A stretch of 50,126 nt of DNA from the sequence record MZ501051. One strand, 5' to 3'. The translations under genes were made by a program, and so were the position numbers. Below are positions 1 to 50,126 of the stretch, in pieces (within the stretch, counting starts at the first letter, position 1; each line of letters starts with the position of its first letter). This stretch comes from Escherichia phage AugustePiccard. The notes under the pieces are model-generated. The model saw nothing but the letters and a program-made list of their open reading frames with translations, ran no database searches and was not told where the DNA came from.

Positions 1-507
1 ATGAGCAAAGCAGCATTAAAGATGGGCGAGGGAAATTTCAAGGCGCTCTACAACAAGAAGTATGGCGACATTGCTATGGTGGCAATCAACCGCAAGTACA
101 CGCCTGAGGAGGTATTTGACTTTGCCGTTCGATACTTCTCATGGGCCGAGAGTGAGGCAATAAAAGCAATTGAGACGGCAGCATTTCAAGGCGTGGTTAG
201 TGAAAGCCTGGTACATAAACCTCGAGTGTTCACATTAACCGGGCTGGCGCTCTTCATGGGTGTTAATATCAATAGATTCGCTCGCTGGCGTACTGAGGCT
301 GGATACTCTGATGTGATGGAATTTATTGATAACGTAATTTACGAGCAGAAATACCAACTTGGCGTTGCGGGTATCATCAACTCTACCATTGTCGGTAAAG
401 AGCTAGGCATTGATAAGCCGCAGGAAATCACTATTAGCAACAACTCCACCGCTAACGACGTTGATAGCATGAAGGAAGCGCTGGAGTCTGTGATTAGTAA
501 GCTGTAA
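1..507 (+). CDS. terS: terminase small subunit (putative)
   Basis: 168-aa ORF immediately upstream of the large terminase; a promoter and RBS AAGGAGG at the window end feed the ATG at position 1. Call by position and size. Confidence 0.55.
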   Translation: MSKAALKMGEGNFKALYNKKYGDIAMVAINRKYTPEEVFDFAVRYFSWAESEAIKAIETAAFQGVVSESLVHKPRVFTLTGLALFMGVNINRFARWRTEAGYSDVMEFIDNVIYEQKYQLGVAGIINSTIVGKELGIDKPQEITISNNSTANDVDSMKEALESVISKL

Positions 508-608
508 AAATATGAGGGTATAACAATGAAAGGCTTTATTAAATTATTCATTTGGTATTATTTATTAACGAGCATATCTCTTTGTGTCTTTATGTTGGTG
601 GTTAAGCT

Positions 609-2177
609 ATGGCTAATTTAATCTGGGAAGAAATGACAAGTCAGGAGAAATTAGCCGTTAAAGCTATCTCAGAGCATAGTTTTGAGGGCTTTTTAAGGTG
701 TTGGTTTTCAATAACACAAGGCGAGCGATACATACCTAACTGGCATCACAAGTACCTGTGTAGAATCATTGACGAGATTATCGCAGGGGAACGTAAGGAC
801 ACCATCATCAACATAGCGCCGGGCAGCGGAAAGACAGAAATCGCTTCAATCCACTTCCCTGCCTACTCTATGGTTAAGCTGAAGAAGGTGCGGAACCTTA
901 ACATCTCCTTTGCTGACTCACTGGTTAAGCGTAACTCGAAGCGCGTACGTGACCTTATCAAATCTCAAGAATTTCAATCACTCTGGCCATGCAAGTTTGG
1001 AACGTGCAAAGACGATGAACTTCAGGTTCTTGATGAGAATGGCAGGGTTAGATTTGAGTCAATATCAAAGGCGGCGGGAGGTCAGATTACAGGCGCTCGA
1101 GGTGGCTATATAACAGAAACATACAGCGGGGCCGTTCTATTGGATGATTTCGACAAGCCGGCTGACATGCTTTCTCAGGTTTATCGAACGAATAATCACG
1201 TAATGCTCAAGAACACAATTCGCTCACGTCGAGCTAGCTCTGTGAAAGGCAAGGCAACGCCAATAATTTCTATACAGCAGCGACTCCATGTGAATGATAG
1301 CACTTGGTTCATGATGGAAGGTGGTATGGGTATTGACTTCGACTTGATTAAGATACCGGCATTGGTTACTGAGGATTACATTGATTCACTTCCTGACTGG
1401 ATTAAAGAGCAGTTTGCTGATGACGTACTAAGTAGCGAATATATTGAGCGAGATGGCGTAAAATACTACAGTTATTTCCCTAAAAAGGAATCTGTAAACG
1501 ACCTAGTGGCAATGTGGGATAGTGACCCGTACACATTCCTTAGCCAGTATCAGCAGGAACCTGTAGCGCTCGGCGGCAATCTGATTAACGTGGATTGGTT
1601 CCAGAGAATCAGCGATACGTTCAGACCTCCAGCTAAATATGACTATCGATTCATAACTTGCGACACTGCGATGACTACAAAGAGTTATAGTGACTTCTCT
1701 GTACTTCAATTGTGGGGCTATAAAGATGCCAAGATTTACCTGATAGACCAGCGTAGAGGTAAGTGGGAGGCGCCGGAGTTGGAATCTGAACTACTGGATT
1801 TCGAGAGGAAATCAAGAGCAACCAGTCAGACGGATGGTATCCTTAGAAAGATTATCATCGAGAAGAAGGCTTCCGGAATTGGCCTAATTCAATCCGCAGG
1901 TAGAGTTATGCGAACACCGATAGAGCCATATGTTCCGGATAACGACAAGCTAACCAGGATAATGAGCGCCCTGCCGCAGATTAAGGCTGGTAACGTCGTT
2001 CTTCCAGAATCAGCACCGTGGCTAAATGGATTGCTTACGGAGGTTGCGGCTTTCACCGCGGATGACTCTCATAAGCACGACGACCAAATTGACTGTCTAA
2101 CAATGGCGGTAAACCTTGTTCTCAATATAGCAGATGATCCAAAATCAAGAATGCTTCGCCTTGCCGGAATAAAATAG
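609..2177 (+). CDS. terL: terminase large subunit
   Basis: 522 aa; Walker-A-like NIAPGSGKTEIAS; C-terminal nuclease-like acidic residues; first gene of the morphogenesis block. Confidence 0.8.
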   Translation: MANLIWEEMTSQEKLAVKAISEHSFEGFLRCWFSITQGERYIPNWHHKYLCRIIDEIIAGERKDTIINIAPGSGKTEIASIHFPAYSMVKLKKVRNLNISFADSLVKRNSKRVRDLIKSQEFQSLWPCKFGTCKDDELQVLDENGRVRFESISKAAGGQITGARGGYITETYSGAVLLDDFDKPADMLSQVYRTNNHVMLKNTIRSRRASSVKGKATPIISIQQRLHVNDSTWFMMEGGMGIDFDLIKIPALVTEDYIDSLPDWIKEQFADDVLSSEYIERDGVKYYSYFPKKESVNDLVAMWDSDPYTFLSQYQQEPVALGGNLINVDWFQRISDTFRPPAKYDYRFITCDTAMTTKSYSDFSVLQLWGYKDAKIYLIDQRRGKWEAPELESELLDFERKSRATSQTDGILRKIIIEKKASGIGLIQSAGRVMRTPIEPYVPDNDKLTRIMSALPQIKAGNVVLPESAPWLNGLLTEVAAFTADDSHKHDDQIDCLTMAVNLVLNIADDPKSRMLRLAGIK

Positions 2178-2217
2178 CACTTTATGCAAAGAATAAAGCT
2201 CACGGATGAGCTAACAT
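2173..2217 (+). promoter_or_regulatory. degenerate box promoter upstream of HNH copy 1
   Basis: AATAGCACTTTATGCAAAG; the TAG is the terL stop codon; weak -10. Confidence 0.3.
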
Positions 2218-2239
2218 AATCAAAACAAGAGTGGGTGTT

Positions 2240-2716
2240 ATGAATTGGGCTGAATTTTTTAGATACGAAGATGGAAATCTGGTAAGGGTTACCACAACCT
2301 CAAGTAGAGCTATTGAGGGCATGGTTGCTGGAAGCTTGTCTGGCAATGGCTATCTGCACATAAGAATAGGCGACAGGCGTGTAAAAAACCATCTCATAAT
2401 TTGGGAGATGCACAATGGAAGGATACCAGAAGGGATGGAGATAGATCATATCAATCACATAAAGACAGATAACAGGATCGAGAATTTAAGGCTCGTAAGT
2501 CACAAACAGAACCTATCAAACGCATCTCTTAGGTCAGACTCGTCAACTGGTGCGAGTGGCGTTAGTTGGAACAGAAACAGGCAGAAGTGGCACGCTTATA
2601 TAAAGTCTAACTACAAGAGGATGCACATAGGATTTTTTGATTCCTTTGATGATGCCGTAGCAGCAAGAAAGAAAAAGGAGATTGAATTGGGATTTCATGA
2701 GAATCACGGAAAATAG
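2240..2716 (+). CDS. HNH homing endonuclease with AP2-like DNA-binding domain (copy 1)
   Basis: Motif IDHINHIKTDNRIENLR plus SGVSW..W.AYI; starts MNW like copies 2 and 3 (track ORF begins at GTG 2231). Confidence 0.8.
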   Translation: MNWAEFFRYEDGNLVRVTTTSSRAIEGMVAGSLSGNGYLHIRIGDRRVKNHLIIWEMHNGRIPEGMEIDHINHIKTDNRIENLRLVSHKQNLSNASLRSDSSTGASGVSWNRNRQKWHAYIKSNYKRMHIGFFDSFDDAVAARKKKEIELGFHENHGK

Positions 2717-2756
2717 CACGAATTGCTAAACGACTAGGCCACGGATGGCGTATAGT
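2711..2756 (+). promoter_or_regulatory. box promoter (palindromic box + 22 nt + -10)
   Basis: AAATAGCACGAATTGCTAAA, 22-nt spacer, TATAGT; leader CAAAACGAGAGGAG. Confidence 0.6.
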
Positions 2757-2787
2757 TACCTTACCAAAACGAGAGGAGAAAAGATAA

Positions 2788-3168
2788 ATGACAAAAAAAT
2801 CAAAGGCTGTATATCTTGGCAACACCGAAGGAGAGTATTATGGTTTCACTGTAGGGAATGAATATGATGTTCACAATTATGAAACTGAAGATAACTTCAT
2901 TGGTACTTTTGGTGATGATGGTGGTTATCGTCACATCAAGAACGGAGCATTCCACAAGTTCGAACTCCTCGAGGATTATGATTTCGTAACTGAAAGCGAA
3001 TGCGCAGTCATGCCCCTTAGTTCCGATAAACAACCAGAGCTTAGATATTTCATAAACGGTCATGAGTTTAATAAGATTGAGTTCGAAAATGTGCGCTATA
3101 CTGTAAATCAACTTGATGAGGGCGGCGTAAAATGCGACACAATCAAGTTCGAAGTAAAATTCGAGTAA
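2788..3168 (+). CDS. hypothetical small protein (moron; paralogue of 17915..18232)
   Basis: Own box promoter and conserved leader; shares GEY.FT.G..Y pattern with ORF 17915..18232; followed by a terminator. Confidence 0.6.
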   Translation: MTKKSKAVYLGNTEGEYYGFTVGNEYDVHNYETEDNFIGTFGDDGGYRHIKNGAFHKFELLEDYDFVTESECAVMPLSSDKQPELRYFINGHEFNKIEFENVRYTVNQLDEGGVKCDTIKFEVKFE

Positions 3169-3189
3169 CCACAAAAGCTATGATAAACT

Positions 3190-3212
3190 AGCCCCCACAT
3201 GGGGCTTTTTTA
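3190..3212 (+). terminator. rho-independent terminator
   Basis: Hairpin GCCCC-ACAT-GGGGC plus T6. Confidence 0.7.
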
Positions 3213-3225
3213 TTGGAGAAACACA

Positions 3226-4488
3226 ATGGTAAAAACAGACAGCTACGCCAATATCTTTCTCGGCGGCAGTGATGGCAGTGAGATTTACGGGAGCTTACAG
3301 AATCAGGAACCTACTATTCTGGCTTCGCTTTATGCGGATAATGCCCTGGTGCGTCGAATTATTGACACAATCCCGGAAACAGCATTAGCGGCAGGATTCA
3401 ACATTGATGGTGTTGATGATGAATCTGCATTCTGGTCGCGCTGGGATGATTTGGAGATGACGCAGAATATTAACGACGCTTGGTCATGGGCAAGGTTATT
3501 CGGTGGAGCAGCAATTGTCGCTATCGTTAAGGACAATAGAGCGCTAACAAGTCCGGTCAGAGAAGGCGCCGAGCTTGAAACGGTTCGCGTTTACGACCGC
3601 ACACAGGTAAAAGTACAAACCCGCGAGGAAAATCCAAGAAACTCGCGATTTGGTAAGCCCCTAACCTATCGCATCACCACTAATGAGAGCGATATGTTCT
3701 TCGATGTGCACTACAGCCGTATTCACGTCATTGACGGAGAGCGAGTCCCTAACGTAATGCGCAGGCAGAATGATGGCTGGGGCCGCAGCGTTCTATCTAG
3801 TGACATTCTTGACTCGATTAAGGATTACACCAACTGTGAACGACTTGCCACGCAATTACTGAAGCGTAAGCAGCAAGCGGTGTGGAAAGCAAAAGGTCTG
3901 GCTGAGTTATGTGATGATAGCGAAGGATTCGGCGCGGCAAGATTAAGGCTTGCACAGGTAGATAATAACAGTGGCGTTGGTCAGGCGATTGGCATTGACG
4001 CGGAATCGGAAGAGTACAGCGTACTCAACTCTGATATTGGCGGGATTGATGCATTCCTGGATAAGAAGTTCGACAGAATCGTTGCGCTGAGCGGCATCCA
4101 TGAAATCATCCTGAAGAACAAGAACGTTGGCGGCGTGTCATCAAGCCAGAATACGGCACTGGAGACATTCCATAAGCTAGTTGACCGCAAGCGTAATGCT
4201 GAGCTACTTCCTATTCTTGAGTTCTTAATCCCGTTCATCGTTAACGTATCGGAATGGTCAGTTGAGTTTAACGCCCTCGCTCAGGAGTCCAGCAAGGATA
4301 AAGCCGAGATTCTTGAGAAGAACGTAAACAGTATCGCAGCACTAATTGCAGCTGGAGCTATGGATACTAACGAAGCCCGTGATACACTACGAACTATCGC
4401 GCCAGAGATTAAGATTGGTGAAGGTGATATTGAGGTTGAAGAACCAACTCAGGAAGTAATCGCGCAGACAGAGGAACCTAATGAATGA
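3226..4488 (+). CDS. portal protein
   Basis: About 420 aa, follows the terminase; acidic C-terminus; RBS GGAG before ATG 3226 (the track start at 3199 lies inside the terminator hairpin). Confidence 0.65.
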   Translation: MVKTDSYANIFLGGSDGSEIYGSLQNQEPTILASLYADNALVRRIIDTIPETALAAGFNIDGVDDESAFWSRWDDLEMTQNINDAWSWARLFGGAAIVAIVKDNRALTSPVREGAELETVRVYDRTQVKVQTREENPRNSRFGKPLTYRITTNESDMFFDVHYSRIHVIDGERVPNVMRRQNDGWGRSVLSSDILDSIKDYTNCERLATQLLKRKQQAVWKAKGLAELCDDSEGFGAARLRLAQVDNNSGVGQAIGIDAESEEYSVLNSDIGGIDAFLDKKFDRIVALSGIHEIILKNKNVGGVSSSQNTALETFHKLVDRKRNAELLPILEFLIPFIVNVSEWSVEFNALAQESSKDKAEILEKNVNSIAALIAAGAMDTNEARDTLRTIAPEIKIGEGDIEVEEPTQEVIAQTEEPNE

Positions 4489-4521
4489 TGAATTTGATGG
4501 CTTTTAGTGAGGAGAATTGGG

Positions 4522-5613
4522 ATGTCTAAAATCCGCTATGACAGCGCAAAGGTGAAAGCCCGATTTGATGAAAACGGTTTTCTGGTTGATACCCCGATTG
4601 TTGCTCGCGTCGGGGTGCAAACATACTACCTTCCGGACGGTACAGAACGCAGAGAATTTAGACCAGCCTCAGAGGTCTTTAAATCTGATTCTCTGGCTAG
4701 TTATCAGGGTAAGCCAATTACCTTAGGTCATGTGTTTGTTAACGCAGACAATGCTAAAGAGGTTGTTGTGGGTGCAGTATCTGGCTCAGCAATGCGCGAA
4801 GATTCAAGCGTGATTGTTCCGCTAACCATTTACGATAAGGAGTCAATCGAGAAGGCCAGAAATGGGATCGCTGGTGAGTTGTCGGTTGGGTACCACACTG
4901 TTGATGTTGAGTCCAAAGGCTGGGGTAGCAACGAAACCGGTGAATATAAGCTGGATGGAGAGTATGGCTCACAAGATGAGATTCCTTCTGACTGGGTTAG
5001 ATTTGATGCTCTACAAACCGAAATCAAGGTAAACCACGTCGCTCTTGTTTATAAAGGTCGCGCCGGTGTGGCCAAACTTAACTTTGACGCTCATCAGGAA
5101 AACCCGTATACTACTGACGTTGATATCAATAAAGAGGATAAACAGGAAATGACAGTTAAAATTAAACTCGACGGCGCGCAGGAATTTGAAGTCGCACCGG
5201 AAATCGCTTCTCACATCGAAGCACTGAACGCAAAGGCTGACACCGCAATCGCTGAACGCGACGCACTGAAAGCTAAAGTAGATGCAATTCCATCTGAAAT
5301 CGAAGCTGCCGTTGCCAAAGCGAAAGCTGATGCTGATGCCCTGGCCGCTCTGGTTGCTGTTGCTGCTGAAGCTGGTGTTAAGGCTGACGGTCTGGATGCT
5401 AAAGGCATTAAAGTGGCTTACGTTAAAGAAGTCTCCGGACTTGATGTTTCCGAGAAATCCGACGCGTACATCGACGCGGCGTTCGACATTGCCAAAGAAT
5501 CTGATAAAATGGCTGAAGTACGTAAAGCGACTACCGCTTCCGACAAATCTGACAGCGCCGATGAGCCTAAGAAATTAGACCCGCGTGCTCGTTTAGCTAA
5601 AATTAAGAAATAA
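4522..5613 (+). CDS. prohead protease / scaffold-like protein
   Basis: Follows the portal; C-terminal Ala/Lys/Glu-rich coiled-coil region (EALNAKADTAIAERDALKAKVDA...) typical of scaffolds; RBS GAGGAG before ATG 4522. Confidence 0.55.
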   Translation: MSKIRYDSAKVKARFDENGFLVDTPIVARVGVQTYYLPDGTERREFRPASEVFKSDSLASYQGKPITLGHVFVNADNAKEVVVGAVSGSAMREDSSVIVPLTIYDKESIEKARNGIAGELSVGYHTVDVESKGWGSNETGEYKLDGEYGSQDEIPSDWVRFDALQTEIKVNHVALVYKGRAGVAKLNFDAHQENPYTTDVDINKEDKQEMTVKIKLDGAQEFEVAPEIASHIEALNAKADTAIAERDALKAKVDAIPSEIEAAVAKAKADADALAALVAVAAEAGVKADGLDAKGIKVAYVKEVSGLDVSEKSDAYIDAAFDIAKESDKMAEVRKATTASDKSDSADEPKKLDPRARLAKIKK

Positions 5614-5625
5614 GGAGTTATAAAC

Positions 5626-6132
5626 ATGGCAATTCGTTCCGTAGCACTGGCTGGTATGGTTTCTGATACCTCTCTGTACAACATCGACGGCGCTTGTGTA
5701 GTTGGTGGCATTGCTGCAATTCCAGTTGGCACTGCAGTTCGCGTAACAACAGCTCAGCCTATTGATGGGCACAAGGTTGTAGTTAACACTGGCATCTCAG
5801 CAGATGAAACACCGTATGGTGTTGTAATTCGCTCCCATTATGAAACTCCTGATGGAACCGCTAAGGCACAGGAAGCAGTTAACGTAATGACTCATGGCCG
5901 AGTGTGGATGCGCGCAGCGAGCAACGTAACCGCTGAGTCTGTAAAGGTTGGTGCGGCTGTTAGTATTAGCGCATCTGGTCTCGTTGATACTGGCGGCGTT
6001 GGCAAGCCTAACTGGACTTACGCAGGTGGTTTTATTTCTAATGCCGTAACCAACCCTCAAGCCAATGACTTCGATCAGCAGGATACTAGCGTTGATGGCG
6101 CCCTGGTTGAAGTGCAGATTCGTCAGGCATAA
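5626..6132 (+). CDS. head-associated protein (possible decoration protein)
   Basis: 168 aa, Gly/Val/Thr-rich, strong RBS AAGGAG; sits between scaffold and capsid genes. Function by position only. Confidence 0.35.
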   Translation: MAIRSVALAGMVSDTSLYNIDGACVVGGIAAIPVGTAVRVTTAQPIDGHKVVVNTGISADETPYGVVIRSHYETPDGTAKAQEAVNVMTHGRVWMRAASNVTAESVKVGAAVSISASGLVDTGGVGKPNWTYAGGFISNAVTNPQANDFDQQDTSVDGALVEVQIRQA

Positions 6133-6165
6133 TCAACTGTTGCAGCTTAATAATTAAGATACATA

Positions 6166-6190
6166 AAGCCTCCTTCGGGAGGTTTTTTTA
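6166..6190 (+). terminator. rho-independent terminator
   Basis: CCTCC-TTCG-GGAGG plus T7. Confidence 0.75.
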
Positions 6191-6243
6191 CGCCTATAAT
6201 CTGTTAACATGGGGTTCCATAAACGCATAAAGGAAACTTAATA

Positions 6244-7533
6244 ATGAACTTTTTAGATTTAGTCAGAAAGCAATACGATAGCGGAAAGGTTAGTCTTTCA
6301 GGAGTAAAGGTTAGCACTGACTTCACAACCACTTCATTAATTCAAGCAGCAACGACAATAGCTAACCCAGTCACTCACACCCGCAAGGATGAAACTAAAT
6401 TTAAGTTTACCACTTACGGGCTGGCTGATGTTTCCGGCGGCTCCTATACTGGGCAGTCGCCAAATGGCGTGCAAATGAAAATTGAGTTCATGACTGACGC
6501 GCTTGTCTTTGAGTTCAAGACTATCGGCTCTATCGGTACGTACTCTGTATTTGTTGATGGAGAGCTAACCAATATTGATGCAATCTCAACTCCTAACGGT
6601 CAAGCCGTTACTTACGTAAGAACCGAAGCCTCAGATGGCGTAATTAAGAGAATGAGACACGTCGAGATTTATGGGGTGAACACTTCATTCGGCGGGTTGT
6701 TTACCGACGCTGCGGATACGGTAACCAGCGAAATCACCATCGATCCAAAACCTTTTATCTACCAGATGGGTGACAGTTACACGTACGGCACTGGCGCAGG
6801 CTACGTAACTCAGGCATACGGCTCATCCCCAGCGATTAACGATTTCTACGTGTTCAGAAATGCGCTAGGCATGGACGGCATCGCGGAAGGTATCGGTGGT
6901 AGCGGATGGAACAGCACGGGCGGGCAAGTTCCGGCCTCAAGGTTGCAAAACAGACTGCTTAAGATGAATCGCAAGCCAGATGTTGTTAGTTTCGCTCTCG
7001 CATACAATGACGCTGCGGCTATTAACACTGGAACTAACGCAAGCAAACTAGTTACCTCGATGGGTGACGCGCTAAAGGTTGTCCGAGATGCAATGCCTGG
7101 CGTTCCTGTTATTCATGTTAGCTGTGCCACGCCAAAAGGAATCACCACGCAAATTCAGAGAGTCATAGACCTTACTCATGATTTTTGCGCAAGAAATGAC
7201 ATTCCCGTGATTGGGATTAGTAACTACGTGACTGCGGCGAACAGCATTTCATACACTGGAACGGATAACGTCCACCCAAACCCTCTGGGGCACGAATTCC
7301 GCGGTTTAGCTATGGCAAGGGAGTCATTAATGGCGGCGCTGGAAGGTCGTAGCCTGGTGCCAGAAATCAAACCCAGCGGTTTCACTGTAACTTACATTGA
7401 GCGACTCCGCTTCGCGGTTGATGTTAAGCGTGAGGTTGTTCAAGCTAAAACCGCAGATGAGGCATACTGGATGGTTAAATCTCGGGAGTACAGCAATCCA
7501 GACTTGAGAATCGAAATCATTTCTGTAGCATAA
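6244..7533 (+). CDS. SGNH/GDSL-family hydrolase (esterase) domain protein
   Basis: GDS block [11 protein letters not shown] and catalytic DxxH block [12 protein letters not shown] in the C-terminal half; flanked by terminators inside the head module. Confidence 0.6.
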
Positions 7534-7537
7534 CAAC

Positions 7538-7562
7538 AAGCCTCCTTCGGGAGGTTTTTTAT
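7538..7562 (+). terminator. rho-independent terminator
   Basis: CCTCC-TTCG-GGAGG plus T7; near-identical to the terminator at 6166. Confidence 0.75.
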
Positions 7563-7615
7563 TAACCTTAACTCTGTTAGACTTATTAGGTCTATTAACC
7601 AATCAGGAGATTAAG

Positions 7616-9049
7616 ATGGCTAGCGAATTAAGAGCAGTAACCGCTGGGACTGCCCACGCCCTAAAGCAAAAAATCATGGAATACATTGCTGATGGTTGGC
7701 AGCCTTATGGAAGAATCCTTAACGCTGGAGCGACTAGCGTTGGTATCATCATGGCGAAAGGTACTACAGCAAGCATTAATGATGTTGATGTTATTACCGC
7801 AGATTCAAGGGCTTCTTTAGTTTCTAAGATTAACTCATCCATCGAAAATGGGTTTGAGATGTTCGGAGAGCAGGAAGTGAACGCAAGTAGATTTATCGCC
7901 TTCATGACTAAGGGTTCTCAAGGTTCATCTGGTGGCGGTGGAGAACCTGGACCAATTGGGCCTAAGGGTGAGAAGGGTGACAAGGGCGACAAGGGAGATG
8001 TTGGTGAGCGCGGACCCGCTGGCCTAGCTGGTGCGGCTGGCGCTACTGGTCCATCTGGCCCTCAAGGTTTAACTGGCCCCGCCGGCGCTAAAGGTGATAC
8101 TGGTGAGCAGGGACCAATGGGTCCAACTGGCGCTACTGGACCTAAAGGTGATACTGGCGAAACTGGTCCCGCCGGACCGCAGGGCCCAAGAGGATTGCAA
8201 GGTGAGCAGGGGGTTCCGGGCGAGGTTGGTCCTGCTGGATTGACATTCCAGGGCGCATGGGATTCTGCTGCGACATATGTGAAGGATGACACTGTAGTTT
8301 ATGATGGGTCTACTTGGTTTGCTCCAGATGCTGTAGCTGCTGGATTAGTCCCTGGAGTTGCTACTGAGTGGATTCTTTTAGCTGCGCAAGGCGCAAGGGG
8401 CGAGGATGGTCCGCAGGGTCCGGTTGGCCCTCAGGGTTTACAGGGTGCCACTGGCCCAGCGGGTCCTACTGGTGCTACTGGTGCTACAGGCCCGCAAGGC
8501 CCTAGAGGTATACAAGGTCAAACTGGCCCGGCAGGCCCAGCAGGTCCTCAGGGTGAGGCTGGTCCTCAGGGTATTCAGGGTCCGCAGGGTGTCGCTGGGC
8601 CTCAGGGATTAACTGGTCCTCAGGGTCCAAAAGGTGATAAAGGCGATGCTCCTTACACATTATTTAACTCGCAGAACGTTACATCAACATACATTGAAAT
8701 CCCTATTCCGCAAGTAACCAACACTGTACTTAGGGTTAGGCTTTCAGGTGCCAACTTTGAATATAGCGTTTTAAGCAAAGGCGGCGCCAATAGATATGTT
8801 GACTTTTACACATTCATCCCGTCATTAACTAGCTCAACGGGTAACATCTATACCGGAGGAACTACCTTGACACCAACTGGTAGCCTCTTTTTGGGTAACT
8901 CCCCCGTGGCTCTTGGATTGAGGGAGTTGACAATAACACTCAAGGAATGGGGCGACAGAACGCTAACTACAATAAAGGCGATACATCACGGCAGATCAGG
9001 TGACACAACAAGACCTTTGCAGATAACTATGTTTAGTAATAAGTATTAA
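7616..9049 (+). CDS. collagen-like (Gly-X-Y repeat) structural protein
   Basis: Two long Gly-X-Y tracts ([23 protein letters not shown]... and [20 protein letters not shown]...) between globular N- and C-terminal domains. Confidence 0.75.
7933..8643 (+). repeat. Gly-X-Y coding repeats (GGN-NNN-NNN periodicity)
   Basis: Repetitive GGT/GGC-CCN triplets inside the collagen-like gene. Confidence 0.7.
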
Positions 9050-9129
9050 CAAAAAGCCCACCATTGCGTGGGCTAAAAACTCGTGTATAATGAACCCGTA
9101 GACACCTAACTGAAAAGGAACAATAAAGA

Positions 9130-10074
9130 ATGGCCATTAAATTTGATGCAGAACAAGCTAAAATCACCGCTCACCTTGAGCAAATGGGCGTAGAAAAGGC
9201 CGATGCCGCTGGTATCTGGACTGTTAAGCAGCTGACCGCTACTCTGAATCGCGCTTACGAAAAAGAATATGCAGACAACTCTGTTGTTAACATCTTCCCT
9301 GTAACCAATGAAATCCCTGGTCATGCGAAGTATTTCGAATATCCAGAGTTTGATGGTGTTGGCATTGCTCAGATTATCGCTGATTACTCTGACGACCTTC
9401 CGTTGGTTGACGCCTTCATGACTGAGAAGCAAGGTAAAGTGTTCCGTTTCGGTAACGCATTCCTAATTTCTACTGATGAAATCAAAGCAGGCGCCGCAAC
9501 TGGTCAGTCACTGTCAACTCGCAAACAAGCACTGGCATTCGAAGCGCACGACAATCTGCTTGATAAACTGGTTTGGTCTGGCTCCGCTCCGCATGGTATC
9601 GTAAGCGTATTCGACCAGCCGAACATCAACAACGTTGTCGCAACTCCAGACTGGAGTGAGCCGCTGAACGCAATTAATGACGTCACCGCGATGATTGATG
9701 CAGTTGAGACTTCAACTCAGGGTTTCCATCACGTGACTGATATTCTGCTTCCGGCATCTGCTCGCCGAGTAATGCAGCAACTGGTTCCGAATACTACCCT
9801 GAGTTACGGTGAACTGTTCACTCGTAACAACCCGGGTCTGACTATTCGCTTTATGCAGTTCCTGGACAACTACGATGGCGCAGGTGGCAAGGCTGCTCTG
9901 GCGTTTGAGAAGAATCCATTGAATATGTCTATCGAGATTCCGGAAGCTACTAACGTTCTTCCGGCTCAACCTAGAGATCTGCATTTCCGCTACCCTGTAA
10001 CATCAAAAGCGACAGGTTTGATTGTTTATCGTCCTCTGACGATGGCTGTAATCAAAGGCATTACCTTCGCTTAA
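9130..10074 (+). CDS. major capsid protein (putative)
   Basis: 314 aa with strong RBS, followed by a strong terminator; position in head module. No motif confirmation. Confidence 0.55.
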   Translation: MAIKFDAEQAKITAHLEQMGVEKADAAGIWTVKQLTATLNRAYEKEYADNSVVNIFPVTNEIPGHAKYFEYPEFDGVGIAQIIADYSDDLPLVDAFMTEKQGKVFRFGNAFLISTDEIKAGAATGQSLSTRKQALAFEAHDNLLDKLVWSGSAPHGIVSVFDQPNINNVVATPDWSEPLNAINDVTAMIDAVETSTQGFHHVTDILLPASARRVMQQLVPNTTLSYGELFTRNNPGLTIRFMQFLDNYDGAGGKAALAFEKNPLNMSIEIPEATNVLPAQPRDLHFRYPVTSKATGLIVYRPLTMAVIKGITFA

Positions 10075-10078
10075 TAAA

Positions 10079-10103
10079 TCGCCCTCTTCGGAGGGCTTTT
10101 TTA
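10079..10103 (+). terminator. rho-independent terminator after the capsid gene
   Basis: GCCCTC-TTCG-GAGGGC plus T6. Confidence 0.75.
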
Positions 10104-10166
10104 CGTCTGTACCAAATGGATTTGTTCGGTTATAATCACTCAATCAGATAAACAAAGGAGAAAAAA

Positions 10167-10412
10167 ATGATTCGTTTAGAACACACTGGCGCCTGCCTTA
10201 TCGTTTACAAGGGTGAGAAATATCTGCCTGGTGATGCTTTCGAGGTTGATGTAATTTGCGACGGACTTAAGCGTTTAATCGCAGAGGGTAAACTCACCAT
10301 CGAGGGTGATGCCAAAGCAACCAAACAAATCTCGCAGGAAATTGTTAGCAAGAAAAAGCGCAAAGAACCTAAAACCATCTCCGAAGCTGAGACTGGTAAC
10401 GAGTACAAATAA
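10167..10412 (+). CDS. hypothetical protein
   Basis: 81 aa, RBS AAAGGAG, followed by a terminator. Confidence 0.5.
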   Translation: MIRLEHTGACLIVYKGEKYLPGDAFEVDVICDGLKRLIAEGKLTIEGDAKATKQISQEIVSKKKRKEPKTISEAETGNEYK

Positions 10413-10453
10413 CAAACAGGGCGCTTCGGCGTCCTTTATTGTATGGAGCTAAT

Positions 10454-10855
10454 ATGAATGATGCAATTCTGGCGTTTATGCGATCGCTTGTTCCTGCGCT
10501 CAAAGCAGTGGATGACGAATCAATTAATGTATGGATCGATTTGGCGCGTCTCTACGTATGTGAGAGTAAGTTTGGTAATGATGCAGATCGCGCTGTGGGC
10601 CTATATGCGTTACACCTGATGCTTTCTGATGGCGCATTCAAGGGTGAGAGTGAAGGGCTGGAAACATACAGTCGAAGAATGGCAAGCTACGCACTGAGCG
10701 GTGAGTTCTCTATCACTTATGATAACCAATCAGCAATCCAGGGTGATTTGTCATCTTCCTCTTGGGGTCGTATGTACAAAGCACTTCTCCGCAAGAAAGG
10801 TGGTGGTTTTGGATTGATTACTTCCGCTCGTGGCGGTGGGTGCGGTTGCCGATGA
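10454..10855 (+). CDS. head-tail connector/adaptor protein (putative)
   Basis: Position between capsid and tail genes; ATG 10454 with RBS; stop overlaps the next start (ATGA). Confidence 0.4.
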   Translation: MNDAILAFMRSLVPALKAVDDESINVWIDLARLYVCESKFGNDADRAVGLYALHLMLSDGAFKGESEGLETYSRRMASYALSGEFSITYDNQSAIQGDLSSSSWGRMYKALLRKKGGGFGLITSARGGGCGCR

Positions 10856-11223
10856 ACTACAACGAAATAGAATCAATCACTCGCGCTGGAATTAACTTCT
10901 TTAGTGATGTCAATGGCGTTTATGAGATGAGCACTGGCGCTGGATATGTTGAAATCGTTAACGGCGTTGAGGTTGAGGTTCCTTCGCAGACATTCCAGCT
11001 AAAAGGCTTGGTGCGAGAAATAAAGACGCGCGATATCGATGGTGAGTTTATCCAGTTTGGCGATAAGCGCGGAATATTCACGGCTCAGGTGGAAATTAAG
11101 CAGGGCTATCAGATTAAAGTAGATGGTGAGACTTTCGTTGTTGTTGACCCGCGCCCCGTCAAACCAACTGGTACAGTTGTTGGCTACAGGCCTATTCTTC
11201 GTAGGGTGGCTACTTATGGCTAG
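10852..11223 (+). CDS. head closure / neck protein (putative)
   Basis: Translationally coupled (ATGA overlap at 10852-10855); position. Confidence 0.4.
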   Translation: MNYNEIESITRAGINFFSDVNGVYEMSTGAGYVEIVNGVEVEVPSQTFQLKGLVREIKTRDIDGEFIQFGDKRGIFTAQVEIKQGYQIKVDGETFVVVDPRPVKPTGTVVGYRPILRRVATYG

Positions 11224-11653
11224 AAATATTGGAAGCGTGGCCACTTTTGAGAAATCTATTGCTGACTGGGCTGATAGAGCAGATAAGGGGTTTGAGATTG
11301 TAGTAGCTAATACGGTTACCAAGACAGCTAACGCTATTGTAGACCTTTCCCCTGTCGACACTGGTAGATTCAAAGCTAACTGGCAAATAACCGCAAACTC
11401 ACCAGCCCAACAGTCGCTAAATGAATACGATCAGACGGGTGGGCAAACAAAAACATATCTCGCAAGACAGGCTCGGGCAGTTGCCAATTCAAAGGCTACT
11501 AGTGTTATTTATATAACCAACCGACTTGATTACGCGGCCGATCTTGAATATGGAGCGTCAAACCAAGCTCCGGCTGGTGTTTTAGGCGTGGTGCAAGCGA
11601 GGCTTGGTAGGTATTTTCAGGAAGCAGTAGAGGAGGCTCGTCGTGCAATATGA
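11216..11653 (+). CDS. tail completion / neck protein (putative)
   Basis: Start ATG 11216 overlaps the upstream stop; position in the head-tail joining block. Confidence 0.4.
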   Translation: MARNIGSVATFEKSIADWADRADKGFEIVVANTVTKTANAIVDLSPVDTGRFKANWQITANSPAQQSLNEYDQTGGQTKTYLARQARAVANSKATSVIYITNRLDYAADLEYGASNQAPAGVLGVVQARLGRYFQEAVEEARRAI

Positions 11654-12044
11654 ATTATCATTAGCCGCAAGGAAATTCGTCGACGATTTGTTGGTAAATG
11701 AATTTCCGGTCAGATATCCAGTTGCTTGGGAGAACTGTAAGTTTACTCCTCCTGCCGACGGCTCAATCTGGCTTAAGTACGACTACACAGAAGTTGATAC
11801 CGTAACCTACGGATTAAGCAGGAAGTGCAAATACTACGTAGGCATGGTGCAGATTTCAGTATTCTTAAGTCCTGGTACTGGAATTGATAAGCCGAGACAG
11901 ATTGCTAATCAATTGGCAGAATCTATCGTTGATGGTACAATGCTTGACAGCGGGACCATTTATGAGTCTGGAGTTGTTAACCCGGTTATCAAATCCAAGT
12001 CTGGGTGGTTTATCCCGGTTCGTTTTTATGTTCGTCTAGACTAA
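11643..12044 (+). CDS. tail terminator protein (putative)
   Basis: GTG start preceded by RBS GAGGAGG; directly upstream of the major tail protein. Confidence 0.4.
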   Translation: MQYELSLAARKFVDDLLVNEFPVRYPVAWENCKFTPPADGSIWLKYDYTEVDTVTYGLSRKCKYYVGMVQISVFLSPGTGIDKPRQIANQLAESIVDGTMLDSGTIYESGVVNPVIKSKSGWFIPVRFYVRLD

Positions 12045-12059
12045 CAAAAGGAAAAATAC

Positions 12060-12716
12060 ATGGCCCATCTCAGCAATGGCACTCAGGTCTTCGTAGAAGG
12101 CTCTAGGGGAGCTACAATTGACGTAACTGCAATTTCCAACGCAGTTACCCCTGTTTTAACTGTATCTGACGCCTCTGGCTTGGTTGTTGGTGATTACCTG
12201 CTTTTCACCTCTTCTGCTTCCACGCTTCTGGCTGACAAGCAAGTTCGAGTTACCGAAATCTCTGGCACGTCAGTAACTGTTGAAGGTATTGATACCTCTA
12301 GCACTACAAAGTTCCCAGCCGGTTTAACTGGTGAAGTTGTTAAGATTACTTCTTGGTTCGAAGTTCCGTGCGTTCAGGATGTATCTACTGATGGCGGCGA
12401 ACAGCAGTTCGTTAACTTCCAGTGCCTGTCAGATGACCGTGAACAGCAGATTCCGACTTATAAATCTGCGGTAACTAACACCTTTACCTTTGCTCATGAG
12501 TACACTAACCCGGTTTATCCGGTTCTGCGTAACTATGATGAGTCTGGTCAGGTTGTTGCGATTCGTCTGTTCGTACCTAGAGCCAGCGAAATGCGTTTGC
12601 AGTCCGGCACTATCGCTTTCAACGACACCCCGACCATTGGCGTTAACGAAATCGAAACGGTATCCATCGCAGTATCCATTCGTGGCCGCCTGTCCTCTGT
12701 GGCAGCAGAAGTTTAA
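12060..12716 (+). CDS. major tail protein
   Basis: 218 aa between neck genes and tail chaperones; strong terminator downstream. Confidence 0.55.
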   Translation: MAHLSNGTQVFVEGSRGATIDVTAISNAVTPVLTVSDASGLVVGDYLLFTSSASTLLADKQVRVTEISGTSVTVEGIDTSSTTKFPAGLTGEVVKITSWFEVPCVQDVSTDGGEQQFVNFQCLSDDREQQIPTYKSAVTNTFTFAHEYTNPVYPVLRNYDESGQVVAIRLFVPRASEMRLQSGTIAFNDTPTIGVNEIETVSIAVSIRGRLSSVAAEV

Positions 12717-12721
12717 AACAC

Positions 12722-12747
12722 CAACCCTCTTCGGAGGGTTTTTTATT
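12722..12747 (+). terminator. rho-independent terminator after the major tail gene
   Basis: ACCCTC-TTCG-GAGGGT plus T7. Confidence 0.75.
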
Positions 12748-12749
12748 GC

Positions 12750-12793
12750 ATAGCACTTTTTGCCAAAGATCTTATTCAACTTTGCTGTATAGT
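12750..12793 (+). promoter_or_regulatory. box promoter for the tail-module lipoprotein
   Basis: ATAGCACTTTTTGCCAAAG, 22 nt, TATAGT, leader CATCGAAACGAAATGAGAG. Confidence 0.55.
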
Positions 12794-12826
12794 TACCTCA
12801 TCGAAACGAAATGAGAGATTAAAGAA

Positions 12827-13213
12827 ATGAAAGCAATCATCGCAATTATGGCAACCTTGTTACTCGCTGGCTGTAACTCAGATAAGGTAAAGACACTTAA
12901 CGTTGATCTGGCATCAAACGAATGCAAGAACATCGTATACAACGCGACGGTTAACAATGAATCATTTACTCAGCTTTCATTCAAACACCCAGAGCTCAAA
13001 GATGCCGTTATGTACGTGGCGCACATTGAATGCACGAAATCTGTTAACAATTTTACCCGCGGCGTTGTAGTTGAGCACAACACAACATTGGCAAAAGTAT
13101 CAAAGCCTAGTGACGCTTCAATCGCGATGGTTTATACTAATATCTACAATTTAGAAGGTTTCGCTAAGGAAGTTGGCGAGAAGCTGGCTTACTCACGCGT
13201 TGTTATGAAATAA
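12827..13213 (+). CDS. lipoprotein (moron in tail module)
   Basis: Signal peptide with canonical lipobox LLAGC; own box promoter and leader; inserted between major tail protein and chaperone genes. Confidence 0.65.
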   Translation: MKAIIAIMATLLLAGCNSDKVKTLNVDLASNECKNIVYNATVNNESFTQLSFKHPELKDAVMYVAHIECTKSVNNFTRGVVVEHNTTLAKVSKPSDASIAMVYTNIYNLEGFAKEVGEKLAYSRVVMK

Positions 13214-13230
13214 ATAGAGGATAAAACGAG

Positions 13231-13545
13231 ATGGCAAAGTTCAAACTTTCACTGGCGGCACTGCCAGACTTCAAGCTCCCAGTAAAATTTAAGCTGGCTA
13301 ACGACCAGGATGTAGAGGTTATCTTTACAGTTAAGCATAAGAAGACTTCTGAGCTTCAGGAATTGCTTAACAAGGAAGGCTTGAGCACCAAAGAACTCAT
13401 TATGGCAATTGCTTCTGATTGGGATCTGGAAGAGGAATACAACGAGGATAACGTTAATGAGTTCTCCGACCTGTTCCCGGCTTCAACTGTTGCGCTGACC
13501 ACCGCTTATATGCAAGCACTTGCTGGGCAGCGAGTAAAAAACTAA
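13231..13545 (+). CDS. tail assembly chaperone (G-like)
   Basis: Small ORF just upstream of the tape measure gene; ends at slippery heptamer A AAA AAC. Confidence 0.6.
   Translation: MAKFKLSLAALPDFKLPVKFKLANDQDVEVIFTVKHKKTSELQELLNKEGLSTKELIMAIASDWDLEEEYNEDNVNEFSDLFPASTVALTTAYMQALAGQRVKN
13536..13542 (+). other. -1 programmed ribosomal frameshift slippery site (A AAA AAC)
   Basis: X XXY YYZ heptamer 3 nt before the stop of the G-like chaperone; the -1 frame continues into ORF 13554..13865. Confidence 0.6.
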
Positions 13546-13553
13546 AACGAGCG

Positions 13554-13865
13554 GTGTATCTACAGTACCAGTCAGACCCAACCGATGCCGAACTGGAAGC
13601 TATTGGGATGCGCCGCTCTGATTACGAAGATGAAGAGCCTGAGGTTTTACACTTCGACGACAACATGATGAAGGCGTGGGACATTTATTGTTCAATGGCT
13701 ACACAATGGAGAGTCGGAGCTAACGGAGCTACAGGCTTAGATTACAACGTGCTAAATTTCCTCTTTAGAGTGTATAATGTTTCTGAAGAAGAATTGGTGC
13801 TCAGCGATTTACGCATCCTTGAAGCTAAGGCTCTAGAGATGATGGACAACCTGAGAAAAAAATAA
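13554..13865 (+). CDS. tail assembly chaperone frameshift extension (T-like; G-T fusion by -1 frameshift)
   Basis: ORF in the -1 frame relative to 13231..13545 with no independent RBS; slippery site at 13536-13542. Confidence 0.55.
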   Translation: MYLQYQSDPTDAELEAIGMRRSDYEDEEPEVLHFDDNMMKAWDIYCSMATQWRVGANGATGLDYNVLNFLFRVYNVSEEELVLSDLRILEAKALEMMDNLRKK

Positions 13866-13887
13866 CCCGCTTCGGCGGGTTTTCTAT
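13864..13887 (+). terminator. rho-independent terminator
   Basis: CCCGC-TTCG-GCGGG plus TTTTCT. Confidence 0.6.
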
Positions 13888-13900
13888 TATGGAGGCTTAG

Positions 13901-16663
13901 ATGGCAACAAATGAATTAGCCGGAATCACCCTAGCCGTAGACGTCTCGCAGGTAGACAGGGGTACGCAATCCCTACAGAAGTTCAGGCAAGCTAACCAGC
14001 AAGCCGCTTCCGGCATTAGTGAATTCGTCAATGCCGAGCAGGTTGCAAAGACTCAAGCTAGAGAAACGGCTCGCGCACTGGCTGAACAGCAAGCATCTTT
14101 GGCTAAATTGCAAACAGCGATTGATCCAACTGCGGCAAAGTTCCGTAAACTCCAGGAGGCAGCGGTAGGTCTTGATAAAGCGTTCGCTGCTGGCGCAGTT
14201 CCTGACGAGGAGTTTTTCCGATTAGGTGAAGCACTTGAAACGCAGAACGCAAAACTTGCTCGTTCACGTGCGGCGCTAACTGAAGAGGGAAGAGCGGCAG
14301 CGCAGGCTGCAAAGGATAAGGCAAAAGCAAAGGCTGAAGCGGATAGATTTATTGCGTCACTACAACGACAGGCTCAAGCGGCAACATTGACGCGTGAAGA
14401 GTACTTGAAGTTGCAGGCGGCCCAACTTGGCGTTTCGGCGCAGGCCACCCCATTAATTAACCAGATTGGCACTGCAACCCAGAGAACGGTTGAAAATCTT
14501 GGCAGGCAAGCAGCAGCATTCCAGAAATCAGGGTTAAGCGCGGGTCAATACAAAAACGCGATTTCTCAGTTACCAGCACAGATTACAGATATTGGAACAT
14601 CATTGGCTGGTGGGATTCCGATTTGGCTTATTGCAATTCAGCAGGGCGGGCAGATTAAGGATGCATTTGGCGGCATTGCTAATACTGCGAGATTCCTCCT
14701 TTCTTATCTCAACCCGCTCACGGTAGCTGCTGGAGTTCTTGGTGCTGGCTTTGCTTACGCTGCTTTAAGTATTTATAAGAGCGAGGCGGCAATTAAGGCA
14801 GCAAGAAAGGCTGTTGAGGAAACGCTTGGCGTCACAGATGAGGCAGCTCGACAACTAAGCATTAGCATCGCCAAGATTTCTGAGGCTTCAGGTAAGACTG
14901 CTGAAGACATTGCGAAGTCATTCGTATCAACACGTGACGGAGCGCAAGAAGCAATCCTGAAGCTGATTGATGTTGGTGTGAGTTATGATGAAGCCAGGGA
15001 GCTGGTCGAGCGTTACAAGAATGCATCAAACTTTACCCAAGTTAACGCACAAATCGAGCAGCACAGGCTTGAGGCTGCAAAGATTCAGGACAGCTGGTTC
15101 GAGAACGCGAAGGCTGTAAGCTACTATAATGATGTTGCTGTGCAAGGTCTTGTTAACTCCCCGCTAACAAACGTGGCGGCAAGAAACAGCGCGGCAATTC
15201 AGGAATTTGCGAGCCTTCTAGAAAAGGATGTGAACCAGGCTCTTATCGATGGTAATAGACACGTCGCTGAGCAAGTTGATTTAATCGGGAAGGAGTACTT
15301 AGCCCTTGATCGCGTGGCTGGTGCTGAGAAGTCACTTGCAGACGCCAGGAAGCAAGCAGCAGCAATTGCGAGAAGCGGTAACGCTGAAGCTATCGCTCAG
15401 GCGAACAGAGTAATTCAGTTGCGTCAGCGAGAACTAGATGAAGCCAAGAAGGCTGAGGCAGAGAGAAACAAGCCAGCAAAAACGAAAGCACCAAAGGAAG
15501 CCAGAGACCTTACCATCAATTATGAGTCAGGAGTCCTTGCTCTGGAGGCTCAGTTAAGGCTACTTCAGAACGTTGGAAGTCAGACGAAGGCAATCAGCAC
15601 TGAGCGGAGAAAACTACTTGAGGAAGAAGCTAAGTTTGCAATCCTTGAGGAGCGCCAGGCGGCTGGAACAATAGGCAGGGAGCAAGCAAGGCTTCTTATT
15701 GAGAAGGATAAGGTTCTTCAACTAGCTAGACAGAAGGCAGAATTGGGTGACCAGATTGTTTTGCAGGAGCGAGCTAATAAGTTAGCTGAAGATAACAGGA
15801 AGAAGATTCTTCAGATTAACAATGAGGCAAGTAACATCAGCCTGGGTGCTGGTCTATCCTCTCGGGAGCAGCAAAGACTCAAAGAGATTCAGGCTCTTCA
15901 ATCCAATCAGGAAAATGCTGGTGGTTCTCTTGAAGACGTAGATTTCCAGCAGTTACTGGAAGCAAGAAGGCAATTCTACAGGGATGAGGATGCGCTACGT
16001 GAAAACTGGCTTGCTGGTGTGAATCAATCCTTTGCCAATTGGGCTGAGAGCGCGACGGATGCCTTCTCAATTGCCGGAAGTTTAACCACAACCGTATTTG
16101 AGGGCATTACAGACCAGATTACCAACCTTGTAACCACTGGCGAAACAAACTTCAGAGAGTTTACTGTTAGCATTCTTAAGCAGATTGCTAAGATTGCGGC
16201 CCAGCTTCTTGTTGTCAAGGCAATCGAGTCCAGCTTAAGTAGCTTCGGTGGTACTGGCGGCGCTATTGGTTCAATTGCATCTGCTATAGGTTTCGCTGGT
16301 GGCGGTTACACTGGTGATGGAGGTAAGTATCAGCCGGCTGGCACAGTGCATCGTGGAGAGTTTGTATTCACAAAAGAAGCGACAAGCCGAATTGGTGTTA
16401 AGAACCTTTACGCACTAATGAAGGGTTACGCAAACGGCGGTGTTGTTGGTGGTCCTTCTGGTTATGCTAATGGAGGTTTGGTTTCTGGTGGCACTGATGT
16501 TAATGTTAGTGGTATCACTGTTAACGTAAACTCCGGGGTGGGTAGCGACCCAGAGCAAGCTAAGGCATTGCAAAGTGGAGTCAAGGCAATCGTAGCGGAA
16601 GAGATTGCTCAATCATTCCAGCAGGGTGGCAGGGCTTATCAGTACCTTCGCGGATTCAACTAA
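13901..16663 (+). CDS. tape measure protein
   Basis: 920 aa, Ala/Gln/Glu-rich coiled-coil N-terminal half and Gly-rich C-terminus; position in tail module. Confidence 0.85.
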
Positions 16664-16693
16664 TTAATGGGGCTTCGGCCCCTAAGGATTTTT

Positions 16694-17044
16694 ATGGCTA
16701 TTGAGACTTTTAAATGGTGCACGCAGATTCAGGGCGGGTCCGCATCTTTCAGTAACACGAATAATGTGCGAATCGTTAGCTTTGGCAACGGTTACGAGCA
16801 GCGCGGAACAGGAGGATATCGCAGTAACAAGCGAAGCTACCAGATGACTTACACTAACAAGGACTGGCGCGATGTGATGGACTTTTGCTTCAATCACATA
16901 ATTACCCCGTTCTTCTGGACTACACCTCAGGGTGATACTTCTATGTTTGTGATTCAGCAGGATAGCATTAGCGTTACACCACTCAGCAAGGAAGTTCATA
17001 CTGTAAACATGCAATTCGTGGAAGTATTTAGCTCAATGCGTTAA
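16694..17044 (+). CDS. distal/minor tail protein (lambda gpM-like)
   Basis: First gene after the tape measure; size about 116 aa. Confidence 0.5.
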   Translation: MAIETFKWCTQIQGGSASFSNTNNVRIVSFGNGYEQRGTGGYRSNKRSYQMTYTNKDWRDVMDFCFNHIITPFFWTTPQGDTSMFVIQQDSISVTPLSKEVHTVNMQFVEVFSSMR

Positions 17045-17047
17045 ACT

Positions 17048-17073
17048 AAGCCCCATTAGGGGCTTTTTTTTAT
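17048..17073 (+). terminator. rho-independent terminator
   Basis: AGCCCC-ATTA-GGGGCT plus T8. Confidence 0.7.
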
Positions 17074-17084
17074 TGGAGAAATAT

Positions 17085-17840
17085 ATGTTAAGTCCAAAGT
17101 TTGAAAATCAGTTGCAAAGCCTTTTCCCTGGCGAAATTGTGACACTAATCCAGGTTGATGGCACCTCCTTTGGCGGTCTCGTTTATTCGTTCCATAATGA
17201 GAACATTTCATACACGCCAGAGGAAATCATGCTGGCCCAGATGAATGGCGATCCACTACCAGAGAAGACAATCACATTTCGCGGAGAGGAATATGGACCT
17301 CGCCCATTCGGAATCTCTGGTATCAATATGACCTCTGACGGAAAGGCCAACAAAGTGACGCTAACAGTATCAAACGTAGACCAGCGAATTAGCGCATTGA
17401 TTCGAACATACAATGGACTGGTTAGGGCTAAGGTTACTATCTGGATTACTACGCGAGACAACATCAACGAAGATGGAAGCATTGCTGATGGGGACTATCG
17501 CAGGTTCGTTTACTTCATTGAGAGACCAAAGCAGGTTGATTACAAAACGGCATCATTTGAGCTTAGCTCACCTATGGATATGGATGGAATTTACATTCCT
17601 GCGAGACTTGTTCAGTCTGTTTGCTATTTTGCCTCCAGGGGATGGTATCGAAGTGGTAATGGGTGTTCATATGCTGGTAACAGATACTTTAACAAGGATG
17701 ATGAGCCGGTGGCAGACCCTTCATTAGACTTCTGTGCGGGAACTGTTAACAGCTGCAAGCTTAGATTCGGTGAGAATAATCAGTTGGATTTTGGCGGTTG
17801 CGCGGCGGCAAGCCTTCAGGCAAAAGCGAATCAAAGCTAA
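17085..17840 (+). CDS. minor tail protein (lambda gpL-like)
   Basis: C-terminal Cys cluster (C..SRGWYRSGNGC..C...C), consistent with the gpL Fe-S motif; position. Confidence 0.6.
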   Translation: MLSPKFENQLQSLFPGEIVTLIQVDGTSFGGLVYSFHNENISYTPEEIMLAQMNGDPLPEKTITFRGEEYGPRPFGISGINMTSDGKANKVTLTVSNVDQRISALIRTYNGLVRAKVTIWITTRDNINEDGSIADGDYRRFVYFIERPKQVDYKTASFELSSPMDMDGIYIPARLVQSVCYFASRGWYRSGNGCSYAGNRYFNKDDEPVADPSLDFCAGTVNSCKLRFGENNQLDFGGCAAASLQAKANQS

Positions 17841-17884
17841 ATAGCACGAATTGCTAAACACCAACGCGACGGATGGCGTATAGT
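17839..17884 (+). promoter_or_regulatory. box promoter
   Basis: AAATAGCACGAATTGCTAAA, 22 nt, TATAGT, leader TTCATCGAAACGAGAGGAG. Confidence 0.6.
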
Positions 17885-17914
17885 TACTTCATCGAAACGA
17901 GAGGAGATAAATAA

Positions 17915-18232
17915 ATGAAAGCTAAATTTATTGCAAAATCGGAATGGTACACTGGTGAGTACGAATTTACCACTGGAGAGGATTACGAACTTAGTCACCA
18001 AGGCGGCAACTTCTATTCAACAATAGACAATAACGGTCTTTTGGCTTACTTTGAAAATGGTCGATACTATGAATTTGAGATCCTCAAAAATGAATCAAAA
18101 GAGAAGGAGATGACTTACAGAATGAATGGGGATGTGGTTACTGAATCATTCTTTTATGACAGGCTAATGGAGGCTGAGGCACTTAAGTCCAGAGGGGTTT
18201 CTGTATTTATAGATTTTGAGGTTAGTTTTTAA
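17915..18232 (+). CDS. hypothetical small protein (moron; paralogue of 2788..3168)
   Basis: Own box promoter and leader; YTGEYEFTTGEDYEL motif shared with ORF 2788..3168. Confidence 0.6.
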   Translation: MKAKFIAKSEWYTGEYEFTTGEDYELSHQGGNFYSTIDNNGLLAYFENGRYYEFEILKNESKEKEMTYRMNGDVVTESFFYDRLMEAEALKSRGVSVFIDFEVSF

Positions 18233-18255
18233 TAATCGAAATTGGTGTTAAACTA

Positions 18256-18283
18256 GGTCAATCGATAGATTGGCCTTTTTTAT
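18256..18283 (+). terminator. rho-independent terminator
   Basis: GGTCAATC-GATA-GATTGGCC plus T6. Confidence 0.6.
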
Positions 18284-18293
18284 TGGAGAAAAC

Positions 18294-19052
18294 ATGTTAA
18301 CACCCAAAGTCAAGCTGCAAATCTTCCAGCACGCAAAAGAAGCCTACCCGCATGAGTGCTGTGGAGTTGTTACGCAGAAGGGCAGGGCGCAGAAGTATCA
18401 CAGAATCACAAACTCAAGCAAAGACCCTGAAAACGAGTTCATTCTTGATTCAAATGAGTATGCAAATATCACCTTTAACCTCGCAGATAATGAGTCGATT
18501 GTGTACGTAGCTCACTCTCACACAGGCGACGGCGCCACAACAAGACCTAGCCCAGCGGACATTTGCAGCTGCAATGAATGCGAGATTCCTTATGTTATCG
18601 TAAGCATTCCTGAGGGTGACATGAGAATCCTTGAGCCATCAACCATGCCACTGATTGGTCGCCCGTGGGGTCTGGGTAGCTTTGACTGCTGGGAGTTGGT
18701 GATGGCATTTCACAAGAAATACGGCGTAAAACTGAATGACTACCGCGTCAATTACCCGTGGTGGGAGAAACGGTACAATGAAAATATCTATGATGACAAC
18801 TGGATTAAGGAAGGATTTGAGCTAGTAAAAACTTCAGATATTCCTATTGGCTCCATGATTATGATGCAGGTGCAAAGCGAGGTGACAAACCACGCCGGAA
18901 TCTACATTGGCAACAACAGATTTATTCATCACCTTTATGGTAAAATGAGTTCCGTTGATATCTACTCCGATTACTGGCGAGAGCGCACAGTGCGAATTGT
19001 TCGCCATAAGGATTTACCAGAGGATGTAATTTATGACCCAGAAACTGATTGA
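18294..19052 (+). CDS. tail assembly protein (lambda gpK-like; JAMM/MPN + NlpC/P60-like)
   Basis: JAMM-type motif VAHSHTGDGATTRPSPAD plus a Cys/His region; position after the gpL-like gene. Confidence 0.65.
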   Translation: MLTPKVKLQIFQHAKEAYPHECCGVVTQKGRAQKYHRITNSSKDPENEFILDSNEYANITFNLADNESIVYVAHSHTGDGATTRPSPADICSCNECEIPYVIVSIPEGDMRILEPSTMPLIGRPWGLGSFDCWELVMAFHKKYGVKLNDYRVNYPWWEKRYNENIYDDNWIKEGFELVKTSDIPIGSMIMMQVQSEVTNHAGIYIGNNRFIHHLYGKMSSVDIYSDYWRERTVRIVRHKDLPEDVIYDPETD

Positions 19053-19605
19053 TATTAAGCTAGGCCTGTCTCTAGGCCGTAAGTTTGGAAAGATTCACCA
19101 GATGGCAGTGAATAGTGTTCCCGAGGCGATGAGAGCGCTATGCTCACAGATTCCAGCATTCAAAGAATTCATGAACAGTCATGTTGGTCAGAACACAAGG
19201 TACGCAGTGTTCGTTGATGGCAAAAATGTGAACGAGCATCGAATCTCTGATTTTAGTGCCGTTCAGGAGATACGCATCTTACCAATCCCACAAGGTCGCA
19301 AGTCCGGTGGGTTGTTTCAGACAATTTTAGGTGCTGCGCTTATCACGGTTGGTATCTTTACCGGGCAGATTTATCTTGTTGGCGCTGGTGTGTCTTTAGC
19401 GGCGGGTGGTATTGCTCAGTTACTCTCACCTCAAGCGACTGGATTGAAGACCCAGAACAACCAAACAAGCAACCGAGCATCATACGCATTCGGCTCAGCA
19501 GTAAACACAGTAGCTGCTGGATATCCAGTTTGCTTGCCATACGGCTATAGAACGGTTGGCGGCTCGGTATTTTCGGCCGGTTCATATGCAGAGGACAATG
19601 CTTAA
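19033..19605 (+). CDS. tail assembly protein (lambda gpI-like)
   Basis: 190 aa overlapping the K-like gene, directly upstream of the J-like gene; hydrophobic Gly-rich C-terminal half. Confidence 0.55.
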   Translation: MTQKLIDIKLGLSLGRKFGKIHQMAVNSVPEAMRALCSQIPAFKEFMNSHVGQNTRYAVFVDGKNVNEHRISDFSAVQEIRILPIPQGRKSGGLFQTILGAALITVGIFTGQIYLVGAGVSLAAGGIAQLLSPQATGLKTQNNQTSNRASYAFGSAVNTVAAGYPVCLPYGYRTVGGSVFSAGSYAEDNA

Positions 19606-19612
19606 ATACCAT

Positions 19613-19637
19613 ACCCGCCTAGTGCGGGTTTTTTATT
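19613..19637 (+). terminator. rho-independent terminator
   Basis: CCCGC-CTAGT-GCGGG plus T6. Confidence 0.7.
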
Positions 19638-19646
19638 TAGTGTAGA

Positions 19647-22600
19647 ATGGCACAAATGATCAAAACAAACATGAGGCTTTGTGATATGGCTGAAGAGATT
19701 AAGATTTATGGTGCCAAGGGTGGTAGCCAGAAGCAGCATCAACCAGTAGAGCAGGAAGATAACCTGATTTCGTTAAACAAGGTTAAGGTTCTTTTGGCGG
19801 TTGCTGACGGAGAGGTGGATCCAAACTTCTCAATGAAGGATTTATACCTTGCTGACGTTCCAGTACAAAATCAGAATGGCACCTACAACTATGAAGGAGT
19901 TCGAGCTGAGTTCCGCTCTGGTACGCAGTATCAGGATTACATCGCTGGGCTTGACGGTGCTAACTCAGAGATTCAGGCTTCACGTGAAATCACGAACGAC
20001 ACCCCGTACATTATTGCGGTTAACAATACTCAGCTATCAGCAATTAGAGTTAAGCTATTTTGGCCTCGGCTGGTTAAGCAAGAAAGCAACGGAGACCTGA
20101 ACGGAACTACTTGCGAGTACGCAATTGACCTTTCTGTTAATGGTGGCGCTTATCAGGAATACACTCGCGGAGTTGCAAACGGGAAGACAACTACGGGTTA
20201 CGACCGCAGTATTCGTGTAAACCTTCCAGCTGAATTTGATAGCGCACTGGTTCGAATTCGCAAGATTACAGCAGATTCAACAAGTAGCACGCTGGTTAAT
20301 GGAATGCAGATTACAACCTATCAGGAAGTAATTGACGCTAAATTCCGCTACCCGCTTACTGCTCTGGTTTATGTTGAGTTCGGATCTGACCTGTTCCCTA
20401 ACGGCATCCCGACAATCTCTATAAAGAAGCGCTGGAAGTTGATTCAAGTCCCGACAAACTACGACCCGGAGACCAGGACTTACAGCGGCACATGGAATGG
20501 CCTGTTCAAAATGGCGTGGTCAAACAACCCGGCCTGGGTTCTCTATGACTTAGTGACAAATCGCCGCTACGGCCTTGACCAGCGAGAGTTGGGTGTAGAG
20601 ATTGATAAGTGGGGGCTATATGAAGCTGCGCAATTCTGTGACCAGATGGTGCCGGATGGTAAGGGTGGTATGGAGCCGCGCTACCTGTGCGATATGGTTG
20701 TGCAGAATAAAGTTGAGGCCTACACGCTAATTCGTGACATCTGCTCAATCTTCCGTGGACTGACTTTCTATGATGGCGAAAAGATTGGTATCGTGGTTGA
20801 TAAGCCTCGAAATACATCTTACATCTTCACGAATGATAACGTTGTAAACGGATTATTCAGCCGAACTTTTGCCAGTGATAAGAGCCTTTACACTACGGCA
20901 AACGTTCAGTTCGATGATGTGGAAAACAACTATCAGCAAGATGTAGAGCCGGTATTCGAGTTGGAGGCTACTCGCAGATTTGGATTCAATCCAGTCGACC
21001 TTACGGCAATCGGATGTACGCGAAGAAGTGAAGCAAACAGGCGCGGCAGATGGCTCCTGAAAACCAACCTGAGAAGCGAAACTATCAGCTTCACTACCGG
21101 GTTGGAAGGCATGATTCCGATGATTGGCGAGGTGATTGCGGTTAATGATGCCGCATGGTCTAGCAACTATCAGCTGAACCTTTCCGGTCGTATTGAGTCA
21201 GTTCAGGGATTGCAGGTTTTTACACCGTTCAAAGTTGACGCTGCGCCGGGCGACAGAATTCTTCTAAACAAGCCTGACGGAAGCCCAGAGGCAAGAACTA
21301 TTGCCAGCGTTTCGGAAGATGGTAGAACAATCAACCTTAACACTGCTTTCAGCTTTGTGGCTCAACCTGATACTGTTTTTGCAATTGATAAGGACAATCT
21401 AGCGCTTCAGCAATATGTTGTGACAGGGATTCAAAAAGCAGACTCTGACGGTTCGGATTCTTTCCAGTATACGATTACCGCAGTAGAGTATGACCCGAAC
21501 AAGTACGACGAGATTGACTACGGCGTTAACATTGCTGACCGTCCAACTTCAATTGTTGAACCTGACAGATTGTCGCCGCCTGAGAATTTAACAGTATCAA
21601 GCTACAGCAAGATTGTTCAGGGCTTATCAGTTGAGACGATGGTTATCGGATGGGATAAGGCGCCATACGCTAAAACTTACAACGTTCAATGGAGGAAAGA
21701 AAATGGCAACTGGATTAACGTACCCAGAACAGCAAGCACAGAGGTTGATATCGAGGGTATTTACGCAGGAATCTACGACGTTAGGATTCGCAGCGTATCA
21801 GATACTGAAAACGTGTCCGCCTGGTCTGGCATTGTAACCAAAAGCCTCACCGGAAAGATTGGTAAGCCACCAAAGCTGCAGGTTATAACGGCGAGTGATG
21901 ATGAGGTTTTCGGAATTCGAGTTAAATGGGGGTTTGCTGACGGATCTGGTGATACTGCTTACACTGAGCTTCAGCAAGTGGCTGATAATGGTGATGGTAC
22001 ATACAACCCAGACAGTGCTAGCCTGTTAACTTTGGTCCCATATCCTCAGTATGAATACTGGCACACGCCGATTCAACCCGGCAATGTTATATGGTATCGC
22101 GCAAGGATTATAGATAGGATTGGTAATACATCTGATTGGACGGACTTCGTCAGAGGGATGAGTACTGATGACGCTCAGAAGATCGCTGAATATATCAAGG
22201 TTGATATCGAGCAGTCTGAAGGATTTAAATACCTACAGCAGAATGCAATTGATAAAAACCAAGACATTCAGAATCAAGCTGAGGCAATAATCGAGAACGC
22301 ACTAGCAAATGACTCAGATGTAAGGCGCCAGTCTGTTAAGAATGGGAAATTTACAGCTTCAATAACCGAAAGTCTTCAGTTGATTGCTGACGAGCAGCAA
22401 GCCAGGGTAACTCAGATATCTCAGCTTGAGGCGGATTTTGACGGAAGGGTTAATTCTTTAAACACTGAACTAAGAGAGGTAATAACAACTGGTGATAGCG
22501 CTCTATCAAGATCAATTGATGATTTAAGGGTTGAGATTGACGAGAACATATCATCACAAATAACAAACATAAACACGGCTTTAGTAACAGAAGCAGAAGC

Positions 22601-23156
22601 AAGAGCCACGGCTGACACAGCTTTGTCTGCAAGGCTTGGTCAGAACGAGGCGGCACTAAACCAGAAGCTGGATGCTTTCTCTAATGCCACATCAACTGGC
22701 GTACAGTACGGAATTAGTCTTGGCCTGAAATACAACGGGCAGACTTATTCATCCGGTATGAGCATGGAGCTCGTTGGCACTGGTGGCAATGTTCGCAGTC
22801 AATTCATTTTTGACGCAAACAGATTCGCAATCAGTAACGGAATTGGTTCTGGTTCCGGTCAGTGGCAACTCCCCTTTGTTGTTGAGAATGGAAACGTAAT
22901 CATCCAAAGCGCAGTAATCGGTGATGGATCAATCAGTAACGCGAAGATTGGTAACTTCATTCAGTCCAATAACTACGTGGCAGGAAGCAGAGGTTGGAGG
23001 ATTGATAAGAGTGGTAATGCTGAGATCCGAGGAAAACTTTACGCCAACAGTGGTGAGTTCGCTTTTAACGGAACAAACAATACGGTACAGATTAACGGGA
23101 ACGGAATTACGGTAAACTTACCTGGAGGTGGTAGGGTTGTTGTAGGCACGTTTTAA
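19647..23156 (+). CDS. tail tip / host specificity protein (lambda gpJ-like central fibre)
   Basis: 1169 aa; block NPAWVLYDLVTNRRYGL is characteristic of the gpJ family; true start may be ATG 19686. Confidence 0.75.
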   Translation: MAQMIKTNMRLCDMAEEIKIYGAKGGSQKQHQPVEQEDNLISLNKVKVLLAVADGEVDPNFSMKDLYLADVPVQNQNGTYNYEGVRAEFRSGTQYQDYIAGLDGANSEIQASREITNDTPYIIAVNNTQLSAIRVKLFWPRLVKQESNGDLNGTTCEYAIDLSVNGGAYQEYTRGVANGKTTTGYDRSIRVNLPAEFDSALVRIRKITADSTSSTLVNGMQITTYQEVIDAKFRYPLTALVYVEFGSDLFPNGIPTISIKKRWKLIQVPTNYDPETRTYSGTWNGLFKMAWSNNPAWVLYDLVTNRRYGLDQRELGVEIDKWGLYEAAQFCDQMVPDGKGGMEPRYLCDMVVQNKVEAYTLIRDICSIFRGLTFYDGEKIGIVVDKPRNTSYIFTNDNVVNGLFSRTFASDKSLYTTANVQFDDVENNYQQDVEPVFELEATRRFGFNPVDLTAIGCTRRSEANRRGRWLLKTNLRSETISFTTGLEGMIPMIGEVIAVNDAAWSSNYQLNLSGRIESVQGLQVFTPFKVDAAPGDRILLNKPDGSPEARTIASVSEDGRTINLNTAFSFVAQPDTVFAIDKDNLALQQYVVTGIQKADSDGSDSFQYTITAVEYDPNKYDEIDYGVNIADRPTSIVEPDRLSPPENLTVSSYSKIVQGLSVETMVIGWDKAPYAKTYNVQWRKENGNWINVPRTASTEVDIEGIYAGIYDVRIRSVSDTENVSAWSGIVTKSLTGKIGKPPKLQVITASDDEVFGIRVKWGFADGSGDTAYTELQQVADNGDGTYNPDSASLLTLVPYPQYEYWHTPIQPGNVIWYRARIIDRIGNTSDWTDFVRGMSTDDAQKIAEYIKVDIEQSEGFKYLQQNAIDKNQDIQNQAEAIIENALANDSDVRRQSVKNGKFTASITESLQLIADEQQARVTQISQLEADFDGRVNSLNTELREVITTGDSALSRSIDDLRVEIDENISSQITNINTALVTEAEARATADTALSARLGQNEAALNQKLDAFSNATSTGVQYGISLGLKYNGQTYSSGMSMELVGTGGNVRSQFIFDANRFAISNGIGSGSGQWQLPFVVENGNVIIQSAVIGDGSISNAKIGNFIQSNNYVAGSRGWRIDKSGNAEIRGKLYANSGEFAFNGTNNTVQINGNGITVNLPGGGRVVVGTF

Positions 23157-23158
23157 AA

Positions 23159-23186
23159 CAAAAGCCCCGAAAGGGGCTTTATCTTT
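23159..23186. terminator. bidirectional terminator between convergent genes
   Basis: AGCCCC-GAAA-GGGGCT flanked by A-run and T-rich tract. Confidence 0.6.
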
Positions 23187-24120
23187 AATACATATCAGGA
23201 AGGTAAGGAAGAGGAATGCCAAGTGTAACGTCTGGCCTATTTCCAATTTCATATCTAACTATCCTTGTGCCCGTGCCGCTCCTTACATTACCACCAGACA
23301 TTACCACACCTTTGTTTCTTAGCTCCTTGTATGCAGGTATTGCTCTTGTGTTAAACCCACACCTAAGTATTGGAAAGTATGAGTTTCCTATACTCTGGTT
23401 TGAGCTCGTCAAGGTCCTGAACCCAGAAACAACAAGAGGCCTTGTTAATGTTGAAAAAGTACACTGATTGTTAGAGTTGAATATGTTTATGCCAGGCCCT
23501 GGGGTTGGAGCAACCTGCTGAAATATTATTAGATCAAGAGTTACGCTACCAGGGGTATCTCCAGTATCTTCTGTATTTATATTCGTGCAATATAGAGTTC
23601 TGTCACCATCAAACTCAACTGAGACACCTGAGTTATTCCACTTCCCAAAAGGTATTCCAGCTATTGGCATTGTATAGCTGTTTGTGAATGATACGGTTGC
23701 TGAAAATTTGCAAGTAAGAAGCCTATCCCTTGTTGTTATAGAGGCGAAATCAGTACTATCAGCAACGTATATACCTTGCCCAGTTGACGCTCTCAATACT
23801 TCCACTACAGTTCCAGAGAACTGCGTAATACGGTCATTATAAGCATTCTCCCCACCAATAGTTATCGTCCCCTGAGTATTGGTTGCTGAAAATCCATTTA
23901 TATAATAAATCTCAACCCCCCTATCAAGTTCAAAGCTATAGGCACCATTTCTTGGTAGTAAGAATTTTGATGAGCCATCGCTACCAGTTATTGGGAATGT
24001 CTTTGTAAATCCTCCGCTAGAAACGTTGAAGTTACCAGCAAAAGACAACCCCCTCATCCCTGAGGTTATCATCATTGGGTTTCTACCATCATTCAGATCT
24101 ATATATATACCTTGGGCCAT
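23185..24120 (-). CDS. hypothetical protein (possible receptor-binding or tail-associated)
   Basis: About 311 aa, convergent with J; start ATG 24120 overlaps the upstream lipoprotein stop (TAATG); Gly/Ser/Thr/Asn-rich. Confidence 0.35.
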   Translation of the reverse strand: MAQGIYIDLNDGRNPMMITSGMRGLSFAGNFNVSSGGFTKTFPITGSDGSSKFLLPRNGAYSFELDRGVEIYYINGFSATNTQGTITIGGENAYNDRITQFSGTVVEVLRASTGQGIYVADSTDFASITTRDRLLTCKFSATVSFTNSYTMPIAGIPFGKWNNSGVSVEFDGDRTLYCTNINTEDTGDTPGSVTLDLIIFQQVAPTPGPGINIFNSNNQCTFSTLTRPLVVSGFRTLTSSNQSIGNSYFPILRCGFNTRAIPAYKELRNKGVVMSGGNVRSGTGTRIVRYEIGNRPDVTLGIPLPYLPDMY

Positions 24121-24350
24121 TAATTCCACTCCTTAGAGCCATGATCACGAACAGATCCGCTAGAGCCTTTAATTCCATCGTAACGAACATCAACCTCGCC
24201 AGCCGGAACAACTACACCACCCTTCCATTTAGCTACGCATACGCCGTTAGCTTGAGTTGCACACCAACCATCCGGGCGAGGACCCGATGAACAACCTACT
24301 GTCATGATTACTACTGCGGCGATGATTGCTGATTTGATTAAGTTAGTCAT
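24120..24350 (-). CDS. small lipoprotein (Cor/Llp-like superinfection-exclusion candidate)
   Basis: 76 aa; signal peptide ending in lipobox-like ..MTVGC; own box promoter; coupled to the downstream gene. Confidence 0.5.
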
Positions 24351-24390
24351 TTTGTATTCCTTAGTAAGTTCGTTTCGTTTCGATGGAGTA

Positions 24391-24436
24391 ATAGTATCGC
24401 ATCCTTGCGATCAGTGTTTAGCAATTCGTGCTATTC
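24391..24436 (-). promoter_or_regulatory. box promoter for the Cor-like lipoprotein
   Basis: Minus strand: GAATAGCACGAATTGCTAAA, 22 nt, TACTAT, CCATCGAAACGAAACG; the box encodes the methyltransferase C-terminus N-S-T-N-C-stop. Confidence 0.6.
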
Positions 24437-25107
24437 GCCAAGAATACAGCTCTTGCAAATCCACGAGGTGTAAGGCTGCGAATTACCTTTGTCTTCTTGC
24501 TCTTGCCGCCAAGTTTCTTGTATTGGTCAGAGAAACCACCATCAACCTCCACAGGAATCGCCTCAGGCCATCTAAACCCATTACCAGACCAAATACATGT
24601 CTTTTTAGGGTATGCATCTCTTGGCTTTATTAGGTCTCTAAAAAACGGGTGTAAATCATCTTCCGGCAAATATCCACCGTACTCATATGGATGGAAAGTG
24701 TTATCAGGTTTTCGCCAAAGTGATGAAAGTACGCTGATTGGGTTTTCAATCATGTATGGCACCTCGTACTTTTCAGCCAGGTTGAAAGCAAACTTGCAAG
24801 TCTCTGCCGCCTCAATTTGAAAATTAGGATTGGCAAGACGCTTACGCTCGAAGTGTCTTGAGCCGCTCACCGCTAAATCCGTACAAGGCGGGAATGCTAA
24901 AATGAAATCAGGCTTCACATCGAAATCGAAGTCAGCATCTATCCAGGTGTTAACGTAGGTAATATTCTCATGCTCAACTTTTGCGTTTAAGTCACCGTAG
25001 CTCCCGTGGTCTGACTCATCAAAGTTGAAGCAGTAGCAAGTGTGACCAGCTTCAGCCCAATCTTTTACCGCCAGACCAGAACCATCAAATAAAGACCAGA
25101 TAACCAT
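24418..25107 (-). CDS. compact DNA (cytosine-5)-methyltransferase-like protein
   Basis: Motif I LFDGSG, motif IV FPPCT (Pro-Cys), motif VI ENP, C-terminal R.LTPRGFARA; only 229 aa, so no room for a typical target-recognition domain. Confidence 0.55.
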   Translation of the reverse strand: MVIWSLFDGSGLAVKDWAEAGHTCYCFNFDESDHGSYGDLNAKVEHENITYVNTWIDADFDFDVKPDFILAFPPCTDLAVSGSRHFERKRLANPNFQIEAAETCKFAFNLAEKYEVPYMIENPISVLSSLWRKPDNTFHPYEYGGYLPEDDLHPFFRDLIKPRDAYPKKTCIWSGNGFRWPEAIPVEVDGGFSDQYKKLGGKSKKTKVIRSLTPRGFARAVFLANSTNC

Positions 25108-25136
25108 ATTAAAACCCCTCTCGTTAAAGTGCGGCG

Positions 25137-25181
25137 ATTATACCGCGCAAAATTTATTGTTCTTTGGCAATTCGTGCCATA
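25137..25181 (-). promoter_or_regulatory. box promoter for the methyltransferase-like gene
   Basis: Minus strand: GGCACGAATTGCCAAAG, 22 nt, TATAAT, leader AACGAGAGGGG. Confidence 0.55.
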
Positions 25182-25388
25182 TCAGATTTTAAATTCTTCA
25201 TAGTTGTTGTTGATAATCAGGCAGTGATAACGGATCAATTCAATGCGTCTCTCTCCGTGATTTAAAGCATTCTCGGCGCATCTTTCCTGATACTCAGCCC
25301 AAGCCTTATCTCGGTCTATTGTTGGCTCCGTGGCGATTCTGAGGCCCTTTGGTGTGGTGATTACTACCTGATAGAGTAAGTTGCTCAT
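25182..25388 (-). CDS. hypothetical protein
   Basis: 68 aa, RBS AAGGAG. Confidence 0.45.
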   Translation of the reverse strand: MSNLLYQVVITTPKGLRIATEPTIDRDKAWAEYQERCAENALNHGERRIELIRYHCLIINNNYEEFKI

Positions 25389-25399
25389 TTCATATCTCC

Positions 25400-25669
25400 T
25401 TAATGGATATTTTCGCAGCCAGGTAGGGACTTAACATTGTAATGTCGATAAGCGAATATCAAGTTAAGGGCTTGCTCGCCTGTGCACTTAAGAGCGCCAG
25501 AGATAATCAGTGAAGACTCAGCAATGTGATTCATTAACTCATTTCTGACAGGGTCGTCATCTGCCATTAACTCTGCGTGCTTAACAAAAAGAGCGTTGTT
25601 TACCAGGATGGTCACAACCTTTTCATTGAGTTCTTTCTTCGCTTTCGCAATCTCTTTCTCGTAGTTCAT
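25400..25669 (-). CDS. hypothetical protein
   Basis: 89 aa, RBS AAGGTGG. Confidence 0.45.
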   Translation of the reverse strand: MNYEKEIAKAKKELNEKVVTILVNNALFVKHAELMADDDPVRNELMNHIAESSLIISGALKCTGEQALNLIFAYRHYNVKSLPGCENIH

Positions 25670-25670
25670 C

Positions 25671-26348
25671 TTATACCACCTTATTTTCGATTTGCATTAC
25701 GTTATTAACTGCCAGCATAACATTTCGATTCTGCTGCTGCGTTGTAACTACAAAAGACTCCATCTTAATCCGATCTAAATCTTTTTCCGCACCCTCTCGG
25801 GTTAATTGCATTACCCGGTCATGGTTATATTTTTCCAATTCCGTCAACCCCACCTTATCTTCAAGCTTCCAGCAGTACACCTGCATTTCACTATATATTT
25901 TAGAGTTTACAGCCATTTGGCCTTGCATGCTATGAATGTGGTTATCTTTCTCTTTAATGATTTTCTCGTAATGTGCCACGATGTTTAGATTTCCAACAGC
26001 TTCGATCTTTGACTCAAGTTCATGAAGCCTTCGGATTACTTTATGGCGAAGTGCGACGCTGTATCCGGTGATTAGCGTTTCGGTAAGTTCCTTGTTAAGC
26101 AAAATCTCTGATGTATAGCCACGAACGTCAGTAAGTACTTGATAATCATCATGACTCAAATCTGAGTCATCGTTATAATGTAACAATTCATCGATCATTT
26201 CTTGAGCGTCCCTCACGACGTTGCCATGTCGCTTTCCGGTTAATTCGGCAACTTCCTTTGTGCTCATCATTGCTTTTGGTTGTTCTTTGTACACTTTAAT
26301 ATTCATTTTCATCTCTCTTCTGTTTTTCATGACCCAAATCTGGATCAT
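25671..26348 (-). CDS. Rha-family phage regulatory protein (antirepressor-like)
   Basis: N-terminal block MSTKEVAELTGKRHGNVVRDAQEMI matches the Rha domain signature; coiled-coil C-terminus; start codon uncertain. Confidence 0.55.
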   Translation of the reverse strand: MIQIWVMKNRREMKMNIKVYKEQPKAMMSTKEVAELTGKRHGNVVRDAQEMIDELLHYNDDSDLSHDDYQVLTDVRGYTSEILLNKELTETLITGYSVALRHKVIRRLHELESKIEAVGNLNIVAHYEKIIKEKDNHIHSMQGQMAVNSKIYSEMQVYCWKLEDKVGLTELEKYNHDRVMQLTREGAEKDLDRIKMESFVVTTQQQNRNVMLAVNNVMQIENKVV

Positions 26349-26408
26349 GATTTGATGTTCGGCCTGAAATTCAGGTTGGATGACGACACCATTGCCGCCA
26401 TGCGCCTA

Positions 26409-26455
26409 AATATAACTAAAGATACCCAGTTGTCTTTAGCAATTAGTGCTATTTA
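26409..26455 (-). promoter_or_regulatory. box promoter for the Rha gene
   Basis: Minus strand: AAATAGCACTAATTGCTAAA, 22 nt, TATATT. Confidence 0.5.
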
Positions 26456-26576
26456 TCGCCAATTCCACCATAAATCACAGTTACACGTAACCGATGTAAC
26501 TCGATGTATACAATCTCGTCCGCGGAAAATGGTATACGCCCTGTTACGCCTGGTTACGCTATAGTTACATTAAAAT

Positions 26577-26624
26577 ATCTATATATATCAACCTTTTACT
26601 CTTATTATTATTATTATATATATT
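26577..26624. repeat. microsatellite (AT)n-(TTA)5-(TA)n in divergent region A
   Basis: atctatatatatatc...cttattattattattatatatatt. Confidence 0.8.
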
Positions 26625-26939
26625 ACTATGTATATCATGTAACTACTTCTATGGAGTGTTCCGGTTGTAATTTTAATATCATGTGGATTTATACAGTATC
26701 TAACAATCAGCATAGCAACGCACCCTCCTTGAAGAATGGTATACACGATATACACGCTGGTTACATTGAGCTATAGCTGGTCTGGGGTGCCAAAAAGCGT
26801 AACTAGTGGCAGTGCCTACACGGAATTACAAGGATTCACGCGTAAACTTAATAAATTGATAGGCACAAACGATATGACTTATCACCTCCTAGTGCATATA
26901 GTTATCTCATCGAAAGCAAACAACCAGAGAGATAAAGAA

Positions 26940-27134
26940 ATGACCTACTACATTATCAAAGAGAAAAACAACGCACTGTTCGGTGACTGCTACTTTGGTG
27001 GCCCTGCCGGATACACAACGGATAAGAACGAGGCTGACAGATTCGAGACTAAAGAAGAAGCCCGAGATGTGCTGACTGGTTACTTCACAGTAGAAGATAT
27101 GAAATCGGTTAAGGTTGTTGAGGTGAAGGAATAA
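26940..27134 (+). CDS. hypothetical small protein
   Basis: ATG preceded by the conserved leader (CATCGAAAGC...AGAGAGATAAAGAA); track ORF extends upstream without support. Confidence 0.45.
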   Translation: MTYYIIKEKNNALFGDCYFGGPAGYTTDKNEADRFETKEEARDVLTGYFTVEDMKSVKVVEVKE

Positions 27135-27137
27135 AAT

Positions 27138-28103
27138 ATGAGCTTTAAAGTTTTTACGCGAGAGGAACTAAGCAACGAGGCTTATCATAACGAGACTGAG
27201 CATATATCAGGCAGTTCAATTGTCGAGATTATCCAGGGCTCTCCGGCTAAGTGGAAGTTTAAACAGCGTAATAATGATAGCAAGGCTCTTAAGTTCGGAA
27301 CGCTGAGTCACACATACATCCTAGAGGGTGACGTGTTTGATAAAGAATACCTGAGAGCAACTGACCTTGACTCAATTGAAGGATTGATTACCAGCCAAAC
27401 CGGTTTGGCTGCGGCACTTAAGAAAGTTGGTGTGGCTGGCACGTCAGGGAAGGGGTATGGCGAGCTTGTAGAGATGATGTATCGCTCTGGTGAGGATTGG
27501 CCTGTTAAATGGCTAATTGAGCAGAAGGAGAGCGCTCAGGCGCTTGTGGAGGGTAAGGAGTTAGTTAGCGCAGCGGACTACGACAAAGTGGTGGCGATGC
27601 GTGAGGTTCTTTGCAATATTCCGGCATACGATAAGATTGTTAATAGTGAGACGGCGCAGAAGGAGTTATCAATCTTCGGTGAGATTCTAGGCGTTGGCGT
27701 TAAGATTCGAATCGACCATGTTGACGTTATTGATGGAGTCGTTCGGATCACAGACTATAAAACGACAGCGGACGCAAGCCCTGAGGGATTTGGCAAATCG
27801 GCATTCTCGCACGGGTACCTTGCAAAAATGTCGCTTCAGCGCGATCTGTTTGTGAAGGCATTCAACGAGAAGCGAAAGGTTGTTGTGGGATTGTTAGCAC
27901 AGGAGAAGGTAGAGCCATACTTACCAATGCTTTACACCTTGACGGACGAGCAGTTACGAATTGGTAGGTTGCAGTATCTTGAGGCGTTGGCCACTTATAA
28001 GAAGTGCAAGGAGCTAGATATCTGGCCGGGGTACTCGAATGGGATTACAGAGCAAGAGCTACTAGTTCCTGAGTGGGCACTGAAACAATACAAAGAAATA
28101 TAA
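27138..28103 (+). CDS. PD-(D/E)XK-family exonuclease (recombination exonuclease)
   Basis: Motif IDHVDVIDGVVRITDYKTT (D...D-x-K core); directly upstream of erf and ssb. Confidence 0.5.
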   Translation: MSFKVFTREELSNEAYHNETEHISGSSIVEIIQGSPAKWKFKQRNNDSKALKFGTLSHTYILEGDVFDKEYLRATDLDSIEGLITSQTGLAAALKKVGVAGTSGKGYGELVEMMYRSGEDWPVKWLIEQKESAQALVEGKELVSAADYDKVVAMREVLCNIPAYDKIVNSETAQKELSIFGEILGVGVKIRIDHVDVIDGVVRITDYKTTADASPEGFGKSAFSHGYLAKMSLQRDLFVKAFNEKRKVVVGLLAQEKVEPYLPMLYTLTDEQLRIGRLQYLEALATYKKCKELDIWPGYSNGITEQELLVPEWALKQYKEI

Positions 28104-28147
28104 ATAGCACGAATTGCTAAAGACAAAATTAACGAGTGGGGTATGAT
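28103..28147 (+). promoter_or_regulatory. box promoter upstream of erf
   Basis: AAATAGCACGAATTGCTAAA, 22 nt, TATGAT; box starts right after the exonuclease stop. Confidence 0.6.
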
Positions 28148-28264
28148 TGCCCCATCAACAACGAACGAGGTTAAAATTATGAATCTTCACCCATTTACAT
28201 ATATCCACATTACTGCTTGGATCGGTTTGTTCATTTACTTATTCAATCGATAAGGATTTTAAAG

Positions 28265-28915
28265 ATGCAAATTTCAGAATCATTTAAGTCAATTTTAAGC
28301 GCTCTTCACACTGCTAAGTCGATGTTTGCTAAAGCAGAGAGGTCACAGCAAAACACACACCTTAAGAACAGGTACGCTAAATTAGAAGATGTTTTAGCTG
28401 CTGTTGAGCCAGGACTTGATGAGTGCGGATTAGTTATGTTCCAAAGCGTAATTGACGATGAGTCAACTAACAGATTAAAGGTTGAGACAAAAATATTCCA
28501 TGCCGAATCTGGAGAGTGGGTTAGCTTCTTAATGATCGTCCCAATCAGTAAGAATGATGCGCAGGGTTACGGCTCAGCTTTAACATACGCTCGACGTTAC
28601 GGAATAACGGCAGCTTTAGGCCTTAGCCAGGCAGATGATGATGGTAATCTCGCAGCGAAAGGCGTTAAAGACTTTAAGCGTGAACTTGAGAAGTGCAATA
28701 CTCTTGATGAACTACGTAACGTCTGGAAAGAAGCAAAGCAGTCACTTGACGCGGCAGGTTGGAAGGTTTTCGAACCTCACATTATCGAACGCAAGGCAGA
28801 GATTGAGGCAAACGCGATGACTGGCTTCAACCCAGCAACACCAAAGAAAGTCGCAGAAAAAAGTAGTCATGAAGAAAAGATTGAAGTAGAATCACAACAA
28901 ATCGAAACATTCTAA
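28265..28915 (+). CDS. erf: ERF-family single-strand annealing protein
   Basis: Blocks NRYAKLEDVLAAVEP and GSALTYARRYGITAALGL are typical of the ERF superfamily; ATG 28265 with RBS. Confidence 0.65.
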   Translation: MQISESFKSILSALHTAKSMFAKAERSQQNTHLKNRYAKLEDVLAAVEPGLDECGLVMFQSVIDDESTNRLKVETKIFHAESGEWVSFLMIVPISKNDAQGYGSALTYARRYGITAALGLSQADDDGNLAAKGVKDFKRELEKCNTLDELRNVWKEAKQSLDAAGWKVFEPHIIERKAEIEANAMTGFNPATPKKVAEKSSHEEKIEVESQQIETF

Positions 28916-28956
28916 TTTAAGAGGGGCTTCGGCCCCAGACAACAGAGGAATAAGGT

Positions 28957-29364
28957 ATGCACGTAATTACTGGTAAGATTAGTCGCGCTCCGTTCACTAA
29001 AGAAGGCGCTAACGCTAACGGTAACTGGAAAATGTTCGCAGTTGATTTGAGTGAGCGATACAAGGATAAAGATGGGAAAACTCAGTACACCAACTACCGC
29101 GCTGTGCTTTTCGCTAAAGAGTCGATGCTAGATTGGTACAATGAGGCATTTCAAGAGGGTAAAGTTGTTAGCATTAGCGCAGAAAGCCTGGCTGTTGATG
29201 TTCGGGATAAAGATGGCAAGACTTACGTTACTGTCAATATGAATAATCCTAGGCTTGAGTTTAGTCAGCGTGGCGATTCACAACCACAGAAAAATAATAG
29301 ACAGCAGCAACAGCAGCATCCTCAGCAACAGCAGCAACAGTTCAATGACGACATTCCATTCTGA
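28957..29364 (+). CDS. ssb: single-stranded DNA-binding protein
   Basis: Gln-rich linker and canonical acidic C-terminal tail DDIPF. Confidence 0.7.
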   Translation: MHVITGKISRAPFTKEGANANGNWKMFAVDLSERYKDKDGKTQYTNYRAVLFAKESMLDWYNEAFQEGKVVSISAESLAVDVRDKDGKTYVTVNMNNPRLEFSQRGDSQPQKNNRQQQQQHPQQQQQQFNDDIPF

Positions 29365-29366
29365 TA

Positions 29367-29399
29367 ATAAAAAACCCCGCTTCGGCGGGGTTAGTTTTA
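29367..29399. terminator. bidirectional terminator between ssb and the tail fibre gene
   Basis: CCCCGC-TTCG-GCGGGG flanked by A6 and T-rich tract. Confidence 0.7.
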
Positions 29400-29404
29400 G
29401 ATGA

Positions 29405-31924
29405 TTACCCAGTTGCTCCAGTAACTATATTTTTCCATCCAGTCCCTGTCGCAAAAGCAATTAATCCAGTACCCGTACCAAACGATGCATTATTGTTAGT
29501 GCATGATTGATTTCCGGTGCGCTGGAGATTTGCAGCATCTACAGTTAAACCAAATCCATAGGCACGATAGTTGAAGCCACTTTTTGCATTTGATGGGATG
29601 AGCGAGTTACCATAGTTTATTGCACCGTAGATATCAACAATCCCTGCTGCGGTCGTTTCAATTGGATTTCCCGAAGTGGAAATAAGCGTTACGTTACTTG
29701 CCGTTACCATTCCTCCAGAATAAAACAGGGCAAGTTTTCCACTGTTCGCACCTGTAACATTACTCAGTATCACTCTTGGTGATGAGGCGTCTGCATTGGC
29801 AGCGAATTGCCTGAACAGATGGCCGTTAGAATAAACCATATCAGAAATGTTTATATTTTTTAACGTTCCTCCACGAATTTGGCAGAGTGTTGCCTCTGTT
29901 TTATGATCTACCGACCCTTTTATAGTTACGTTGTCAACAACACCTCTCGTAACCAGGCACAATGAACTGTACTGGTCACCACTTAACAAAGTATTTTTTG
30001 ACTTGATATTAACGTTAAGGATTCTTGACTTATCATTTCCAGATCCTTCACCACATGCGAATCCAAACTTAGAATTTCTTGGCGCATCCATGTCTAAGTT
30101 ATAGACTGTGACACCAACAGACCCCCTAACGTCAACAACAGGAGTTGATATATTAGTTAAGTTAGTGGATACGCCTTCCACTACCACTTGATCAGCAAAC
30201 ACCTCGCCCAGGCCACGGTCGTAAATTTCACACAGTGCATGGCCCGCTCCAGGAATAGCGGATATATCATCAAATATTGCATATTTAACCGTTGTTTTTG
30301 TTAGGTTATGATCAGCCCAAATTCTTACCGGAGCATGTTGGCAGGTGCCATGTATTCCCCGTACAGATACATGCTTAAACTCAACACCATCGTTACCTGC
30401 AAGCTTTACAGCACACAGAGTTGTGTCATTAAATAACCCTTCAACATCGATAAATGTGAAATTTCCTCGAGTCCCTAAGTCATATGATGCGTAATCTCCA
30501 CCGGTCATTGCGAATAAGTCGTCTCCGGTATGACCACGTAGATTCCTTACATACGCATGGTAGATGGGTGGTTGCAAGTGAAGACCATCAGAGTGATTGT
30601 CAAACTCAAGACCCTGAGCATCAAGGTAATCAATATTCGCTACAAGATAGGCATACTTGAACGCCCCACCAACTTTAAGTCCACCACCAAGTTTTAGCCT
30701 TTTAACACCAGCTATACAGATGGCATGGGTATTAAGCCCTCCTGGAGCAGTACCGGATTTGTTATAATTTATAATTCCACCACCACGAATTCCAAGATAA
30801 TCAGATTTTTTAGTCAGGTCCGAAGGGTTTGATATGGTATCAAACCAATACTCACTAATAAATAAAGGCATGTTTGTGCCTTCTACGTTTCTAATCTCTG
30901 TTCCTGCGTGAATCAATACATCCATATTGTTTTTTAGCAGTAAAGAACCATTTACCAACACAACTCCTTTGCAGTCAAAAACAAATTGAGAAATGAAAGA
31001 TTGTCCTCCTAGCGACGAAAATACCGAGTTAATCCTTGCAGTATTCTCTTCTGCCGTAGAAGATGGGGATACACCATAATCAGACATAAAATAAGTTTGC
31101 CCAACGCGCACATCCAAAGGCATAGGAACCCCAGGGCCATTTGGATTTGTGTATGTGACTAGTGACGAACCAGATCCAGAAGCTAAGTTAGCTCTTAATG
31201 ATGTATCACTAGCTCTAACCCATGCACCAGGACCAATACCACCAGATGATTCAGGAGTTGATCCAGCTGGAACAACCTTAGGTAACGTTCCTGACCAAAG
31301 GAACTGTACGGCATAACCATCAATGAATTGAATTATCACTTGGTTTTTTGACTGAAGAGTTACTCCATCATCAAAGTTACCAACCAGGGCTCCGGATACT
31401 GATTCAGCGGCACTCTGAGCGACGATTGCAGAATTGCTTGCAGATGACGCGGAACTAGAAGCTGAATCCTTGTCTGCTGATACCTGAGATGCATCAGATG
31501 ATACCTGAGAAGCAATAGTAACAATTTCTCCAAACTGTGTGTTAACTTGGTTTACATCAGTTGAGAATTTATCATGATCAAAATCCTTGAAAACATCAAC
31601 CGCCTCTGCAATCGCAGTTTCACGCGACTGATAGTGACGAAGTGTTTCCGCAACATCTTGAGCTAAACCCTGAACGGTAATTCCATCATGCGCAAGGATT
31701 GCGTAACCAGTACCAGCAGGAACGGTTTCAGAATTAGGGTTGTAAACATTAATCTGCGTATCGCTGATAATTTCTGAGATGGTGTAAATTTTTACTGGTT
31801 CAGTTTTGAAAACAATGGTAGCACCTACGCGAATCAGTGTAAGCGGTGCTTTCCATGTAGTTCCCACGCCGGTCACCTCGCCATTTGCGGATAACGACGC
31901 CGTTCCTAAGTCATAAATTGCCAT
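29405..31924 (-). CDS. tail fibre / tailspike-like protein
   Basis: About 840 aa; Ser-rich linker (SSDASQVSADKDSASSSASSASNS) and long Gly/Asn/Thr-rich body; start taken as MAIYDLGT (ATG 31924). Confidence 0.45.
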   Translation of the reverse strand: MAIYDLGTASLSANGEVTGVGTTWKAPLTLIRVGATIVFKTEPVKIYTISEIISDTQINVYNPNSETVPAGTGYAILAHDGITVQGLAQDVAETLRHYQSRETAIAEAVDVFKDFDHDKFSTDVNQVNTQFGEIVTIASQVSSDASQVSADKDSASSSASSASNSAIVAQSAAESVSGALVGNFDDGVTLQSKNQVIIQFIDGYAVQFLWSGTLPKVVPAGSTPESSGGIGPGAWVRASDTSLRANLASGSGSSLVTYTNPNGPGVPMPLDVRVGQTYFMSDYGVSPSSTAEENTARINSVFSSLGGQSFISQFVFDCKGVVLVNGSLLLKNNMDVLIHAGTEIRNVEGTNMPLFISEYWFDTISNPSDLTKKSDYLGIRGGGIINYNKSGTAPGGLNTHAICIAGVKRLKLGGGLKVGGAFKYAYLVANIDYLDAQGLEFDNHSDGLHLQPPIYHAYVRNLRGHTGDDLFAMTGGDYASYDLGTRGNFTFIDVEGLFNDTTLCAVKLAGNDGVEFKHVSVRGIHGTCQHAPVRIWADHNLTKTTVKYAIFDDISAIPGAGHALCEIYDRGLGEVFADQVVVEGVSTNLTNISTPVVDVRGSVGVTVYNLDMDAPRNSKFGFACGEGSGNDKSRILNVNIKSKNTLLSGDQYSSLCLVTRGVVDNVTIKGSVDHKTEATLCQIRGGTLKNINISDMVYSNGHLFRQFAANADASSPRVILSNVTGANSGKLALFYSGGMVTASNVTLISTSGNPIETTAAGIVDIYGAINYGNSLIPSNAKSGFNYRAYGFGLTVDAANLQRTGNQSCTNNNASFGTGTGLIAFATGTGWKNIVTGATG

Positions 31925-31947
31925 AATTTCAACTCCTATTTTTATTG

Positions 31948-31965
31948 ATAGCACGAATTGCTAAA
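31948..31965. promoter_or_regulatory. palindromic box copy upstream of the tail fibre gene (orientation ambiguous)
   Basis: ATAGCACGAATTGCTAAA only about 25 nt from ATG 31924, with no correctly spaced -10 on the gene side. Confidence 0.35.
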
Positions 31966-31988
31966 GTGGATTGTATCATCTTTAGGGC

Positions 31989-32012
31989 ATAAAAAAACCT
32001 CCCGAAGGAGGT
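31989..32012 (-). terminator. rho-independent terminator (minus strand)
   Basis: CCTCC-TTCG-GGAGG followed by T7 on the minus strand. Confidence 0.7.
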
Positions 32013-32935
32013 TAGTTTAGTAGTTCGCTTGCCTTATAGATTCTCTTTCTTATTCCTGACTTGAAAAAATTATCATCATTTGGCATTACCACATCAATAT
32101 TGCGATCGTCAGCAACGGCGAGTAAATCAAGATCGTGGCGAGTACAAGCGATGCGTAACTTGTATTTTCTAAGCGCGTAAGCAACCATTTCCATGTTGTA
32201 GATGGAGTAGCAAACAAGCACGCAGCGGTTGCCAGTAGCAATGTGAACACGATAGCCGTCAATGAGATTATCGACCAGATAAGCGTAATCATCATCCTTA
32301 AAGGAACCAATAACAGAAACAGATTGGCGAGTATAATCTTTTGCAGCATAACTAACACCTCCATATTCATTGATAAACATTACATTACACATTTCTTCTG
32401 ATATGCCGTCACTATAAGCCATAAAGCACGGCACTGCGTGTATTAGTTCGCCTGATTTTGTTCTGCCAACATCAAAGCCAAACTCGCTATAGATTCCCTC
32501 GTATGTACTGAGCGGAGTTGATTCTACTCTTTCAGTCCTTTCCATTATCTCTAAGCATCTTTCGTGGTCAATCTGAGCGCCCATTTTGTAGATCTGGGTT
32601 CTTGATGCTTGCTTGTTTGCTTTAACTATAACCTCAATTGGTGTTAAGTTCAGCCAGTCACCAAGCAAATTTACTGAATCGGCGAAGGACGATCCAGTGC
32701 ACTTCATGACCCATCCTATACCGGAGTCACTCCCGCATTTCGAACAAACTGCCGCGCCATTTCCTTTTTCACTGCCTATTTCGTCGGTAAATCTGAATCT
32801 GTCAGTGCCAAAGCAGTATGGGCATGGTCCGTGCTTCTTACTTAGGTGTCTATCATTCCAACCAAGTTCCTTTGCATAAAATGATTTCCACAATCCGGCC
32901 ATCTTAGGTATAACTTCATTCTTATCGTAATTCAT
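32012..32935 (-). CDS. DNA primase (zinc-ribbon type, putative)
   Basis: N-terminal zinc-ribbon HGPCPYCFGTDRFRF...CSKCG; position beside helicase and HNH. Confidence 0.5.
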   Translation of the reverse strand: MNYDKNEVIPKMAGLWKSFYAKELGWNDRHLSKKHGPCPYCFGTDRFRFTDEIGSEKGNGAAVCSKCGSDSGIGWVMKCTGSSFADSVNLLGDWLNLTPIEVIVKANKQASRTQIYKMGAQIDHERCLEIMERTERVESTPLSTYEGIYSEFGFDVGRTKSGELIHAVPCFMAYSDGISEEMCNVMFINEYGGVSYAAKDYTRQSVSVIGSFKDDDYAYLVDNLIDGYRVHIATGNRCVLVCYSIYNMEMVAYALRKYKLRIACTRHDLDLLAVADDRNIDVVMPNDDNFFKSGIRKRIYKASELLN

Positions 32936-33411
32936 TTGCTTAACCCGTGATTTTCGTGAAAGTTGTATTTTCTCTCTGCTTCAATTCTTACTTTATACGC
33001 CTGCTCTGGAGTATCGAAGTTCCCAAGGTGTAACTGCTTACCGTCAACCTTGATGTGAGCCTTAAATTTTCCGTGATTTAGCTTTGCCACTCCACAATAA
33101 CCAGTTGTTGATAAAACGCTAAGCCTGCAATTTCTTGAGTTACCTTGATTTGTTGTTACTCTTAGGTTTTCTATTCTGTTATCTAATTTGTTATGGTTTA
33201 TATGATCAATGTAGTCGCCATTTTGAAGTTCTCCATTAAACATCTCCCACACAACTCTATGTACGTAAGTCCTAAAGCCATTAACAGACACTTTGTAATA
33301 GCCAGATGTAGATAGTGAGTTGCACTCATCGCCAACCTTAACACGTCTTGCAGTGCTAATCTTCCAATGCAATTTGCCATCTACATAGTAAAAATAATCA
33401 TGCCAGTTCAT
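32932..33411 (-). CDS. HNH homing endonuclease with AP2-like domain (copy 2)
   Basis: Motif IDHINHNKLDNRIENLR; N-terminus MNWHDYFYY paralogous to copies 1 and 3; stop overlaps primase start (ATGA). Confidence 0.8.
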   Translation of the reverse strand: MNWHDYFYYVDGKLHWKISTARRVKVGDECNSLSTSGYYKVSVNGFRTYVHRVVWEMFNGELQNGDYIDHINHNKLDNRIENLRVTTNQGNSRNCRLSVLSTTGYCGVAKLNHGKFKAHIKVDGKQLHLGNFDTPEQAYKVRIEAERKYNFHENHGLSK

Positions 33412-33424
33412 TTTCTTCTCTCCA

Positions 33425-33457
33425 ATAAAAAAGGATGTACCGATTATGGCACATCCA
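33425..33457 (-). terminator. rho-independent terminator (minus strand)
   Basis: GGATGT...ACATCC hairpin followed by T6 on the minus strand. Confidence 0.55.
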
Positions 33458-33462
33458 ATCCT

Positions 33463-33936
33463 TTAATCTTTAGCTTTTCGTGCTGCTTCGTTAGCTGCCT
33501 TAATCTTGCGCCACGATCGACACTCTGGCTTGGTGGCCAGTTCAGCCTCAGTTACCACACGCAGCATGTGACGTTTTTTGCAGCGTAGAGTTAGTGGTTT
33601 TCCGTTACCGTCGAATTGCAGGTCTGGTCTACAGAATGTGGCGCGAAAACCTTCTCCGGTTCGTTTGTAGTAGTTGTGCGACAGTTGAGCGCCACGTGCA
33701 GAAATCATACCACGCTTAAACCACTCTTCTACAGCCTGCGGCGTTACCTTTAACTGCTTTGCGATATTCGCCTTTGTGCCGAAGAAATCAAGAATCATCT
33801 CTAACCTTGCGCGTAACCCAGCCCTTACCTCATCTTTCAAAACGTAGTAACCTGAAGGTCGCTTTCGCTGCTTTTTATCTTCAGTGCGGATGGTTCCGTT
33901 ATTGCCGTTAATGGTTCGCTTGTCAATTGTACTCAT
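33463..33936 (-). CDS. HTH DNA-binding protein (putative transcriptional regulator)
   Basis: Helix-turn-helix-like segment TKANIAKQLKVTPQAVEEWFKRGMIS; basic protein; first gene of a leftward block. Confidence 0.5.
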   Translation of the reverse strand: MSTIDKRTINGNNGTIRTEDKKQRKRPSGYYVLKDEVRAGLRARLEMILDFFGTKANIAKQLKVTPQAVEEWFKRGMISARGAQLSHNYYKRTGEGFRATFCRPDLQFDGNGKPLTLRCKKRHMLRVVTEAELATKPECRSWRKIKAANEAARKAKD

Positions 33937-34037
33937 TTCATTACCTCGATAGCATTTTTTGTTAAAAGTCATTCTGATTTGATGGTAGTATTGTACTCAA
34001 TTAAACGCTACAAGACAATTTTTATAGGAATTTAGAT

Positions 34038-36032
34038 ATGTTGCCTATCGAGAAACTGGTTGCCAACTTTGATAAAGAAAGAATTAAACAGATTCAGAAA
34101 GACTATCAGTTTGGCGAGATAACCCCTTACGAGTTCCAGTGCGTCACATTTGATGCAATCGGAAAGGCCATTGGAAAGTACGAGGCACCATTTATCGCGG
34201 ACCTTTCCGTGTCTGCTGGTAAGACAATCATTCTGGCTATGATTGGTAAGCGCATGGAGCAGCTTGGGCTTCCTTATATGGTTCTCTCTCGCCAGTCAGA
34301 AATTATCAGTCAGAACTCAGAAGAGCTTCGTAATTTCGGTATCCGTAACAGCGTCTATTGCGCCGGCCTCAACGTTAAATCGGTTTACTACCCAACCATA
34401 GTTGCTAGCGAGGGTACGGCAGCTAACGGCTTGTTTAAGGGTCTTGGTGACTACGTTCCTGCTGTTATAGCTATTGATGAGTGTCATATGGTGGACCATA
34501 TGGATATCGTGGAAGCTGAAGAGAACGAAGAAACATTTGAGCAAATGAGCACAAAGAAAGGCGAGATGGTTTTCAAGGATGGTGTTAACACTGGATTGAT
34601 AGGCACAGGGCGAGCGCAGTACACACTAATTATCACTGAGATGAAACGTCGCTGCCGCGAGAAGTACGGTCGTGAGCTTCGTATATTCGGTCTAACTGGC
34701 AGCCCGTATCGTAACAACGATCATATCGTCGTTAGCAACCCAAACATCCGTGGATTTTGGCGCAAGACGGTTATTCAGGTTCCAACCAATTACCTGGTTG
34801 ATTTAGGTTTCGTTGTTCCCACAGTTTACGGTGAAGTTGGCGATCTGGGATATGACCTTGCGGAGTTTGCGCCGGATGGCAGTGATGGCGTGAAAGACTT
34901 TAGCAAGAAAGAAATGGAAGCGATGCAGGAAAAAATTCATCAAAACCAGTCCATGACTCAAAAGATTATGGGTTTTGTTGTAAAAATACTAGAGACTCGT
35001 AACGCCGCATTGGTAACGTGTGCTGGTAAACTTCACTGCGAAGAAGCTGCTGCAGCGCTACCAGATGGATACCCTTACGCCATCATCACAGACTCTACTG
35101 GTGAGAGGAAGCGCAGAGAGATTCTTGACGATTGCCAGACAGGGAAGTATAAAATAATATTCCAGATTGGTTGTCTAACTACGGGGGTGTCGGTTCCACC
35201 GTGGGATACAAGCGTTATACTTAGAAAGATCGGCAGCCTTACACTACTGATCCAGCTACTTGGTAGGGGTATGCGAATACTCAAGAAGAAACATAAAGAA
35301 CTTGGAATGGTTAAGGACGATCATTTGGTTCTTGATTTCGCTGGTGCGCTTGATGACATGGCGGAGCTTTACTTTGACCCAATTATTGAAGAGATTCAGG
35401 CTGAGAAGTTTAAATCATCAAGAAAAGGTGGCGATGAGGTTCGCCAGTGTCCGCAATGTGGTTATGAGAACTCTCCGTTCGCTCGCAGGTGTGGTAACAA
35501 GATTGATGGAAAGCGTTGTGAGCACTTTTTCAGCTTTACGGTTTGTGAAGATATTACTGACCCGCAAACAAAGGCTGTTATAAAGAAAGGCTGCGGTACT
35601 CGCAATGACATAGCAGCAAAGGTTTGCAGGGAATGCGGAGAGATGCTTAAAGACCCAAATGCTAACCTGACTGGCAAGATGTATCGTCGTGGTGATTACC
35701 TTCGTGTTTATGATTTTCAAGTTGGGTTAAGTAAGAATCAGACAGGCATTGTAGTTAAGTACAACATCATGGCGCATAACGGAGAGAGGTTTAATGCTTG
35801 GGAGTTCTTTAATCCAGAATCAGACCATAGAGTTTGCAGTGTGCTTTGGAAGAACTTCTGCCTTGCTCATATTGAGAATCGAACTGAGGCCGCGCGAATT
35901 GGAAGACTGAAGAATGCCAGAATGATTATGACTAACTTGGATAAGTTCCGTGCGCCAGTTCAGGTTACACACCGAAGGAATGGCAAAGGAAAGGACGTGA
36001 TCGCTTTTAAGAATTTTGGAGAATTGCTATGA
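34038..36032 (+). CDS. SF2 helicase (DEAD/DEAH-box) with C-terminal zinc-ribbon
   Basis: Walker A SVSAGKT, Walker B/DECH AIDECHMV, and Cys clusters CPQCG...C...C / CRECG. Confidence 0.8.
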   Translation: MLPIEKLVANFDKERIKQIQKDYQFGEITPYEFQCVTFDAIGKAIGKYEAPFIADLSVSAGKTIILAMIGKRMEQLGLPYMVLSRQSEIISQNSEELRNFGIRNSVYCAGLNVKSVYYPTIVASEGTAANGLFKGLGDYVPAVIAIDECHMVDHMDIVEAEENEETFEQMSTKKGEMVFKDGVNTGLIGTGRAQYTLIITEMKRRCREKYGRELRIFGLTGSPYRNNDHIVVSNPNIRGFWRKTVIQVPTNYLVDLGFVVPTVYGEVGDLGYDLAEFAPDGSDGVKDFSKKEMEAMQEKIHQNQSMTQKIMGFVVKILETRNAALVTCAGKLHCEEAAAALPDGYPYAIITDSTGERKRREILDDCQTGKYKIIFQIGCLTTGVSVPPWDTSVILRKIGSLTLLIQLLGRGMRILKKKHKELGMVKDDHLVLDFAGALDDMAELYFDPIIEEIQAEKFKSSRKGGDEVRQCPQCGYENSPFARRCGNKIDGKRCEHFFSFTVCEDITDPQTKAVIKKGCGTRNDIAAKVCRECGEMLKDPNANLTGKMYRRGDYLRVYDFQVGLSKNQTGIVVKYNIMAHNGERFNAWEFFNPESDHRVCSVLWKNFCLAHIENRTEAARIGRLKNARMIMTNLDKFRAPVQVTHRRNGKGKDVIAFKNFGELL

Positions 36033-36448
36033 ACATAACAGATAAAGAAGATTACATTGAGTTTTACCCGGGCCCGGTTAAGTATTGCCCTAAAGAGGAT
36101 GACGAGCAAATCTTTTGCTCTGATTGGGTTAAGTATCATTACCCTCAGATTGTTTACTGGCACACGGTTAATGAATCGATGAAGACCATTGGACAGGCAA
36201 GAAAAGACCAGGCCAAAGGTTTGCTTAAGGGGGTTTCGGACTGCTTATTCCTGATACCTGAATCACTTCGTGGTAAATACCCTTTTGGAGCCATAGAGCT
36301 AAAAAGGGCCGGGAAGACGCAGGCGAGTCCAGTCAGCGACGAACAGAAGTCCTTCCTTAAGAGCGTCAGAGAATCGGGCGGCTTCGGGGCTGTAGCTTAC
36401 GGACGTGAGGGTTTTCTTGCGGCATTCAAAGAAATGATTTCAAAATAG
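36029..36448 (+). CDS. VRR-NUC domain nuclease
   Basis: Motif DCLFLIPE...GAIELKRAGK (D..E.K core); overlaps helicase stop (ATGA). Confidence 0.55.
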   Translation: MNITDKEDYIEFYPGPVKYCPKEDDEQIFCSDWVKYHYPQIVYWHTVNESMKTIGQARKDQAKGLLKGVSDCLFLIPESLRGKYPFGAIELKRAGKTQASPVSDEQKSFLKSVRESGGFGAVAYGREGFLAAFKEMISK

Positions 36449-36488
36449 CACGAATTGCTAAAGACGTTTCGGTGAGTTGGTGTATTAT
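36443..36488 (+). promoter_or_regulatory. box promoter
   Basis: AAATAGCACGAATTGCTAAA, 22 nt, TATTAT, leader TTCATCGAAACGAAACG; the TAG is the VRR-NUC stop. Confidence 0.6.
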
Positions 36489-36526
36489 CTATTCATCGAA
36501 ACGAAACGCACAAAGAGAGAAACAAA

Positions 36527-36817
36527 ATGGCTACTATCTATACTGGTAAATTCTACGAATCACGCAAAACTGGTTATGAGTATGAATTAGTAATAACCCC
36601 AGAAGGTTATGTACTTGATGATGGTGAAGGGTACGCATTCGAAGTTAGCCCGACTTACAAAGATGATTTAGAAACTGTTAAAAACGCATTTGGCGAAAAA
36701 TTTGATGTTATTGATGATGGTGATGGCTACGCATTCGAAGTTAGCCCAACCTACAAAGATGATTTAGAAACTGTTAAAAACGCATTTGGCGAAAAAATTG
36801 ATGAGGTATCAGAGTAA
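36527..36817 (+). CDS. hypothetical small acidic protein with internal 32-aa tandem duplication
   Basis: Box promoter and leader; DDG(E/D)GYAFEVSPTYKDDLETVKNAFGEK occurs twice. Confidence 0.6.
   Translation: MATIYTGKFYESRKTGYEYELVITPEGYVLDDGEGYAFEVSPTYKDDLETVKNAFGEKFDVIDDGDGYAFEVSPTYKDDLETVKNAFGEKIDEVSE
36618..36809 (+). repeat. 96-bp tandem duplication (2 copies) inside ORF 36527..36817
   Basis: Two near-identical units starting gatgatggtga(a/t)gg(g/c)tacgcattcgaagttagccc... Confidence 0.75.
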
Positions 36818-37038
36818 TGGCAATTTTTACACTTGAAAAACAATGGGAAGTTTTCCAGTCGATGGTGGATCAGGAGTTGCATAAAGCTGGGTATAAACAT
36901 GAAGGCTGGGATATGGCTTGGTGCCTGGATATGAGCTTTGAAGAAGACTACCTGAATACTGATATCGAAACGTGGCGCGACCGCATGGTTGCAGACATTG
37001 AAGAAATGAAGAAAGATTGCCCGGAGGATTTCTTATGA
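36817..37038 (+). CDS. hypothetical protein
   Basis: 73 aa, overlaps upstream stop (TAATG). Confidence 0.45.
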   Translation: MAIFTLEKQWEVFQSMVDQELHKAGYKHEGWDMAWCLDMSFEEDYLNTDIETWRDRMVADIEEMKKDCPEDFL

Positions 37039-37226
37039 TTGGAATCTGCGTAAAAACAAATGGACGCTTTACACTGCTCGAGGATTACGAAATCAACTTT
37101 GATTCAGGCGGCGCAATAACAGTAAAAGGAGAAGATGAATTACATTGGTTCCTTAGTTATCAAGGTGATGGCTACTACGGTTGCACGGATTGCTACGGAA
37201 AAGAAGTTAGCTTCTTAGTAGAATAG
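37035..37226 (+). CDS. hypothetical protein
   Basis: ATG 37035 with RBS GGAGGA; ATGA overlap with upstream stop. Confidence 0.45.
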   Translation: MIGICVKTNGRFTLLEDYEINFDSGGAITVKGEDELHWFLSYQGDGYYGCTDCYGKEVSFLVE

Positions 37227-37266
37227 CACTTTTTGTTAAAACTCAAATCCAGGGATGGATTATATT
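37222..37266 (+). promoter_or_regulatory. box promoter (variant box)
   Basis: ATAGCACTTTTTGTTAAA, 22 nt, TATATT. Confidence 0.5.
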
Positions 37267-37296
37267 AAGCACATAAACAACGAAGAGGGTTAAGAG

Positions 37297-37422
37297 ATGA
37301 AAATTGTAGACAAAGAGATGTTCGAGATCGCACAAGCATACGCAAATGACGCAGTTAAAACTGGTTCGGAATACTGCTGGATGTGCGCTAAAGAATACCT
37401 GAAAATGGCTTACGGGTTATGA
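37297..37422 (+). CDS. hypothetical small protein (41 aa)
   Basis: Downstream of a box promoter; RBS AAGAGGG; ATGA overlap with next gene; below the ORF-track size cutoff. Confidence 0.35.
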   Translation: MKIVDKEMFEIAQAYANDAVKTGSEYCWMCAKEYLKMAYGL

Positions 37423-37667
37423 TAGTTGAAACCGGTCGCGCCGCAGTTTGGGCGCACTGTGGAGAGGCTGGTTTGCAAGATGACATTAAGCAGATATCCC
37501 GCTTCTTTGACATAAAAGATATCAGTGTCGTGTTCAATGGTAAATTCTCTTACATGGATGAGCGCCCAAGAAAATACGTAAGAGTTAAGCCAGGTGTCAG
37601 GATTGATGTTAATGAGTTCCTTAAATCTGAGGGATTCAAGTTTAAGATAACGAAGCCTAAGGATTGA
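37419..37667 (+). CDS. hypothetical protein
   Basis: 82 aa, translationally coupled. Confidence 0.45.
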   Translation: MIVETGRAAVWAHCGEAGLQDDIKQISRFFDIKDISVVFNGKFSYMDERPRKYVRVKPGVRIDVNEFLKSEGFKFKITKPKD

Positions 37668-37669
37668 GT

Positions 37670-37921
37670 ATGTTGGGTTTAGATTTCCAGCCAGAGCATT
37701 ACGATTTAGTGCACGGGAAAAGTGGTGCAAAGTTTAGGTCGATACCTATCTCTGACTGGTTCCCTCCTGATTATGTGGATGTGAACGCAAAAACTAAAGG
37801 CGGGAAGTGGGTGCAGATTTACTACTCCCCAGCATGCGGAAACCTTTGCATGACTGACCTTGACAAAAAATTAGCAATTAGTGCGGAAGTGATCGACTAC
37901 TGGTTGAAAGAAGTTGAATGA
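37670..37921 (+). CDS. hypothetical protein
   Basis: ATG 37670 with RBS AAGGA. Confidence 0.45.
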   Translation: MLGLDFQPEHYDLVHGKSGAKFRSIPISDWFPPDYVDVNAKTKGGKWVQIYYSPACGNLCMTDLDKKLAISAEVIDYWLKEVE

Positions 37922-38004
37922 CTAGCCTAATACTAGTAGCATCGTTACCACTGTTTAGCTTTACTATCTTATACTTTATCGTAATGAATTAAGGAACTTA
38001 TATA

Positions 38005-39135
38005 ATGGCAACTGCAAAAATCACCAACGAACAATTGCGCGAAGAGCTAGCAAATGGCATGACCAACAAGGCAATCGCAGAGAAGTACGGAATGAACATT
38101 CGCAACGTTGAATTGCGTCGCAGTAAATTAGCGAAGAGTGGAGAATTGCACGGAAACCCGGGAATCAAGAAGTTAGTTCCTGACGGCTATTTGGTCAAAG
38201 GGACGTCAACGATGATTGACGCTGAGGGCAACGAAAAGATTCGCTGGGTTAAGACCTCTGTAGATAATGAGCGCCTTGAGGTTTTGATGGAACAGGCTCG
38301 AGAGGCATTCTGCTCTGAGTTGCCAAAGGCAGATTCGGTCACCCACTCAGGCAATGAGGTCAACTCTGAATTAATGACTCTTTACCCTATTTTCGATATC
38401 CATATCGGCATGATGGCTCATCGACATGAGTCTGGTGAAAATTATGACACCAATACCGCAGAGAAATTAATGGAATCATATTTCGATCATGCAATTTCTG
38501 TATCGCCATCCTCAGAGAAAGCTGTGATTTTAGTTGGCGGCGACTTCCTTCACTCTGACGGATTGGAAGCTGTAACCCCAGCAAGCGGACACTGCCTTGA
38601 TCAGGATAGTAGGTATGCTAAGTTAGTTTATGTTGCGATTCGCTCAATTCGTGGTGCCGTAGAGAAGATGCTTAAGAAGCATAAGAATGTCGAGATTCAG
38701 ATTATAGAGGGAAATCATGACCAGAGTGGTATGATTTGGCTCCGTGCGGCAATGGCTGCATTTTATGAAAACGAGAGTCGCGTCTTTGTTGATACCAGTC
38801 CGGCAATCATGCACAAAACTAGATTTGGCTCAACATTACTTGGTTACACACACGGCCACACAATGAAGAAGGCAGAAGGCAGGCTTGCAGCTATGGCAAC
38901 TGATTACAGGAAAGATTTTGGTGAGTGTGAATTTGTTTATTGCCATTCCGGGCATTTTCACCACGCAACTGTTACAGAGTGCACACTTGGGATTGATGAG
39001 GTTCACCCAGCCCTGGCTAGCAAGGATGCATATGCCGCTCGCGGAGGGTGGCGATCATATCGCCAAGCGGCTGCAATTGTTTACCACAAGAATTTTGGCG
39101 AGGTTGGTCGACACATTTATCGCCCCGGTATGTAA
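38005..39135 (+). CDS. metallophosphoesterase (calcineurin-like) with N-terminal HTH domain
   Basis: N-terminal HTH-like segment (MTNKAIAEKYGMNIRNVELRRSKL); phosphoesterase motifs DIHIG, GGDFLHSD, GNHD, THGH, GHFHH. Confidence 0.6.
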   Translation: MATAKITNEQLREELANGMTNKAIAEKYGMNIRNVELRRSKLAKSGELHGNPGIKKLVPDGYLVKGTSTMIDAEGNEKIRWVKTSVDNERLEVLMEQAREAFCSELPKADSVTHSGNEVNSELMTLYPIFDIHIGMMAHRHESGENYDTNTAEKLMESYFDHAISVSPSSEKAVILVGGDFLHSDGLEAVTPASGHCLDQDSRYAKLVYVAIRSIRGAVEKMLKKHKNVEIQIIEGNHDQSGMIWLRAAMAAFYENESRVFVDTSPAIMHKTRFGSTLLGYTHGHTMKKAEGRLAAMATDYRKDFGECEFVYCHSGHFHHATVTECTLGIDEVHPALASKDAYAARGGWRSYRQAAAIVYHKNFGEVGRHIYRPGM

Positions 39136-39179
39136 ATAGCACCTTTTGTTAAAACAGTAGCCGCGAAAGCGGCTATTAT
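39133..39179 (+). promoter_or_regulatory. box promoter upstream of HNH copy 3
   Basis: AAATAGCACCTTTTGTTAAA, 22 nt (contains hairpin GCCGCGAAAGCGGC), TATTAT. Confidence 0.55.
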
Positions 39180-39207
39180 TGTTTTATACAAACGATAGGA
39201 GATTGAA

Positions 39208-39693
39208 ATGAATTGGCATGATATTTTTGAATACAACGATGGCATTCTTTATCATAAAGTTAAGTTATGTATAAGAAATGATGTTAACGTTGGTGATATT
39301 GCTGGGGGGGGCGTTAGGCAAAACGGCTATCACTACGTGAATTACAAAAATAAGTTTTACAAAAGGTCAAGGGTTGTATGGGAGATGTTTAATGGAGATA
39401 TACCTGAGGGATTTGTCATTGATCACGTCAACCATGACGCGACAGATGACAGGATAGAAAACCTAGAGTGCAAGGAGCGCAGGGATAACATGGTTAATGT
39501 AAAGCTAAGGATTGATAGCTCCTCTGGTGTAACTGGTGTAGCAAGAAAGAGCGGTAATAAGTGGAGGGCATACATAACAATCATGGGTAAGCAGAAGTCC
39601 AAGAGCTTTAACACGTTTGAGGATGCTTGCGCACAGAGGATTGAATGGTCGGTAACTCATGATTTTCACCCAAATCACGGTGGAAAATACTAA
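39208..39693 (+). CDS. HNH homing endonuclease with AP2-like domain (copy 3)
   Basis: Motif IDHVNHDATDDRIENLE; N-terminus MNWHDIFEY; own box promoter. Confidence 0.75.
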   Translation: MNWHDIFEYNDGILYHKVKLCIRNDVNVGDIAGGGVRQNGYHYVNYKNKFYKRSRVVWEMFNGDIPEGFVIDHVNHDATDDRIENLECKERRDNMVNVKLRIDSSSGVTGVARKSGNKWRAYITIMGKQKSKSFNTFEDACAQRIEWSVTHDFHPNHGGKY

Positions 39694-39737
39694 ATAGCAC
39701 TTTTTGCCTAACCCATGCCGTAGAAATGCGGCATAAT
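39693..39737 (+). promoter_or_regulatory. box promoter (variant)
   Basis: AAATAGCACTTTTTGCCTAA, CATAAT, leader CACATCGAAACGAG. Confidence 0.5.
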
Positions 39738-39778
39738 CACCACATCGAAACGAGATTAACTAAACGAGGAAACGCAAG

Positions 39779-39955
39779 ATGACTAAAATGATTTATTGCA
39801 CCAAGAACAACTCCAAGACTCTGCCATTTACAGTCAACAATCCGTATAACGCAGAGTACCAGGGTGATGGATATTACAAGATTTATGGCGACGATATGAC
39901 GCACATCTTAGCACCGATTGATGGTTCGCTGGTTGAATTTATTATCGCAGACTAG
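39779..39955 (+). CDS. hypothetical small protein (58 aa)
   Basis: Box promoter and conserved leader upstream; below the ORF-track cutoff. Confidence 0.4.
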   Translation: MTKMIYCTKNNSKTLPFTVNNPYNAEYQGDGYYKIYGDDMTHILAPIDGSLVEFIIAD

Positions 39956-39980
39956 CACAGAAAAAACATAGCGTTAAGCA

Positions 39981-40008
39981 AGGGGGGCCTTTTGGCTCCC
40001 CTTTTTTA
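39981..40008 (+). terminator. rho-independent terminator before the lysis cassette
   Basis: G-rich/C-rich hairpin plus T6. Confidence 0.6.
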
Positions 40009-40085
40009 TGCTTCTTTTCCGAGAGGCGCTAATGTATGATTATTTTACTAACTTAAACATTGACAAATAGATAAAGGTGGGTCAC

Positions 40086-40301
40086 ATGAGGGAAGTAATT
40101 AACGCCGCTACGGCATCAACTGGCGGTGCCGCAGTAACTGGCGCAGCAACTGGTCAGATGACCATAGCAATAATCAGCCTTATCGCTTTAATTATTTTTG
40201 GTGCCTGGGGCGCTTACTGGAAGTTCAAAGATAGCCAGGCGATTCGCAGGGCGCTTGAGTCGGGAGACTTAAAAACAGCAATCAAGATAAGGAGCAAGTA
40301 A
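40086..40301 (+). CDS. holin (single transmembrane domain, putative)
   Basis: One hydrophobic helix (MTIAIISLIALIIFGAWGAYW) and charged C-terminus; immediately upstream of the endolysin. Confidence 0.6.
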   Translation: MREVINAATASTGGAAVTGAATGQMTIAIISLIALIIFGAWGAYWKFKDSQAIRRALESGDLKTAIKIRSK

Positions 40302-40787
40302 ATGAAGCAGAAGCTGGTAGTTGGTGCCGCGACCGCTGCAGCGATATACATCGCAGCGCCTCTTATTGAGCTTGTGGAGGGTGTCGAATACAATCCATAC
40401 ATGGATATTGCTGGAATCCCTACAGTCTGTTCTGGCATTACTGGTCCTGACGTTGTTTGGGGTAAAAAATACAGCAAGAGGGAATGCCGAAACCTGCTTG
40501 AGAAACACATTCAGATTCATGGAAAGCATGTTCATGATGCAGTTACCTACCCAATTTCACCGCAGACAAGGGCAGCGTTAATCAGCTTTAGCTACAACGT
40601 TGGTGGTCATGCCATGAAGAACTCAACGGCAATTCGCCTTATCAACCAGGGTAAGATTGAGCAGGGTTGTAAGGCTCTCGGGATGTGGACGAAGGCCACC
40701 GTTAATGGCAAGAAGGTTGTCGTTAAGGGGTTAGTGAATCGCAGGAATGAGGAGATTAAGTTATGCTTAAGTGGATTGCAGCGTTAG
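40302..40787 (+). CDS. SAR endolysin (T4-lysozyme-like muramidase)
   Basis: N-terminal signal-anchor VVGAATAAAIYIAAPLI followed by catalytic E-x8-D-x5-T (EGVEYNPYMDIAGIPT). Confidence 0.75.
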   Translation: MKQKLVVGAATAAAIYIAAPLIELVEGVEYNPYMDIAGIPTVCSGITGPDVVWGKKYSKRECRNLLEKHIQIHGKHVHDAVTYPISPQTRAALISFSYNVGGHAMKNSTAIRLINQGKIEQGCKALGMWTKATVNGKKVVVKGLVNRRNEEIKLCLSGLQR

Positions 40788-41161
40788 TGATGTGCGCGGC
40801 TTTATCTGGATGTTCAGCAACAGATGCACTGACCGGATTGATTGGCAGTAAGCCAGAGATTAGTGCACAGGCTGGCGCCGAGAACAACAAGGTTGGGGTT
40901 GGGTTAACAAATAAGGTTGATTCCAGTAACTCCAGTGAAGCCACGGTTAAAGACTCTAAGGTTGGGTCACTAGATAGCTCGAGCGGTAAAAAGACTGCCG
41001 ACAACTCGATTAGGGCCTCTACAATCACCGCGGAAAGGATTGAGATTACCAATAATGACTCATTCAGCATTTATGAAATACTGGCATTGATTGGATTTCC
41101 TCTGCTCATTATTTTTAATGGCTGCTATGTGCTTTACAGGGCAAACAAAAAAGCCTCCTAA
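40763..41161 (+). CDS. unimolecular spanin (lipoprotein with C-terminal TMD)
   Basis: Lipobox LSGC at the N-terminus and a C-terminal hydrophobic helix (ILALIGFPLLIIF); overlaps the endolysin 3' end. Confidence 0.65.
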   Translation: MLKWIAALVMCAALSGCSATDALTGLIGSKPEISAQAGAENNKVGVGLTNKVDSSNSSEATVKDSKVGSLDSSSGKKTADNSIRASTITAERIEITNNDSFSIYEILALIGFPLLIIFNGCYVLYRANKKAS

Positions 41162-41178
41162 TGGAGGCTATATTTTTA
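41148..41178. terminator. bidirectional terminator overlapping the spanin 3' end
   Basis: AGCCTCC-TAAT-GGAGGCT flanked by A6 and T5. Confidence 0.6.
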
Positions 41179-41511
41179 GCTAAATAACTCGTCGTCAGTC
41201 ATTCTTCCTATGTTCATCATCTCTTTTATGTATTTGCTTTCATACCCGTTAAGTGCCTCGAAGTTAAACCCAAATGGCCTCTTCAAGCTACCCTTGCTAA
41301 CGAACTCTCCGCACTTACCATCAATGTACCCCATGCTAAGCATCTTCGCGCAAAACTCCTTTGAAGCAGCGCTGCAAAACTCTCTATGCGACAATCCCGC
41401 CGCCTTGCTGAATCTCTGAGAGTCCTTATGTTGGTAGATGAATCGCGCCAAATGCTGGCGCGTGAAAAAGCTATAGGATTCGCAGAACTTAAATATATCG
41501 AGCAGGAACAT
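41176..41511 (-). CDS. hypothetical protein
   Basis: 111 aa, immediately downstream of the 527-aa gene on the minus strand. Confidence 0.45.
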   Translation of the reverse strand: MFLLDIFKFCESYSFFTRQHLARFIYQHKDSQRFSKAAGLSHREFCSAASKEFCAKMLSMGYIDGKCGEFVSKGSLKRPFGFNFEALNGYESKYIKEMMNIGRMTDDELFS

Positions 41512-41514
41512 TCA

Positions 41515-43098
41515 TCACCCCAGCAGTCGTGGATTAATGTAAACTTTATCACCAATCAGGCATGTATAGTTTTTCTCATCTAACATCGGCAGCAAGTGGT
41601 CTTTAATCTTTGTCATCACTCCAGCCTGAGACTCGAACGGCTTAACCTTGCGCGCAGCCTCATACAATGAACGAATGCCAACTACGCCTTTCCCGTTCTT
41701 TCCTTGCTTGATAAGGATATCAATCAGCTTATTCATCTCGGCATTGTCGCCAGCGTGACCAGCGGCGTTAGCAGATGACAGATAAGTCTTGCTAAGCTCC
41801 TGGAACATGATTACAGCCTCTTGCATTGTGTCCAGTCCAATCTCTCTGGACTTCTGCGGGCTTCCGCCATTTGGGTTAAACCAGTTACGGACAGTGTGAA
41901 TAACTGCGGCAATCCTGATAGCCTGCTTATCGAACTTGCCCAGCGCGCCGCGCAACATAGTATGTGAATACTTACCGCCATCAGCAAGATGGGGCTCCAT
42001 TTCCTGACGTGCACGGTTGAGATATTTCATCGCTGAGTTACTCACTGTCAGCTTTACTTCCTGCTCGCTCATGATTTCGTGAACCAAGCGGAAGTAGTCA
42101 GCCTTCAGTCCGCTGTCAATTGGCTCGTATGTTGACTCTCCATTCTCATCAACGAATACACGTTCGCCCAGGAAGGACTTTTCACGCACAAGCAGAAAAC
42201 GCTCCGACACACCGATACCACGCGCACCAGCATTCATAATGGCGTTGATTGTTTCGTCCTGCGCAATTACCGAGATGCAACCCATAGCAACGAAACTCAT
42301 GTTGTTCTCTGCGTTCGCACGCGCGATAGATACGTTACCAGCATCCCATGCTTTAAGCACGAGTTCACTGTTTGTTTTCTTTGAGCCATCTCCATAGGTC
42401 ATGCCCAGAAGTGAGTTCACGCTCGTCGCCTCATCCGAGATTACTGCGAAGTTTCCCTGGCGGTTGTTTATTCGCGCAAGTCCCTCAGGCGTGGTGTCGG
42501 ATACGGGGAAAACGATATCGCATAGCTTCTCGAGTTTCTCCTCCAACTCCTCTTTCTCTTCAAAAAGTGAAGCCATCTCTGAAGGAGATTTTTCCTGCTT
42601 CATCTCTTTGGATAATGCAGATAGTTTGGCCATAATCTTTTTGCGCTCGCGTTTTCGCAATTCATTTAGTCGCTCAGTCTCGGCAATCATCGGGGCAATA
42701 GAAAGTGAGTTAATCGCTGATTTACCGGTCGATGGAGGTTGACTTGTAACTACGTAAAGAGATGTTGGCTGCTGCGTTCCGTGATACTCAACAGTAAAGC
42801 GGCCCAGCATAGCAGCGGAAATGCAACCCAAAAAGTGCATATAAGCTGAAGACTCCGGGAACTGAACAGAACGAGCAATGTTGGCTGACAGTCTACCAAC
42901 AACGTCAACATCATTTCCGAGCGAGATTACAGGATACTTGTCATTGGCCGCATCAATCTCGACCGGTGCTTTCCAGAATGACTGAGACTGGCGATAGCCA
43001 TTAGCATTGATAGCCACGCGCAGGGGTGGGAGGTTTTCTGCGGCAGCTATTGCCATAACTTGTTCAACAGATAGTTTATCTTCGTTGAAATCAAACAT
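41515..43098 (-). CDS. large hypothetical protein with deviant P-loop (replication-associated?)
   Basis: 527 aa; P-loop-like PPSTGKS; N- and C-terminal segments paralogous to ORF 45945..46469; RBS GGAGAG. Confidence 0.55.
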   Translation of the reverse strand: MFDFNEDKLSVEQVMAIAAAENLPPLRVAINANGYRQSQSFWKAPVEIDAANDKYPVISLGNDVDVVGRLSANIARSVQFPESSAYMHFLGCISAAMLGRFTVEYHGTQQPTSLYVVTSQPPSTGKSAINSLSIAPMIAETERLNELRKRERKKIMAKLSALSKEMKQEKSPSEMASLFEEKEELEEKLEKLCDIVFPVSDTTPEGLARINNRQGNFAVISDEATSVNSLLGMTYGDGSKKTNSELVLKAWDAGNVSIARANAENNMSFVAMGCISVIAQDETINAIMNAGARGIGVSERFLLVREKSFLGERVFVDENGESTYEPIDSGLKADYFRLVHEIMSEQEVKLTVSNSAMKYLNRARQEMEPHLADGGKYSHTMLRGALGKFDKQAIRIAAVIHTVRNWFNPNGGSPQKSREIGLDTMQEAVIMFQELSKTYLSSANAAGHAGDNAEMNKLIDILIKQGKNGKGVVGIRSLYEAARKVKPFESQAGVMTKIKDHLLPMLDEKNYTCLIGDKVYINPRLLG

Positions 43099-43172
43099 TA
43101 TTTCTCTCCGTGCTGATTCTGAGCGGTCATTATATCAACGACCGCTTATAATTCATTATCAATTTTTGCTAT

Positions 43173-43523
43173 TTACAGGTATTTCGCTTCAAATAGGTAA
43201 GTCTGACACAGGGTGTAAAAACCAACATCTTCACTGCGGTAAAGCTGCCAAGCATTGCCATCCTCATCGTAAATGTAACCGGCAGATTGACCAAGACCCG
43301 CGTGAAGATTTACCTGGTAACGTTTATTTTCTTTAAAGTCTTTTTTAACTCCTGACTTGTGGTTAACCTTTGTGCAGTAAAGCGTTTTGGTCTTAATGTA
43401 TTTGCCACGCTCTTCGAGGTTAATCCATTTGCCATCTTTCTTGATTTGCTCTGCACCATCCTTAACGCGAGCTTTGTACAATACGTTTTCGTTGCTAATC
43501 CAGTTTTTAGTTGTTGTTGTCAT
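43173..43523 (-). CDS. hypothetical protein
   Basis: 116 aa; box promoter and conserved leader upstream on the minus strand. Confidence 0.5.
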   Translation of the reverse strand: MTTTTKNWISNENVLYKARVKDGAEQIKKDGKWINLEERGKYIKTKTLYCTKVNHKSGVKKDFKENKRYQVNLHAGLGQSAGYIYDEDGNAWQLYRSEDVGFYTLCQTYLFEAKYL

Positions 43524-43560
43524 TTTATTTACCTTTCGTTATTTCGTTTCGATGAGATGA

Positions 43561-43607
43561 ATATACAGGAAAAGCCCCCGAAGGGCTTTATCAATTAGTG
43601 CTATTTC
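43561..43607 (-). promoter_or_regulatory. box promoter with terminator hairpin in the spacer
   Basis: Minus strand: AATAGCACTAATTGATAAA, 22-nt spacer holding hairpin AGCCCTTCGGGGGCT, TATATT, leader CATCTCATCGAAACGAAAT. Confidence 0.5.
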
Positions 43608-43748
43608 GAGCCTTTTCTATCGCCTTGAGCATAATCTCATGGCTCTCAAGCAAGTCCTCGCGGAACCAGTCCCCACAAGGCCAGCCCTTTCCGCTGTAGG
43701 CGCTTATTATTTCAAGATCGAAATAATTTATCTCAGATGGTAATAGCA

Positions 43749-43988
43749 TCATTTCACCTCATCAAAAGTTGCGATACCAGGAATAAACATCCCAAACTTC
43801 CAGCCAGCAATGGCAATCCATCCAGAATCGTGCTTGTGTGGTCGCTCAGCGCCATTAATTAACCATTCGTTCGGGATTGTCTTGCCGTTAATGATTAGCG
43901 GCTCAGCGTCGTATACAGAGCCTTTGACGAATGGTGTTAGAATCTTCTTGTCAGTGCTTGTAATGCAGTTAGTGCAGCGAATTTTCAT
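43749..43988 (-). CDS. hypothetical protein
   Basis: 79 aa, N-terminal CTNC. Confidence 0.4.
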   Translation of the reverse strand: MKIRCTNCITSTDKKILTPFVKGSVYDAEPLIINGKTIPNEWLINGAERPHKHDSGWIAIAGWKFGMFIPGIATFDEVK

Positions 43989-44179
43989 AACTGAATCTCC
44001 ACCTCATCCTCGAATAAGTTAATTGGTTCCCGTATTGAGTTGATAACGGTAAATGTTCTAATCCCCATCGCAATATCTCTGTCAACCACATCGTAGACAT
44101 TGCCAATGAAAAGGCCATAATCAGTTTCATTTGACCCGTCCATGTCAATATCTTTAAACTTAACTAACTTAATTTTCAT
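43985..44179 (-). CDS. hypothetical acidic protein
   Basis: 64 aa, overlaps downstream start. Confidence 0.4.
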   Translation of the reverse strand: MKIKLVKFKDIDMDGSNETDYGLFIGNVYDVVDRDIAMGIRTFTVINSIREPINLFEDEVEIQL

Positions 44180-44359
44180 ATCTCAATCCTCACCAGGGTA
44201 AACATTCTTCGCAGCCAAGCCCATCGCAGCACAGGAATTCATCTTCTGACTGGAATTGCTTCGCCAGGTCAATATCGATTCGTCCGCGCAAAACCATGTC
44301 TGTATACATCTCATTTAATCCAATCAGTGCAGATTCGTGGCGTAATTCATCTTTCTTAT

Positions 44360-44617
44360 TCATACCTTTTCCATCTCCGCAATAAAGCAGTTGACAACAA
44401 TCAACTTATCTTCGGTGTCCAGCTTCGATGCCTTAAGTGCCTCGACAAGGTTTTTAATGTCGATGCCGTCATGGAACAACTCGGCGCCAATGTTGCACAA
44501 CTGAACGCTATTGATCGTCGGCGTGCTAACACTAACTTTAATCGTGTCCGCCTTAGCAAATCCAATACCAGATGCCAGGACTGCCGCGATGTATCCAATG
44601 GTGATTAACTTTTTCAC
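44360..44617 (-). CDS. small secreted protein (signal peptide)
   Basis: N-terminal signal peptide MKKLITIGYIAAVLASGIGFAKA. Confidence 0.5.
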   Translation of the reverse strand: MKKLITIGYIAAVLASGIGFAKADTIKVSVSTPTINSVQLCNIGAELFHDGIDIKNLVEALKASKLDTEDKLIVVNCFIAEMEKV

Positions 44618-44796
44618 AAATCATTACCCTTTAAGCTGTCATATCTGATGGCGTCTCTGTTGCACTTTCTGGTCTTGCCATGAAGCACCTGCTTAAACTC
44701 AATTGTACCTTGCTGCCTTAGCTTTTTATATCTTCCTTGCGACTTACTTATTTCTTCAATCTTTTGTTGCGCTTTCAATTCCGGTCTCTGCTTCAT
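44614..44796 (-). CDS. hypothetical basic protein
   Basis: 60 aa, Lys/Arg/Gln-rich; first gene downstream of box promoter at 44824..44870. Confidence 0.45.
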   Translation of the reverse strand: MKQRPELKAQQKIEEISKSQGRYKKLRQQGTIEFKQVLHGKTRKCNRDAIRYDSLKGNDL

Positions 44797-44823
44797 ATCT
44801 ATACCCTCGTTGTTGATGAGCTA

Positions 44824-44870
44824 ACTATACCCTCAACAGCCGCGCTTGTCTTTAGCAAAAAGTGCTATTC
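44824..44870 (-). promoter_or_regulatory. box promoter for the leftward small-gene block
   Basis: Minus strand: GAATAGCACTTTTTGCTAAAG, about 23 nt, TATAGT, leader CATCAACAACGAGGG. Confidence 0.55.
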
Positions 44871-44895
44871 GTTAGATTTATGGATTGTTGCGGAT

Positions 44896-44939
44896 ATTGC
44901 AATGATTCCCATGATTATTGCACATATAGCAATATTGCT
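44896..44939. promoter_or_regulatory. cluster of short palindromes (ATTGCAAT, AGCAATATTGCT) in divergent region B
   Basis: Perfect palindromes sharing the TTGC/GCAA half-site with the promoter box. Confidence 0.4.
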
Positions 44940-45150
44940 TCAGATGCAATGATGTTTTTGATTGTTGCGAAATGAGCAATAAAGTAGTGAGTGAGTGAAT
45001 GAAAGATGGATGGACTACCATACAAGTTGATTTTGATTCTGCTAATCCATTTTCACGCTTACACGTAACGCCCGTAGCGCGATGTAAGCCAACGCCTATC
45101 GTTACGCGAGTTACGCGCAGCTACGCCTAGACTTACACTATAAGTGCCTA

Positions 45151-45200
45151 ATATATATATATATCTTCTTTCTATTATTATTATTATTATTATTATTATT
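45151..45200. repeat. microsatellite (AT)7 ... (ATT)9 in divergent region B
   Basis: atatatatatatat then (att) x9. Confidence 0.85.
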
Positions 45201-45405
45201 GTATGTAAGTCATGTAACGGGGTTTCCGGCGATATCTATATGTTTTTTCCTATCAGTTATAGCCTTGGCTATAATTTAAGGTATGGAGTGGGTGTTTTGG
45301 GGCCATTTGCCTCGTTACACGCACGACACGCCACTTACATTAAGCTATAGCTGGGCTAGCATACCATTTCGCGTAACGACCCCCAAAAGTTACCAAAAAT
45401 TACAC

Positions 45406-45434
45406 TTGACTACATGTGTAAGTCGGGATATGAT
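45406..45434 (+). promoter_or_regulatory. canonical sigma70-like promoter (TTGACT-17-TATGAT)
   Basis: TTGACT 45406-45411, 17-nt spacer, TATGAT 45429-45434, then leader AAACGAGAGGAG. Confidence 0.5.
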
Positions 45435-45465
45435 GGACTCAACTTAAACGAGAGGAGTGATAGAG

Positions 45466-45945
45466 ATGAACGAGAAAGTAACATTGGGCCAAGTGATTCG
45501 TGAGATGGTGAAAGCAGCGCTTAAGTCTGAGGACAAGCAGATCAGCGTGACACTCAACAAGATTGAGAGCCTTATCGGCGCCGAGGAGGGTGGTCTAAAT
45601 AAGCTTAAGAGCTCATACATCTACAATACAACGGCTCGCATGCCTGAGTTGAGAGATGCCGGACTGAAGGCGACTCACCACTATGATGAAGAAAGGGGTG
45701 TTAATGAATATACTGGGAGTGAGATACTTGGAGACAAAAAGCTTGTTATTAAACTAATTCCAGGCTCGGCAAACATTGGAATCAGGAAGAAGACCAACGA
45801 CGCGATCAAGGATGAGGCAATCACTGAGTTCAAAGCCAGGATTTCTAAGGTGATGCCAGACCTTTCTGCGTATGAAGGTGAGGCCCTTGCAGCCGCTATG
45901 AAGGCCATTAAGGATTACCGTTTGATTATTGAGGAGATTAAGTGA
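45466..45945 (+). CDS. hypothetical protein
   Basis: ATG 45466 after leader AAACGAGAGGAG; canonical sigma70-like promoter upstream. Confidence 0.5.
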   Translation: MNEKVTLGQVIREMVKAALKSEDKQISVTLNKIESLIGAEEGGLNKLKSSYIYNTTARMPELRDAGLKATHHYDEERGVNEYTGSEILGDKKLVIKLIPGSANIGIRKKTNDAIKDEAITEFKARISKVMPDLSAYEGEALAAAMKAIKDYRLIIEEIK

Positions 45946-46469
45946 TGTTTGACTTTAACGAGGATAAACTGACAGAAGAGCAGGTAATTGAGATAGCCAA
46001 GCAAGATGGGCTGCCGCCGCTGCGAATTGCAATCAATGCTAACGGGTATCGACAGTCAACGGCGTTTTGGGGCTCGATTGATACCTCAGGGGTGTATAGT
46101 GGTGATGAGCTTGGTGTAATGATTAAAATCATCAGGAAAATGGGAGTTAACGGCAAAGGAGTTGTTGGCGTCAGGTCTCTATATGAAGGTGCTCGCAAGC
46201 TGAAACCATTTGCGGGGCGCGATGGGATGATGCTACTGATTAAGGATAAGCTAATTCCAGAGCTCGACAAGATGAATATCACGTGCCTCATTGGCGATAA
46301 GATTTACGTCAACCCTGCCTTGACGGATTTAAGCTGGCATCCTAACTTCAAAACTTACGAAGGTGAGCACGCTAGTAGACTACCATACCACTTGCGGTAC
46401 ACTGAGGAAGAGGTGGAGAAGGCTATTGAGTTCTATCGGAAAGCTAAATCACTAATTATCGCCAAATAG
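45945..46469 (+). CDS. truncated paralogue of the 527-aa protein (N- and C-terminal modules only)
   Basis: N-terminus MFDFNEDKLTEEQV...LPPLRIAINANGYRQS and the segment NGKGVVGVRSLYEGARKLKPF...NITCLIGDKIYVNP align to the termini of ORF 41515..43098. Confidence 0.6.
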   Translation: MFDFNEDKLTEEQVIEIAKQDGLPPLRIAINANGYRQSTAFWGSIDTSGVYSGDELGVMIKIIRKMGVNGKGVVGVRSLYEGARKLKPFAGRDGMMLLIKDKLIPELDKMNITCLIGDKIYVNPALTDLSWHPNFKTYEGEHASRLPYHLRYTEEEVEKAIEFYRKAKSLIIAK

Positions 46470-46509
46470 CACGAATTGCTAAACAATGGATCGGGTAGTC
46501 AGCTATGAT
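46464..46509 (+). promoter_or_regulatory. box promoter
   Basis: AAATAGCACGAATTGCTAAA, 22 nt, TATGAT, leader TTCATCGACAACAAAGAGG. Confidence 0.6.
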
Positions 46510-46533
46510 TACTTCATCGACAACAAAGAGGAA

Positions 46534-46746
46534 ATGAAGATGAAAAACGTTATTATTGAAGATATTCACTTTGACCAAGCTGAGGTAGGAATCGCAAAAA
46601 GCGTTCGCGGAAACGTTGTATATCTGAACTTCGATCCAGATAACTACGGGGACGGCCAGACACTGATGCAGTACAGTCCTGAGCAAGCACGCAAACTGGC
46701 GGCGGCGTTAATCATGGCAGCGGACGAGGCGGAGAAGCAGCGATAG
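46534..46746 (+). CDS. hypothetical small protein
   Basis: ATG after box promoter and leader (CATCGACAACAAAGAGGAA). Confidence 0.45.
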   Translation: MKMKNVIIEDIHFDQAEVGIAKSVRGNVVYLNFDPDNYGDGQTLMQYSPEQARKLAAALIMAADEAEKQR

Positions 46747-46786
46747 CACGAATTGTTAAAAAGGGATTCATCCTGACTGGTATAAT
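46743..46786 (+). promoter_or_regulatory. box promoter upstream of the long kinase leader
   Basis: ATAGCACGAATTGTTAAA, 22 nt, TATAAT. Confidence 0.6.
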
Positions 46787-47001
46787 CCCCACATCAACAA
46801 CGAGACACTACTTATCAGGTATGTGACTATGGCGATAAAGTCCATGCCGGACTAGGTTCGCACGGCGTCGATAATAAGTGACAATATACGAACATAAATT
46901 CAGCAGCAGGGGTATTGATATGCTCCTGCACTATTTAGACGAAAAATACGCAAATCTCATGCTTAAGACGCATGGTGGCAAAATAACGAGGATTAACATA
47001 A

Positions 47002-47616
47002 ATGGCTAAAATCATCATTCTTAATGGACCAGCTGGAGTGGGCAAAGACACTATCGGAAACGCGTTACACTATGATTACCGATGTATACAAACAAGCTTT
47101 AAGCGTCCAATGTTTGAAATTGCCGAGTCAATCCTGGGGGCCGGGGCGTTCAGTAAGTTCATCACGGCTTATGATGACCGAGATCAGAAAGAGATGCCTC
47201 AGAGCTTCCTTGGTGGCAAGACGTGCCGCGAGTTCATGATCTGGATTAGCGAGTCGGTAGTCAAGCCGCTATTTGGCAATCAGCAGTTCGGTAAGCTAAT
47301 GAGCGAACATATCAAGCTGTGTGACGAAGGATTAACGTTCGTTTGCACTGATGGCGGTTTCGCTGATGAAGTTATCCAGCTTGTTGAAGATGGTCACGAT
47401 GTTACGCTGGTGCGACTTTTTATGGAAGGCAAGACCTTCGCAGGCGATAGCCGTAATTACATCCGAATCAAGGAATCGCACTTCCCTGATTATAAAAAGT
47501 ATCAGGAGCATAGCGTTCGCCTGGTTAATGGTGACATTGGTGGCGGCGTATTGGCGGTGGCTGAGGCTTGCGGACTAACCTCAGATTACGAATGGGTAGA
47601 CGATATTCCCTGGTAA
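47002..47616 (+). CDS. P-loop nucleotide kinase (dNMP-kinase-like)
   Basis: N-terminal P-loop IIILNGPAGVGKDT, as in phage dNMP kinases; about 200 aa. Confidence 0.5.
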   Translation: MAKIIILNGPAGVGKDTIGNALHYDYRCIQTSFKRPMFEIAESILGAGAFSKFITAYDDRDQKEMPQSFLGGKTCREFMIWISESVVKPLFGNQQFGKLMSEHIKLCDEGLTFVCTDGGFADEVIQLVEDGHDVTLVRLFMEGKTFAGDSRNYIRIKESHFPDYKKYQEHSVRLVNGDIGGGVLAVAEACGLTSDYEWVDDIPW

Positions 47617-47660
47617 ATAGCACGAATTGCTAAACCCGCTCCGGCGGGTTTTGTTATAGT
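47615..47660 (+). promoter_or_regulatory. box promoter with terminator-like hairpin in the spacer
   Basis: AAATAGCACGAATTGCTAAA, spacer CCCGCTCCGGCGGGTTTTG, TATAGT. Confidence 0.6.
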
Positions 47661-47689
47661 TAGTTCACACCAAACGAGAGGTAAGAGAA

Positions 47690-47908
47690 ATGATTACGAT
47701 TAACCTGTCAGACAAGCAAGCCGCCGAACTCAAGTCCATGTTGTCAATATTTGAGAAGCCAAATGACCGAGCAATTGCAAAAGAGGTCATGACTCAAATC
47801 AATAATCAGCAGTTCGACGTAAGTGACTTCGAGTCATCACGGCAGTACGAGGCGCTTAGTGTTAATGCGGCATACCTGACCAACTGGGATAAGGCGACTA
47901 AGAAATGA
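47690..47908 (+). CDS. hypothetical protein
   Basis: 72 aa after box promoter and leader. Confidence 0.45.
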   Translation: MITINLSDKQAAELKSMLSIFEKPNDRAIAKEVMTQINNQQFDVSDFESSRQYEALSVNAAYLTNWDKATKK

Positions 47909-48042
47909 TTTACATCCACACGTACTACACTGGCAAGTTTAACAGTGTTAAGCACATTAGTGTTCACGATACGTACGATAGCGCAAAGGCTCAGTGGTTG
48001 GTTCTTGGCGGCGATATTAATTCATATAGAGTTGCTGAATAG
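47905..48042 (+). CDS. hypothetical small protein (45 aa)
   Basis: ATGA overlap with upstream stop; its stop TAG is part of the next box. Confidence 0.3.
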   Translation: MIYIHTYYTGKFNSVKHISVHDTYDSAKAQWLVLGGDINSYRVAE

Positions 48043-48082
48043 CACTAATTGATAAAACAGCATTGGGGTAATTTGCTATAGT
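48038..48082 (+). promoter_or_regulatory. box promoter (variant)
   Basis: ATAGCACTAATTGATAAA, 22 nt, TATAGT, leader CCCCATCGAAACGAGCGAGG. Confidence 0.55.
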
Positions 48083-48112
48083 TACCCCATCGAAACGAGC
48101 GAGGTCAAAGAG

Positions 48113-48292
48113 ATGAGATTCACCCAATCAGAGCCAAAGCTACAGGCCAACCACTTCGATGGCTACGCAACATTCATCATTGCCCAAGCCTGCGGAATGC
48201 GAGACGAGCCTCAGGTTCACACCATTCACTTGACCGAAGAGCAGGCTCGAGAGTTGTCTTACGAAATTCTAGAGCAATTGAATAGAATTTAA
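48113..48292 (+). CDS. hypothetical small protein (59 aa)
   Basis: Box promoter and leader (CATCGAAACGAGCGAGG) directly upstream. Confidence 0.4.
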   Translation: MRFTQSEPKLQANHFDGYATFIIAQACGMRDEPQVHTIHLTEEQARELSYEILEQLNRI

Positions 48293-48343
48293 CGCGTCTA
48301 AAACGCATTCTAACGAACAATAATTTAAGCGAGGTGATTCATC

Positions 48344-48469
48344 ATGGGAGCACAAGAAAGCCCCGTAGAGTGGTGCAAGCGAATGCAGGACGAAGCTAAA
48401 ACTGGCGAAGAGGCGATGGCCTACTACGAGCTGGCGCAAATGTGGATGCAACGGGAGAAGAAACAATGA
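48344..48469 (+). CDS. hypothetical small protein (41 aa)
   Basis: RBS GAGGTG; stop overlaps next ATG (ATGA). Confidence 0.3.
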   Translation: MGAQESPVEWCKRMQDEAKTGEEAMAYYELAQMWMQREKKQ

Positions 48470-48609
48470 GCTTCACTGAATATGTTATAGCATGTGAACG
48501 ACTGGTCTTTGATATGAAAACTTTCCACTGGTTCATAATTAAAGACTTAATAAAGCCTTACAAGCAGGGCGTTACCCCAGAGGCGTTTGTTAAGTCATTC
48601 TACAAATAG
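48466..48609 (+). CDS. hypothetical small protein (47 aa)
   Basis: Translationally coupled; its stop TAG is the TAG of the next box. Confidence 0.3.
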   Translation: MSFTEYVIACERLVFDMKTFHWFIIKDLIKPYKQGVTPEAFVKSFYK

Positions 48610-48649
48610 CACGAATTGCTAAACGAAGTCGCCACGGATGGCATATAAT
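48604..48649 (+). promoter_or_regulatory. box promoter
   Basis: AAATAGCACGAATTGCTAAA, 22 nt, TATAAT. Confidence 0.6.
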
Positions 48650-48681
48650 TACCCTATCAATACAAAGAGAGAGATTGAGAA

Positions 48682-48921
48682 ATGTTCGGACTAGAGGATT
48701 CATACTTCAACGCAGTAAAGCGACAGGCTGACAAGCTTAACGATGAGTACAGCAAGCTGACACCAAAGCAGCGAAAAGACAACCATGTTGTTGCCGCACT
48801 AATCACGCAAGTCTGGGGTCCTGTATCGACGCTAATTAGTCGAGATAAATTTACCTGGATAGCAGGGTACAGGCGCGGTCGTGTTGGTCATGACGAGAAT
48901 GGGAATAGCCTTTATGAGTGA
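48682..48921 (+). CDS. hypothetical protein
   Basis: 79 aa after box promoter and leader. Confidence 0.45.
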   Translation: MFGLEDSYFNAVKRQADKLNDEYSKLTPKQRKDNHVVAALITQVWGPVSTLISRDKFTWIAGYRRGRVGHDENGNSLYE

Positions 48922-48978
48922 GTTAACAATCTGGTTTATCTCAGGTCTGATTACTTGGGCTTACTTTATGGTGGCGGC

Positions 48979-49215
48979 ATGAGAACATTGAGACAGATTT
49001 TACACGGCTGCAAGAAGCATCATTACACCTACTTTCGTGATATTAAATGGTTCGAGGATGCTTGTTGTATAGATGGTTGCAAAACGAAGCTAGTATGCAA
49101 GAAATGCCATCATGTTGAGAATAGCAAGGTAGATATGATGATTTGCCGCAGCGCACTTGATTACATTGCGTATGAAAAGCTCAAGACGCTCAAAAAACTA
49201 ACAACTAAACCGTAA
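48979..49215 (+). CDS. Cys/His-rich zinc-finger-like small protein
   Basis: C..C...C / C..C.H pattern (CCIDGCKTKLVCKKCHH). Confidence 0.4.
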   Translation: MRTLRQILHGCKKHHYTYFRDIKWFEDACCIDGCKTKLVCKKCHHVENSKVDMMICRSALDYIAYEKLKTLKKLTTKP

Positions 49216-49229
49216 TTGTTAAAAAGAGC

Positions 49230-49258
49230 TTGCATCACTGACCGGAATTATCTAATAT
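49230..49258 (+). promoter_or_regulatory. sigma70-like promoter (TTGCAT-17-TAATAT) for the ncRNA/tRNA transcript
   Basis: -35 TTGCAT at 49230-49235, 17-nt spacer, -10 TAATAT at 49253-49258. Confidence 0.45.
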
Positions 49259-49264
49259 TAACCA

Positions 49265-49557
49265 CGTAGACAAAAGAGGCCACCGAGTGGCAACGGCGCG
49301 CGGAGCGCACTACACGGCAAGTCCGCTGCTCATTAAGTAGCGTATGCGGCGCATCTGGTCCATGAGGATAAGGCGTAAACCTCAATCAACTTCCCAGTAT
49401 GGGCTTTATTCCCTTAGGGACTTGTAAGACCTAGCGCAAATAGGCCGACATGGTCCAAGTCGAAAAAACTGACCAGACCTGAGCATGTCACTAAACGAGC
49501 TTTCTGTAAATCGGTCGTTTCAGGCGACCCCGGAGCCGTAACCGGGACTCATTCTAA
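49265..49557 (+). ncRNA. candidate structured non-coding leader RNA upstream of tRNA-Arg
   Basis: About 290 nt without a credible ORF, between a promoter and the tRNA; contains local hairpins (GGCCACCGAGTGGC, GGTCGTTTCAGGCGACC). Confidence 0.3.
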
Positions 49558-49635
49558 GCTCTGCTAGCTCAATTGGACAGCAGCAACGACCTTCTAAGTC
49601 GTAGGTTACTGGTTCGAATCCAGTGCGGAGCGCCA
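49558..49635 (+). tRNA. tRNA-Arg (anticodon TCT)
   Basis: Cloverleaf: acceptor GCTCTGC/GCGGAGC, anticodon stem ACGAC/GTCGT, loop CTTCTAA, T-arm ACTGG-TTCGAAT-CCAGT, encoded CCA; D-arm slightly irregular. Confidence 0.75.
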
Positions 49636-49662
49636 AATTAAACCAATGATCCTGGGGGATTT

Positions 49663-49845
49663 ATGAAAACTGTAACATTCATCGTAAAAGATTGCGGGAC
49701 TGGCACCGTTCAGAAGTTTAACGCGAAATTAACCTACAACAAAGGCGACAGCAAAGAAGTTAAAGGCTCTCTGGGCGGAGTAATGGTTGAGGCTCGACTC
49801 CCAATTATCTACCCTGATGACGAGCGCCGCAATGTGGGACGTTAA
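49663..49845 (+). CDS. hypothetical protein
   Basis: 60 aa downstream of the tRNA. Confidence 0.4.
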   Translation: MKTVTFIVKDCGTGTVQKFNAKLTYNKGDSKEVKGSLGGVMVEARLPIIYPDDERRNVGR

Positions 49846-50014
49846 ACTTTCAATTAGATTAATGGGGCGCAGTTGCAAGAATTGCACTCAAGATTATATC
49901 GCGTCAGTTGCCGCAATCAGCGCTGAGGATGCGGTAGCGAAAGTAAAAGAGTTGTCAGGCGCTGACCCTGATACTCACAAATTCCTGGTAGCTTACGTTC
50001 GTGAGCGAAAGTAA
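49832..50014 (+). CDS. hypothetical protein
   Basis: ATG 49832 overlapping upstream stop; track ORF starts earlier at a non-ATG codon. Confidence 0.35.
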   Translation: MWDVKLSIRLMGRSCKNCTQDYIASVAAISAEDAVAKVKELSGADPDTHKFLVAYVRERK

Positions 50015-50048
50015 AAAGTGTTATACCCTCGTTAAGTTTCGTTTCTCT

Positions 50049-50074
50049 CGTTGTTTTTAGCCCTCGCTTGAGGG
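50049..50074 (+). terminator. rho-independent terminator
   Basis: AGCCCTC-GCTT-GAGGGCT plus T7. Confidence 0.75.
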
Positions 50075-50084
50075 CTTTTTTTCG

Positions 50085-50093
50085 TCTGTAATA
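50085..50093 (+). promoter_or_regulatory. extended -10 promoter (TGgTATAAT) feeding the terminase genes
   Basis: TG-n-TATAAT after a terminator, followed by RBS AAGGAGG and the window end. Confidence 0.35.
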
Positions 50094-50126
50094 TGGTATA
50101 ATCTTGCTTCAACAAAGGAGGATAAC

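Follow-up and report, generated by a model that had tools for sequence, protein, structure and literature searches.

Near-consensus marboxes in class II-type promoter cassettes of a T1-like coliphage, probably read by a host activator

What reads the short box that recurs across the genomes of T1-like coliphages? The repeat was reported for phage TLS and seen too in T1 and Rtp, with no function assigned there. The window analyzed here, the whole 50,126-nucleotide stretch of Escherichia phage AugustePiccard (MZ501051), is from an Rtp-like, T1-like coliphage (Drexlerviridae), in which the original prediction had described about 20 promoters built on the box. A scan with TAGCANNNNNTGCTA (up to one mismatch) returned 23 matches, compared with 2.0 expected, and none of 100 shuffles reached 23. 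The family was thus confirmed; after curation it comprised 22 oriented boxes, each with a -10-like hexamer downstream, plus one conserved box lacking a -10 (31948-31967).

The cassettes share one layout, in which 18 bp separate the box ATAGCAC-nnn-TTGyTAAA from a -10 hexamer; 7 nt past the hexamer comes a C-A start, and after the predicted start a short A/C-rich leader with the motif CATCGAAACGA. The gap between the end of the 20-bp box and the -10 (18 bp, equivalent to the 22 nt from TGCTA to the -10 that had been claimed for nearly all copies) was exact in 19 of 22 cassettes; the exceptions had 19 bp (23 nt; 43604 and 44868, both minus strand) or 17 bp (21 nt; 33949, plus strand). With a stricter hexamer criterion, 17 boxes satisfied the fixed offset; given -10-like hexamers at 2% of positions, 17 of 24 at a single offset corresponds to P ~4e-24. 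A C-A was found exactly 6 to 7 nt past the -10 in 15 of the 22 cassettes, and G occupied -14 in 65 of 81. All cassettes face a downstream Shine-Dalgarno sequence and start codon, with 21 to 40 nt between the predicted start and the assigned start codon and one exception at 96 nt (n = 20 cassettes). The C-A start and the leader motif had not been described in the original prediction, which had placed the box 5 bp upstream of a canonical -35. This last detail was not upheld: at 17-bp spacing, the mean match to TTGACA was 1.2 of 6 positions, leaving no usable -35.

Unless another gap is given, box and -10 are 18 bp apart in the cassettes below, and all starts are predicted positions. Leftmost is a weak plus-strand cassette (2174..2224; box ATAGCACTTTATGCAAAGAA at 2174-2193, TAACAT at 2212-2217, start ~2224) with an HNH gene downstream (2240-2716). 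Two further plus-strand cassettes, 2713..2763 (box ATAGCACGAATTGCTAAACG at 2713-2732, TATAGT at 2751-2756, start 2763) and 17841..17891 (box ATAGCACGAATTGCTAAACA, TATAGT at 17879-17884, start 17891), would drive inserted ORFs, namely, a phrog_14592 member (2788-3168) and its paralog (17915-18232), respectively. The plus-strand cassette at 12750..12800 (box ATAGCACTTTTTGCCAAAGA, TATAGT at 12788-12793, start 12800; ORF 12827-13213) is located directly 3' of the major tail gene terminator. Three minus-strand cassettes follow: 24384..24434 (box 24434-24415, TACTAT at 24396-24391, start 24384; ORF start 24350), 25130..25180 (box ATGGCACGAATTGCCAAAGA at 25180-25161, TATAAT at 25142-25137, start 25130), which serves a Dcm-like methylase gene (start 25107), and 26402..26452 (core GCACTAATTGCTAAA at 26449-26435, TATATT at 26414-26409, start 26402), which serves a Rha/anti-repressor-like gene. 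On the plus strand, 28104..28154 (TATGAT at 28142-28147, start 28154) leads into a 24-codon ORF at 28179 and then the Erf gene. An HNH gene (start 33411) would be driven by the minus-strand cassette 33436..33486 (box GCAGCACGAAAAGCTAAAGA at 33486-33467, CATAAT at 33448-33443, start 33436), and a helicase gene at 34038 by the plus-strand cassette 33949..33998 (box ATAGCATTTTTTGTTAAAAG, 17 bp, TAGTAT at 33986-33991, start ~33998).

Further to the right, the plus strand carries 36445..36495 (TATTAT at 36483-36488, start 36495; ORF 36527), 37223..37273 (box ATAGCACTTTTTGTTAAAAC, TATATT at 37261-37266, start 37273; ORF 37297), 39136..39186 (box ATAGCACCTTTTGTTAAAAC, TATTAT at 39174-39179, start 39186; HNH gene 39208), and 39694..39744 (box ATAGCACTTTTTGCCTAACC, CATAAT at 39732-39737, start 39744; ORF 39779); the deviant B site of this last box is kept in T1, JeanPiccard, AAS23, and DIBBI. 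On the minus strand are a weak cassette at 43122..43172 (box ATAGCAAAAATTGATAATGA at 43172-43153, TATAAT at 43134-43129, start ~43122) predicted to drive a DUF3987 helicase gene (start 43098), 43553..43604 (box ATAGCACTAATTGATAAAGC at 43604-43585, 19 bp, TATATT at 43565-43560, start 43553; ORF start 43523), and 44817..44868 (box ATAGCACTTTTTGCTAAAGA at 44868-44849, 19 bp, TATAGT at 44829-44824, start 44817), which heads the first leftward early operon (ORF start 44796). Five plus-strand cassettes complete the set: 46466..46516 (TATGAT at 46504-46509, start 46516; ORF 46540), 46743..46793 (box ATAGCACGAATTGTTAAAAA, TATAAT at 46781-46786, start 46793; only short ORFs downstream), 47617..47667 (TATAGT at 47655-47660, start 47667; ORF 47690), 48039..48089 (box ATAGCACTAATTGATAAAAC, TATAGT at 48077-48082, start 48089; ORF 48113), and 48606..48656 (box ATAGCACGAATTGCTAAACG, TATAAT at 48644-48649, start 48656; ORF 48682). 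The boxes at 25161-25180 (minus), 33467-33486 (minus), and 39694-39713 (plus) are additions to those predicted originally.

Hairpins between box and start, first noted as only sometimes present in the spacer, proved to be the rule. Across six genomes, 48 to 71% of cassettes had a hairpin of dG <= -8 kcal/mol between box and start, compared with 10 to 25% of the background. Because the -35 has been lost, the spacer from -30 to -13 is without sequence constraint, and it often carries the hairpin that terminates the preceding unit, giving very compact terminator-inside-promoter modules. Terminator-like spacer hairpins occur at 39136..39186 (tagccgcgaaagcggcta), where the stem has a compensatory G:C to C:G swap in the T1 ortholog, at 43553..43604 (gcccttcgggggctttt), and at 47617..47667 (cccgctccggcgggtttt); the cassette at 39694..39744 also has a spacer hairpin. 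The -10 itself is flanked by complementary arms at 28104..28154 (GGGG/CCCC), 43122..43172 (CGGTC/GACCG), and 48039..48089 (GGGGTA/TACCCC).

Judged by its sequence, the box is a near-perfect E. coli marbox, agreeing with all three published consensus sequences. The consensus AYNGCACNNWNNRYYAAAY (quoted in PMC2064960) gave 20 matches with at most one mismatch, compared with 1.2 expected, and GCAHWWWWTGYYAAA (PMC6900184) gave 21, compared with 1.7 expected. The ChIP-seq consensus gcactaattgctaaa (PMC5684230) gave 16 matches with at most two mismatches, compared with 0.18 expected; 11 had a single mismatch, and one, the core at 26449-26435, was exact (15/15). At positions unused for site selection, the degenerate marbox codes were followed at W9 (97%), W10 (99%), Y14 (88%), Y15 (92%), and A1 (89%) (72 cassettes in six genomes, 2 expected by chance). 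Position 19 counts against this reading, being mostly A, whereas the marbox has Y.

The box had been regarded as a palindrome bound by a phage helix-turn-helix (HTH) protein, but its conserved positions are asymmetric. G4 was conserved in 81 of 81 boxes, whereas its dyad partner, position 14, was C in only 48 of 81; the dyad is also broken at C7, A0/A1, and A17/A18, and the asymmetry always points toward the -10. The box is therefore not a true palindrome, and such asymmetry is expected if the reader is a monomeric MarA-type protein. Approximately 25 bits of conserved, oriented sequence imply a sequence-specific reader, consistent with the proposal that the box is a protein-binding site.

No candidate of this type was found among the phage proteins. 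MarA gave a best tblastn E value of 0.22 against the window, Pfam revealed no AraC-type HTH among 50 phage proteins, and tblastn searches of 50,697 phage records with MarA and DIBBI_047 produced no Drexlerviridae genome among the matches listed. An AraC/MarA homologue search of 0.93 Mb of cassette-bearing IMG/VR DNA found none. As the Drexlerviridae genomes examined encode no AraC-type protein, the box reader is most likely a host protein, with Rob, MarA, or SoxS the likeliest. The original prediction was sound in seeing promoter cassettes and left out what is now the best candidate, a host factor. We consider it probable that the cassettes are sigma70 class II promoters in which a near-consensus marbox stands in for the -35 and is read by a MarA-type protein, most likely of the host. 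Some points weigh on the other side. Activation of class II promoters by RamA/MarA has been reported as only ~2- to 4-fold, and reliance on MarA, SoxS, or Rob looks risky for a virulent phage, MarA and SoxS being scarce without stress and Rob being described as largely sequestered.

Of the three phage binders first proposed, two found no support: the Rha/anti-repressor-like protein (25671-26348) is missing in JeanPiccard, T1, KLPN1, AAS23, and DIBBI, all of which bear boxes, and the "HTH-phosphoesterase" (38005-39135) belongs to the DNA-repair-exonuclease family and gave no HTH match. The third, a conserved regulator (phrog_2856; 33463..33936, minus strand) with one all-alpha HTH of the Cro type and a C-terminal part that contains Cys, is still a live rival. 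A phage-run cascade is possible, although rather unlikely, in which a dimer of this early regulator occupies the 15-bp dyad TAGCA-N5-TGCTA centred at -42 and turns on every box promoter, much as class II dimeric activators do, or T4 MotA at middle promoters; mimicry or common descent would in that case account for the marbox resemblance, with host proteins unused. All six box-bearing genomes encode the regulator and neither box-less relative does, a profile with only two outgroups, both distant. In its structure model the fold is all-alpha and Cro-like (TM ~0.7 against the Cro dimers of Xfaso1 and N15, which bind palindromes), and T2 and A3 are ~90% conserved beyond marbox needs (position 3 is free in the marbox), completing the 5-bp dyad TAGCA/TGCTA. 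The regulator gene also has its own predicted canonical sigma70 promoter requiring no box (33990..34018, minus strand; TTGTCT at 34018-34013, 17 bp, TACAAT at 33995-33990, read directly from the sequence; TTGAAT-17-TATAAT at the equivalent position in T1), making an early-to-middle cascade possible. Its -10 overlaps that of the box-dependent helicase promoter, and its transcript must cross the 33949 box, which would give autoregulation; the 33949 cassette is the sole strongly conserved element between the regulator and helicase genes. Against such a cascade stand the one-way asymmetry of the box and the extreme unlikelihood that an unrelated operator would match all 15 marbox positions, with class II orientation and spacing, by chance. 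Better-looking Cro-type operators exist elsewhere, in four perfect ATTGC-N7-GCAAT palindromes at 44884-44983 that are kept in JeanPiccard and T1.

An improbable combination of the two is that the asymmetric marbox serves host MarA, SoxS, or Rob for activation and the dyad within it is contested by the phage Cro-type dimer, a competition that would shut or re-time promoters. Both binding events are putative, yet the combination would account for the joint conservation of marbox-specific and dyad-specific positions and for boxes in blocking positions, and the literature treats MarA-family sites overlapping core promoters as a separate, non-activating configuration. One such position is in the regulator leader (33949). 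The other is the orphan box ATAGCACGAATTGCTAAAGT (31948..31967, plus strand), which, as first noted, lacks a same-strand -10. An extended -10 on the minus strand, TGATACAAT (31978-31970, read directly), fires into it, so that the box spans ~+1 to +16 of the lateral-tail-fibre transcript, an arrangement conserved in JeanPiccard and T1; protein bound there would block, not activate. However, T2 and A3 could owe their added conservation simply to descent of all cassettes from one duplicated ancestor or to a flank preference of Rob.

It is very improbable that no protein reads the box, as a cis element that RNA polymerase uses unaided (UP-like, or TTGCTA as a displaced -35) or a non-promoter repeat (stoperator, enhancer, or the module-shuffling recombination site guessed at by the TLS authors), options that were named in the TLS paper and that fit the inserted genes at 2713 and 17841 flanked by cassettes, the near-identical spacers pointing to recent duplication, and -10s whose 4 to 6 matches to TATAAT and frequent G at -14 could allow some activator-free activity, since TTGCTA is 22 bp from the -10, beyond sigma70 range, the box is unlike an UP-element A/T tract, the fixed gap and C-A start would be unexpected for stoperators or recombination sites, and the oriented conservation implies a specific reader.

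Under the favored host-activator reading, one monomer of a MarA-type activator (AraC/XylS, double helix-turn-helix) would bind the box, with the A site GCAC at ~-47 to -44, the B site TAAA at ~-35 to -33, and the box centre at ~-41. It would touch sigma70 region 4 and the alpha C-terminal domain, placing RNA polymerase at the -10 18 bp downstream, and initiation would occur at the conserved A of C-A, 7 nt past the -10, yielding a 21- to 40-nt A/C-rich leader ending in a Shine-Dalgarno sequence. Rob is present uninduced, MarA and SoxS appear under stress, and RamA would be the reader in Klebsiella. At 33949, in a face-to-face promoter pair, a bound box would redirect polymerase away from the regulator gene and toward the helicase gene; at 31948, at +1 to +16 of a box-less extended -10 promoter, it would block transcription. 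Infection can begin without the box, given a predicted canonical sigma70 promoter before the first rightward early gene at 45466 (45406..45434, plus strand; TTGACT-17-TATGAT, 10/12). Expression of most phage genes would then probably go through MarA, SoxS, and Rob, the activators of stress responses and drug resistance in the host.

T1, Klebsiella phage KLPN1, Pantoea phage AAS23, and JeanPiccard have all kept the cassette; the farther helicase-sharing relatives Vibrio phage 1.263.A and Salmonella phage Vi II-E1 lack it. Dibbivirus has 9 to 11 identical cassettes and a stand-alone, MarA-sized AraC-type protein of 136 aa; of all solved structures, MarA is the one that matches it best. When aligned with MarA, this protein lacks the base-contacting residues of helix 3, and Dibbivirus hosts include the enteric genus Pantoea; the argument that the phage brings its own MarA is therefore weak.

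The class II geometry originally proposed, with the box centred near -41/-42, is supported by comparison with known systems. Class II promoters in the literature have a forward marbox over the -35, centred at ~-41, no recognisable -35, and a canonical -10, and the phage boxes are all in this forward orientation. In E. coli fumC, box and -10 are 17 bp apart, in contrast to 18 bp in most phage cassettes, whereas the class II promoters of E. coli micF, nfo, and inaA have the same 20-bp box and the same 18 bp to the -10 as the phage cassettes.

Rtp-like coliphages (RobRod40, JeanPiccard, BEK3, and Rtp; Drexlerviridae, subfamily Braunvirinae) match both halves of the window at ~85 to 88% identity, and its gene order is that of JeanPiccard. 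The predicted repeat was confirmed: the core TAGCA-N5-TGCTA occurs in 23 copies with at most one mismatch, versus 2.0 expected, and 22 cassettes remained after curation, together with one conserved box (31948) without a -10 hexamer. The flanks revealed one oriented cassette rather than a bare palindrome. It reads aaATAGCAC(G/T)(A/T)(A/T)TTG(C/T)TAAA, ~20 nt, a TATAGT-like hexamer, 5 nt, C-A, TCGAAACGA, a Shine-Dalgarno sequence, and a start codon. Counted from the last base of the 20-bp box, the distance of 22 nt previously claimed between half-site and hexamer amounts to 18 bp; 19 of the 22 cassettes have exactly this gap, two have 19 bp, and one has 17 bp. Under a stricter hexamer criterion, 17 boxes satisfy the fixed offset. 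Because -10-like hexamers occur at 2% of positions, finding 17 of 24 at one offset has a P value of ~4e-24.

The -10 hexamers match TATAAT at 4 to 6 of 6 positions, and the hexamers at the canonical -35 place (17-bp spacing) match TTGACA at a mean of 1.2 of 6. A C-A dinucleotide, the optimal start site at the optimal spacing, lies 6 to 7 nt past the -10 in 15 of 22 cassettes. The central triplet of the box falls into three classes (GAA, TTT, and TAA), which, by eye, had no obvious tie to early versus late genes in the window. The initial transcribed sequence A-T-C-G/A-A-A-A-C-G-A is also conserved, from +1 to +11 of most cassettes (e.g., 12800-12810, 17891-17901, and 48089-48099), and recurs in T1 and in the phages of Klebsiella and Pantoea; it could act in translation or stability or be bound by a protein.

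A repeat of this kind was described in the re-annotation of phage TLS (German, Kropinski et al., PHAGE 2024, PMC11447400), where the 21-nt direct repeat aaATAGCACnnnTTGnTAAAA was reported at 21 places, in the same direction as transcription and ~76 nt ahead of start codons, and where only three sigma70-like promoters were found. Its authors also saw the repeat in T1, Rtp, and Rogue1 (unpublished observations) and left its function undecided among a stoperator, an enhancer, and an UP element (PMC11447400). The box in the window is the same element: aaATAGCACnnnTTGnTAAAA occurs in 21 copies with at most two mismatches, and in most cassettes, the 5' end of the box and the start codon are 66 to 89 nt apart. 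The TLS paper tied the repeat neither to a -10 at a fixed distance nor to the marbox; the present analysis does both. In the searched literature, whose scope did not include the Rtp and T1 genome papers, only the TLS paper came up, and no paper had the exact box or connected "marbox" with phage promoters or MarA, SoxS, or Rob with transcription of these phages. Thus, the repeat was already known, and its identification as a marbox promoter appears to be new in that literature.

Judged by its sequence, the box is the E. coli marbox, in agreement with three formulations published independently. The published formulation AYnGCACnnWnnRYYAAAY, also given as AYNGCACNNWNNRYYAAAY (PMC2064960), has 20 matches in the window versus 1.2 expected; a second consensus, GCAHWWWWTGYYAAA (PMC6900184), has 21 versus 1.7 expected, and the chromatin immunoprecipitation sequencing (ChIP-seq) consensus gcactaattgctaaa (PMC5684230) has 16 versus 0.18 expected. 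One site (26435-26449, minus strand) agrees with the ChIP-seq consensus at 15 of 15 positions, and the commonest phage version, GCACGAATTGCTAAA, agrees at 14 of 15. In the MG1655 sequence, the reverse complement of the marRAB marbox is ATGCCACGTTTTGCTAAATC and the micF box is ACAGCACTGAATGTCAAAAC. Agreement was also evaluated at unseeded positions, using cassettes picked by GCAC, TG, and the -10 alone in the six box-bearing genomes (this phage, JeanPiccard, T1, KLPN1, AAS23, and DIBBI), which yielded 72 sites versus 2 expected. These positions follow the marbox codes (W9, 97%; W10, 99%; Y14, 88%; Y15, 92%; A1, 89%; A16 to A18, 90 to 96%). Marbox position 19 (Y) is not obeyed by the phage boxes, which otherwise have the sequence of the marbox of a class II MarA/SoxS/Rob promoter.

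The geometry is that of class II promoters as well. In promoters of this class activated by MarA, SoxS, Rob, or RamA, a forward marbox centered at approximately -41 lies over the -35, there is no recognizable -35 element, the -10 is normal, and the activator displaces sigma region 4 from the -35; Salmonella examples match at a mean of 1.9 of 6 positions at -35. All 22 cassettes are forward, with GCAC distal and YAAA proximal to the -10, as in micF. Their boxes overlap the -35 at a gap of 17 to 19 bp, with a predicted center at -40.5 to -42 if transcription starts 7 nt past the -10. In MG1655, the gap from the 20-bp box to the -10 is 18 bp in micF (where the -10 is TAGAAT, with the annotated 5' end 7 nt further on), nfo, and inaA and 17 bp in fumC. 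Orientation, the 18-bp gap, the predicted center at approximately -41, and a canonical -10 without a usable -35 all support the earlier suggestion of class II activator-dependent promoters.

Conservation within the box is asymmetric. G4 is present in 81/81, whereas only 48/81 have the dyad-related C at position 14; C7 (78/81) has no symmetric partner in the box; the flanks are AA on both sides of the top strand, not AA/TT; and polarity relative to the -10 is constant. The marbox reader is a monomeric double-helix-turn-helix (HTH) protein (PMC6900184), which the asymmetry fits better than a symmetric dimer. However, T2 and A3 are ~90% conserved across the 72 cassettes of the six genomes, beyond what a marbox needs, and complete a 5-bp dyad. 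The marbox reading cannot explain this fully, and the dyad core makes binding by a dimer possible.

Searches for a phage-encoded AraC/MarA protein that might read the box found none. A tblastn search of the window with MarA gave a best E value of 0.22 and no AraC-type protein, and Pfam detected no AraC-type HTH among 58 proteins. When MarA and an AraC-type protein of Dibbivirus phages were searched against 50,697 phage records, there was no complete Drexlerviridae genome among the matches listed; likewise, a search of 0.93 Mb of cassette-bearing IMG/VR DNA (contigs of 41 to 53 kb) gave no AraC/MarA homologue, and these contigs yielded no host information. Marboxes are targets of the host proteins Rob, MarA, and SoxS, and Rob needs no induction; these proteins would thus be expected to bind consensus sites in class II position and to activate transcription there. 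The best explanation, and one toward which we lean, is a genome-wide set of class II marbox promoters that would be read by host MarA-family activators.

With slightly more doubt than belief, we extend this to a wider proposal, in which Drexlerviridae and Dibbivirus phages would have wired nearly all their transcription units to the host MarA/SoxS/Rob/RamA regulon via consensus class II marboxes. If so, phage expression would rise in response to bile salts, salicylate, redox drugs, and certain antibiotics, the signals that also induce antibiotic tolerance; every replicating genome would add ~20 top-affinity decoy sites that could drain activators from host promoters, and a phage Cro-type protein would be able to overrule the host input through the embedded dyad.

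In JeanPiccard, T1, Klebsiella phage KLPN1, and Pantoea phage AAS23, the cassette recurs with an unchanged gap of 18 bp and a leader resembling that of the window. It is absent from Vibrio phage 1.263.A and Salmonella phage Vi II-E1, which are more distant and share the helicase module. Dibbivirus ("Xanthomonas" phage DIBBI and its Pantoea twins at 95% identity) shares T1-like replication genes and has 9 to 11 identical cassettes together with a stand-alone AraC-type protein of 136 amino acids (DIBBI_047; DIBBI 36382-36792). This protein matches HTH_18 at 3e-14 and is 28% identical to MarA, which is also its best match among all solved structures (1BL0). It weakly links the box to MarA-type proteins; the link is weak because the residues aligned to the helix-3 base contacts of MarA differ and because Pantoea is itself an enteric genus. 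As a separate matter, the DIBBI gene is 95% identical to that of Pantoea phages PSKM and AAM37, which calls into question the true host of the "Xanthomonas" phage. Database records labeled "Campylobacter phage" and "Pseudomonas phage PsgS01F" also contain near-identical T1-like genomes, which probably stem from contaminating E. coli phages or carry the wrong host name.

The phage proteins originally proposed as binders fared less well, and only the Cro-type HTH regulator (phrog_2856; gene 33463-33936, minus strand) remains as the main rival or co-reader. It is the only phage DNA-binding protein conserved along with the box, being present in 6 of 6 box-bearing genomes and 0 of 2 box-less relatives; an 82-amino-acid protein (37419-37667; phrog_2817) has the same distribution. 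The structural model (pLDDT 85) predicts a single all-alpha Cro-type HTH and a conserved Cys-containing C-terminal part. The regulator gene has its own canonical promoter without a box (TTGTCT-17-TACAAT; 33990-34018, minus strand), whose -10 overlaps, face-to-face, that of the box-dependent helicase promoter and whose transcript crosses the box, as in T1. A second canonical sigma70 promoter without a box (TTGACT-17-TATGAT; 45406-45434, plus strand) precedes the first rightward early gene. With these two promoters, a phage-run early-to-middle cascade is possible. However, the box lacks the equal half-sites, symmetric conservation, and free polarity of a Cro/CI-type palindromic operator, and its asymmetry speaks against the regulator as reader; an accidental marbox match over 15 positions in class II geometry is also improbable. 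Four ATTGC-N7-GCAAT palindromes at 44884-44983, which are conserved in JeanPiccard and T1, would suit a Cro-type dimer better as operators. We therefore consider a cascade run solely by the regulator unlikely, although both it and a host activator may act on the same box.

The palindrome cluster itself (44884-44983; four copies of ATTrTTGC-N7-GCAAT) includes three copies of a 21-nt repeat, adjoins the leftward early box promoter, and has counterparts in JeanPiccard (40651-40720) and at the T1 left end. These palindromes may be operators for the Cro-type regulator or replication iterons. Among the other proposed binders, the Rha/anti-repressor-like protein is not kept in box-bearing relatives, and the supposed HTH-phosphoesterase (38005-39135) is an exonuclease family member without an HTH. 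DUF7174, the product of the first early gene, was also rejected, being present only in JeanPiccard (33% identity).

The stoperator and UP-element readings fit less well. L5-type stoperators of mycobacteriophages are asymmetric repressor sites inside the transcription units of temperate phages, with no fixed relation to a -10, whereas the box is tied to its -10 at 18 bp (P ~4e-24) and no integrase/repressor module was seen in the window; the orphan box at 31948 is the sole stoperator-like case there. In UP elements, the alpha C-terminal domain contacts an A/T-rich tract (-40 to -60) that has no G/C-specific positions, whereas G4, C5, C7, and G13 of the box are invariant or nearly so. By inspection, the remaining candidates misfit: sigma54 (a TGGCAC-N5-TTGCA look) in that the GC/GC spacing falls short by 2 bp and the -10 downstream is of the sigma70 type, TTGCTA as a -35 in that it lies 22 bp from the -10, beyond the sigma70 range, and SlyA, OxyR, LysR-type T-N11-A, CRP, FNR, and lambda CII TTGC repeats in half-site order or spacing.

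Hairpins are enriched between box and start, with a ΔG of -8 kcal/mol or lower in 48 to 71% of cassettes versus 10 to 25% of background in the six genomes. Hairpins of one type are confined to the region upstream of the -10 and resemble the terminator of the preceding unit; in T1, such hairpins coincide with annotated terminators (38973-39001, 39998-40024, and 41980-42007) beside boxes 38953, 39976, and 41956, respectively. A promoter free of the -35 constraint can hold a terminator in its spacer. In the second type, the arms flank the -10 (e.g., GGGGTA...TATAGT TACCCC). Inverted repeats of this type are found at 28126-28153, 48049-48088, and 43124-43143 and at many T1 sites between 1450 and 6600; the discriminator covaries with -25 to -20, and no U-tract follows. 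On the minus strand, the lateral tail fiber gene has an extended -10 promoter, TGATACAAT, whose positions +1 to +16 coincide with the orphan box 31948, an arrangement kept in JeanPiccard (TGCTACAAT) and T1 (TGATAAAAT). A protein on this box would block, not activate, transcription.

Two paralogous inserted units (2713-3168 and 17841-18232), each composed of a box promoter and a phrog_14592 "virion structural protein" gene, have nearly identical spacers and are both absent from JeanPiccard, T1, KLPN1, and AAS23, so that these cassettes look like mobile promoter-gene modules. A cassette directly precedes each of three HNH_3 homing-endonuclease genes (2240-2716, 32932-33411, and 39208-39693), the first of which has an additional weak AP2-domain match. 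Two large inserted genes at 6244-9049, between the protease/scaffold and major capsid genes, are head-decoration-like (phrog_9703) and collagen-repeat fiber-like (phrog_5073) and are absent from the four compared Drexlerviridae. A large noncoding early region (45047-45400) contains a (TA)n run, an (ATT)10 microsatellite at 45150-45200, and scattered GTTACGCG or CTTACAC-type direct and inverted repeats, and may be an origin or pac-related region. A tRNA-Arg gene (anticodon TCT) is located at 49558-49635, as in related phages.

T1-like phages are classic laboratory pests, common in gut and sewage, and are therapy candidates. To our knowledge, their promoters have never been defined, and annotation yields just 3 to 20 "sigma70" sites per genome. 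Read as a class II marbox, the repeat becomes part of a definite promoter model that is within reach of a few standard experiments and bears on promoter annotation of >1,000 sequenced relatives. If correct, it would tie phage gene expression to the regulon controlling efflux pumps, porins, and TolC, the last being a receptor for TLS-type phages. The model also bears on phage-antibiotic synergy or antagonism and on the success of these phages in the bile-rich gut, and, for synthetic biology, it would supply naturally occurring marbox promoters that are compact and strong and have terminators built in.

Among known systems, the cassettes resemble the class II promoters of E. coli and Salmonella (micF, nfo, inaA, fumC, and lpxC P2), with which they share a 20-bp asymmetric marbox (A site GCAC, B site YAAA) lying forward over an unusable -35, centered at approximately -41, and 18 bp from a canonical -10. 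They differ in belonging to a virulent phage, in serving early, replication, lysis, and some structural genes in ~22 copies, in being nearer to consensus than most host sites, in carrying terminators or other hairpins in the spacer and a conserved initial transcribed sequence, and in that host-protein binding is predicted from the sequence. T4 middle promoters likewise combine a good -10 with an activator box replacing the -35, repeated genome-wide. However, the MotA box (TGCTTtA), read by phage MotA and AsiA, is centered at -30 and 11 to 13 bp from the -10, whereas the present box is centered at approximately -41 with 18 bp between its end and the -10, and the Pfam matches on the 58 proteins included neither a MotA nor an AsiA family. 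Class II CRP/FNR promoters, the analogy behind the original prediction, also have the activator site at approximately -41.5, overlapping the -35, but CRP and FNR sites are true dyads for dimers, and the asymmetric conservation of the phage box fits a monomeric double-HTH site. Finally, the PeSL cassettes of T4-type phages are short, repeated promoter-stem-loop modules located by variable genes that may shuffle modules; boxes 2713 and 17841, each preceding an inserted paralogous gene, recall this arrangement with a promoter of a different type.

Follow-up and report, generated by a model that had tools for sequence, protein, structure and literature searches.

Stop codons within or beside a repeated promoter box of an Rtp-like coliphage: compaction against a probable operator cassette

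Introduction

PeSLs, the promoter-early stem-loop regulatory cassettes of T4-type phages, mediate shuffling (Arbiol et al. 2010, PMC2839356; Comeau et al. 2014, PMC4122927). By analogy, they and morons appear to be the closest known counterparts of the element described here, an 18-base promoter box present in about 22 copies across the window, i.e., the 50,126 nucleotides of Escherichia phage AugustePiccard (record MZ501051), assigned to an Rtp-like Drexlerviridae genome (T1/Rtp-like coliphage). Like PeSLs, the box belongs to a short intergenic cassette present in dozens of copies, which spans the interval from the upstream gene's stop codon to the Shine-Dalgarno sequence and start codon of the following gene, combines a promoter with a stem-loop (between the promoter boxes or over the -10), and lies preferentially before variable small genes and at indel or replacement junctions. 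However, PeSL promoters match the sigma-70 consensus with AT-rich upstream sequence, whereas here an 18-bp dyad box lies 22 nt from the -10 and the promoters are probably factor-dependent. The stop codon falls in a generic AT-rich stretch in PeSLs but in a fixed triplet of a conserved motif here, and the host family, the siphoviral Drexlerviridae, differs as well. Promoter and terminator activity of the box cassette are predicted from its sequence.

Morons, as reportedly described by Juhala, Hendrix and colleagues in 2000, are promoter-gene-terminator units inserted between two phage genes; their definition comes from temperate lambdoid phages, and their promoters are usually diverse and of host type. 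The cassette at 17841-18284 of the window resembles them in having a promoter, one ORF and a terminator placed precisely between the TAA of a tail gene and the next Shine-Dalgarno sequence, and in being absent from a close relative. Unlike morons with their diverse promoters, all units here share one phage-specific promoter box.

Lambda PRM with cI at OR2 is an activator-dependent phage promoter with a dyad near -42. In phage Mu, the Mor dimer binds 5-bp inverted repeats centred at -43.5 of the Pm promoter (PMC4390567). The box promoters are like both in that a dyad at about -42 (a 5-bp inverted repeat) would take the place of a functional -35 and in the phage-encoded helix-turn-helix protein (here a candidate regulator), and like lambda cI in that the same operator is predicted to occupy a repressing position at other promoters. 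They differ in number, about 20 per genome versus one or few, and the candidate regulator, which matches the Cro-type helix-turn-helix only weakly, has no demonstrated relation to Mor or cI.

For phage Rtp itself, Wietzorrek et al. (J Bacteriol, 2006) reportedly noted "conserved inverted repeats" upstream of genes, proposed as sites for Rtp52, and are said to have counted 10 of them in Rtp and only one such repeat in the E. coli genome. Overlap with stop codons, the 20-nt spacing to the -10, stem-loops and a junction role are not known to have been described there.

Results

The box and its downstream cassette

The box has the consensus aATAGCAC-NWW-TTGYTAAA, with the dyad TAGCA-N5-TGCTA. The full 18-mer with at most 3 mismatches was found 15 times versus 0.06 expected (about 250-fold over chance), whereas the bare hexamer ATAGCA was not over-represented in the window (43 found versus 32.6 expected, with at least 43 in 5 of 100 shuffles); over-representation is a property of the full box only, not of ATAGCA alone. 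The same box occurs in eight Rtp-like relatives and in T1, and the exact 18-mer is present in more than 120 IMG/VR stretches. Since phage Rtp carries 18-20 identical copies in the same places, and the window encodes an Rtp52 homologue, the box and the Rtp repeats are almost certainly the same element.

Each composite cassette, roughly 75 nt long, runs from the upstream stop codon through the box, a 20-nt spacer, the -10 hexamer (TATAGT or TATAAT), the conserved leader CATCGAAACGAG and a Shine-Dalgarno sequence to the start codon. The -10 lies at a fixed 20 nt 3' of the box, and this architecture and spacing are constant at 19-21 sites of the window, in the eight Rtp-like genomes and in T1. At box junctions, stop and start are typically 62-85 nt apart, mostly about 70-75, and these elements fill the interval, so the first-pass annotation's view that gene end and next promoter are fused is borne out in silico, the promoter being predicted. 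The fixed distance runs to the -10, not to any point in the upstream gene.

Since 22 nt separate TTGCTA of the box from the -10 and the box promoters escaped a sigma-70 scan of the window, the box is not simply a -35 element. One canonical promoter without a box lies at 45406. About 20 box promoters lack both a usable -35 and a canonical TGn extended -10; counted from the predicted -10, their boxes end at -33, upstream of the region melted by polymerase, and the dyad is centred at about -42. The spacer usually forms a stem-loop, located in the spacer or around the -10, with a mean minimum free energy of -9.1 kcal/mol versus -5.7 kcal/mol for 42-mers of the genome (p = 1.6e-4), and terminator-like hits lie inside two cassettes. 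The boxes, their predicted promoter roles and the stop codons that they contact are as follows.

2174-2240, plus strand: degenerate box cassette (ATAGCACTTTATGCAAAG, 20 nt, TAACAT) driving HNH copy 1
2175-2177, plus strand: terL stop TAG, box positions 2-4
2713-2790, plus strand: consensus box 2713-2730, -10 TATAGT, leader, ATG 2788
2714-2716, plus strand: HNH1 stop TAG, within box 2713-2730
12714-12716, plus strand: major-tail-protein gene stop, 36 nt before box 12750, terminator between
12750-12829, plus strand: box cassette with a terminator in front, an exception to the overlap rule
17838-17840, plus strand: gpL-like gene stop TAA, abutting box 17841-17858
24417-24434, minus strand: consensus box holding the stop of methyltransferase-like ORF 24418-25107
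25163-25184, minus strand: box ATGGCACGAATTGCCAAA; 68-aa ORF stop TGA 25182-25184, 1 nt before the box
26435-26452, minus strand: box in a divergent region, no same-strand upstream gene, driving Rha-like gene 25671-26348
28101-28121, plus strand: exonuclease stop TAA 28101-28103, abutting consensus box 28104-28121
31948-31965, no strand assigned: consensus box in a second geometry, lateral tail-fibre gene promoter
33949-33966, plus strand: box ATAGCATTTTTTGTTAAA in the divergent regulator/helicase region
36445-36529, plus strand: consensus box, VRR-NUC stop TAG 36446-36448 inside
37223-37299, plus strand: box ATAGCACTTTTTGTTAAA, 63-aa ORF stop TAG 37224-37226 inside
39133-39693, plus strand: 376-aa gene stop TAA 39133-39135, abutting box 39136-39153, which drives HNH copy 3
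39694-39781, plus strand: box ATAGCACTTTTTGCCTAA, abutted by HNH3 stop TAA 39691-39693
43155-43175, minus strand: box ATAGCAAAAATTGATAAT, 116-aa ORF stop TAA 43173-43175 abutting; drives 527-aa helicase gene
43587-43604, minus strand: box ATAGCACTAATTGATAAA; 53-aa ORF stop TGA 43591-43593, box positions 12-14
44851-44868, minus strand: first box of a leftward small-gene operon, 21-nt spacer, no real upstream gene
46466-46742, plus strand: consensus box; 174-aa gene stop is TAG 46467-46469
46743-46800, plus strand: box ATAGCACGAATTGTTAAA, 68-aa ORF stop TAG 46744-46746 inside
47614-47692, plus strand: kinase stop TAA 47614-47616, abutting consensus box 47617-47634
48039-48115, plus strand: box ATAGCACTAATTGATAAA; 45-aa ORF stop TAG 48040-48042, absent from the first-pass list
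48606-48684, plus strand: consensus box, 47-aa ORF stop TAG 48607-48609 inside

Several cassettes have individual features. The one at 2174-2240 duplicates the promoter cassette in its entirety and has since diverged (alignment A1). Downstream of box 28104-28121, the loop of a TGGGG/CCCCA hairpin holds the -10 TATGAT; the spacer of box 43587-43604 contains a terminator-like hairpin; and on the kinase side the spacer is itself such a hairpin (47632-47651), its T-run leading into the -10 TATAGT.

Stop codons at the boxes

All 12 stop codons listed in the first-pass annotation were confirmed when ORF ends were compared with box offsets, as was its minus-strand case: the 229-aa product of the methyltransferase-like ORF ends in L-A-N-S-T-N-C-stop, with the TAA at box positions 15-17. 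Seven of the 12 are TAG at box positions 2-4, and the other five are TAA flush with the 5' end of the box. Four further contacts were found (boxes 48039, 43172, 43604 and 25180). A stop lies inside or flush against the box at 16 of the 18 boxes with a same-strand upstream gene; the four boxes without one are 26452, 31948, 33949 and 44868. Eight of the 11 TAG stops of the window are box TAGs, and TAG ends 8 of 17 box-junction genes versus 3 of 60 other genes (Fisher p = 1.3e-4).

In ten complete genomes, counting only boxes preceded by an ORF of 60 codons or more, the stop was in or abutted 110 of 139 boxes. When loci were pooled, 498 box instances gave 160 clusters of unrelated upstream-gene C-termini, and in 139 of these the box contained or abutted the stop. 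Across the 139, the TAG frame was strongly favoured (84 : 30 : 25, chi-square p = 9e-11); within the window only, frame use was 9 : 6 : 2 (p = 0.11). Stops were seen at offsets -3, -2, +1, +11 and +14 relative to the box, the offset differed between phages for the same gene family in 28 of the 160 clusters, and tandem TAA-TAG stops occurred in 12 clusters.

The TAG at box positions 2-4, which forms one arm of the dyad, was kept in 46 of 46 boxes where it is a stop and in 120 of 129 (93%) where it is not. Box 26435-26452, for example, has its TAA flank and TAG intact despite stopping nothing. Conservation where nothing is stopped means that it is the DNA motif, not translation, that maintains the TAG, and the role as gene punctuation implied by the earlier annotation is not supported.

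A candidate regulator and the second geometry of the box

33463-33936, minus strand: candidate box-binding regulator, 157 aa, phrog_2856 "transcriptional regulator"

This protein is a homologue of Rtp52 and T1 gp23 in which residues 47-73 weakly match a P22 Cro-type helix-turn-helix. We infer that the box is most probably the operator of this Cro-like regulator, a link that also draws on the proposal reportedly made for Rtp52. At the tail-fibre promoter the minus strand reads terminator, TGATACAAT, 4 nt, reverse-complement box, Shine-Dalgarno sequence and lateral tail-fibre gene, and therefore the box overlaps the predicted transcription start. This second geometry is kept in 8 of 8 relatives and in T1, there with a 5-nt gap. 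Relative to the helicase promoter, box 33949-33966 is at about -42; it also lies 4 nt downstream of the regulator gene's putative TTGAGT-18-CAGAAT promoter. The same dyad 4 nt downstream of the -10, on the other strand, at both the tail-fibre promoter and the regulator's putative promoter supports the reading of the box as an operator.

Boxes and modular exchange

The proposal that boxes are junctions for modular exchange held in part. HNH1 (2209-2710), HNH3 (39149-39692) and a 68-aa ORF unit (46484-46741) are exact box-to-box units (alignments A1-A3), and in three indels homology switches at or inside a box, the switch of the relatives falling inside it for the HNH3 and 68-aa ORF units (alignments A3 and A2). 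The HNH3 unit is missing from five relatives, in which box 39694 follows the 376-aa gene directly (alignment A3). The 46484-46741 unit, comprising spacer, -10 and the 68-aa ORF, amounts to a single box-to-box period and is missing from BEK3 (alignment A2). Starting at box position 1, cassette 17841-18284 contains the box promoter, a 105-aa virion-protein-like ORF and a terminator hairpin, and appears moron-like in construction; JeanPiccard lacks it, and there the TAA directly precedes the Shine-Dalgarno sequence of the next gene.

The genes first behind a box are the more variable ones (mean presence 4.4 of 8 relatives versus 6.3 of 8 for other genes, p = 0.011). However, most variable segments ignore the boxes (56 of 90, or 62%, have neither end at one), as do many breakpoints, 51 of 115 breakpoint clusters being intragenic. 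Enrichment of breakpoints at boxes is modest (Fisher p = 0.08) and does not reach significance when box junctions are set against other junctions whose spacer is 40 nt or longer (p = 0.18). Neither HNH copy 2 nor the 3-kb insertion 5908-9058 is bounded by boxes, and at 6 of 22 box junctions, among them those preceding conserved helicase genes, none of the eight relatives has a breakpoint. Moreover, box-adjacent breakpoints would be expected from variable genes that bring their own promoter, even if boxes mediated no recombination. Boxes coincide with a substantial minority of module boundaries.

Discussion

We consider it probable that the box is part of a composite regulatory cassette with an operator, that the stop overlap is a by-product, and that boxes mark some module boundaries. 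The box would be the upstream half of the approximately 75-nt cassette and a protein operator, dyad TAGCA-N5-TGCTA, centred at about -42, from which the regulator would recruit host RNA polymerase to promoters without a correctly spaced -35. Stop codons in the box would be a by-product, not a designed function: two of the three frames of the motif contain a stop, TAG in the one and TAA or TGA in the other, and its A-rich 5' flank may turn into TAA by a single T. With tight packing against such a motif, an upstream ORF would therefore extend to the box and be closed by it or by a private abutting TAA. The overlap is best explained as such compaction. As the TAG frame is used in 60% of cases versus the 33% predicted by a random-frame "mechanical" model, the way in which genes end at the box is under some selection, perhaps simply for economy, since no extra codons are needed.

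That the stops merely coincide with the box, or are an annotation artefact, ATAGCA containing TAG so that some ORFs end there by chance, has practically no credence. The hexamer itself is not over-represented, and frame use in the window alone is not significantly non-uniform (p = 0.11), but this reading is refuted by the approximately 250-fold excess of the 18-mer family, the contacts at 16 of 18 same-strand junctions, the TAG counts (8 of 17 versus 3 of 60, p = 1.3e-4), and recurrence in T1, eight relatives and 160 independent gene clusters. Very unlikely, too, is selection of the box as translational or RNA punctuation with the TAG conserved for that purpose, where a UAGCA...UGCUA hairpin plus stop in read-through mRNA would terminate translation, mark processing or uncouple ribosomes. 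The dyad could fold as a 5-bp RNA hairpin, and the preference for the TAG frame (84 of 139 clusters, p = 9e-11) and the 12 tandem TAA-TAG clusters fit this. However, the TAG is equally kept at boxes without an upstream ORF, at divergent boxes and at the inverted tail-fibre box, changes in the right arm (C14 to T or A, T15 to C) are uncompensated in the invariant left arm, and the fixed distance runs to the -10, not to the upstream gene.

It is doubtful that the box is primarily a recombination site (integron-attC-like or a homing-endonuclease target) defining mobile cassettes, its promoter role being secondary. Box-to-box indels with crossover at or inside the box, the flanking of two of three HNH_3 endonuclease genes by boxes, and the variability of first-behind-box genes would fit. 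Nevertheless, no site-specific recombinase is among the annotated features of the eight relatives and T1, 62% of variable segments have no box end, 6 of 22 box junctions lack a breakpoint in the eight relatives, an endonuclease whose site occurs 20 times would cut its own genome to pieces, and the rigid box-to-(-10) spacing and downstream leader indicate transcription. A somewhat stronger, still minority, possibility is a repressor operator or host-factor site, the promoters being driven by the -10 and the box only timing or silencing them. The dyad over the predicted start site at two promoters is in a repressing position, and the Cro-type helix-turn-helix similarity is equally compatible with repression. 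Against this, the box ends at -33 at about 20 promoters, upstream of the melting region, and these have no usable -35 or canonical TGn extended -10; the single repeat reported for E. coli in the Rtp paper speaks against a host regulon. This alternative bears on the sign of action of the box, not on the stop-codon finding.

The overlap is a real but unsurprising compaction feature, resembling the promoter/stem-loop cassettes at T4-type gene-shuffling junctions. The first 18-60 nt or so shared by every cassette would allow recombination within or next to boxes, mediated, we infer, by the phage's own RecE/Erf system. Gene units with their own box (HNH genes, small ORFs, the moron-like virion-protein gene) would be gained and lost in this way, so that boxes would coincide with a substantial minority of module boundaries.

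The box and its distribution

The window is the complete or near-complete genome (50,126 bp) of an Rtp-like coliphage (Drexlerviridae, Braunvirinae), with the small terminase gene as its first gene. Its identity to Rtp, JeanPiccard, JulesPiccard, RobRod40 and BEK3 is approximately 85-88% across 60-76% of the window length. The hexamer ATAGCA by itself is not over-represented in the window (43 found versus 32.6 expected). It forms the core of an 18-mer, ATAGCACGAATTGCTAAA, the box, for which 15 matches with three or fewer mismatches were found in the window where 0.06 were expected; once weaker ones are counted, about 22 copies are present, on both strands. At a stricter threshold, the related genomes carry 13-20 boxes each. 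The motif derived from 178 instances across ten genomes reads a(-1)ATAGCAC-[G/T][A/T][A/T]-TTG[C/T]TAAA, in which positions 1-7, 11-13 and 15-18 are near-invariant and which contains the dyad TAGCA-N5-TGCTA. Phage T1 and eight Rtp-like genomes share the box together with its spacing and stop relationship, and more than 120 stretches from IMG/VR contigs of 41-53 kb carry the exact 18-mer. In Rtp, the box is present at orthologous junctions, matching in both sequence and genomic position; the box itself was reportedly noted already in the 2006 Rtp genome paper.

Upstream genes end at the box

The overlap between stop codons and boxes is confirmed, and it is far above chance. The first-pass annotation had claimed that the TAG or TAA of the box is the stop codon of the upstream gene, and all twelve stops that it listed agree with ORF ends in the window. 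It was also right that the methyltransferase-like protein on the minus strand ends in N-S-T-N-C-stop, the translation of the box in its third frame. Four more stops were found at boxes: TAG at 48040-48042; TAA at 43173-43175; TGA at 43591-43593, within the box variant TTGATAAA; and TGA at 25182-25184, one base away from its box. A stop lies inside or flush with 16 of the 18 boxes that have a same-strand upstream gene in the window, and for the remaining two, one stop is 1 nt off and the other (at box 12750) is separated from the box by a terminator. TAG is used by 8 of 17 box-junction genes versus 3 of 60 other genes, which otherwise use TAA (36) or TGA (21) (Fisher p = 1.3e-4).

Similar results were obtained with ten complete genomes, where the stop is in or abuts the box at 110 of the 139 boxes that follow an ORF of 60 codons or more. 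When boxes from all loci were pooled (498 boxes, falling into 160 clusters of unrelated upstream-gene C-termini), the stop's predominant offset relative to the box was +1 (TAG) in 72 clusters, +14 (TAA) in 26, -3 (abutting) in 21, -2 (TAA) in 12, and further upstream in 21. The TAA at -2 shares its frame with the box TAG, so that these 12 clusters have a tandem stop. Among overlapping cases, frame use is 84 : 30 : 25, a strong skew to the TAG frame (p = 9e-11). Within 28 clusters, one gene family ends at differing offsets in different phages, and the box junction is thus evolutionarily fluid.

Two of the three frames are closed by the motif itself, through TAG at positions 2-4 and through TAA or TGA at 15-17 or 12-14, while the remaining one stays open across the entire cassette, i.e., the unit of box, spacer, -10, leader, Shine-Dalgarno sequence and start codon. 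Genes ending in this open frame always bring their own TAA, in which a single T is joined to the conserved AA flank. The preference for the TAG frame may reflect that no extra codons are needed, and many proteins using it end in Lys, Glu or Gln, specified by the flanking AAA, GAA or CAA. Conservation of the TAG is not owed to its role as a stop, because the triplet is retained in 120 of 129 boxes where nothing is terminated (divergent regions, operon-first boxes and the inverted box at 31948). The box TAG mirrors the right arm of the dyad, and the rigid spacing is that from box to -10, with no fixed distance to upstream features. An RNA hairpin with covariation was also considered; however, no compensatory left-arm changes accompany right-arm variation in the 178 instances from ten genomes, and a hairpin function therefore receives no support. 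The simplest reading would be that a gene is pushed up to a fixed regulatory motif and takes whatever stop the motif offers. Compaction against a motif that carries stops best accounts for the overlap, which would not be a function in its own right.

Architecture of the predicted promoter cassette

Each gene-facing box is followed 20 nt on (rarely 19-22) by a -10-like hexamer (TATAGT, TATAAT or TATGAT), then by a conserved leader, tacCtCATCGAAACGAg, a Shine-Dalgarno sequence and the start codon. The stop-to-start distance at box junctions is typically 62-85 nt, mostly about 70-75. In nearly every copy, 22 nt separate the -35-like TTGCTA of the box from the -10, and nothing resembling a -10 hexamer occurs 16-18 nt downstream; the reading of the box as an ordinary -35 was rejected. 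A scan of the window for standard sigma-70 patterns did not report the box promoters.

The spacers are more structured than random genome 42-mers (mean MFE of -9.1 versus -5.7 kcal/mol in a 42-nt window; p = 1.6e-4). Hairpins in the cassettes fall into two positional classes, one lying between box and -10 and the other enclosing the -10 in its loop, and two hairpins, at 39156-39177 and 47632-47651, were scored as terminator-like. The latter is the cleanest case: the T-run after the stem runs straight into the -10 hexamer, so that about 45 nt of this cassette pack a stop codon, a probable operator, a terminator-like hairpin and a predicted promoter. The spacer of box 43604 (approximately 43566-43586, minus strand) also holds a terminator-like hairpin between box and -10.

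In most boxes, a conserved TG is found 4-5 nt upstream of the -10, at spacer positions 16-17 (e.g., 2746-2747 and 17874-17875), often inside a CACGGATGG-like motif. This is not a canonical extended -10, as the TG sits 2 nt farther upstream than in TGn.

The box as a probable operator

Class II activators act from sites near -42, dyad-symmetric and centred at about -41.5 to -43.5 relative to the transcription start. The predicted -10 begins 30 nt downstream of the dyad centre and, assuming a start 7 nt past this hexamer, the box would span -50 to -33 with the dyad centre at -42. Box promoters have a good -10 and no usable -35, lacking, as class II promoters do, a functional -35 at canonical spacing. 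For Mu Mor at Pm, 5-bp inverted repeats are described as centred at -43.5 (PMC4390567). With its start site predicted, the box dyad near -42 would resemble the sites at class II-type promoters such as Mu Pm/Mor and lambda PRM/OR2, whose activity depends on a bound activator dimer.

A second geometry is found at the lateral tail-fibre promoter (31948-31995, reading on the minus strand), where a terminator is followed by TG-n-TACAAT, which is an extended -10, then 4 nt, the reverse-complement box and a Shine-Dalgarno sequence. As the box lies only 4 nt past the -10, the dyad overlaps the predicted start, a repressor-like position. The arrangement is kept in all eight relatives, and also in T1 with a 5-nt gap.

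Position of this tail-fibre-promoter arrangement in other genomes (L001 is Rtp)
L001, 33762
L002, 28097
L003, 28466
L004, 29143
L005, 27296
L006, 32098
L007, 35557
L008, 30627
L009, 34902

A candidate regulator is encoded at the following position.

33463-33936, minus strand, 157 aa, phrog_2856 "transcriptional regulator", with a weak P22 Cro-type helix-turn-helix match

This protein is a homologue of Rtp52 and T1 gp23. Wietzorrek et al., in the 2006 Rtp genome paper, are said to have proposed that Rtp52 binds ten conserved inverted repeats upstream of genes; our literature search on Rtp52, the box sequence and T1-like start sites or promoters returned nothing relevant. The putative promoter of the regulator gene itself (33967-34000, minus strand) likewise has a -10 followed by 4 nt and a box, and relative to the divergent helicase promoter this same box is positioned at about -42. 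The second geometry independently supports a protein-operator reading. Judged from sequence, the box is probably an operator, and probably a factor-dependent promoter element, in an arrangement that resembles that of a bifunctional, lambda-cI-like regulator.

Other readings of the element were rejected or fit less well. Sigma-54 promoters have a -24/-12 consensus, TGGCAC-N5-TTGC, with GG and GC elements at fixed spacing. The box offers a similar TAGCAC-N3-TTGC, but it is 2 nt too short, has AG for GG in 175 of 178 sites, and is followed at a fixed 20 nt by a -10 hexamer; a sigma-54 promoter was rejected on account of the spacing. A MerR-type mechanism, in which an overlong spacer is twisted by a spacer-bound dimer, could draw on a weak phrog_2474 match; it is not favoured because the conserved dyad lies outside the spacer and spacer dyads vary between promoters. 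By-eye comparison with consensus sequences for IHF and other host factors showed no obvious fit.

Box junctions as possible exchange points

It had also been proposed that gene end and promoter are fused at the box into a possible junction for modular exchange. The window was compared with the eight relatives by blastn for breakpoints. Some boxes are exact switch points. The window has three HNH_3-family genes (Pfam E-values 3e-21 to 5e-18).

2240-2716, HNH_3 endonuclease copy 1, a box-to-box unit missing from most relatives
32932-33411, minus strand, HNH_3 endonuclease copy 2, no box
39208-39693, HNH_3 endonuclease copy 3, a box-to-box unit missing from most relatives

In the alignment at copy 1 (A1), the segment 2209-2710 has a whole promoter cassette on both sides, and exact box-to-box periods were found for copy 3 (39149-39692) and for a unit with a 68-aa ORF (46484-46741). 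In the alignments at the latter two (A3 and A2, respectively), RobRod40, JulesPiccard and BEK3 are chimeras, their homology jumping from one window cassette to the next inside 13-18 identical box bases. Three indels have their switch point at or inside a box. The segment 17841-18284 consists of a box promoter, a 105-aa virion-protein-like ORF and a terminator. Its insertion point is exact, with the gpL-like gene's TAA on one side and the next gene's Shine-Dalgarno sequence on the other, and JeanPiccard (14925-14940) is without it; among the cassettes, this one alone has the make-up of a classical moron. In T1, a near-identical promoter cassette (T1 box at 41956) precedes an HNH gene.

Genes placed first after a box vary more, with a mean presence in 4.4 of 8 relatives versus 6.3 of 8 for other genes (p = 0.011), and 11 of 21 box-first genes versus 13 of 56 others are present in four or fewer relatives (p = 0.025). 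Box cassettes, which by our own estimate make up about 3.5% of the genome (22 x ~80 nt), hold 25 of 115 breakpoint clusters, and 34 of 90 variable segments have at least one end at a box. Elsewhere, 51 of the 115 clusters are intragenic and 31 are at non-box junctions, and 56 of the 90 segments touch no box; neither HNH copy 2 nor the 3-kb insertion at 5908-9058 has box ends. Scored as having any breakpoint or none, 16 of 22 box junctions are affected versus 27 of 54 non-box junctions (p = 0.08). By count, there are 2.95 versus 1.56 relatives with breakpoints per junction (p = 0.02), but this excess is gone (p = 0.18) against non-box junctions with a spacer of at least 40 nt. Moreover, accessory genes with their own promoter would yield box-adjacent breakpoints even without box-mediated recombination. 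The comparison thus supports the exchange proposal in part: boxes appear to be real, and sometimes exact, exchange points, but no general rule.

A more far-reaching explanation is that the cassettes are active, recombination-proficient mobile units across the T1 superfamily, that the phage's RecE/Erf system constantly cuts out and reinserts box-promoter-gene units among the roughly 20 boxes, and that the in-motif TAG/TAA is selected. Packaged mini-circles could possibly be the vehicle, as for PeSLs, the repeated regulatory cassettes of T4-type phages, and selection for the stops would follow from any gene landing before a box being closed in two of three frames. If true, one and the same element would serve as a transcription-factor operator and as an integron-like cassette junction that brings its own stop codon. 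We consider this explanation unlikely and prefer compaction as the origin of the overlap.

Relation to PeSL cassettes and implications

Among described systems, the PeSL cassette comes closest. These elements start at the upstream stop codon and run to the Shine-Dalgarno sequence and start codon of the next gene (PMC2839356), contain promoter boxes with a stem-loop between them or over the -10, and precede variable ORFans, mediating modular shuffling (PMC2839356, PMC4122927). PeSLs have demonstrated promoter and terminator activity and form mini-circles. The box cassettes are alike in their many copies, stop-to-start span and stem-loop position. However, the PeSL promoter follows the sigma-70 consensus (-35, ~17 bp, -10), whereas here a displaced, dyad-symmetric and probably factor-dependent box is found; and the PeSL stop lies in a generic AT-rich stretch, whereas here it is a fixed triplet of the motif. 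The idea of a cassette boundary at the box is partly right, and the precedent for it is clear.

The PeSL idea, in which repeated regulatory cassettes serve as shuffling points, comes from T4-type myoviruses; these results would carry it over to a siphovirus family unrelated to them and to a promoter type that is probably factor-dependent, and they hint that PeSL-like shuffling reaches T1-like siphophages. Current understanding is not overturned, specialists are unlikely to be surprised, and the transcriptional role of the box is putative; the results should be useful for annotation and phage engineering. T1/Rtp-like phages are common in therapy and as fermentation contaminants. In annotating them, one 18-base motif reveals gene ends, transcription-unit starts and many accessory-gene borders, and it accounts for most of the rare amber stops. 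For engineering, the boxes offer natural "stop plus promoter" junctions that are portable and could allow genes to be swapped with neighbours undisturbed. In amber-suppressor hosts, proteins stopping at the box TAG would be longer.

Other features of the window

A canonical promoter without a box, TTGACT-17-TATGAT (45406-45434), has a similar leader and heads the rightward small-gene cluster. It is the sole canonical sigma-70 promoter found, and it lies inside a divergent non-coding region of about 670 nt (44797-45465) between the leftward and rightward small-gene clusters. This region also contains a (TA)n run, a perfect (TAT)9.3 array (45173-45200) and GTTACGCGCA-like repeats (45101-45126), and it could have origin, packaging-site or early-promoter functions. 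Another promoter-like site, at 26897-26940, has a typical -10 and leader (TATAGT tatctcatcgaaagc) and, at the box position, only a degenerate version longer by 1 nt, ATAGGCACAAACGATA; in front of the recombination operon, this may represent a box variant or a box that has decayed.

The 3-kb insertion lies in the head-gene block, and most relatives are without it. Its 429-aa gene (6244-7533) is present in none of the eight relatives at the DNA level, and its 477-aa gene (7616-9049) is present in one of eight, the RobRod40 counterpart being annotated as a tail-fibre protein. The 174-aa "mini-paralogue" (45945-46469) matches phrog_7327 and, in part, the C-terminal part of the DNA-helicase family phrog_2373, which is consistent with its being a fragment or paralogue of the 527-aa helicase gene (41515-43098). 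A single tRNA-Arg gene (49558-49635; anticodon TCT, reading AGA) is present, and the relatives have one too.

Follow-up and report, generated by a model that had tools for sequence, protein, structure and literature searches.

Escherichia phage AugustePiccard carries three related genes with an HNH nuclease motif, spread over the 50,126 nt of sequence record MZ501051 (the whole stretch, referred to here as the window). Are these genes selfish elements that home into relatives lacking them, as a sequence-only reading of the window had proposed, or do they serve the phage or travel as passengers? The selfish reading is supported by presence/absence polymorphism, exact insertion boundaries, site-specific lineages, conserved gene-plus-flank tracts and purifying selection. 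We put at roughly 78% the probability that these genes, named HNH1, HNH2 and HNH3, are three free-standing HNH(HNN)-AP2 homing endonuclease genes, with a predicted cleavage activity.

Three old paralogs with an HNH core and an AP2-like domain

The window belongs to an Rtp/T1-like phage of the Drexlerviridae. The three ORFs that had been reported were all found in place: HNH1 at 2240-2716 (plus strand, 158 aa), HNH2 at 32932-33411 (minus strand, 159 aa) and HNH3 at 39208-39693 (plus strand, 161 aa), each belonging to phrog_99. An in-frame GTG is also present for HNH1 at 2231, and the homologs begin at the ATG at 2240. The proposed paralogy was confirmed by full-length alignment (40-43% amino acid identity, 48 invariant columns) and by reciprocal phmmer E-values of 8e-33 to 3e-34, and the same three-protein alignment bore out the common N-terminus MNW(H/A)(D/E)xFxY. 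For the HNH core, IDH(I/V)NH was present as described, but the second motif, DNRIENL, is not found in all three proteins, since HNH3 has DDRIENL. At the nucleotide level, similarity between the genes was restricted to patches of at most 101 nt with 69-76% identity, which rules out a recent duplication of one HNH gene inside this genome and indicates that the three paralogs are old. No fourth paralog or degraded copy was found among six-frame ORFs of at least 40 aa within the window. The HNH genes have a GC content of 0.38-0.415, lower than that of the genome (0.448).

The Pfam HNH_3 model (PF13392, cut-off 24.8 bits) matched HNH1, HNH2 and HNH3 with 75.4, 65.5 and 64.8 bits, respectively. Residues D69, H70, N82 and N91 (HNH1 numbering) are invariant in the three proteins; across a family alignment of 46 sequences D69, H70 and N82 are also invariant and N91 is conserved in at least 90%. 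Searching the PDB with the profile of these 46 sequences matched residues 1-98 to I-HmuI (1U3E, E=2e-9) and residues 100-156 to AP2/ERF domains, with WRI1 AP2 (7wq5) at E=7.5e-4 and further AP2 matches to TEM1 and PfAP2 (entries 7et4, 3igm and 9fi8). The AP2-like C-terminal block of the sequence-only reading is upheld at the level of the family profile and the fold, but not at the Pfam cut-off for single sequences (PF00847, 33.3 bits), where the scores were 20.4 and 15.0 bits and HNH2 gave no match; for some homologs a PF00847 match is precomputed.

An AF2 model of HNH1 (pLDDT 88) contains the predicted beta-beta-alpha fold of the catalytic core (strands 66-70 and 83-87, helix 88-93; pLDDT 90-96) and, at residues 108-150, three strands and a helix. 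The best Foldseek match was 1u3e (probability 1.0, E=3e-3), and the TEM1 and WRI1 AP2 domains matched with probability 1.0 and an rmsd of 1.4-2.0 Å at E-values of 0.05-0.13. These whole-model E-values are weak because each match spans one domain only, and the fold assignment was judged on Foldseek probability and rmsd together with the independent sequence-profile result. Each protein is thus predicted to combine an I-HmuI-like DNA-contact region, a beta-beta-alpha-metal core and a C-terminal AP2-like DNA-binding domain.

Purifying selection acts on the ORFs, whose catalytic residues are intact. Overall dN/dS was 0.04-0.37 (0.04-0.09 at dS>1 and 0.18-0.37 for close pairs), and catalytic decay was seen in relatives only (D69Y in RobRod40, H70R in BEK2). 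A benefit to the phage could be another source of such strong selection on the HNH genes, and the genes might have been domesticated, with HNH1 as a packaging nuclease like HK97 gp74, or with the proteins regulating through AP2-type DNA binding or attacking co-infecting phages. HNH1 directly follows terL, and AP2 domains serve as transcription factors elsewhere; other systems have recruited the DNA-binding domains of homing endonuclease genes (PMC10448857). A gp74-like role was nevertheless rejected, as HNH1 is missing from 90 of 91 terL-junction records, phages that package DNA normally, and has an HNH_3 plus AP2-like make-up, with other HNH families unmatched at E<=0.1. Moreover, T1-like phages package terminally redundant DNA by the headful, and the T1 record annotates a repeat_region. 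The intact catalytic residues make a pure regulator unlikely, and a role as a competition weapon would be compatible with homing, not an alternative to it. We consider domestication very unlikely.

Empty sites and one lineage per junction

Comparison of the same junctions in relatives, proposed earlier as a check, agreed with the expectation under homing: empty sites prevail at all three. Among matching phage-collection records, the HNH1 site was occupied in 1 of 91 and the HNH2 site in 9 of 116, while HNH3 was present at the DNA level in 0 of 104; the literature gives 25 of 522 Drexlerviridae with an HNH gene at the third junction (PMC13164509). Alignments against empty sites gave exact insertion boundaries. 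No database genome had all three sites occupied together, and the exact HNH1 and HNH3 sequences were not found in public assemblies, close homologs being surfaced by protein search.

The genes are free-standing, as had been claimed, lying between genes or embedded in an operon with adjoining genes intact and uninterrupted. Their reported neighbours needed some correction. HNH1 follows terL as described, but a variable 126-aa virion-protein ORF (2788-3168) separates it from the portal gene. HNH2 lies between a transcriptional regulator gene and the primase gene. HNH3 follows a 376-aa DNA-repair exonuclease/phosphoesterase gene, and on its lysis side comes a 58-aa ORF of the lysis module (DUF7244, SH3-like), with the holin gene after that. 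The description of the three places as module boundaries applies to the third site only; sites 1 and 2 are inside the packaging and replication modules.

Proteins from the same site are 78-99% identical, against 33-50% for proteins from different sites, and this comparison indicates one endonuclease lineage per junction, even across distant phages; in T1-like genomes the three lineages sit downstream of terL, ahead of primase and downstream of the repair exonuclease gene. HNH1 is 96.2% identical to RobRod40 WWD13261, with a second-best match at 58%. HNH2 is 98.1-98.7% identical in nine records, after which identity falls to 48%. HNH3 is 78.3% identical to T1 ST15 at a syntenic junction; no counterpart above 78% was found in the phage collection, and homologs at the same junction in metagenomic contigs reached 95% (one contig, the closest) and 80%. 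Inserts of another kind occur at the same junctions (PNK plus ATPase at site 3 in SU57, a 62-aa ORF at site 2 in BEK2), so the junctions are general hot spots of exchange.

Neighbouring sequence conserved with the endonuclease genes

The conservation of gene plus flank is strong at site 2, where the TGA of HNH2 overlaps the ATG of the primase gene (ATGA). A tract of 856 nt (32604-33459, minus strand), comprising primase codons 1-111 with the zinc ribbon, HNH2 and an upstream hairpin, has no more than about 10 mismatches (~99% identity) in six phages (RobRod40, CEB_EC3a, phiA2-1, TR1, IME542 and DTL), compared with 63-95% identity in the flanks; for phiA2-1, Fisher's test of tract against flanks gave p=1.8e-39. 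The tract ends are identical in all six carriers, so independent transfers cannot be counted. The hairpin (33433-33456, minus strand), a terminator-like structure with a nine-pair stem and a T-run, lies after the regulator gene and directly upstream of HNH2. Empty sites keep it as well, with the primase RBS and ATG immediately after it.

The first 332 nt of the primase gene (32604-32935, minus strand) form an N-terminal Zn_Ribbon_Prim allele that travels with HNH2. Primase residues 1-111, within which PF08273 spans residues 33-73, are 98-100% identical in carriers and 48-68% in non-carriers, HNH2-less phages bearing a different zinc-ribbon allele; residues 112-307 are 63-92% identical in carriers and 85-91% in Braunvirinae non-carriers. 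This 5' segment is a candidate target region of the endonuclease in HNH2-less phages, and the linked allele would point to where the cleavage site is to be expected in them.

The signal at site 1 is clear and comes from one database carrier. The tract at 2082-2719 (plus strand), made up of the last 96 nt of terL, the cassette leader and HNH1, is 97.8% identical in RobRod40 with flanks at 78-82%; tract and flank have 14 mismatches in 638 nt and 64 mismatches in 312 nt, respectively (Fisher p=1e-20). Non-carriers are merely 49-55% identical over 2101-2200, and the last ~12 codons of terL are recoded relative to them. At site 3 the signal is weak. HNH3 and its T1 counterpart share 71-94% nucleotide identity, compared with 51-66% in the adjacent exonuclease gene save for one 100-nt bin (85%); with one carrier (L013) the excess is modest (93-99% versus 86-94%), and with another (L014) there is none. 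Same-site carriers differ by dS>1, so much of the history of HNH3 is vertical.

The tracts of HNH1 and HNH2 are consistent with homing endonuclease genes and co-converted flanks. They do contain functional portions of essential genes and end at the same place in every carrier, as they might had the primase zinc-ribbon allele and the terL 3' end swept through the phages for a benefit such as escape from host defence or changed primase specificity, with HNH2 and HNH1 hitch-hiking. However, a complete endonuclease gene is always in the tract, which in 6 of 6 carriers stops exactly at its upstream end (33459/33460). The metagenomic carrier L012 combines an HNH1-lineage gene with a terL end of non-carrier type, and G8 has a carrier-class primase allele without HNH2 and without sign of a sweep (just 64-68% nucleotide identity). 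Such a sweep is very unlikely.

Cassette boundaries, proposed mechanism and known systems

At sites 1 and 3 the HNH genes carry their own leader. That of HNH1 (2172-2239, plus strand) consists of a variant promoter-like element with AATAGCAC at 2173-2180, a hairpin at 2197-2212 and an RBS; it is common to RobRod40 and L012 and missing from empty sites. The HNH3 leader (39134-39207, plus strand) has the same composition (AATAGCAC at 39135-39142, hairpin at 39156-39177), is nearly identical in T1, BEK1-1 and G8, which have an HNH gene at site 3, and is likewise missing from empty sites. On the right, each cassette is bounded by a resident promoter-like element on the plus strand. The element of the gene downstream of HNH1 (2711-2787) has its AATAGCAC copy at 2712-2719, enclosing the HNH1 stop codon (TAG, 2714-2716) and aligning with the lone copy at empty sites of BEK2, SU57 and CEB_EC3a. 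The element of the DUF7244/lysis genes (39692-39778) has its copy at 39693-39700, aligning with the lone copy in BEK2, RobRod40 and CEB_EC3a. HNH1 and HNH3 are self-contained units: each brings its own promoter-like element, hairpin and RBS along with the ORF and sits precisely where a resident element lies. HNH2 is embedded in the regulator-primase operon and probably translationally coupled to primase.

The AATAGCAC element occurs 16 times in the window, including the copies that delimit the HNH1 and HNH3 cassettes, and 12-21 times per T1-like genome; in 12 of 20 surveyed HNH cassettes it lies 66-73 nt upstream of the start codon. For SU57, other annotators' BPROM calls fall on or beside some of the copies. 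In a simple sigma-70 scan the elements were not called as promoters, and with TTGCTA and TATAGT spaced ~22 nt apart, promoter function is hypothetical.

With direct repeats bracketing HNH1 and HNH3 and one copy left at empty sites, the HNH genes could be passive cargo, moved without any nuclease by homologous recombination at the promoter-like repeats or conserved flanks, in the manner of morons or of the promoter-stem-loop (PeSL) cassettes of T4-type phages, so that the endonuclease would have no role in its own spread. The number of elements, their position ahead of HNH genes and the non-nuclease inserts at the same junctions all agree with this. But 16 equivalent elements predict scatter, yet each lineage keeps to one junction, even across subfamilies (T1 and the window); HNH2 lacks a flanking repeat, yet gives the strongest signal of spread; and the catalytic residues are conserved, with dN/dS as low as 0.04. 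We regard passive shuffling as distinctly unlikely.

Under the homing reading, co-infection with a relative without the gene would lead the enzyme to nick or cut the empty allele near the junction. HNH2 would probably target the first third of the primase gene, and HNH1 the terL 3' end or junction. If they act like I-HmuI, the enzymes may leave a single-strand nick instead of breaking both strands. The lesion would be repaired by recombination against the gene-bearing genome with the phage's own ExoVIII (27138-28100), Erf (28265-28912) and SSB (28957-29361), and repair would copy the endonuclease gene with adjoining sequence that the enzyme would not cut. The divergent primase and terL segments linked to the genes lend indirect support to such a difference between resistant and cleavable alleles.

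T4-type seg and mob genes are free-standing homing endonuclease genes known for co-conversion and marker exclusion; the seg enzymes are of the GIY-YIG type and only mob is HNH. The window genes resemble them in lying between genes beside essential genes, at breakpoints of genetic exchange, and cleavage of the neighbouring gene in a phage lacking the endonuclease gene and co-conversion of flanks would be further parallels. Homing was shown experimentally in T4, whereas for the window genes it is read from comparative data. PeSL cassettes are mobile regulatory promoter-stem-loop units of T4-type phages; in these, too, repeated promoter-like elements with a hairpin flank small ORFs found at variable loci. 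The sequence motif is a different one, and the window cassettes have an endonuclease as cargo, a site-specific distribution and a putative promoter element. I-HmuI of Bacillus phage SPO1 shares the N-terminal DNA-contact strands and HNH(HNN) core. It is, however, encoded in a group I intron, unlike the free-standing window genes, which lie outside any such intron, and its C-terminal part differs, matches ending near residue 98 where the AP2 match of the window proteins (100-156) takes over.

The closest parallels are the free-standing HNH(HNN)-AP2 homing endonucleases of phages (Magnani et al. 2004, as cited in PMC10448857, which also covers the general concept of free-standing homing endonucleases), with examples in Xanthomonas phages Xp10, OP1 and Xop411 (PMC2248197) and IPA-HNH in ICP1 (PMC10448857). 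They share an N-terminal His-Me finger of the HNN type, a C-terminal AP2 DNA-binding domain (AP2-like by profile and fold in the window proteins) and several divergent, free-standing, sporadic copies per genome, some of them degenerate. In the Xanthomonas phages the genes were reported to lack conserved flanks, and their transfer was considered independent of sequence (PMC2248197); each window lineage, in contrast, keeps to a single junction, and a conserved promoter-like element marks the limits of two of them. IPA-HNH is too divergent for the Pfam HNH_3 model (PMC10448857), unlike the window proteins at 65-75 bits. T1 and Rtp themselves are named among carriers of several such genes (PMC2248197). 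T1 gp15 (ST15, YP_003930), 78% identical to HNH3, stands in the same order of exonuclease, HNH, small ORF and holin, and HNH2 (98-99%) and HNH1 (96%) match annotated same-junction genes of relatives. Annotated HNH endonuclease genes of T1/Rtp-like phages include RobRod40 WWD13261 and WWD13296, DTL ORF60 and CEB_EC3a gp38.

As such genes are already annotated and discussed in T1, Rtp and relatives, the window is a clear-cut case of an established type, and general knowledge of homing endonucleases is unchanged by it. Its value lies chiefly in annotation and as a teaching example: ~1.6 kb of the genome would be selfish cargo, which would explain local breaks of synteny and identity at the 3' end of terL, over the first third of the primase gene and at the edge of the lysis module that could otherwise distort T1-like phage phylogenies. 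With their specificity mapped, small enzymes of this kind, whether they nick or cut, could aid the engineering of T1-like phages.

A more speculative and, in our estimate, unlikely extension is that AATAGCAC serves as docking or target site of "promoter-borne" HNH-AP2 cassettes (variant element, hairpin, RBS and an ORF ending ...HG(K)-TAG-CAC) and that the HNH2 cassette swaps primase zinc-ribbon domains. If so, the endonuclease family would spread via the phage's own repeated regulatory element, local context setting the site preference of each lineage, and homing would drive domain shuffling in an essential replication protein, at the zinc ribbon by which primase recognises its template.

One further feature lies beside terL. 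The terS-terL spacer, 101 nt long against 17 in relatives, was considered as a scar of the HNH gene that BEK2 and RobRod40 have there and rejected, as it has no similarity to that gene; it encodes a 31-aa hydrophobic mini-ORF.

Three HNH-AP2 genes in a T1-like genome

The window looks like the complete genome of an Rtp/T1-like siphophage (Drexlerviridae, Braunvirinae), with the ATG of terS at its first position. Its closest DNA relative is Escherichia phage RobRod40 (~88% identity across 76% of the first 25 kb). The three HNH ORFs proposed by the sequence-only reading are present in the window: HNH1 (2240-2716, +), HNH2 (32932-33411, -) and HNH3 (39208-39693, +). Their paralogy was borne out by end-to-end alignment (40-43% identity, 48 invariant columns) and by reciprocal phmmer (E near 1e-32), and no fourth HNH paralog was found in any reading frame of the window. 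Nucleotide similarity among the three is limited to short patches; they are therefore old paralogs, and a recent duplication is ruled out. The GC content of these genes (0.38-0.415) is lower than that of the genome (0.448).

All three proteins pass the Pfam HNH_3 model (PF13392; 65-75 bits, cut-off 24.8), are assigned to phrog_99 'HNH endonuclease' and keep the catalytic Asp-His and two Asn. In the core motif HNH3 reads DDRIENL, not DNRIENL as claimed. In single-sequence Pfam searches AP2 (PF00847) was sub-threshold in HNH1 and HNH3, and none was reported for HNH2. A 46-member family profile matched I-HmuI, the homing endonuclease of SPO1 (1U3E), over residues 1-98 (E=2e-9), and the AP2/ERF domains of WRI1, TEM1 and the Plasmodium and Toxoplasma AP2 proteins over residues 100-156. 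The AlphaFold2 model of HNH1 (pLDDT 88.2) begins with strands at the N-terminus, continues with a beta-beta-alpha core and ends in a unit of three strands and a helix. Foldseek with this model returned 1u3e at the top and AP2 domains next, each covering its own half.

Free-standing HNN/HNH-AP2 endonucleases are a described class, with T1 and Rtp among the phages that have several copies (PMC2248197), and the genes closest to HNH1 and HNH2 already carry the annotation HNH endonuclease. The finding, though correct, is therefore an ordinary one. HNH-AP2 genes have been treated as homing endonucleases at boundaries of genetic exchange (PMC10448857), and an HNH gene beside the Drexlerviridae lysis cassette is sporadic (25/522 genomes; PMC13164509).

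Occupied and empty junctions

The flanking genes are broadly as first described, with refinements at two sites. HNH1 is preceded by terL and followed by a variable ORF for a 126-aa virion protein, with the portal gene next. HNH2 lies between a Cro-like regulator and primase. The neighbours of HNH3 are the gene for a DNA-repair exonuclease of 376 aa and, ahead of holin and endolysin, a DUF7244 ORF of 58 aa. The description of these positions as module boundaries held for the HNH3 junction, a true module border, and not for the other two.

To survey these junctions, each was compared by megablast with 50,697 phage records. HNH1 was found at the terL junction in 1 of 91 matching records (RobRod40 only), HNH2 at the primase junction in 9 of 116, and HNH3 DNA at the exonuclease junction in none of 104; many matched records are near-identical isolates, so independent genomes are fewer than these counts. 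The nine HNH2 records represent six phages (CEB_EC3a, RobRod40, DTL, IME542, phiA2-1 and TR1). Empty sites predominate at the same junctions, clearly contrary to the case that the sequence-only reading named as a refutation, in which no relative would have an empty site. A domesticated function, including a packaging role for HNH1 like that of HK97 gp74, ranks lower than homing because HNH1 is missing from ~90 relatives.

The protein product of HNH1 shares 96% identity with its RobRod40 counterpart and no more than 58% with anything else among these records, and a metagenomic contig carries a 91% homolog directly 3' of terL. For HNH2, protein identity is 98-99% within the nine records and does not exceed 48% elsewhere. 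HNH3 is 78% identical to T1 gp15 (ST15), which occupies the same junction in the gene order exonuclease ST16, HNH ST15, ST14, holin, and the same position in metagenomic contigs is taken by homologs that share 95% and 80% identity with HNH3. BEK1-1 and G8 have another HNH lineage at this junction (37% identical to HNH3, 75% mutually), and BEK1-1 has yet another at the primase junction. In the pairwise protein matrix, same-site identity is 75-99% against 32-50% for different sites. Such strict junction-specificity of HNH lineages may be new, on a small scale.

Unrelated cargo sits at these junctions in other relatives, so they are general hot spots of cassette exchange. SU57 (39030-40060) and several others carry a polynucleotide kinase/phosphatase plus an ATPase at the HNH3 junction, and BEK2 a 62-aa ORF (30209-30397) at the HNH2 junction. 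The locus of the 126-aa ORF after HNH1 (2788-3168, +; phrog_14592, virion structural protein, without a Pfam match) is itself variable: it is missing from BEK1-1 and from L012, a metagenomic relative, and its nucleotide identity, 69-79% in RobRod40 and BEK2, falls to 35-52% in CEB_EC3a, SU57 and G8. In the region 526-621 (+), the spacer from terS to terL measures 101 nt in the window versus 17 nt in CEB_EC3a, SU57 and G8. Here the window has a very hydrophobic mini-ORF of 31 aa (MKGFIKLFIWYYLLTSISLCVFMLVVKLWLI), which starts at the RBS serving terL in relatives and overlaps the terL start; its derivation from the HNH gene found there in BEK2 and RobRod40 was considered and rejected.

Linked tracts and decay

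Sliding-window identity revealed a tract at 32604-33459, made up of a hairpin, HNH2 and the initial 332 nt of primase, that is ~99% identical with the same ends in all six HNH2 carriers. Its flanks are 63-95% identical among carriers; in phiA2-1 the neighbouring primase is only 63-69% identical (tract versus flanks, Fisher p=1.8e-39). In non-carriers, the 5' segment of primase has 47-68% nucleotide identity and the remainder 85-95%. In the primase protein, identity over residues 1-111 is 98-100% in carriers versus 48-68% in non-carriers; this part includes a zinc ribbon (PF08273, residues 33-73). HNH2 and a distinct allele of the primase N-terminus therefore move together, a linkage that may be new on a small scale. 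This is the pattern expected if HNH2 were to cut the other allele and repair were to co-convert the flank; the fixed left end of the tract would be where homology first resumes. We rank lower the alternative that the primase allele swept and HNH2 hitch-hiked with it, because the tract invariably stops at the upstream edge of HNH2.

Compared with RobRod40, the HNH1 tract (2082-2719) is 97.8% identical and its flanks 78-82% (p=1e-20). The last ~12 terL codons next to HNH1 are recoded relative to non-carriers, and this recoding is absent from L012, a more distant carrier of the HNH1 lineage. HNH3 is 71-94% identical to T1 in nucleotides, and the adjacent exonuclease gene 51-66% in every 100-nt bin except one; with two other metagenomic carriers, the excess over the surroundings was modest (L013) or none (L014). 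The BASEL paper cautions that homing-endonuclease 'infestation' and gene conversion affect alignments of phage genomes in general, worst in the larger ones.

For same-site pairs far apart in sequence (dS>1), dN/dS is 0.04-0.09, and for close pairs it is 0.18-0.37; values this low indicate that the HNH proteins are maintained. The catalytic residues of HNH1, HNH2 and HNH3 are intact. In RobRod40 the HNH gene after terL (1636-2112) has the catalytic D changed to Y (IYHINH), and in BEK2 the HNH gene at the terS/terL junction (576-1088) has the catalytic H changed to R (IDRINH). Judged from these substitutions, neither gene is likely to be active; decay of this sort is expected during the life cycle of such elements.

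Taken as a whole, the comparative evidence supports the proposal that these genes are selfish homing elements. We infer cleavage by the HNH enzymes, the position of the target and nuclease-dependent inheritance. The break could plausibly be repaired through recombination with a co-infecting genome, since genes for ExoVIII, Erf, SSB and a VRR-NUC nuclease are present in the window.

Cassette boundaries and a repeated intergenic element

Empty sites at the HNH1 and HNH3 junctions contain a single copy of a conserved, promoter-like intergenic element beginning AATAGCAC. In the window, each of these two ORFs has a copy on either side: the one downstream corresponds to the resident copy, and the one upstream is a variant (AATAGCACyTTwTG..., hairpin, RBS, then ATGAATTGG) common to other carriers at the HNH3 (T1, BEK1-1, G8) and HNH1 (RobRod40, L012) junctions. 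Both the upstream gene and the HNH gene have their stop codons in or at the element. HNH2 differs: it lies between the terminator hairpin of the regulator and the start codon (ATG) of primase, which its own TGA overlaps, and it stands in place of the primase RBS. The element as a cassette boundary may likewise be new on a small scale. Nuclease-independent shuffling via the repeated elements ranks lower than homing: lineages are site-specific despite 16 equivalent elements per genome, and the strongest signal of spread comes from HNH2, the sole cassette without repeats.

The window holds 16 copies of the element against ~2 expected, at 2173, 2712, 17840, 28103, 36444, 37222, 39135, 39693, 46465, 47616, 48038 and 48605, and at 24435(-), 26453(-), 43605(-) and 44869(-), and each of eight T1-like genomes checked, T1 among them, has 12-21. 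It is always in the orientation of the downstream gene, ~75-85 nt ahead of an ATG, with the layout AATAGCAC-GAATTGCTAAA, ~22 nt, TATAGTTAC, CATCGAAACGAGAGG, then ATG. Its TAGCA/TGCTA forms a 5+5 palindrome, and the element often contains the stop codon of the gene upstream. The spacing is non-canonical for sigma-70, and the element may therefore be a phage-specific promoter or operator family.

Another small insertion/deletion cassette lies beside an element copy: ~300 nt at about 37000-37300, with a 69-aa ORF (37017-37226) and the element at 37222, is missing in BEK2, L013 and L014. The 96-aa ORF at 36527-36817 (+) has an internal tandem duplication of ~29 aa, with DDG(E/D)GYAFEVSPTYKDDLETVKNAFGEK present twice; relatives have ORFs of ~195-204 nt at this position, with an alignment gap at about 36600-36800.

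Follow-up and report, generated by a model that had tools for sequence, protein, structure and literature searches.

Why does the 11-mer CATCGAAACGA recur between the -10 hexamer and the start codon of many genes in Escherichia phage AugustePiccard (MZ501051)? The DNA analysed here (the window, 50,126 nucleotides) is that of a T1-like (Rtp-like) coliphage. A previous sequence-only reading had described a near-invariant leader that embeds the Shine-Dalgarno sequence (SD) downstream of most box promoters, and had suggested a shared translational-control or RNA-processing signal. Our analysis indicates that CATCGAAACGA is most likely the first transcribed stretch of about twenty compact promoter cassettes.

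Exact copies of the leader in the window

The window contains seven exact copies of CATCGAAACGA, far above chance (0.77 matches expected even with one mismatch permitted). All seven have a TAnnnT hexamer 5 nt upstream, preceded at 20-21 nt by the box AATAGCACnnnTTGnTAAA, which is the known 19-21-nt repeat of the T1 family. The cassettes, which reach from the stop codon upstream as far as the start codon downstream, are as follows.

12749..12826 (+): box 12749-12767; -10 TATAGT 12788-12793; leader 12799-12809; predicted +1 at 12800; start codon 12827
17840..17914 (+): box 17840-17858; -10 TATAGT 17879-17884; leader 17890-17900, running directly into GAGGAG; start codon 17915
24351..24435 (-): box 24435-24417; -10 TACTAT 24396-24391; leader 24385-24375, then AACGAAC (AACGA three times); start codon 24350
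36444..36526 (+): box 36444-36462; -10 TATTAT 36483-36488; leader 36494-36504; 7-bp pairing of spacer CGTTTCG with leader CGAAACG; start codon 36527
39693..39778 (+): box 39693-39711; -10 CATAAT 39732-39737; leader 39743-39753; SD about 20 nt beyond; start codon 39779
43524..43605 (-): box 43605-43587; -10 TATATT 43565-43560; leader 43554-43544; terminator-like hairpin and T-run in the spacer; start codon 43523
48038..48112 (+): box 48038-48056; -10 TATAGT 48077-48082; leader 48088-48098; inverted repeat TGGGGTA/TACCCCA on either side of -10; start codon 48113

The repeated leader was thus borne out as an 11-mer at fixed spacing from -10, but not as the full 17-mer CATCGAAACGAGAGGAG including GGAG, which matched exactly only at 17890; the remaining five matches had 2-3 mismatches. 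Nor does the leader embed the SD: GGAG adjoins ACGA only at 2762 and 17890 (partially at 25130, 47667 and 45441), and at other exact copies the start codon lies a further 13-25 nt beyond the 11-mer. Its presence at "most" box promoters was overstated as well. Among the 21 box promoters with a -10 hexamer, the 11-mer is exact in 7 and within 3 mismatches in 11; in the others the leader is either a related A/C-rich variant (CATCAACAACGA, CACACCAAACGA, TATACAAACGA) or unrelated.

Variant leaders and box-less promoters

2173..2239 (+): weak box AATAGCACTTTATGCAAAG; -10 TAACAT 2212-2217; leader unrelated to the motif; precedes an HNH-type ORF
2712..2787 (+): -10 TATAGT 2751-2756; variant TACCAAAACGA plus GAGGAG (2762-2778); start codon 2788
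25108..25181 (-): -10 TATAAT 25142-25137; variant CACTTTAACGA plus GAGGGG; start codon 25107
26349..26453 (-): box; -10 TATATT 26414-26409; long, unrelated leader; start codon 26348
26897..26939 (+): degenerate box upstream; -10 TATAGT 26897-26902; variant CATCGAAAGCA 26908-26918; start codon 26940
28103..28178 (+): -10 TATGAT 28142-28147, flanked by TGGGG/CCCCA; variant CATCAACAACGAACGAGG
31947..31965 (+): orphan box GATAGCACGAATTGCTAAA, conserved in Rtp and T1; no -10 at 20 nt; hairpin next
33463..33972 (-): Cro-type HTH protein, homologue of T1 gp23 / Rtp52; outside the leader
33948..34037 (+): atypical box GATAGCATTTTTTGTTAAA; -10 TAGTAT 33986-33991; leader without the motif; precedes a helicase gene, divergent from a regulator gene
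37222..37296 (+): -10 TATATT 37261-37266; variant CATAAACAACGA
39135..39207 (+): GNRA-loop terminator-like hairpin in the spacer (39156-39177); variant TATACAAACGA plus TAGGAG
43099..43173 (-): box; -10 TATAAT 43134-43129, flanked by AGCGGTC/GACCGCT; leader CTCAGAATCAG, no motif
44797..44869 (-): -10 TATAGT 44829-44824; variant CATCAACAACGA
45406..45465 (+): box-less canonical sigma70 promoter TTGACT-N17-TATGAT 45406-45434; leader AACTTAAACGAGAGGAG; start codon 45466
46465..46539 (+): -10 TATGAT 46504-46509; variant CATCGACAACA
46742..46803 (+): variant CATCAACAACGA; no SD-bearing start codon in the cassette scan; next large listed ORF from 47002
47616..47689 (+): terminator-like hairpin in the spacer 47632-47651, its T-run overlapping -10; variant CACACCAAACGA plus GAGG
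48605..48681 (+): -10 TATAAT 48644-48649; degenerate leader TATCAATACAAAGAGAGAG

Two sites that had been cited as examples of box promoters are not such promoters: ahead of 26940 the box is only degenerate and the leader a variant, and ahead of 45466 the promoter is canonical. Since the latter carries AACTTAAACGAGAGGAG, the ACGAGAGGAG-type leader is independent of the box. The cassette at 39135..39207 drives an HNH-type ORF; Rtp has no such ORF at the same position. The Cro-type protein is a candidate factor for the box, by inference only.

Register of the leader relative to -10

A leader-only scan with CATCGAAACGAAAC gave 102 distinct phage matches; TAnnnT lay exactly 5 nt upstream in 63 of them, and any other gap from 0 to 14 accounted for at most 6. 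AACGA was present upstream of 45/101 promoter-proximal genes compared to 20/405 other genes, so the motif is not tied to the SD. Because 5' UTRs themselves vary little in length (median 25 nt), the distinction between anchoring to -10 and anchoring to ATG is only moderately discriminating within the T1 family.

The spacer carried about 0 bits of information in a set of 123 distinct box promoters (8 genomes), whereas C-3, C-1, A+1 and positions +2 to +11 carried 0.2-1.0 bit, which argues that the leader has probably been kept by selection rather than by recent copying. The family-wide information per leader position is modest, and each genome has a near-exact motif in only a third of its cassettes; both points count against reading the motif as an initially transcribed sequence.

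The A of CATCG lies 7 nt past the -10 hexamer, the usual start position of sigma70 promoters. The proposal that the transcript begins at the motif therefore gained support, also from the annotated starts of T7 A1 and A3 (below), and we infer both this start site and an effect of the leader on initiation and escape. A literature search found no mapped transcription start site in T1-like phages.

Occurrence of the leader in other phages

In support of the sequence-only reading, the motif is conserved in eight Drexlerviridae genomes of seven genera, and it extends well beyond the family. Box-less TTGACT-N17-TATAAT promoters of T1, TLS and Vc1, and one in the window, have the same leader downstream, and the leader is therefore not tied to the box. 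Among box-less IMG/VR matches, TTG was found at -35 spacing in 75/109, and TTGACA at no fewer than 5 of 6 positions in 38/109. The PeSLs of orf196 and orf198 in RB49 carry CATCGAAACGA 5 nt past -10, with the same variant families at neighbouring PeSLs; the same 11-mer also occurs in other T4-like phages, in lambdoid leaders of the PL-nutL type, which have no gene start close by, and in a siphophage of Salmonella/E. coli (about 45 kb). T7 A1 has CATCGAGAGG (CATCGA...) and T7 A3 has CATGAAACGA, exactly at the annotated start sites. Because unrelated phages have the same stretch at an identical promoter position, CATCGAAACGA looks like a promoter part rather than a translation or RNA-processing signal. 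T4-type and T1-type cassettes are 80-94% identical across the hairpin, -10 and leader segment. What they share is partly homology at the nucleotide level. Part of the recurrence across families may be due to horizontal spread of cassettes, not independent selection.

Comparison with known systems

The closest counterparts are the PeSL cassettes of the T4-type phages RB49 and phi1, whose very high promoter strength has been demonstrated by experiment (Arbiol et al. 2010, PMC2839356). Like the T1-like cassettes, they have a sigma70 -10, a GGGG...CCCC-type stem-loop with G-T pairs that lies between the upstream element and -10 or overlaps -10, and the same leader families (CATCGAAACGA, CATACCGAAACGA, CATCAAAACGA) 5 nt past -10; both are linked to small ORFs and recombination junctions. 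In contrast to PeSLs, the T1-like cassettes possess neither the TTGACA -35 nor the A-rich region upstream of it, have the invariant box with TTGnTA 22 bp from -10, and are distributed across early, replication and structural regions instead of being concentrated in hyperplastic regions.

The leader also resembles the initially transcribed sequence (ITS) of strong sigma70 phage promoters (T7 A1, A3; T5 N25) in extent (+1 to about +11), in its CAT start context and in having a non-template strand rich in purines and poor in T, which has been linked to efficient escape. This group of ITSs includes the "downstream sequence region" of Kammerer et al. 1986 (as cited in PMC5961368). Slow-escaping ITSs have Ts and TG within the first 7 nt, and productive yield correlates with purine content (PMC5961368); the purine-rich ITS of T7 A1 gave facile escape on three different promoters (PMC12464699). 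Of the leaders, 15% contain TG between +2 and +10, versus 45% of random genomic segments, and 29% versus 72% have two or more Ts; the purine content is 63%. ITSs have been described as having no conserved motif (PMC5961368), whereas here an exact 11-mer recurs across phage families in fixed register; a role in escape is predicted. The C3-G4 and C8-G9 steps of the leader consensus resemble weak pause dinucleotides, which counts against tuning for escape.

The 21-nt intergenic direct repeat of TLS, T1 and Rtp (aaATAGCACnnnTTGnTAAAA; PMC11447400) is the same element as the box at the head of 21 window cassettes. That paper treats the repeat alone, without describing a -10 at 20 nt, a stem-loop or a leader; its function was posed as an open question, with stoperator, enhancer and UP-element as guesses.

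Start-associated sequences (SAS) of Cluster K mycobacteriophages are short, conserved sequences upstream of many start codons, overlapping the ribosome-binding site; their anchor point is described as a few bases away from the start codon. The sequence-only interpretation resembles SAS; unlike them, the leader studied here is anchored to -10, varies in its distance to the SD and seldom occurs at genes without a promoter.

Alternative explanations

The leader could instead act at the RNA 5' end, an explanation that we consider possible but unlikely: being A/C-rich and poor in U and G, it would provide an unstructured platform for ribosome standby or S1 loading, or a poor substrate for 5'-end-dependent decay, and the promoter-proximal cistron would be translated more or be more stable. 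Leaders have far less structure than either random genomic segments or the stretches ahead of genes without a promoter, every compositional property also fits selection for an unstructured 5' UTR (MFE -2.3 versus -6.4 kcal/mol; a point against the escape reading), the UTR length is tightly set, and some GC-rich phage contigs have the motif leading directly into ATG with no visible SD (e.g. CATCGAAACGAAACGAACCATG). However, the anchor is -10, not the SD or start codon; internal genes, which need translation too, rarely have the motif; it starts long untranslated leaders of the lambdoid nutL type; and the near-copy at T7 A1/A3 lies about 175-425 nt from gene 0.3. The motif showed no unusual complementarity to 16S rRNA, and composition alone would not require an exact 11-mer. 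The anchoring, the rarity at internal genes, the occurrence far from gene starts and the 16S result also leave the translational-control or RNA-processing signal proposed earlier unsupported, as do the lack of a compensated internal hairpin and of an Rfam match.

Cassettes coincide with mosaic breakpoints: 10/40 window/Rtp homology breakpoints fall inside cassettes versus 1.3 expected, HNH-type and other small ORFs are flanked by two cassettes, and recombination between RB49 PeSLs was mapped between -10 and ATG (PMC2839356). Together with the T4-type/T1-type identity, these data would suit a leader with no direct function, conserved as one piece of a mobile regulatory cassette that spreads and recombines as a unit (the PeSL model); the leader would then at most provide homology for modular gene shuffling. 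We regard this as rather improbable: the leader is retained while the spacer, lying between two strongly conserved blocks, is completely randomised, which argues against simple co-inheritance or gene conversion. Spacers of the exact-leader cassettes in the window are unrelated, the motif also occurs at single-copy, non-shuffling promoters (lambdoid PL type, T7 A3), and eleven nucleotides are very short for homologous exchange. Very improbable, in our judgement, is a sequence-specific site, on DNA (operator) or RNA (tag), at which a phage or host protein would bind, such as a repressor at +1 to +11 or a transcript-marking factor. The exact conservation of the 11-mer, the 5-nt direct repeats of AACGA in some leaders (24385, 36494) and the conserved Cro-type HTH protein of T1-like phages are compatible with such a site, but the motif is found in families with no common regulator (T4-type, lambdoid, T7), lacks dyad symmetry and follows box and canonical promoters alike. 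It has no known binding protein, and a literature search found no paper with the string in a relevant context.

Putative promoter cassette of the T1 family

With moderate confidence, we propose that CATCGAAACGA, together with its A/C-rich variants, forms the initially transcribed sequence (about -1 to +10) of a PeSL-type cassette and is tuned for initiation and escape. Each cassette occupies the entire intergenic gap: the box, enclosing the stop codon of the upstream gene; a 20-nt spacer that often contains or contributes to a GC stem-loop (these stem-loops are compensated and lie in the spacer or straddle -10); the sigma70 -10 hexamer and a 6-nt discriminator; and A(+1)TCGAAACGA, followed by the SD and start codon. 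With its classical CAT start and its T-poor, TG-poor, purine-rich composition, the leader would most likely be conserved through being read by the host RNA polymerase in start-site choice and promoter escape, the unstructured 5' UTR being a by-product. From -10 onward, the cassette would be identical in kind to the T4-type PeSL (promoter-early stem-loop), and the T1 family would have substituted its own box for the -35.

Leader copies in the window stand in register with a -10 hexamer

The window is that of a T1-like siphophage of the Drexlerviridae. Its nearest relative is Escherichia phage Rtp (~86-87% identical nucleotides across 70-74% of the queries), and its gene order agrees with those of Rtp and T1. 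The 11-nt leader CATCGAAACGA, the predicted first transcribed bases of promoters headed by the T1-family intergenic repeat (the box), was found as seven exact copies, against a chance expectation of only 0.77 matches with one mismatch permitted.

Exact copies of the leader in the window
12799, plus strand
17890, plus strand
24385, minus strand
36494, plus strand
39743, plus strand
43554, minus strand
48088, plus strand

All seven copies were preceded, at a distance of 5 nt, by a TAnnnT hexamer, and the box AATAGCACnnnTTGnTAAA lay 20-21 nt upstream of these hexamers. Boxes with no more than two mismatches to the pattern numbered 20 in the window (0.11 expected), and 21 boxes were followed by a -10. 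The sequence-only reading had placed a near-invariant leader with an embedded Shine-Dalgarno (SD) sequence behind most box promoters. The seven copies in register bear out the leader itself; its frequency had been overstated, as the exact 11-mer followed 7 of the 21 boxes and a version with up to three mismatches followed 11. At the remaining box promoters, the leader was a related A/C-rich sequence (CATCAACAACGA, CACACCAAACGA or TATACAAACGA) or was unrelated. The 17-mer extended by GAGGAG occurred exactly at 17890 only, and the SD adjoined the motif in only a few cassettes. Two of the sites then listed as box promoters are of other kinds: the one before 45466 is a canonical TTGACT-N17-TATGAT promoter, and the one before 26940 combines a degenerate box with the leader CATCGAAAGCA.

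The output of the box-pattern scan also included collagen-like repeats in ORFs of both strands at 7616-9049, with GGACCC/GGCCCA strings on the minus strand at ~8136-8640.

Anatomy of the cassette in T1-like phages

We assembled 123 distinct box promoters from eight genomes of seven genera (the window, Rtp, T1, TLS, Klebsiella RAD2, Salmonella phSE-5, Vibrio Vc1 and mar001J1). The box was strongly conserved (-52 to -31), the spacer that follows (-30 to -18) carried essentially no information, and a -10 stood 20 nt past the box, with T-12 in 106, T-10 in 102 and G-14 in 95 of the 123 promoters; the selection filter itself required A-11 and T-7. Downstream of the -10, C-3, C-1 and A+1 were conserved (A+1 in 103/123), followed by the leader consensus T2 C3 G4 A5 A6 A7 C8 G9 A10 A11 with 0.2-0.7 bit per position; positions +2 to +10 of the leader read TCGAAACGA. 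Retention of this consensus across the eight genomes confirmed the conservation expected in related phages. Because the spacer is randomised between two highly conserved blocks while the leader is kept, selection on the leader is indicated rather than recent copying; an origin by gene conversion or recent duplication alone was rejected.

In 16 of the 21 window cassettes, the stop codon of the upstream ORF (same-strand frame, at least 50 codons) fell inside the box. The cassettes finished with an SD and start codon, and the 5' UTR had a median length of 25 nt; the cassette therefore occupies the entire intergenic gap.

The box takes the place of the sigma70 -35 element (TTGACA, 16-18 bp from the -10, AT-rich upstream), which was not found in the T1-like cassettes. 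A distance of 22 bp separates its TTGnTA from the -10, and the box contains a quasi-palindrome, TAGCA-N5-TGCTA, centred near -42; with these features in the -35 place, a factor-dependent promoter is plausible. TTGCTA as an ordinary -35 was rejected on account of the 22-bp distance. A sigma54 reading of the box was likewise rejected: it has TGGCAC-like and TTGC blocks, but its GG-to-GC spacing falls 2 nt short. When positions 36000-50126 were scanned with the -35/-10 consensus, the box-less promoter at 45406 scored 10/12, and two of the 12 box cassettes (44852-44824 and 46480-46509) were listed, with weak non-TTG -35 sequences and scores at the 9/12 floor of the scan; the 22 matches in total did not exceed the shuffle mean of 26.2.

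The repeat was described in 2024 as aaATAGCACnnnTTGnTAAAA, which precedes start codons by ~76 nt in TLS, T1, Rtp and Rogue1; its function was posed as an open question, with a stoperator, an enhancer and an UP-element as guesses (PMC11447400). That paper makes no mention of a -10 at 20 nt, a stem-loop or a leader in connection with the repeat (PMC11447400), and it was the only relevant paper returned by our search of the literature on T1-like start sites and transcriptomes and for the strings AATAGCAC and CATCGAAACGA; the search yielded no start-site or transcriptome study of these phages.

A Cro-type HTH protein encoded at window 33463-33972 is a candidate for the box factor; the protein occurs throughout the T1-like family and in 826 phage records. 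An atypical box cassette at window 33948-34037, with C8 changed to T and a leader without the motif, forms the helicase promoter and overlaps the start of this divergent regulator gene (33463-33972, minus strand). In T1, the -10 of the helicase promoter is flanked by an inverted repeat of 9 bp, AACGTTTAC/GTAAACGTT. The junction of the two genes could be an autoregulatory region.

A second leader motif, A(A)CCAATCAG(G)AGG, with the SD at its end, was also recurrent. It often stood behind a leader of the ATTGAAG/ATTCAAG type, whose promoters form a paralogous family in which the spacer is conserved as well and the stems are compensated.

Occurrences of the second leader motif
T1, L002:1505-1520
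T1, L002:4905-4925
T1, L002:47117 region, minus strand
TLS, L003:5175-5195
RAD2, L004:14960-14975
Rtp, L001:520-545

The leader goes with the -10 and the predicted start site

AACGA was the top enriched 5-mer (18.7-fold) at -35 to -9 of promoter-proximal genes, where it occurred in 45 of 101, against just 20 of the 405 genes that lack a box promoter. At least five of these 20 lay behind canonical or near-canonical -35/-10 promoters. An example is the recE promoter of T1, TTGACT-N17-TATAAT-ggatt-CATCGTAAACGA; TLS recE, Vc1 and window 45406 are similar cases. In the T1 family, the offset of ACGA from +1 (mode 6-7) varied with an sd of 3.4 and its distance to the start codon with an sd of 5.4, a test that is only moderately discriminating because the UTR length is itself narrow. 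We found no fixed short distance to the SD or start codon independent of promoters, of the kind that marks an SD-linked (SAS-like) element. The leader tracks the -10 and the predicted start site, independent of the box and the SD. The earlier suggestion of a translational-control or RNA-processing signal is not upheld, given this anchoring to the -10, the scarcity of AACGA at the 405 promoter-less genes and the unstructured state of the leaders.

Stem-loops and terminators around the -10

Watson-Crick stems of at least 6 bp straddled the -10 in 33% of the promoters and in 6% of controls, in which left and right promoter halves were swapped among promoters. The arms paired the spacer (-25 to -18) with the discriminator and the opening bases of the leader (-6 to +1, in some cases +8), and the segment -32 to +14 folded at -11.7 vs -7.9 kcal/mol (p = 9e-15). 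A single register held 12 different compensated arm pairs, such as GGGGTA/TACCCC, AAGGCC/GGCCTT, AGGGGA/TCCCCT and AGAGGC/GCCTCT. Inverted repeats with the -10 in the loop were present in about a third of the T1-like box promoters.

Inverted repeats with the -10 in the loop and compensatory changes
Window 48064-48095
Window 43121-43146, minus strand
Window 28137-28154
Window 36446-36504
T1, L002:1477-1502
RB49, L297:11890-11925, minus strand

In other cassettes, the hairpin lay wholly within the 20-nt spacer, with a GNRA loop and a T-run overlapping the -10. Since the -10 supplies the T-run, the terminator of the upstream gene overlaps the promoter of the next.

Terminator-like hairpins within the spacer
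Window 39156-39177, detected in the window
Window 47632-47651, detected in the window
Window 43585-43566, minus strand
T1, L002:38973-39001, annotated in the T1 record as a rho-independent terminator
T1, L002:39998-40024, annotated likewise
T1, L002:41980-42007, annotated likewise

As the 5' arm is upstream of the predicted start, the stem-loop belongs to read-through RNA or to DNA, not to the primary transcript. In read-through RNA, it may serve for attenuation.

An orphan box at window 31947-31965, where the tail-fibre and primase genes converge, lacks a -10 at 20 nt; a strong hairpin comes after it. The box is conserved in three genomes (also Rtp L001:33762 and T1 L002:34902).

The cassettes are a T1-family variant of PeSLs

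Promoter-early stem-loops (PeSLs) were described by Arbiol et al. in the T4-type phages RB49 and phi1 as ~100-bp intergenic units that extend from the upstream stop codon and comprise a sigma70 -35 and -10, a GGGG...CCCC stem-loop, and then the SD and start codon (PMC2839356). The stem-loop mostly sits in the -35/-10 interval or overlaps the -10, and it attenuates transcription to about the same degree as the rrnB T1 terminator; promoter strength is such that -35/-10 mutations accumulate in clones, and small ORFs have been shuffled by recombination between PeSLs (PMC2839356).

The T1-like cassettes share with PeSLs the stop-to-start intergenic span, the sigma70 -10, the GC-rich stem-loop and the modular exchange of small ORFs, as well as sequence similarity to the RB49 units, and differ in lacking the sigma70 -35. 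The inverted repeat with the -10 in its loop is like the PeSL stem-loop subclass that overlaps the -10. Reading the RB49 intergenic regions directly, we found CATCGAAACGA 5 nt past the -10 in the PeSLs of orf196 and orf198, and CATACCGAAACGA, CATCAAGACGAGATAC and CATCAAAACGA in neighbouring ones; these leader families are those of the T1-like phages. The orf198 PeSL could be aligned to T1 and window cassettes across the hairpin, -10 and leader, and a 72-nt T4-like cassette gave blastn matches of 78-94% identity in Straboviridae as well as Drexlerviridae. Promoter and attenuator activity have been demonstrated for the RB49 PeSLs only (PMC2839356), to which the T1-like cassettes are likened by sequence. 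The element is thus not of a new kind: it is a T1-family variant of the PeSL cassette, and the leader is its transcribed end.

Ten of the 40 homology breakpoints between the window and Rtp fell inside cassettes, which cover 3.2% of the window.

Breaks in homology to Rtp at cassettes (window positions)
2712
17857
24434
28175
39148/39693
43173
43520
48039
48671

Whole small genes, such as the HNH-type ORF 39208-39693 and the block 24435-26480, were either there or missing in the interval from one cassette to another, so that the cassettes act as boundaries of modules.

Recurrence of the leader in other phages

The annotated E. coli promoters A1 and A3 of T7 start at the A of cagcCATCGAGAGGGA and accaCATGAAACGACAG, respectively. 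Together with the spacing from the -10, these annotated starts point to A+1 as the probable start site of the T1-like transcripts.

A scan of IMG/VR for TAnnnT-N5-CATCGAAACGA gave at least 109 box-less matches; among the matches listed, 75 had TTG at -35 spacing and 38 had TTGACA with at least 5/6 identity, where by our own calculation roughly 5% and 1.4%, respectively, would be estimated by chance. When the leader alone was searched (CATCGAAACGAAAC), 63 of 102 distinct matches were preceded by TAnnnT at a gap of exactly 5 nt; every other gap in the 0-14 range had at most six. The carriers include a Salmonella/E. coli siphophage of ~45 kb and T4-like contigs, which we take to be Klebsiella phage KP15 and Vibrio phage KVP40. 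GC-rich phage contigs (L235, L179 and L137) have TAGACT-N5-CATCGAAACGAAACGAnCCATG; in these, the transcript start reaches ATG in 18-20 nt without a recognisable SD. The locus L136 had no match by megablast.

About 50 lambdoid contigs carry, adjoining sieB, a PL-like promoter with the predicted transcript start ATCGAAACGAAACATCGA.

Lambdoid PL-like leader loci in IMG/VR
L166:3991-3850, minus strand
L150:12811-12960
L151
L194

Beyond the leader, the lambdoid transcript runs through stem-loops that are conserved, a boxA-like CTGCTTATTTAACAA and a hairpin resembling boxB, as judged against the lambda and rrn boxA/boxB consensus. By resemblance, these would be untranslated leaders of the PL-nutL type. 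HK022 put sites were considered and rejected, as HK022 itself lacks the motif and the features are nutL-like. Rfam matched no family in five lambdoid loci, the stem-loops upstream of boxA included.

Composition of the leader and its possible roles

Promoter output can differ by orders of magnitude with the initial transcribed sequence (ITS); those with slow escape carry two or three T within their first 7 nt, often as TG, and productive yield correlates with purine content, with no conserved ITS motif identified (PMC5961368). The purine-rich ITS of T7 A1 gave facile escape on three different promoters, whereas its pyrimidine-rich 'anti' version impaired escape (PMC12464699). The leaders show the escape-linked features of high purine content and scarce T or TG over the first 7-10 nt: within +2 to +10, TG occurred in 15% of leaders vs 45% of random genomic 9-mers and two or more T in 29% vs 72%, and the purine share was 63%. 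The first 45 nt folded at -2.3 kcal/mol, whereas random segments folded at -6.4 and the stretches ahead of promoter-less genes at -6.8.

A mini-hairpin in the leader, TCG-AAA-CGA, was rejected, with no compensatory changes and pairing barely above column shuffles, as was pairing with 16S rRNA, whose longest complement of 7 nt is within the range of shuffled leaders. No compensated structure, such as a structured RNA or processing site would be expected to have, was found inside the transcript. An Rfam search of the window returned only the tRNA gene at 49558-49632 (56.9 bits; a tRNA-Arg is annotated in some relatives) and no RNA family at the leader.

On balance, we lean towards the leader being the ITS of a PeSL-type promoter, with its conservation due to its being read by the sigma70 RNA polymerase of the host. 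It would offer the polymerase a classical CAT start context, its T-poor, TG-poor and purine-rich first ten bases would favour productive escape, and it would also provide a standard, structure-free 5' UTR for any downstream gene. A role of the RNA 5' end in stability or in the loading of ribosomes would fit the weak folding of the first 45 nt; with the leader tied to the -10 rather than the SD, we consider it possible, if doubtful. Passive conservation within a mobile, recombining cassette agrees with the homology breaks at cassettes, and it is improbable in view of the randomised spacer. The leader as a protein-binding site could likewise be conserved, and its occurrence behind promoters with and without a box leaves this very improbable.

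Beyond the ITS reading that we favour, CATCGAAACGA may be a sequence-specific 'initiator' of enterobacterial sigma70 promoters, read by RNA polymerase in initial transcription or by a host factor (as a 5' RNA tag) and arrived at by convergence or exchange among T1-, T4-, lambdoid, T7-like and other phages. This is rather unlikely; if true, it would give the first conserved consensus for an ITS, a region described as motif-less. As one 11-nt start recurs in a fixed register in several unrelated phage families, the role of the ITS in promoter strength is directly testable on a consensus found in nature.

Implications for T1-like phages

The papers searched contained no description of a link between the T1-family repeat and PeSL-type promoters, of the fixed -10/leader register, or of one exact 11-nt start shared by T1-like, T4-like and lambdoid phages and others, near-copies of which stand at T7 A1/A3. 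To the question posed in 2024 about the 21-nt repeat, we offer the answer that it heads a PeSL-like promoter cassette: it stands at the expected -35 place, and a -10 and a standard transcript start follow at fixed distances. Box promoters of T1-like phages are missed by standard -35/-10 scanners; with the cassette, promoters, likely start sites and embedded terminators can be annotated across hundreds of Drexlerviridae genomes. The cassettes also mark the junctions at which genes are swapped, which is relevant to phage mosaicism and engineering.
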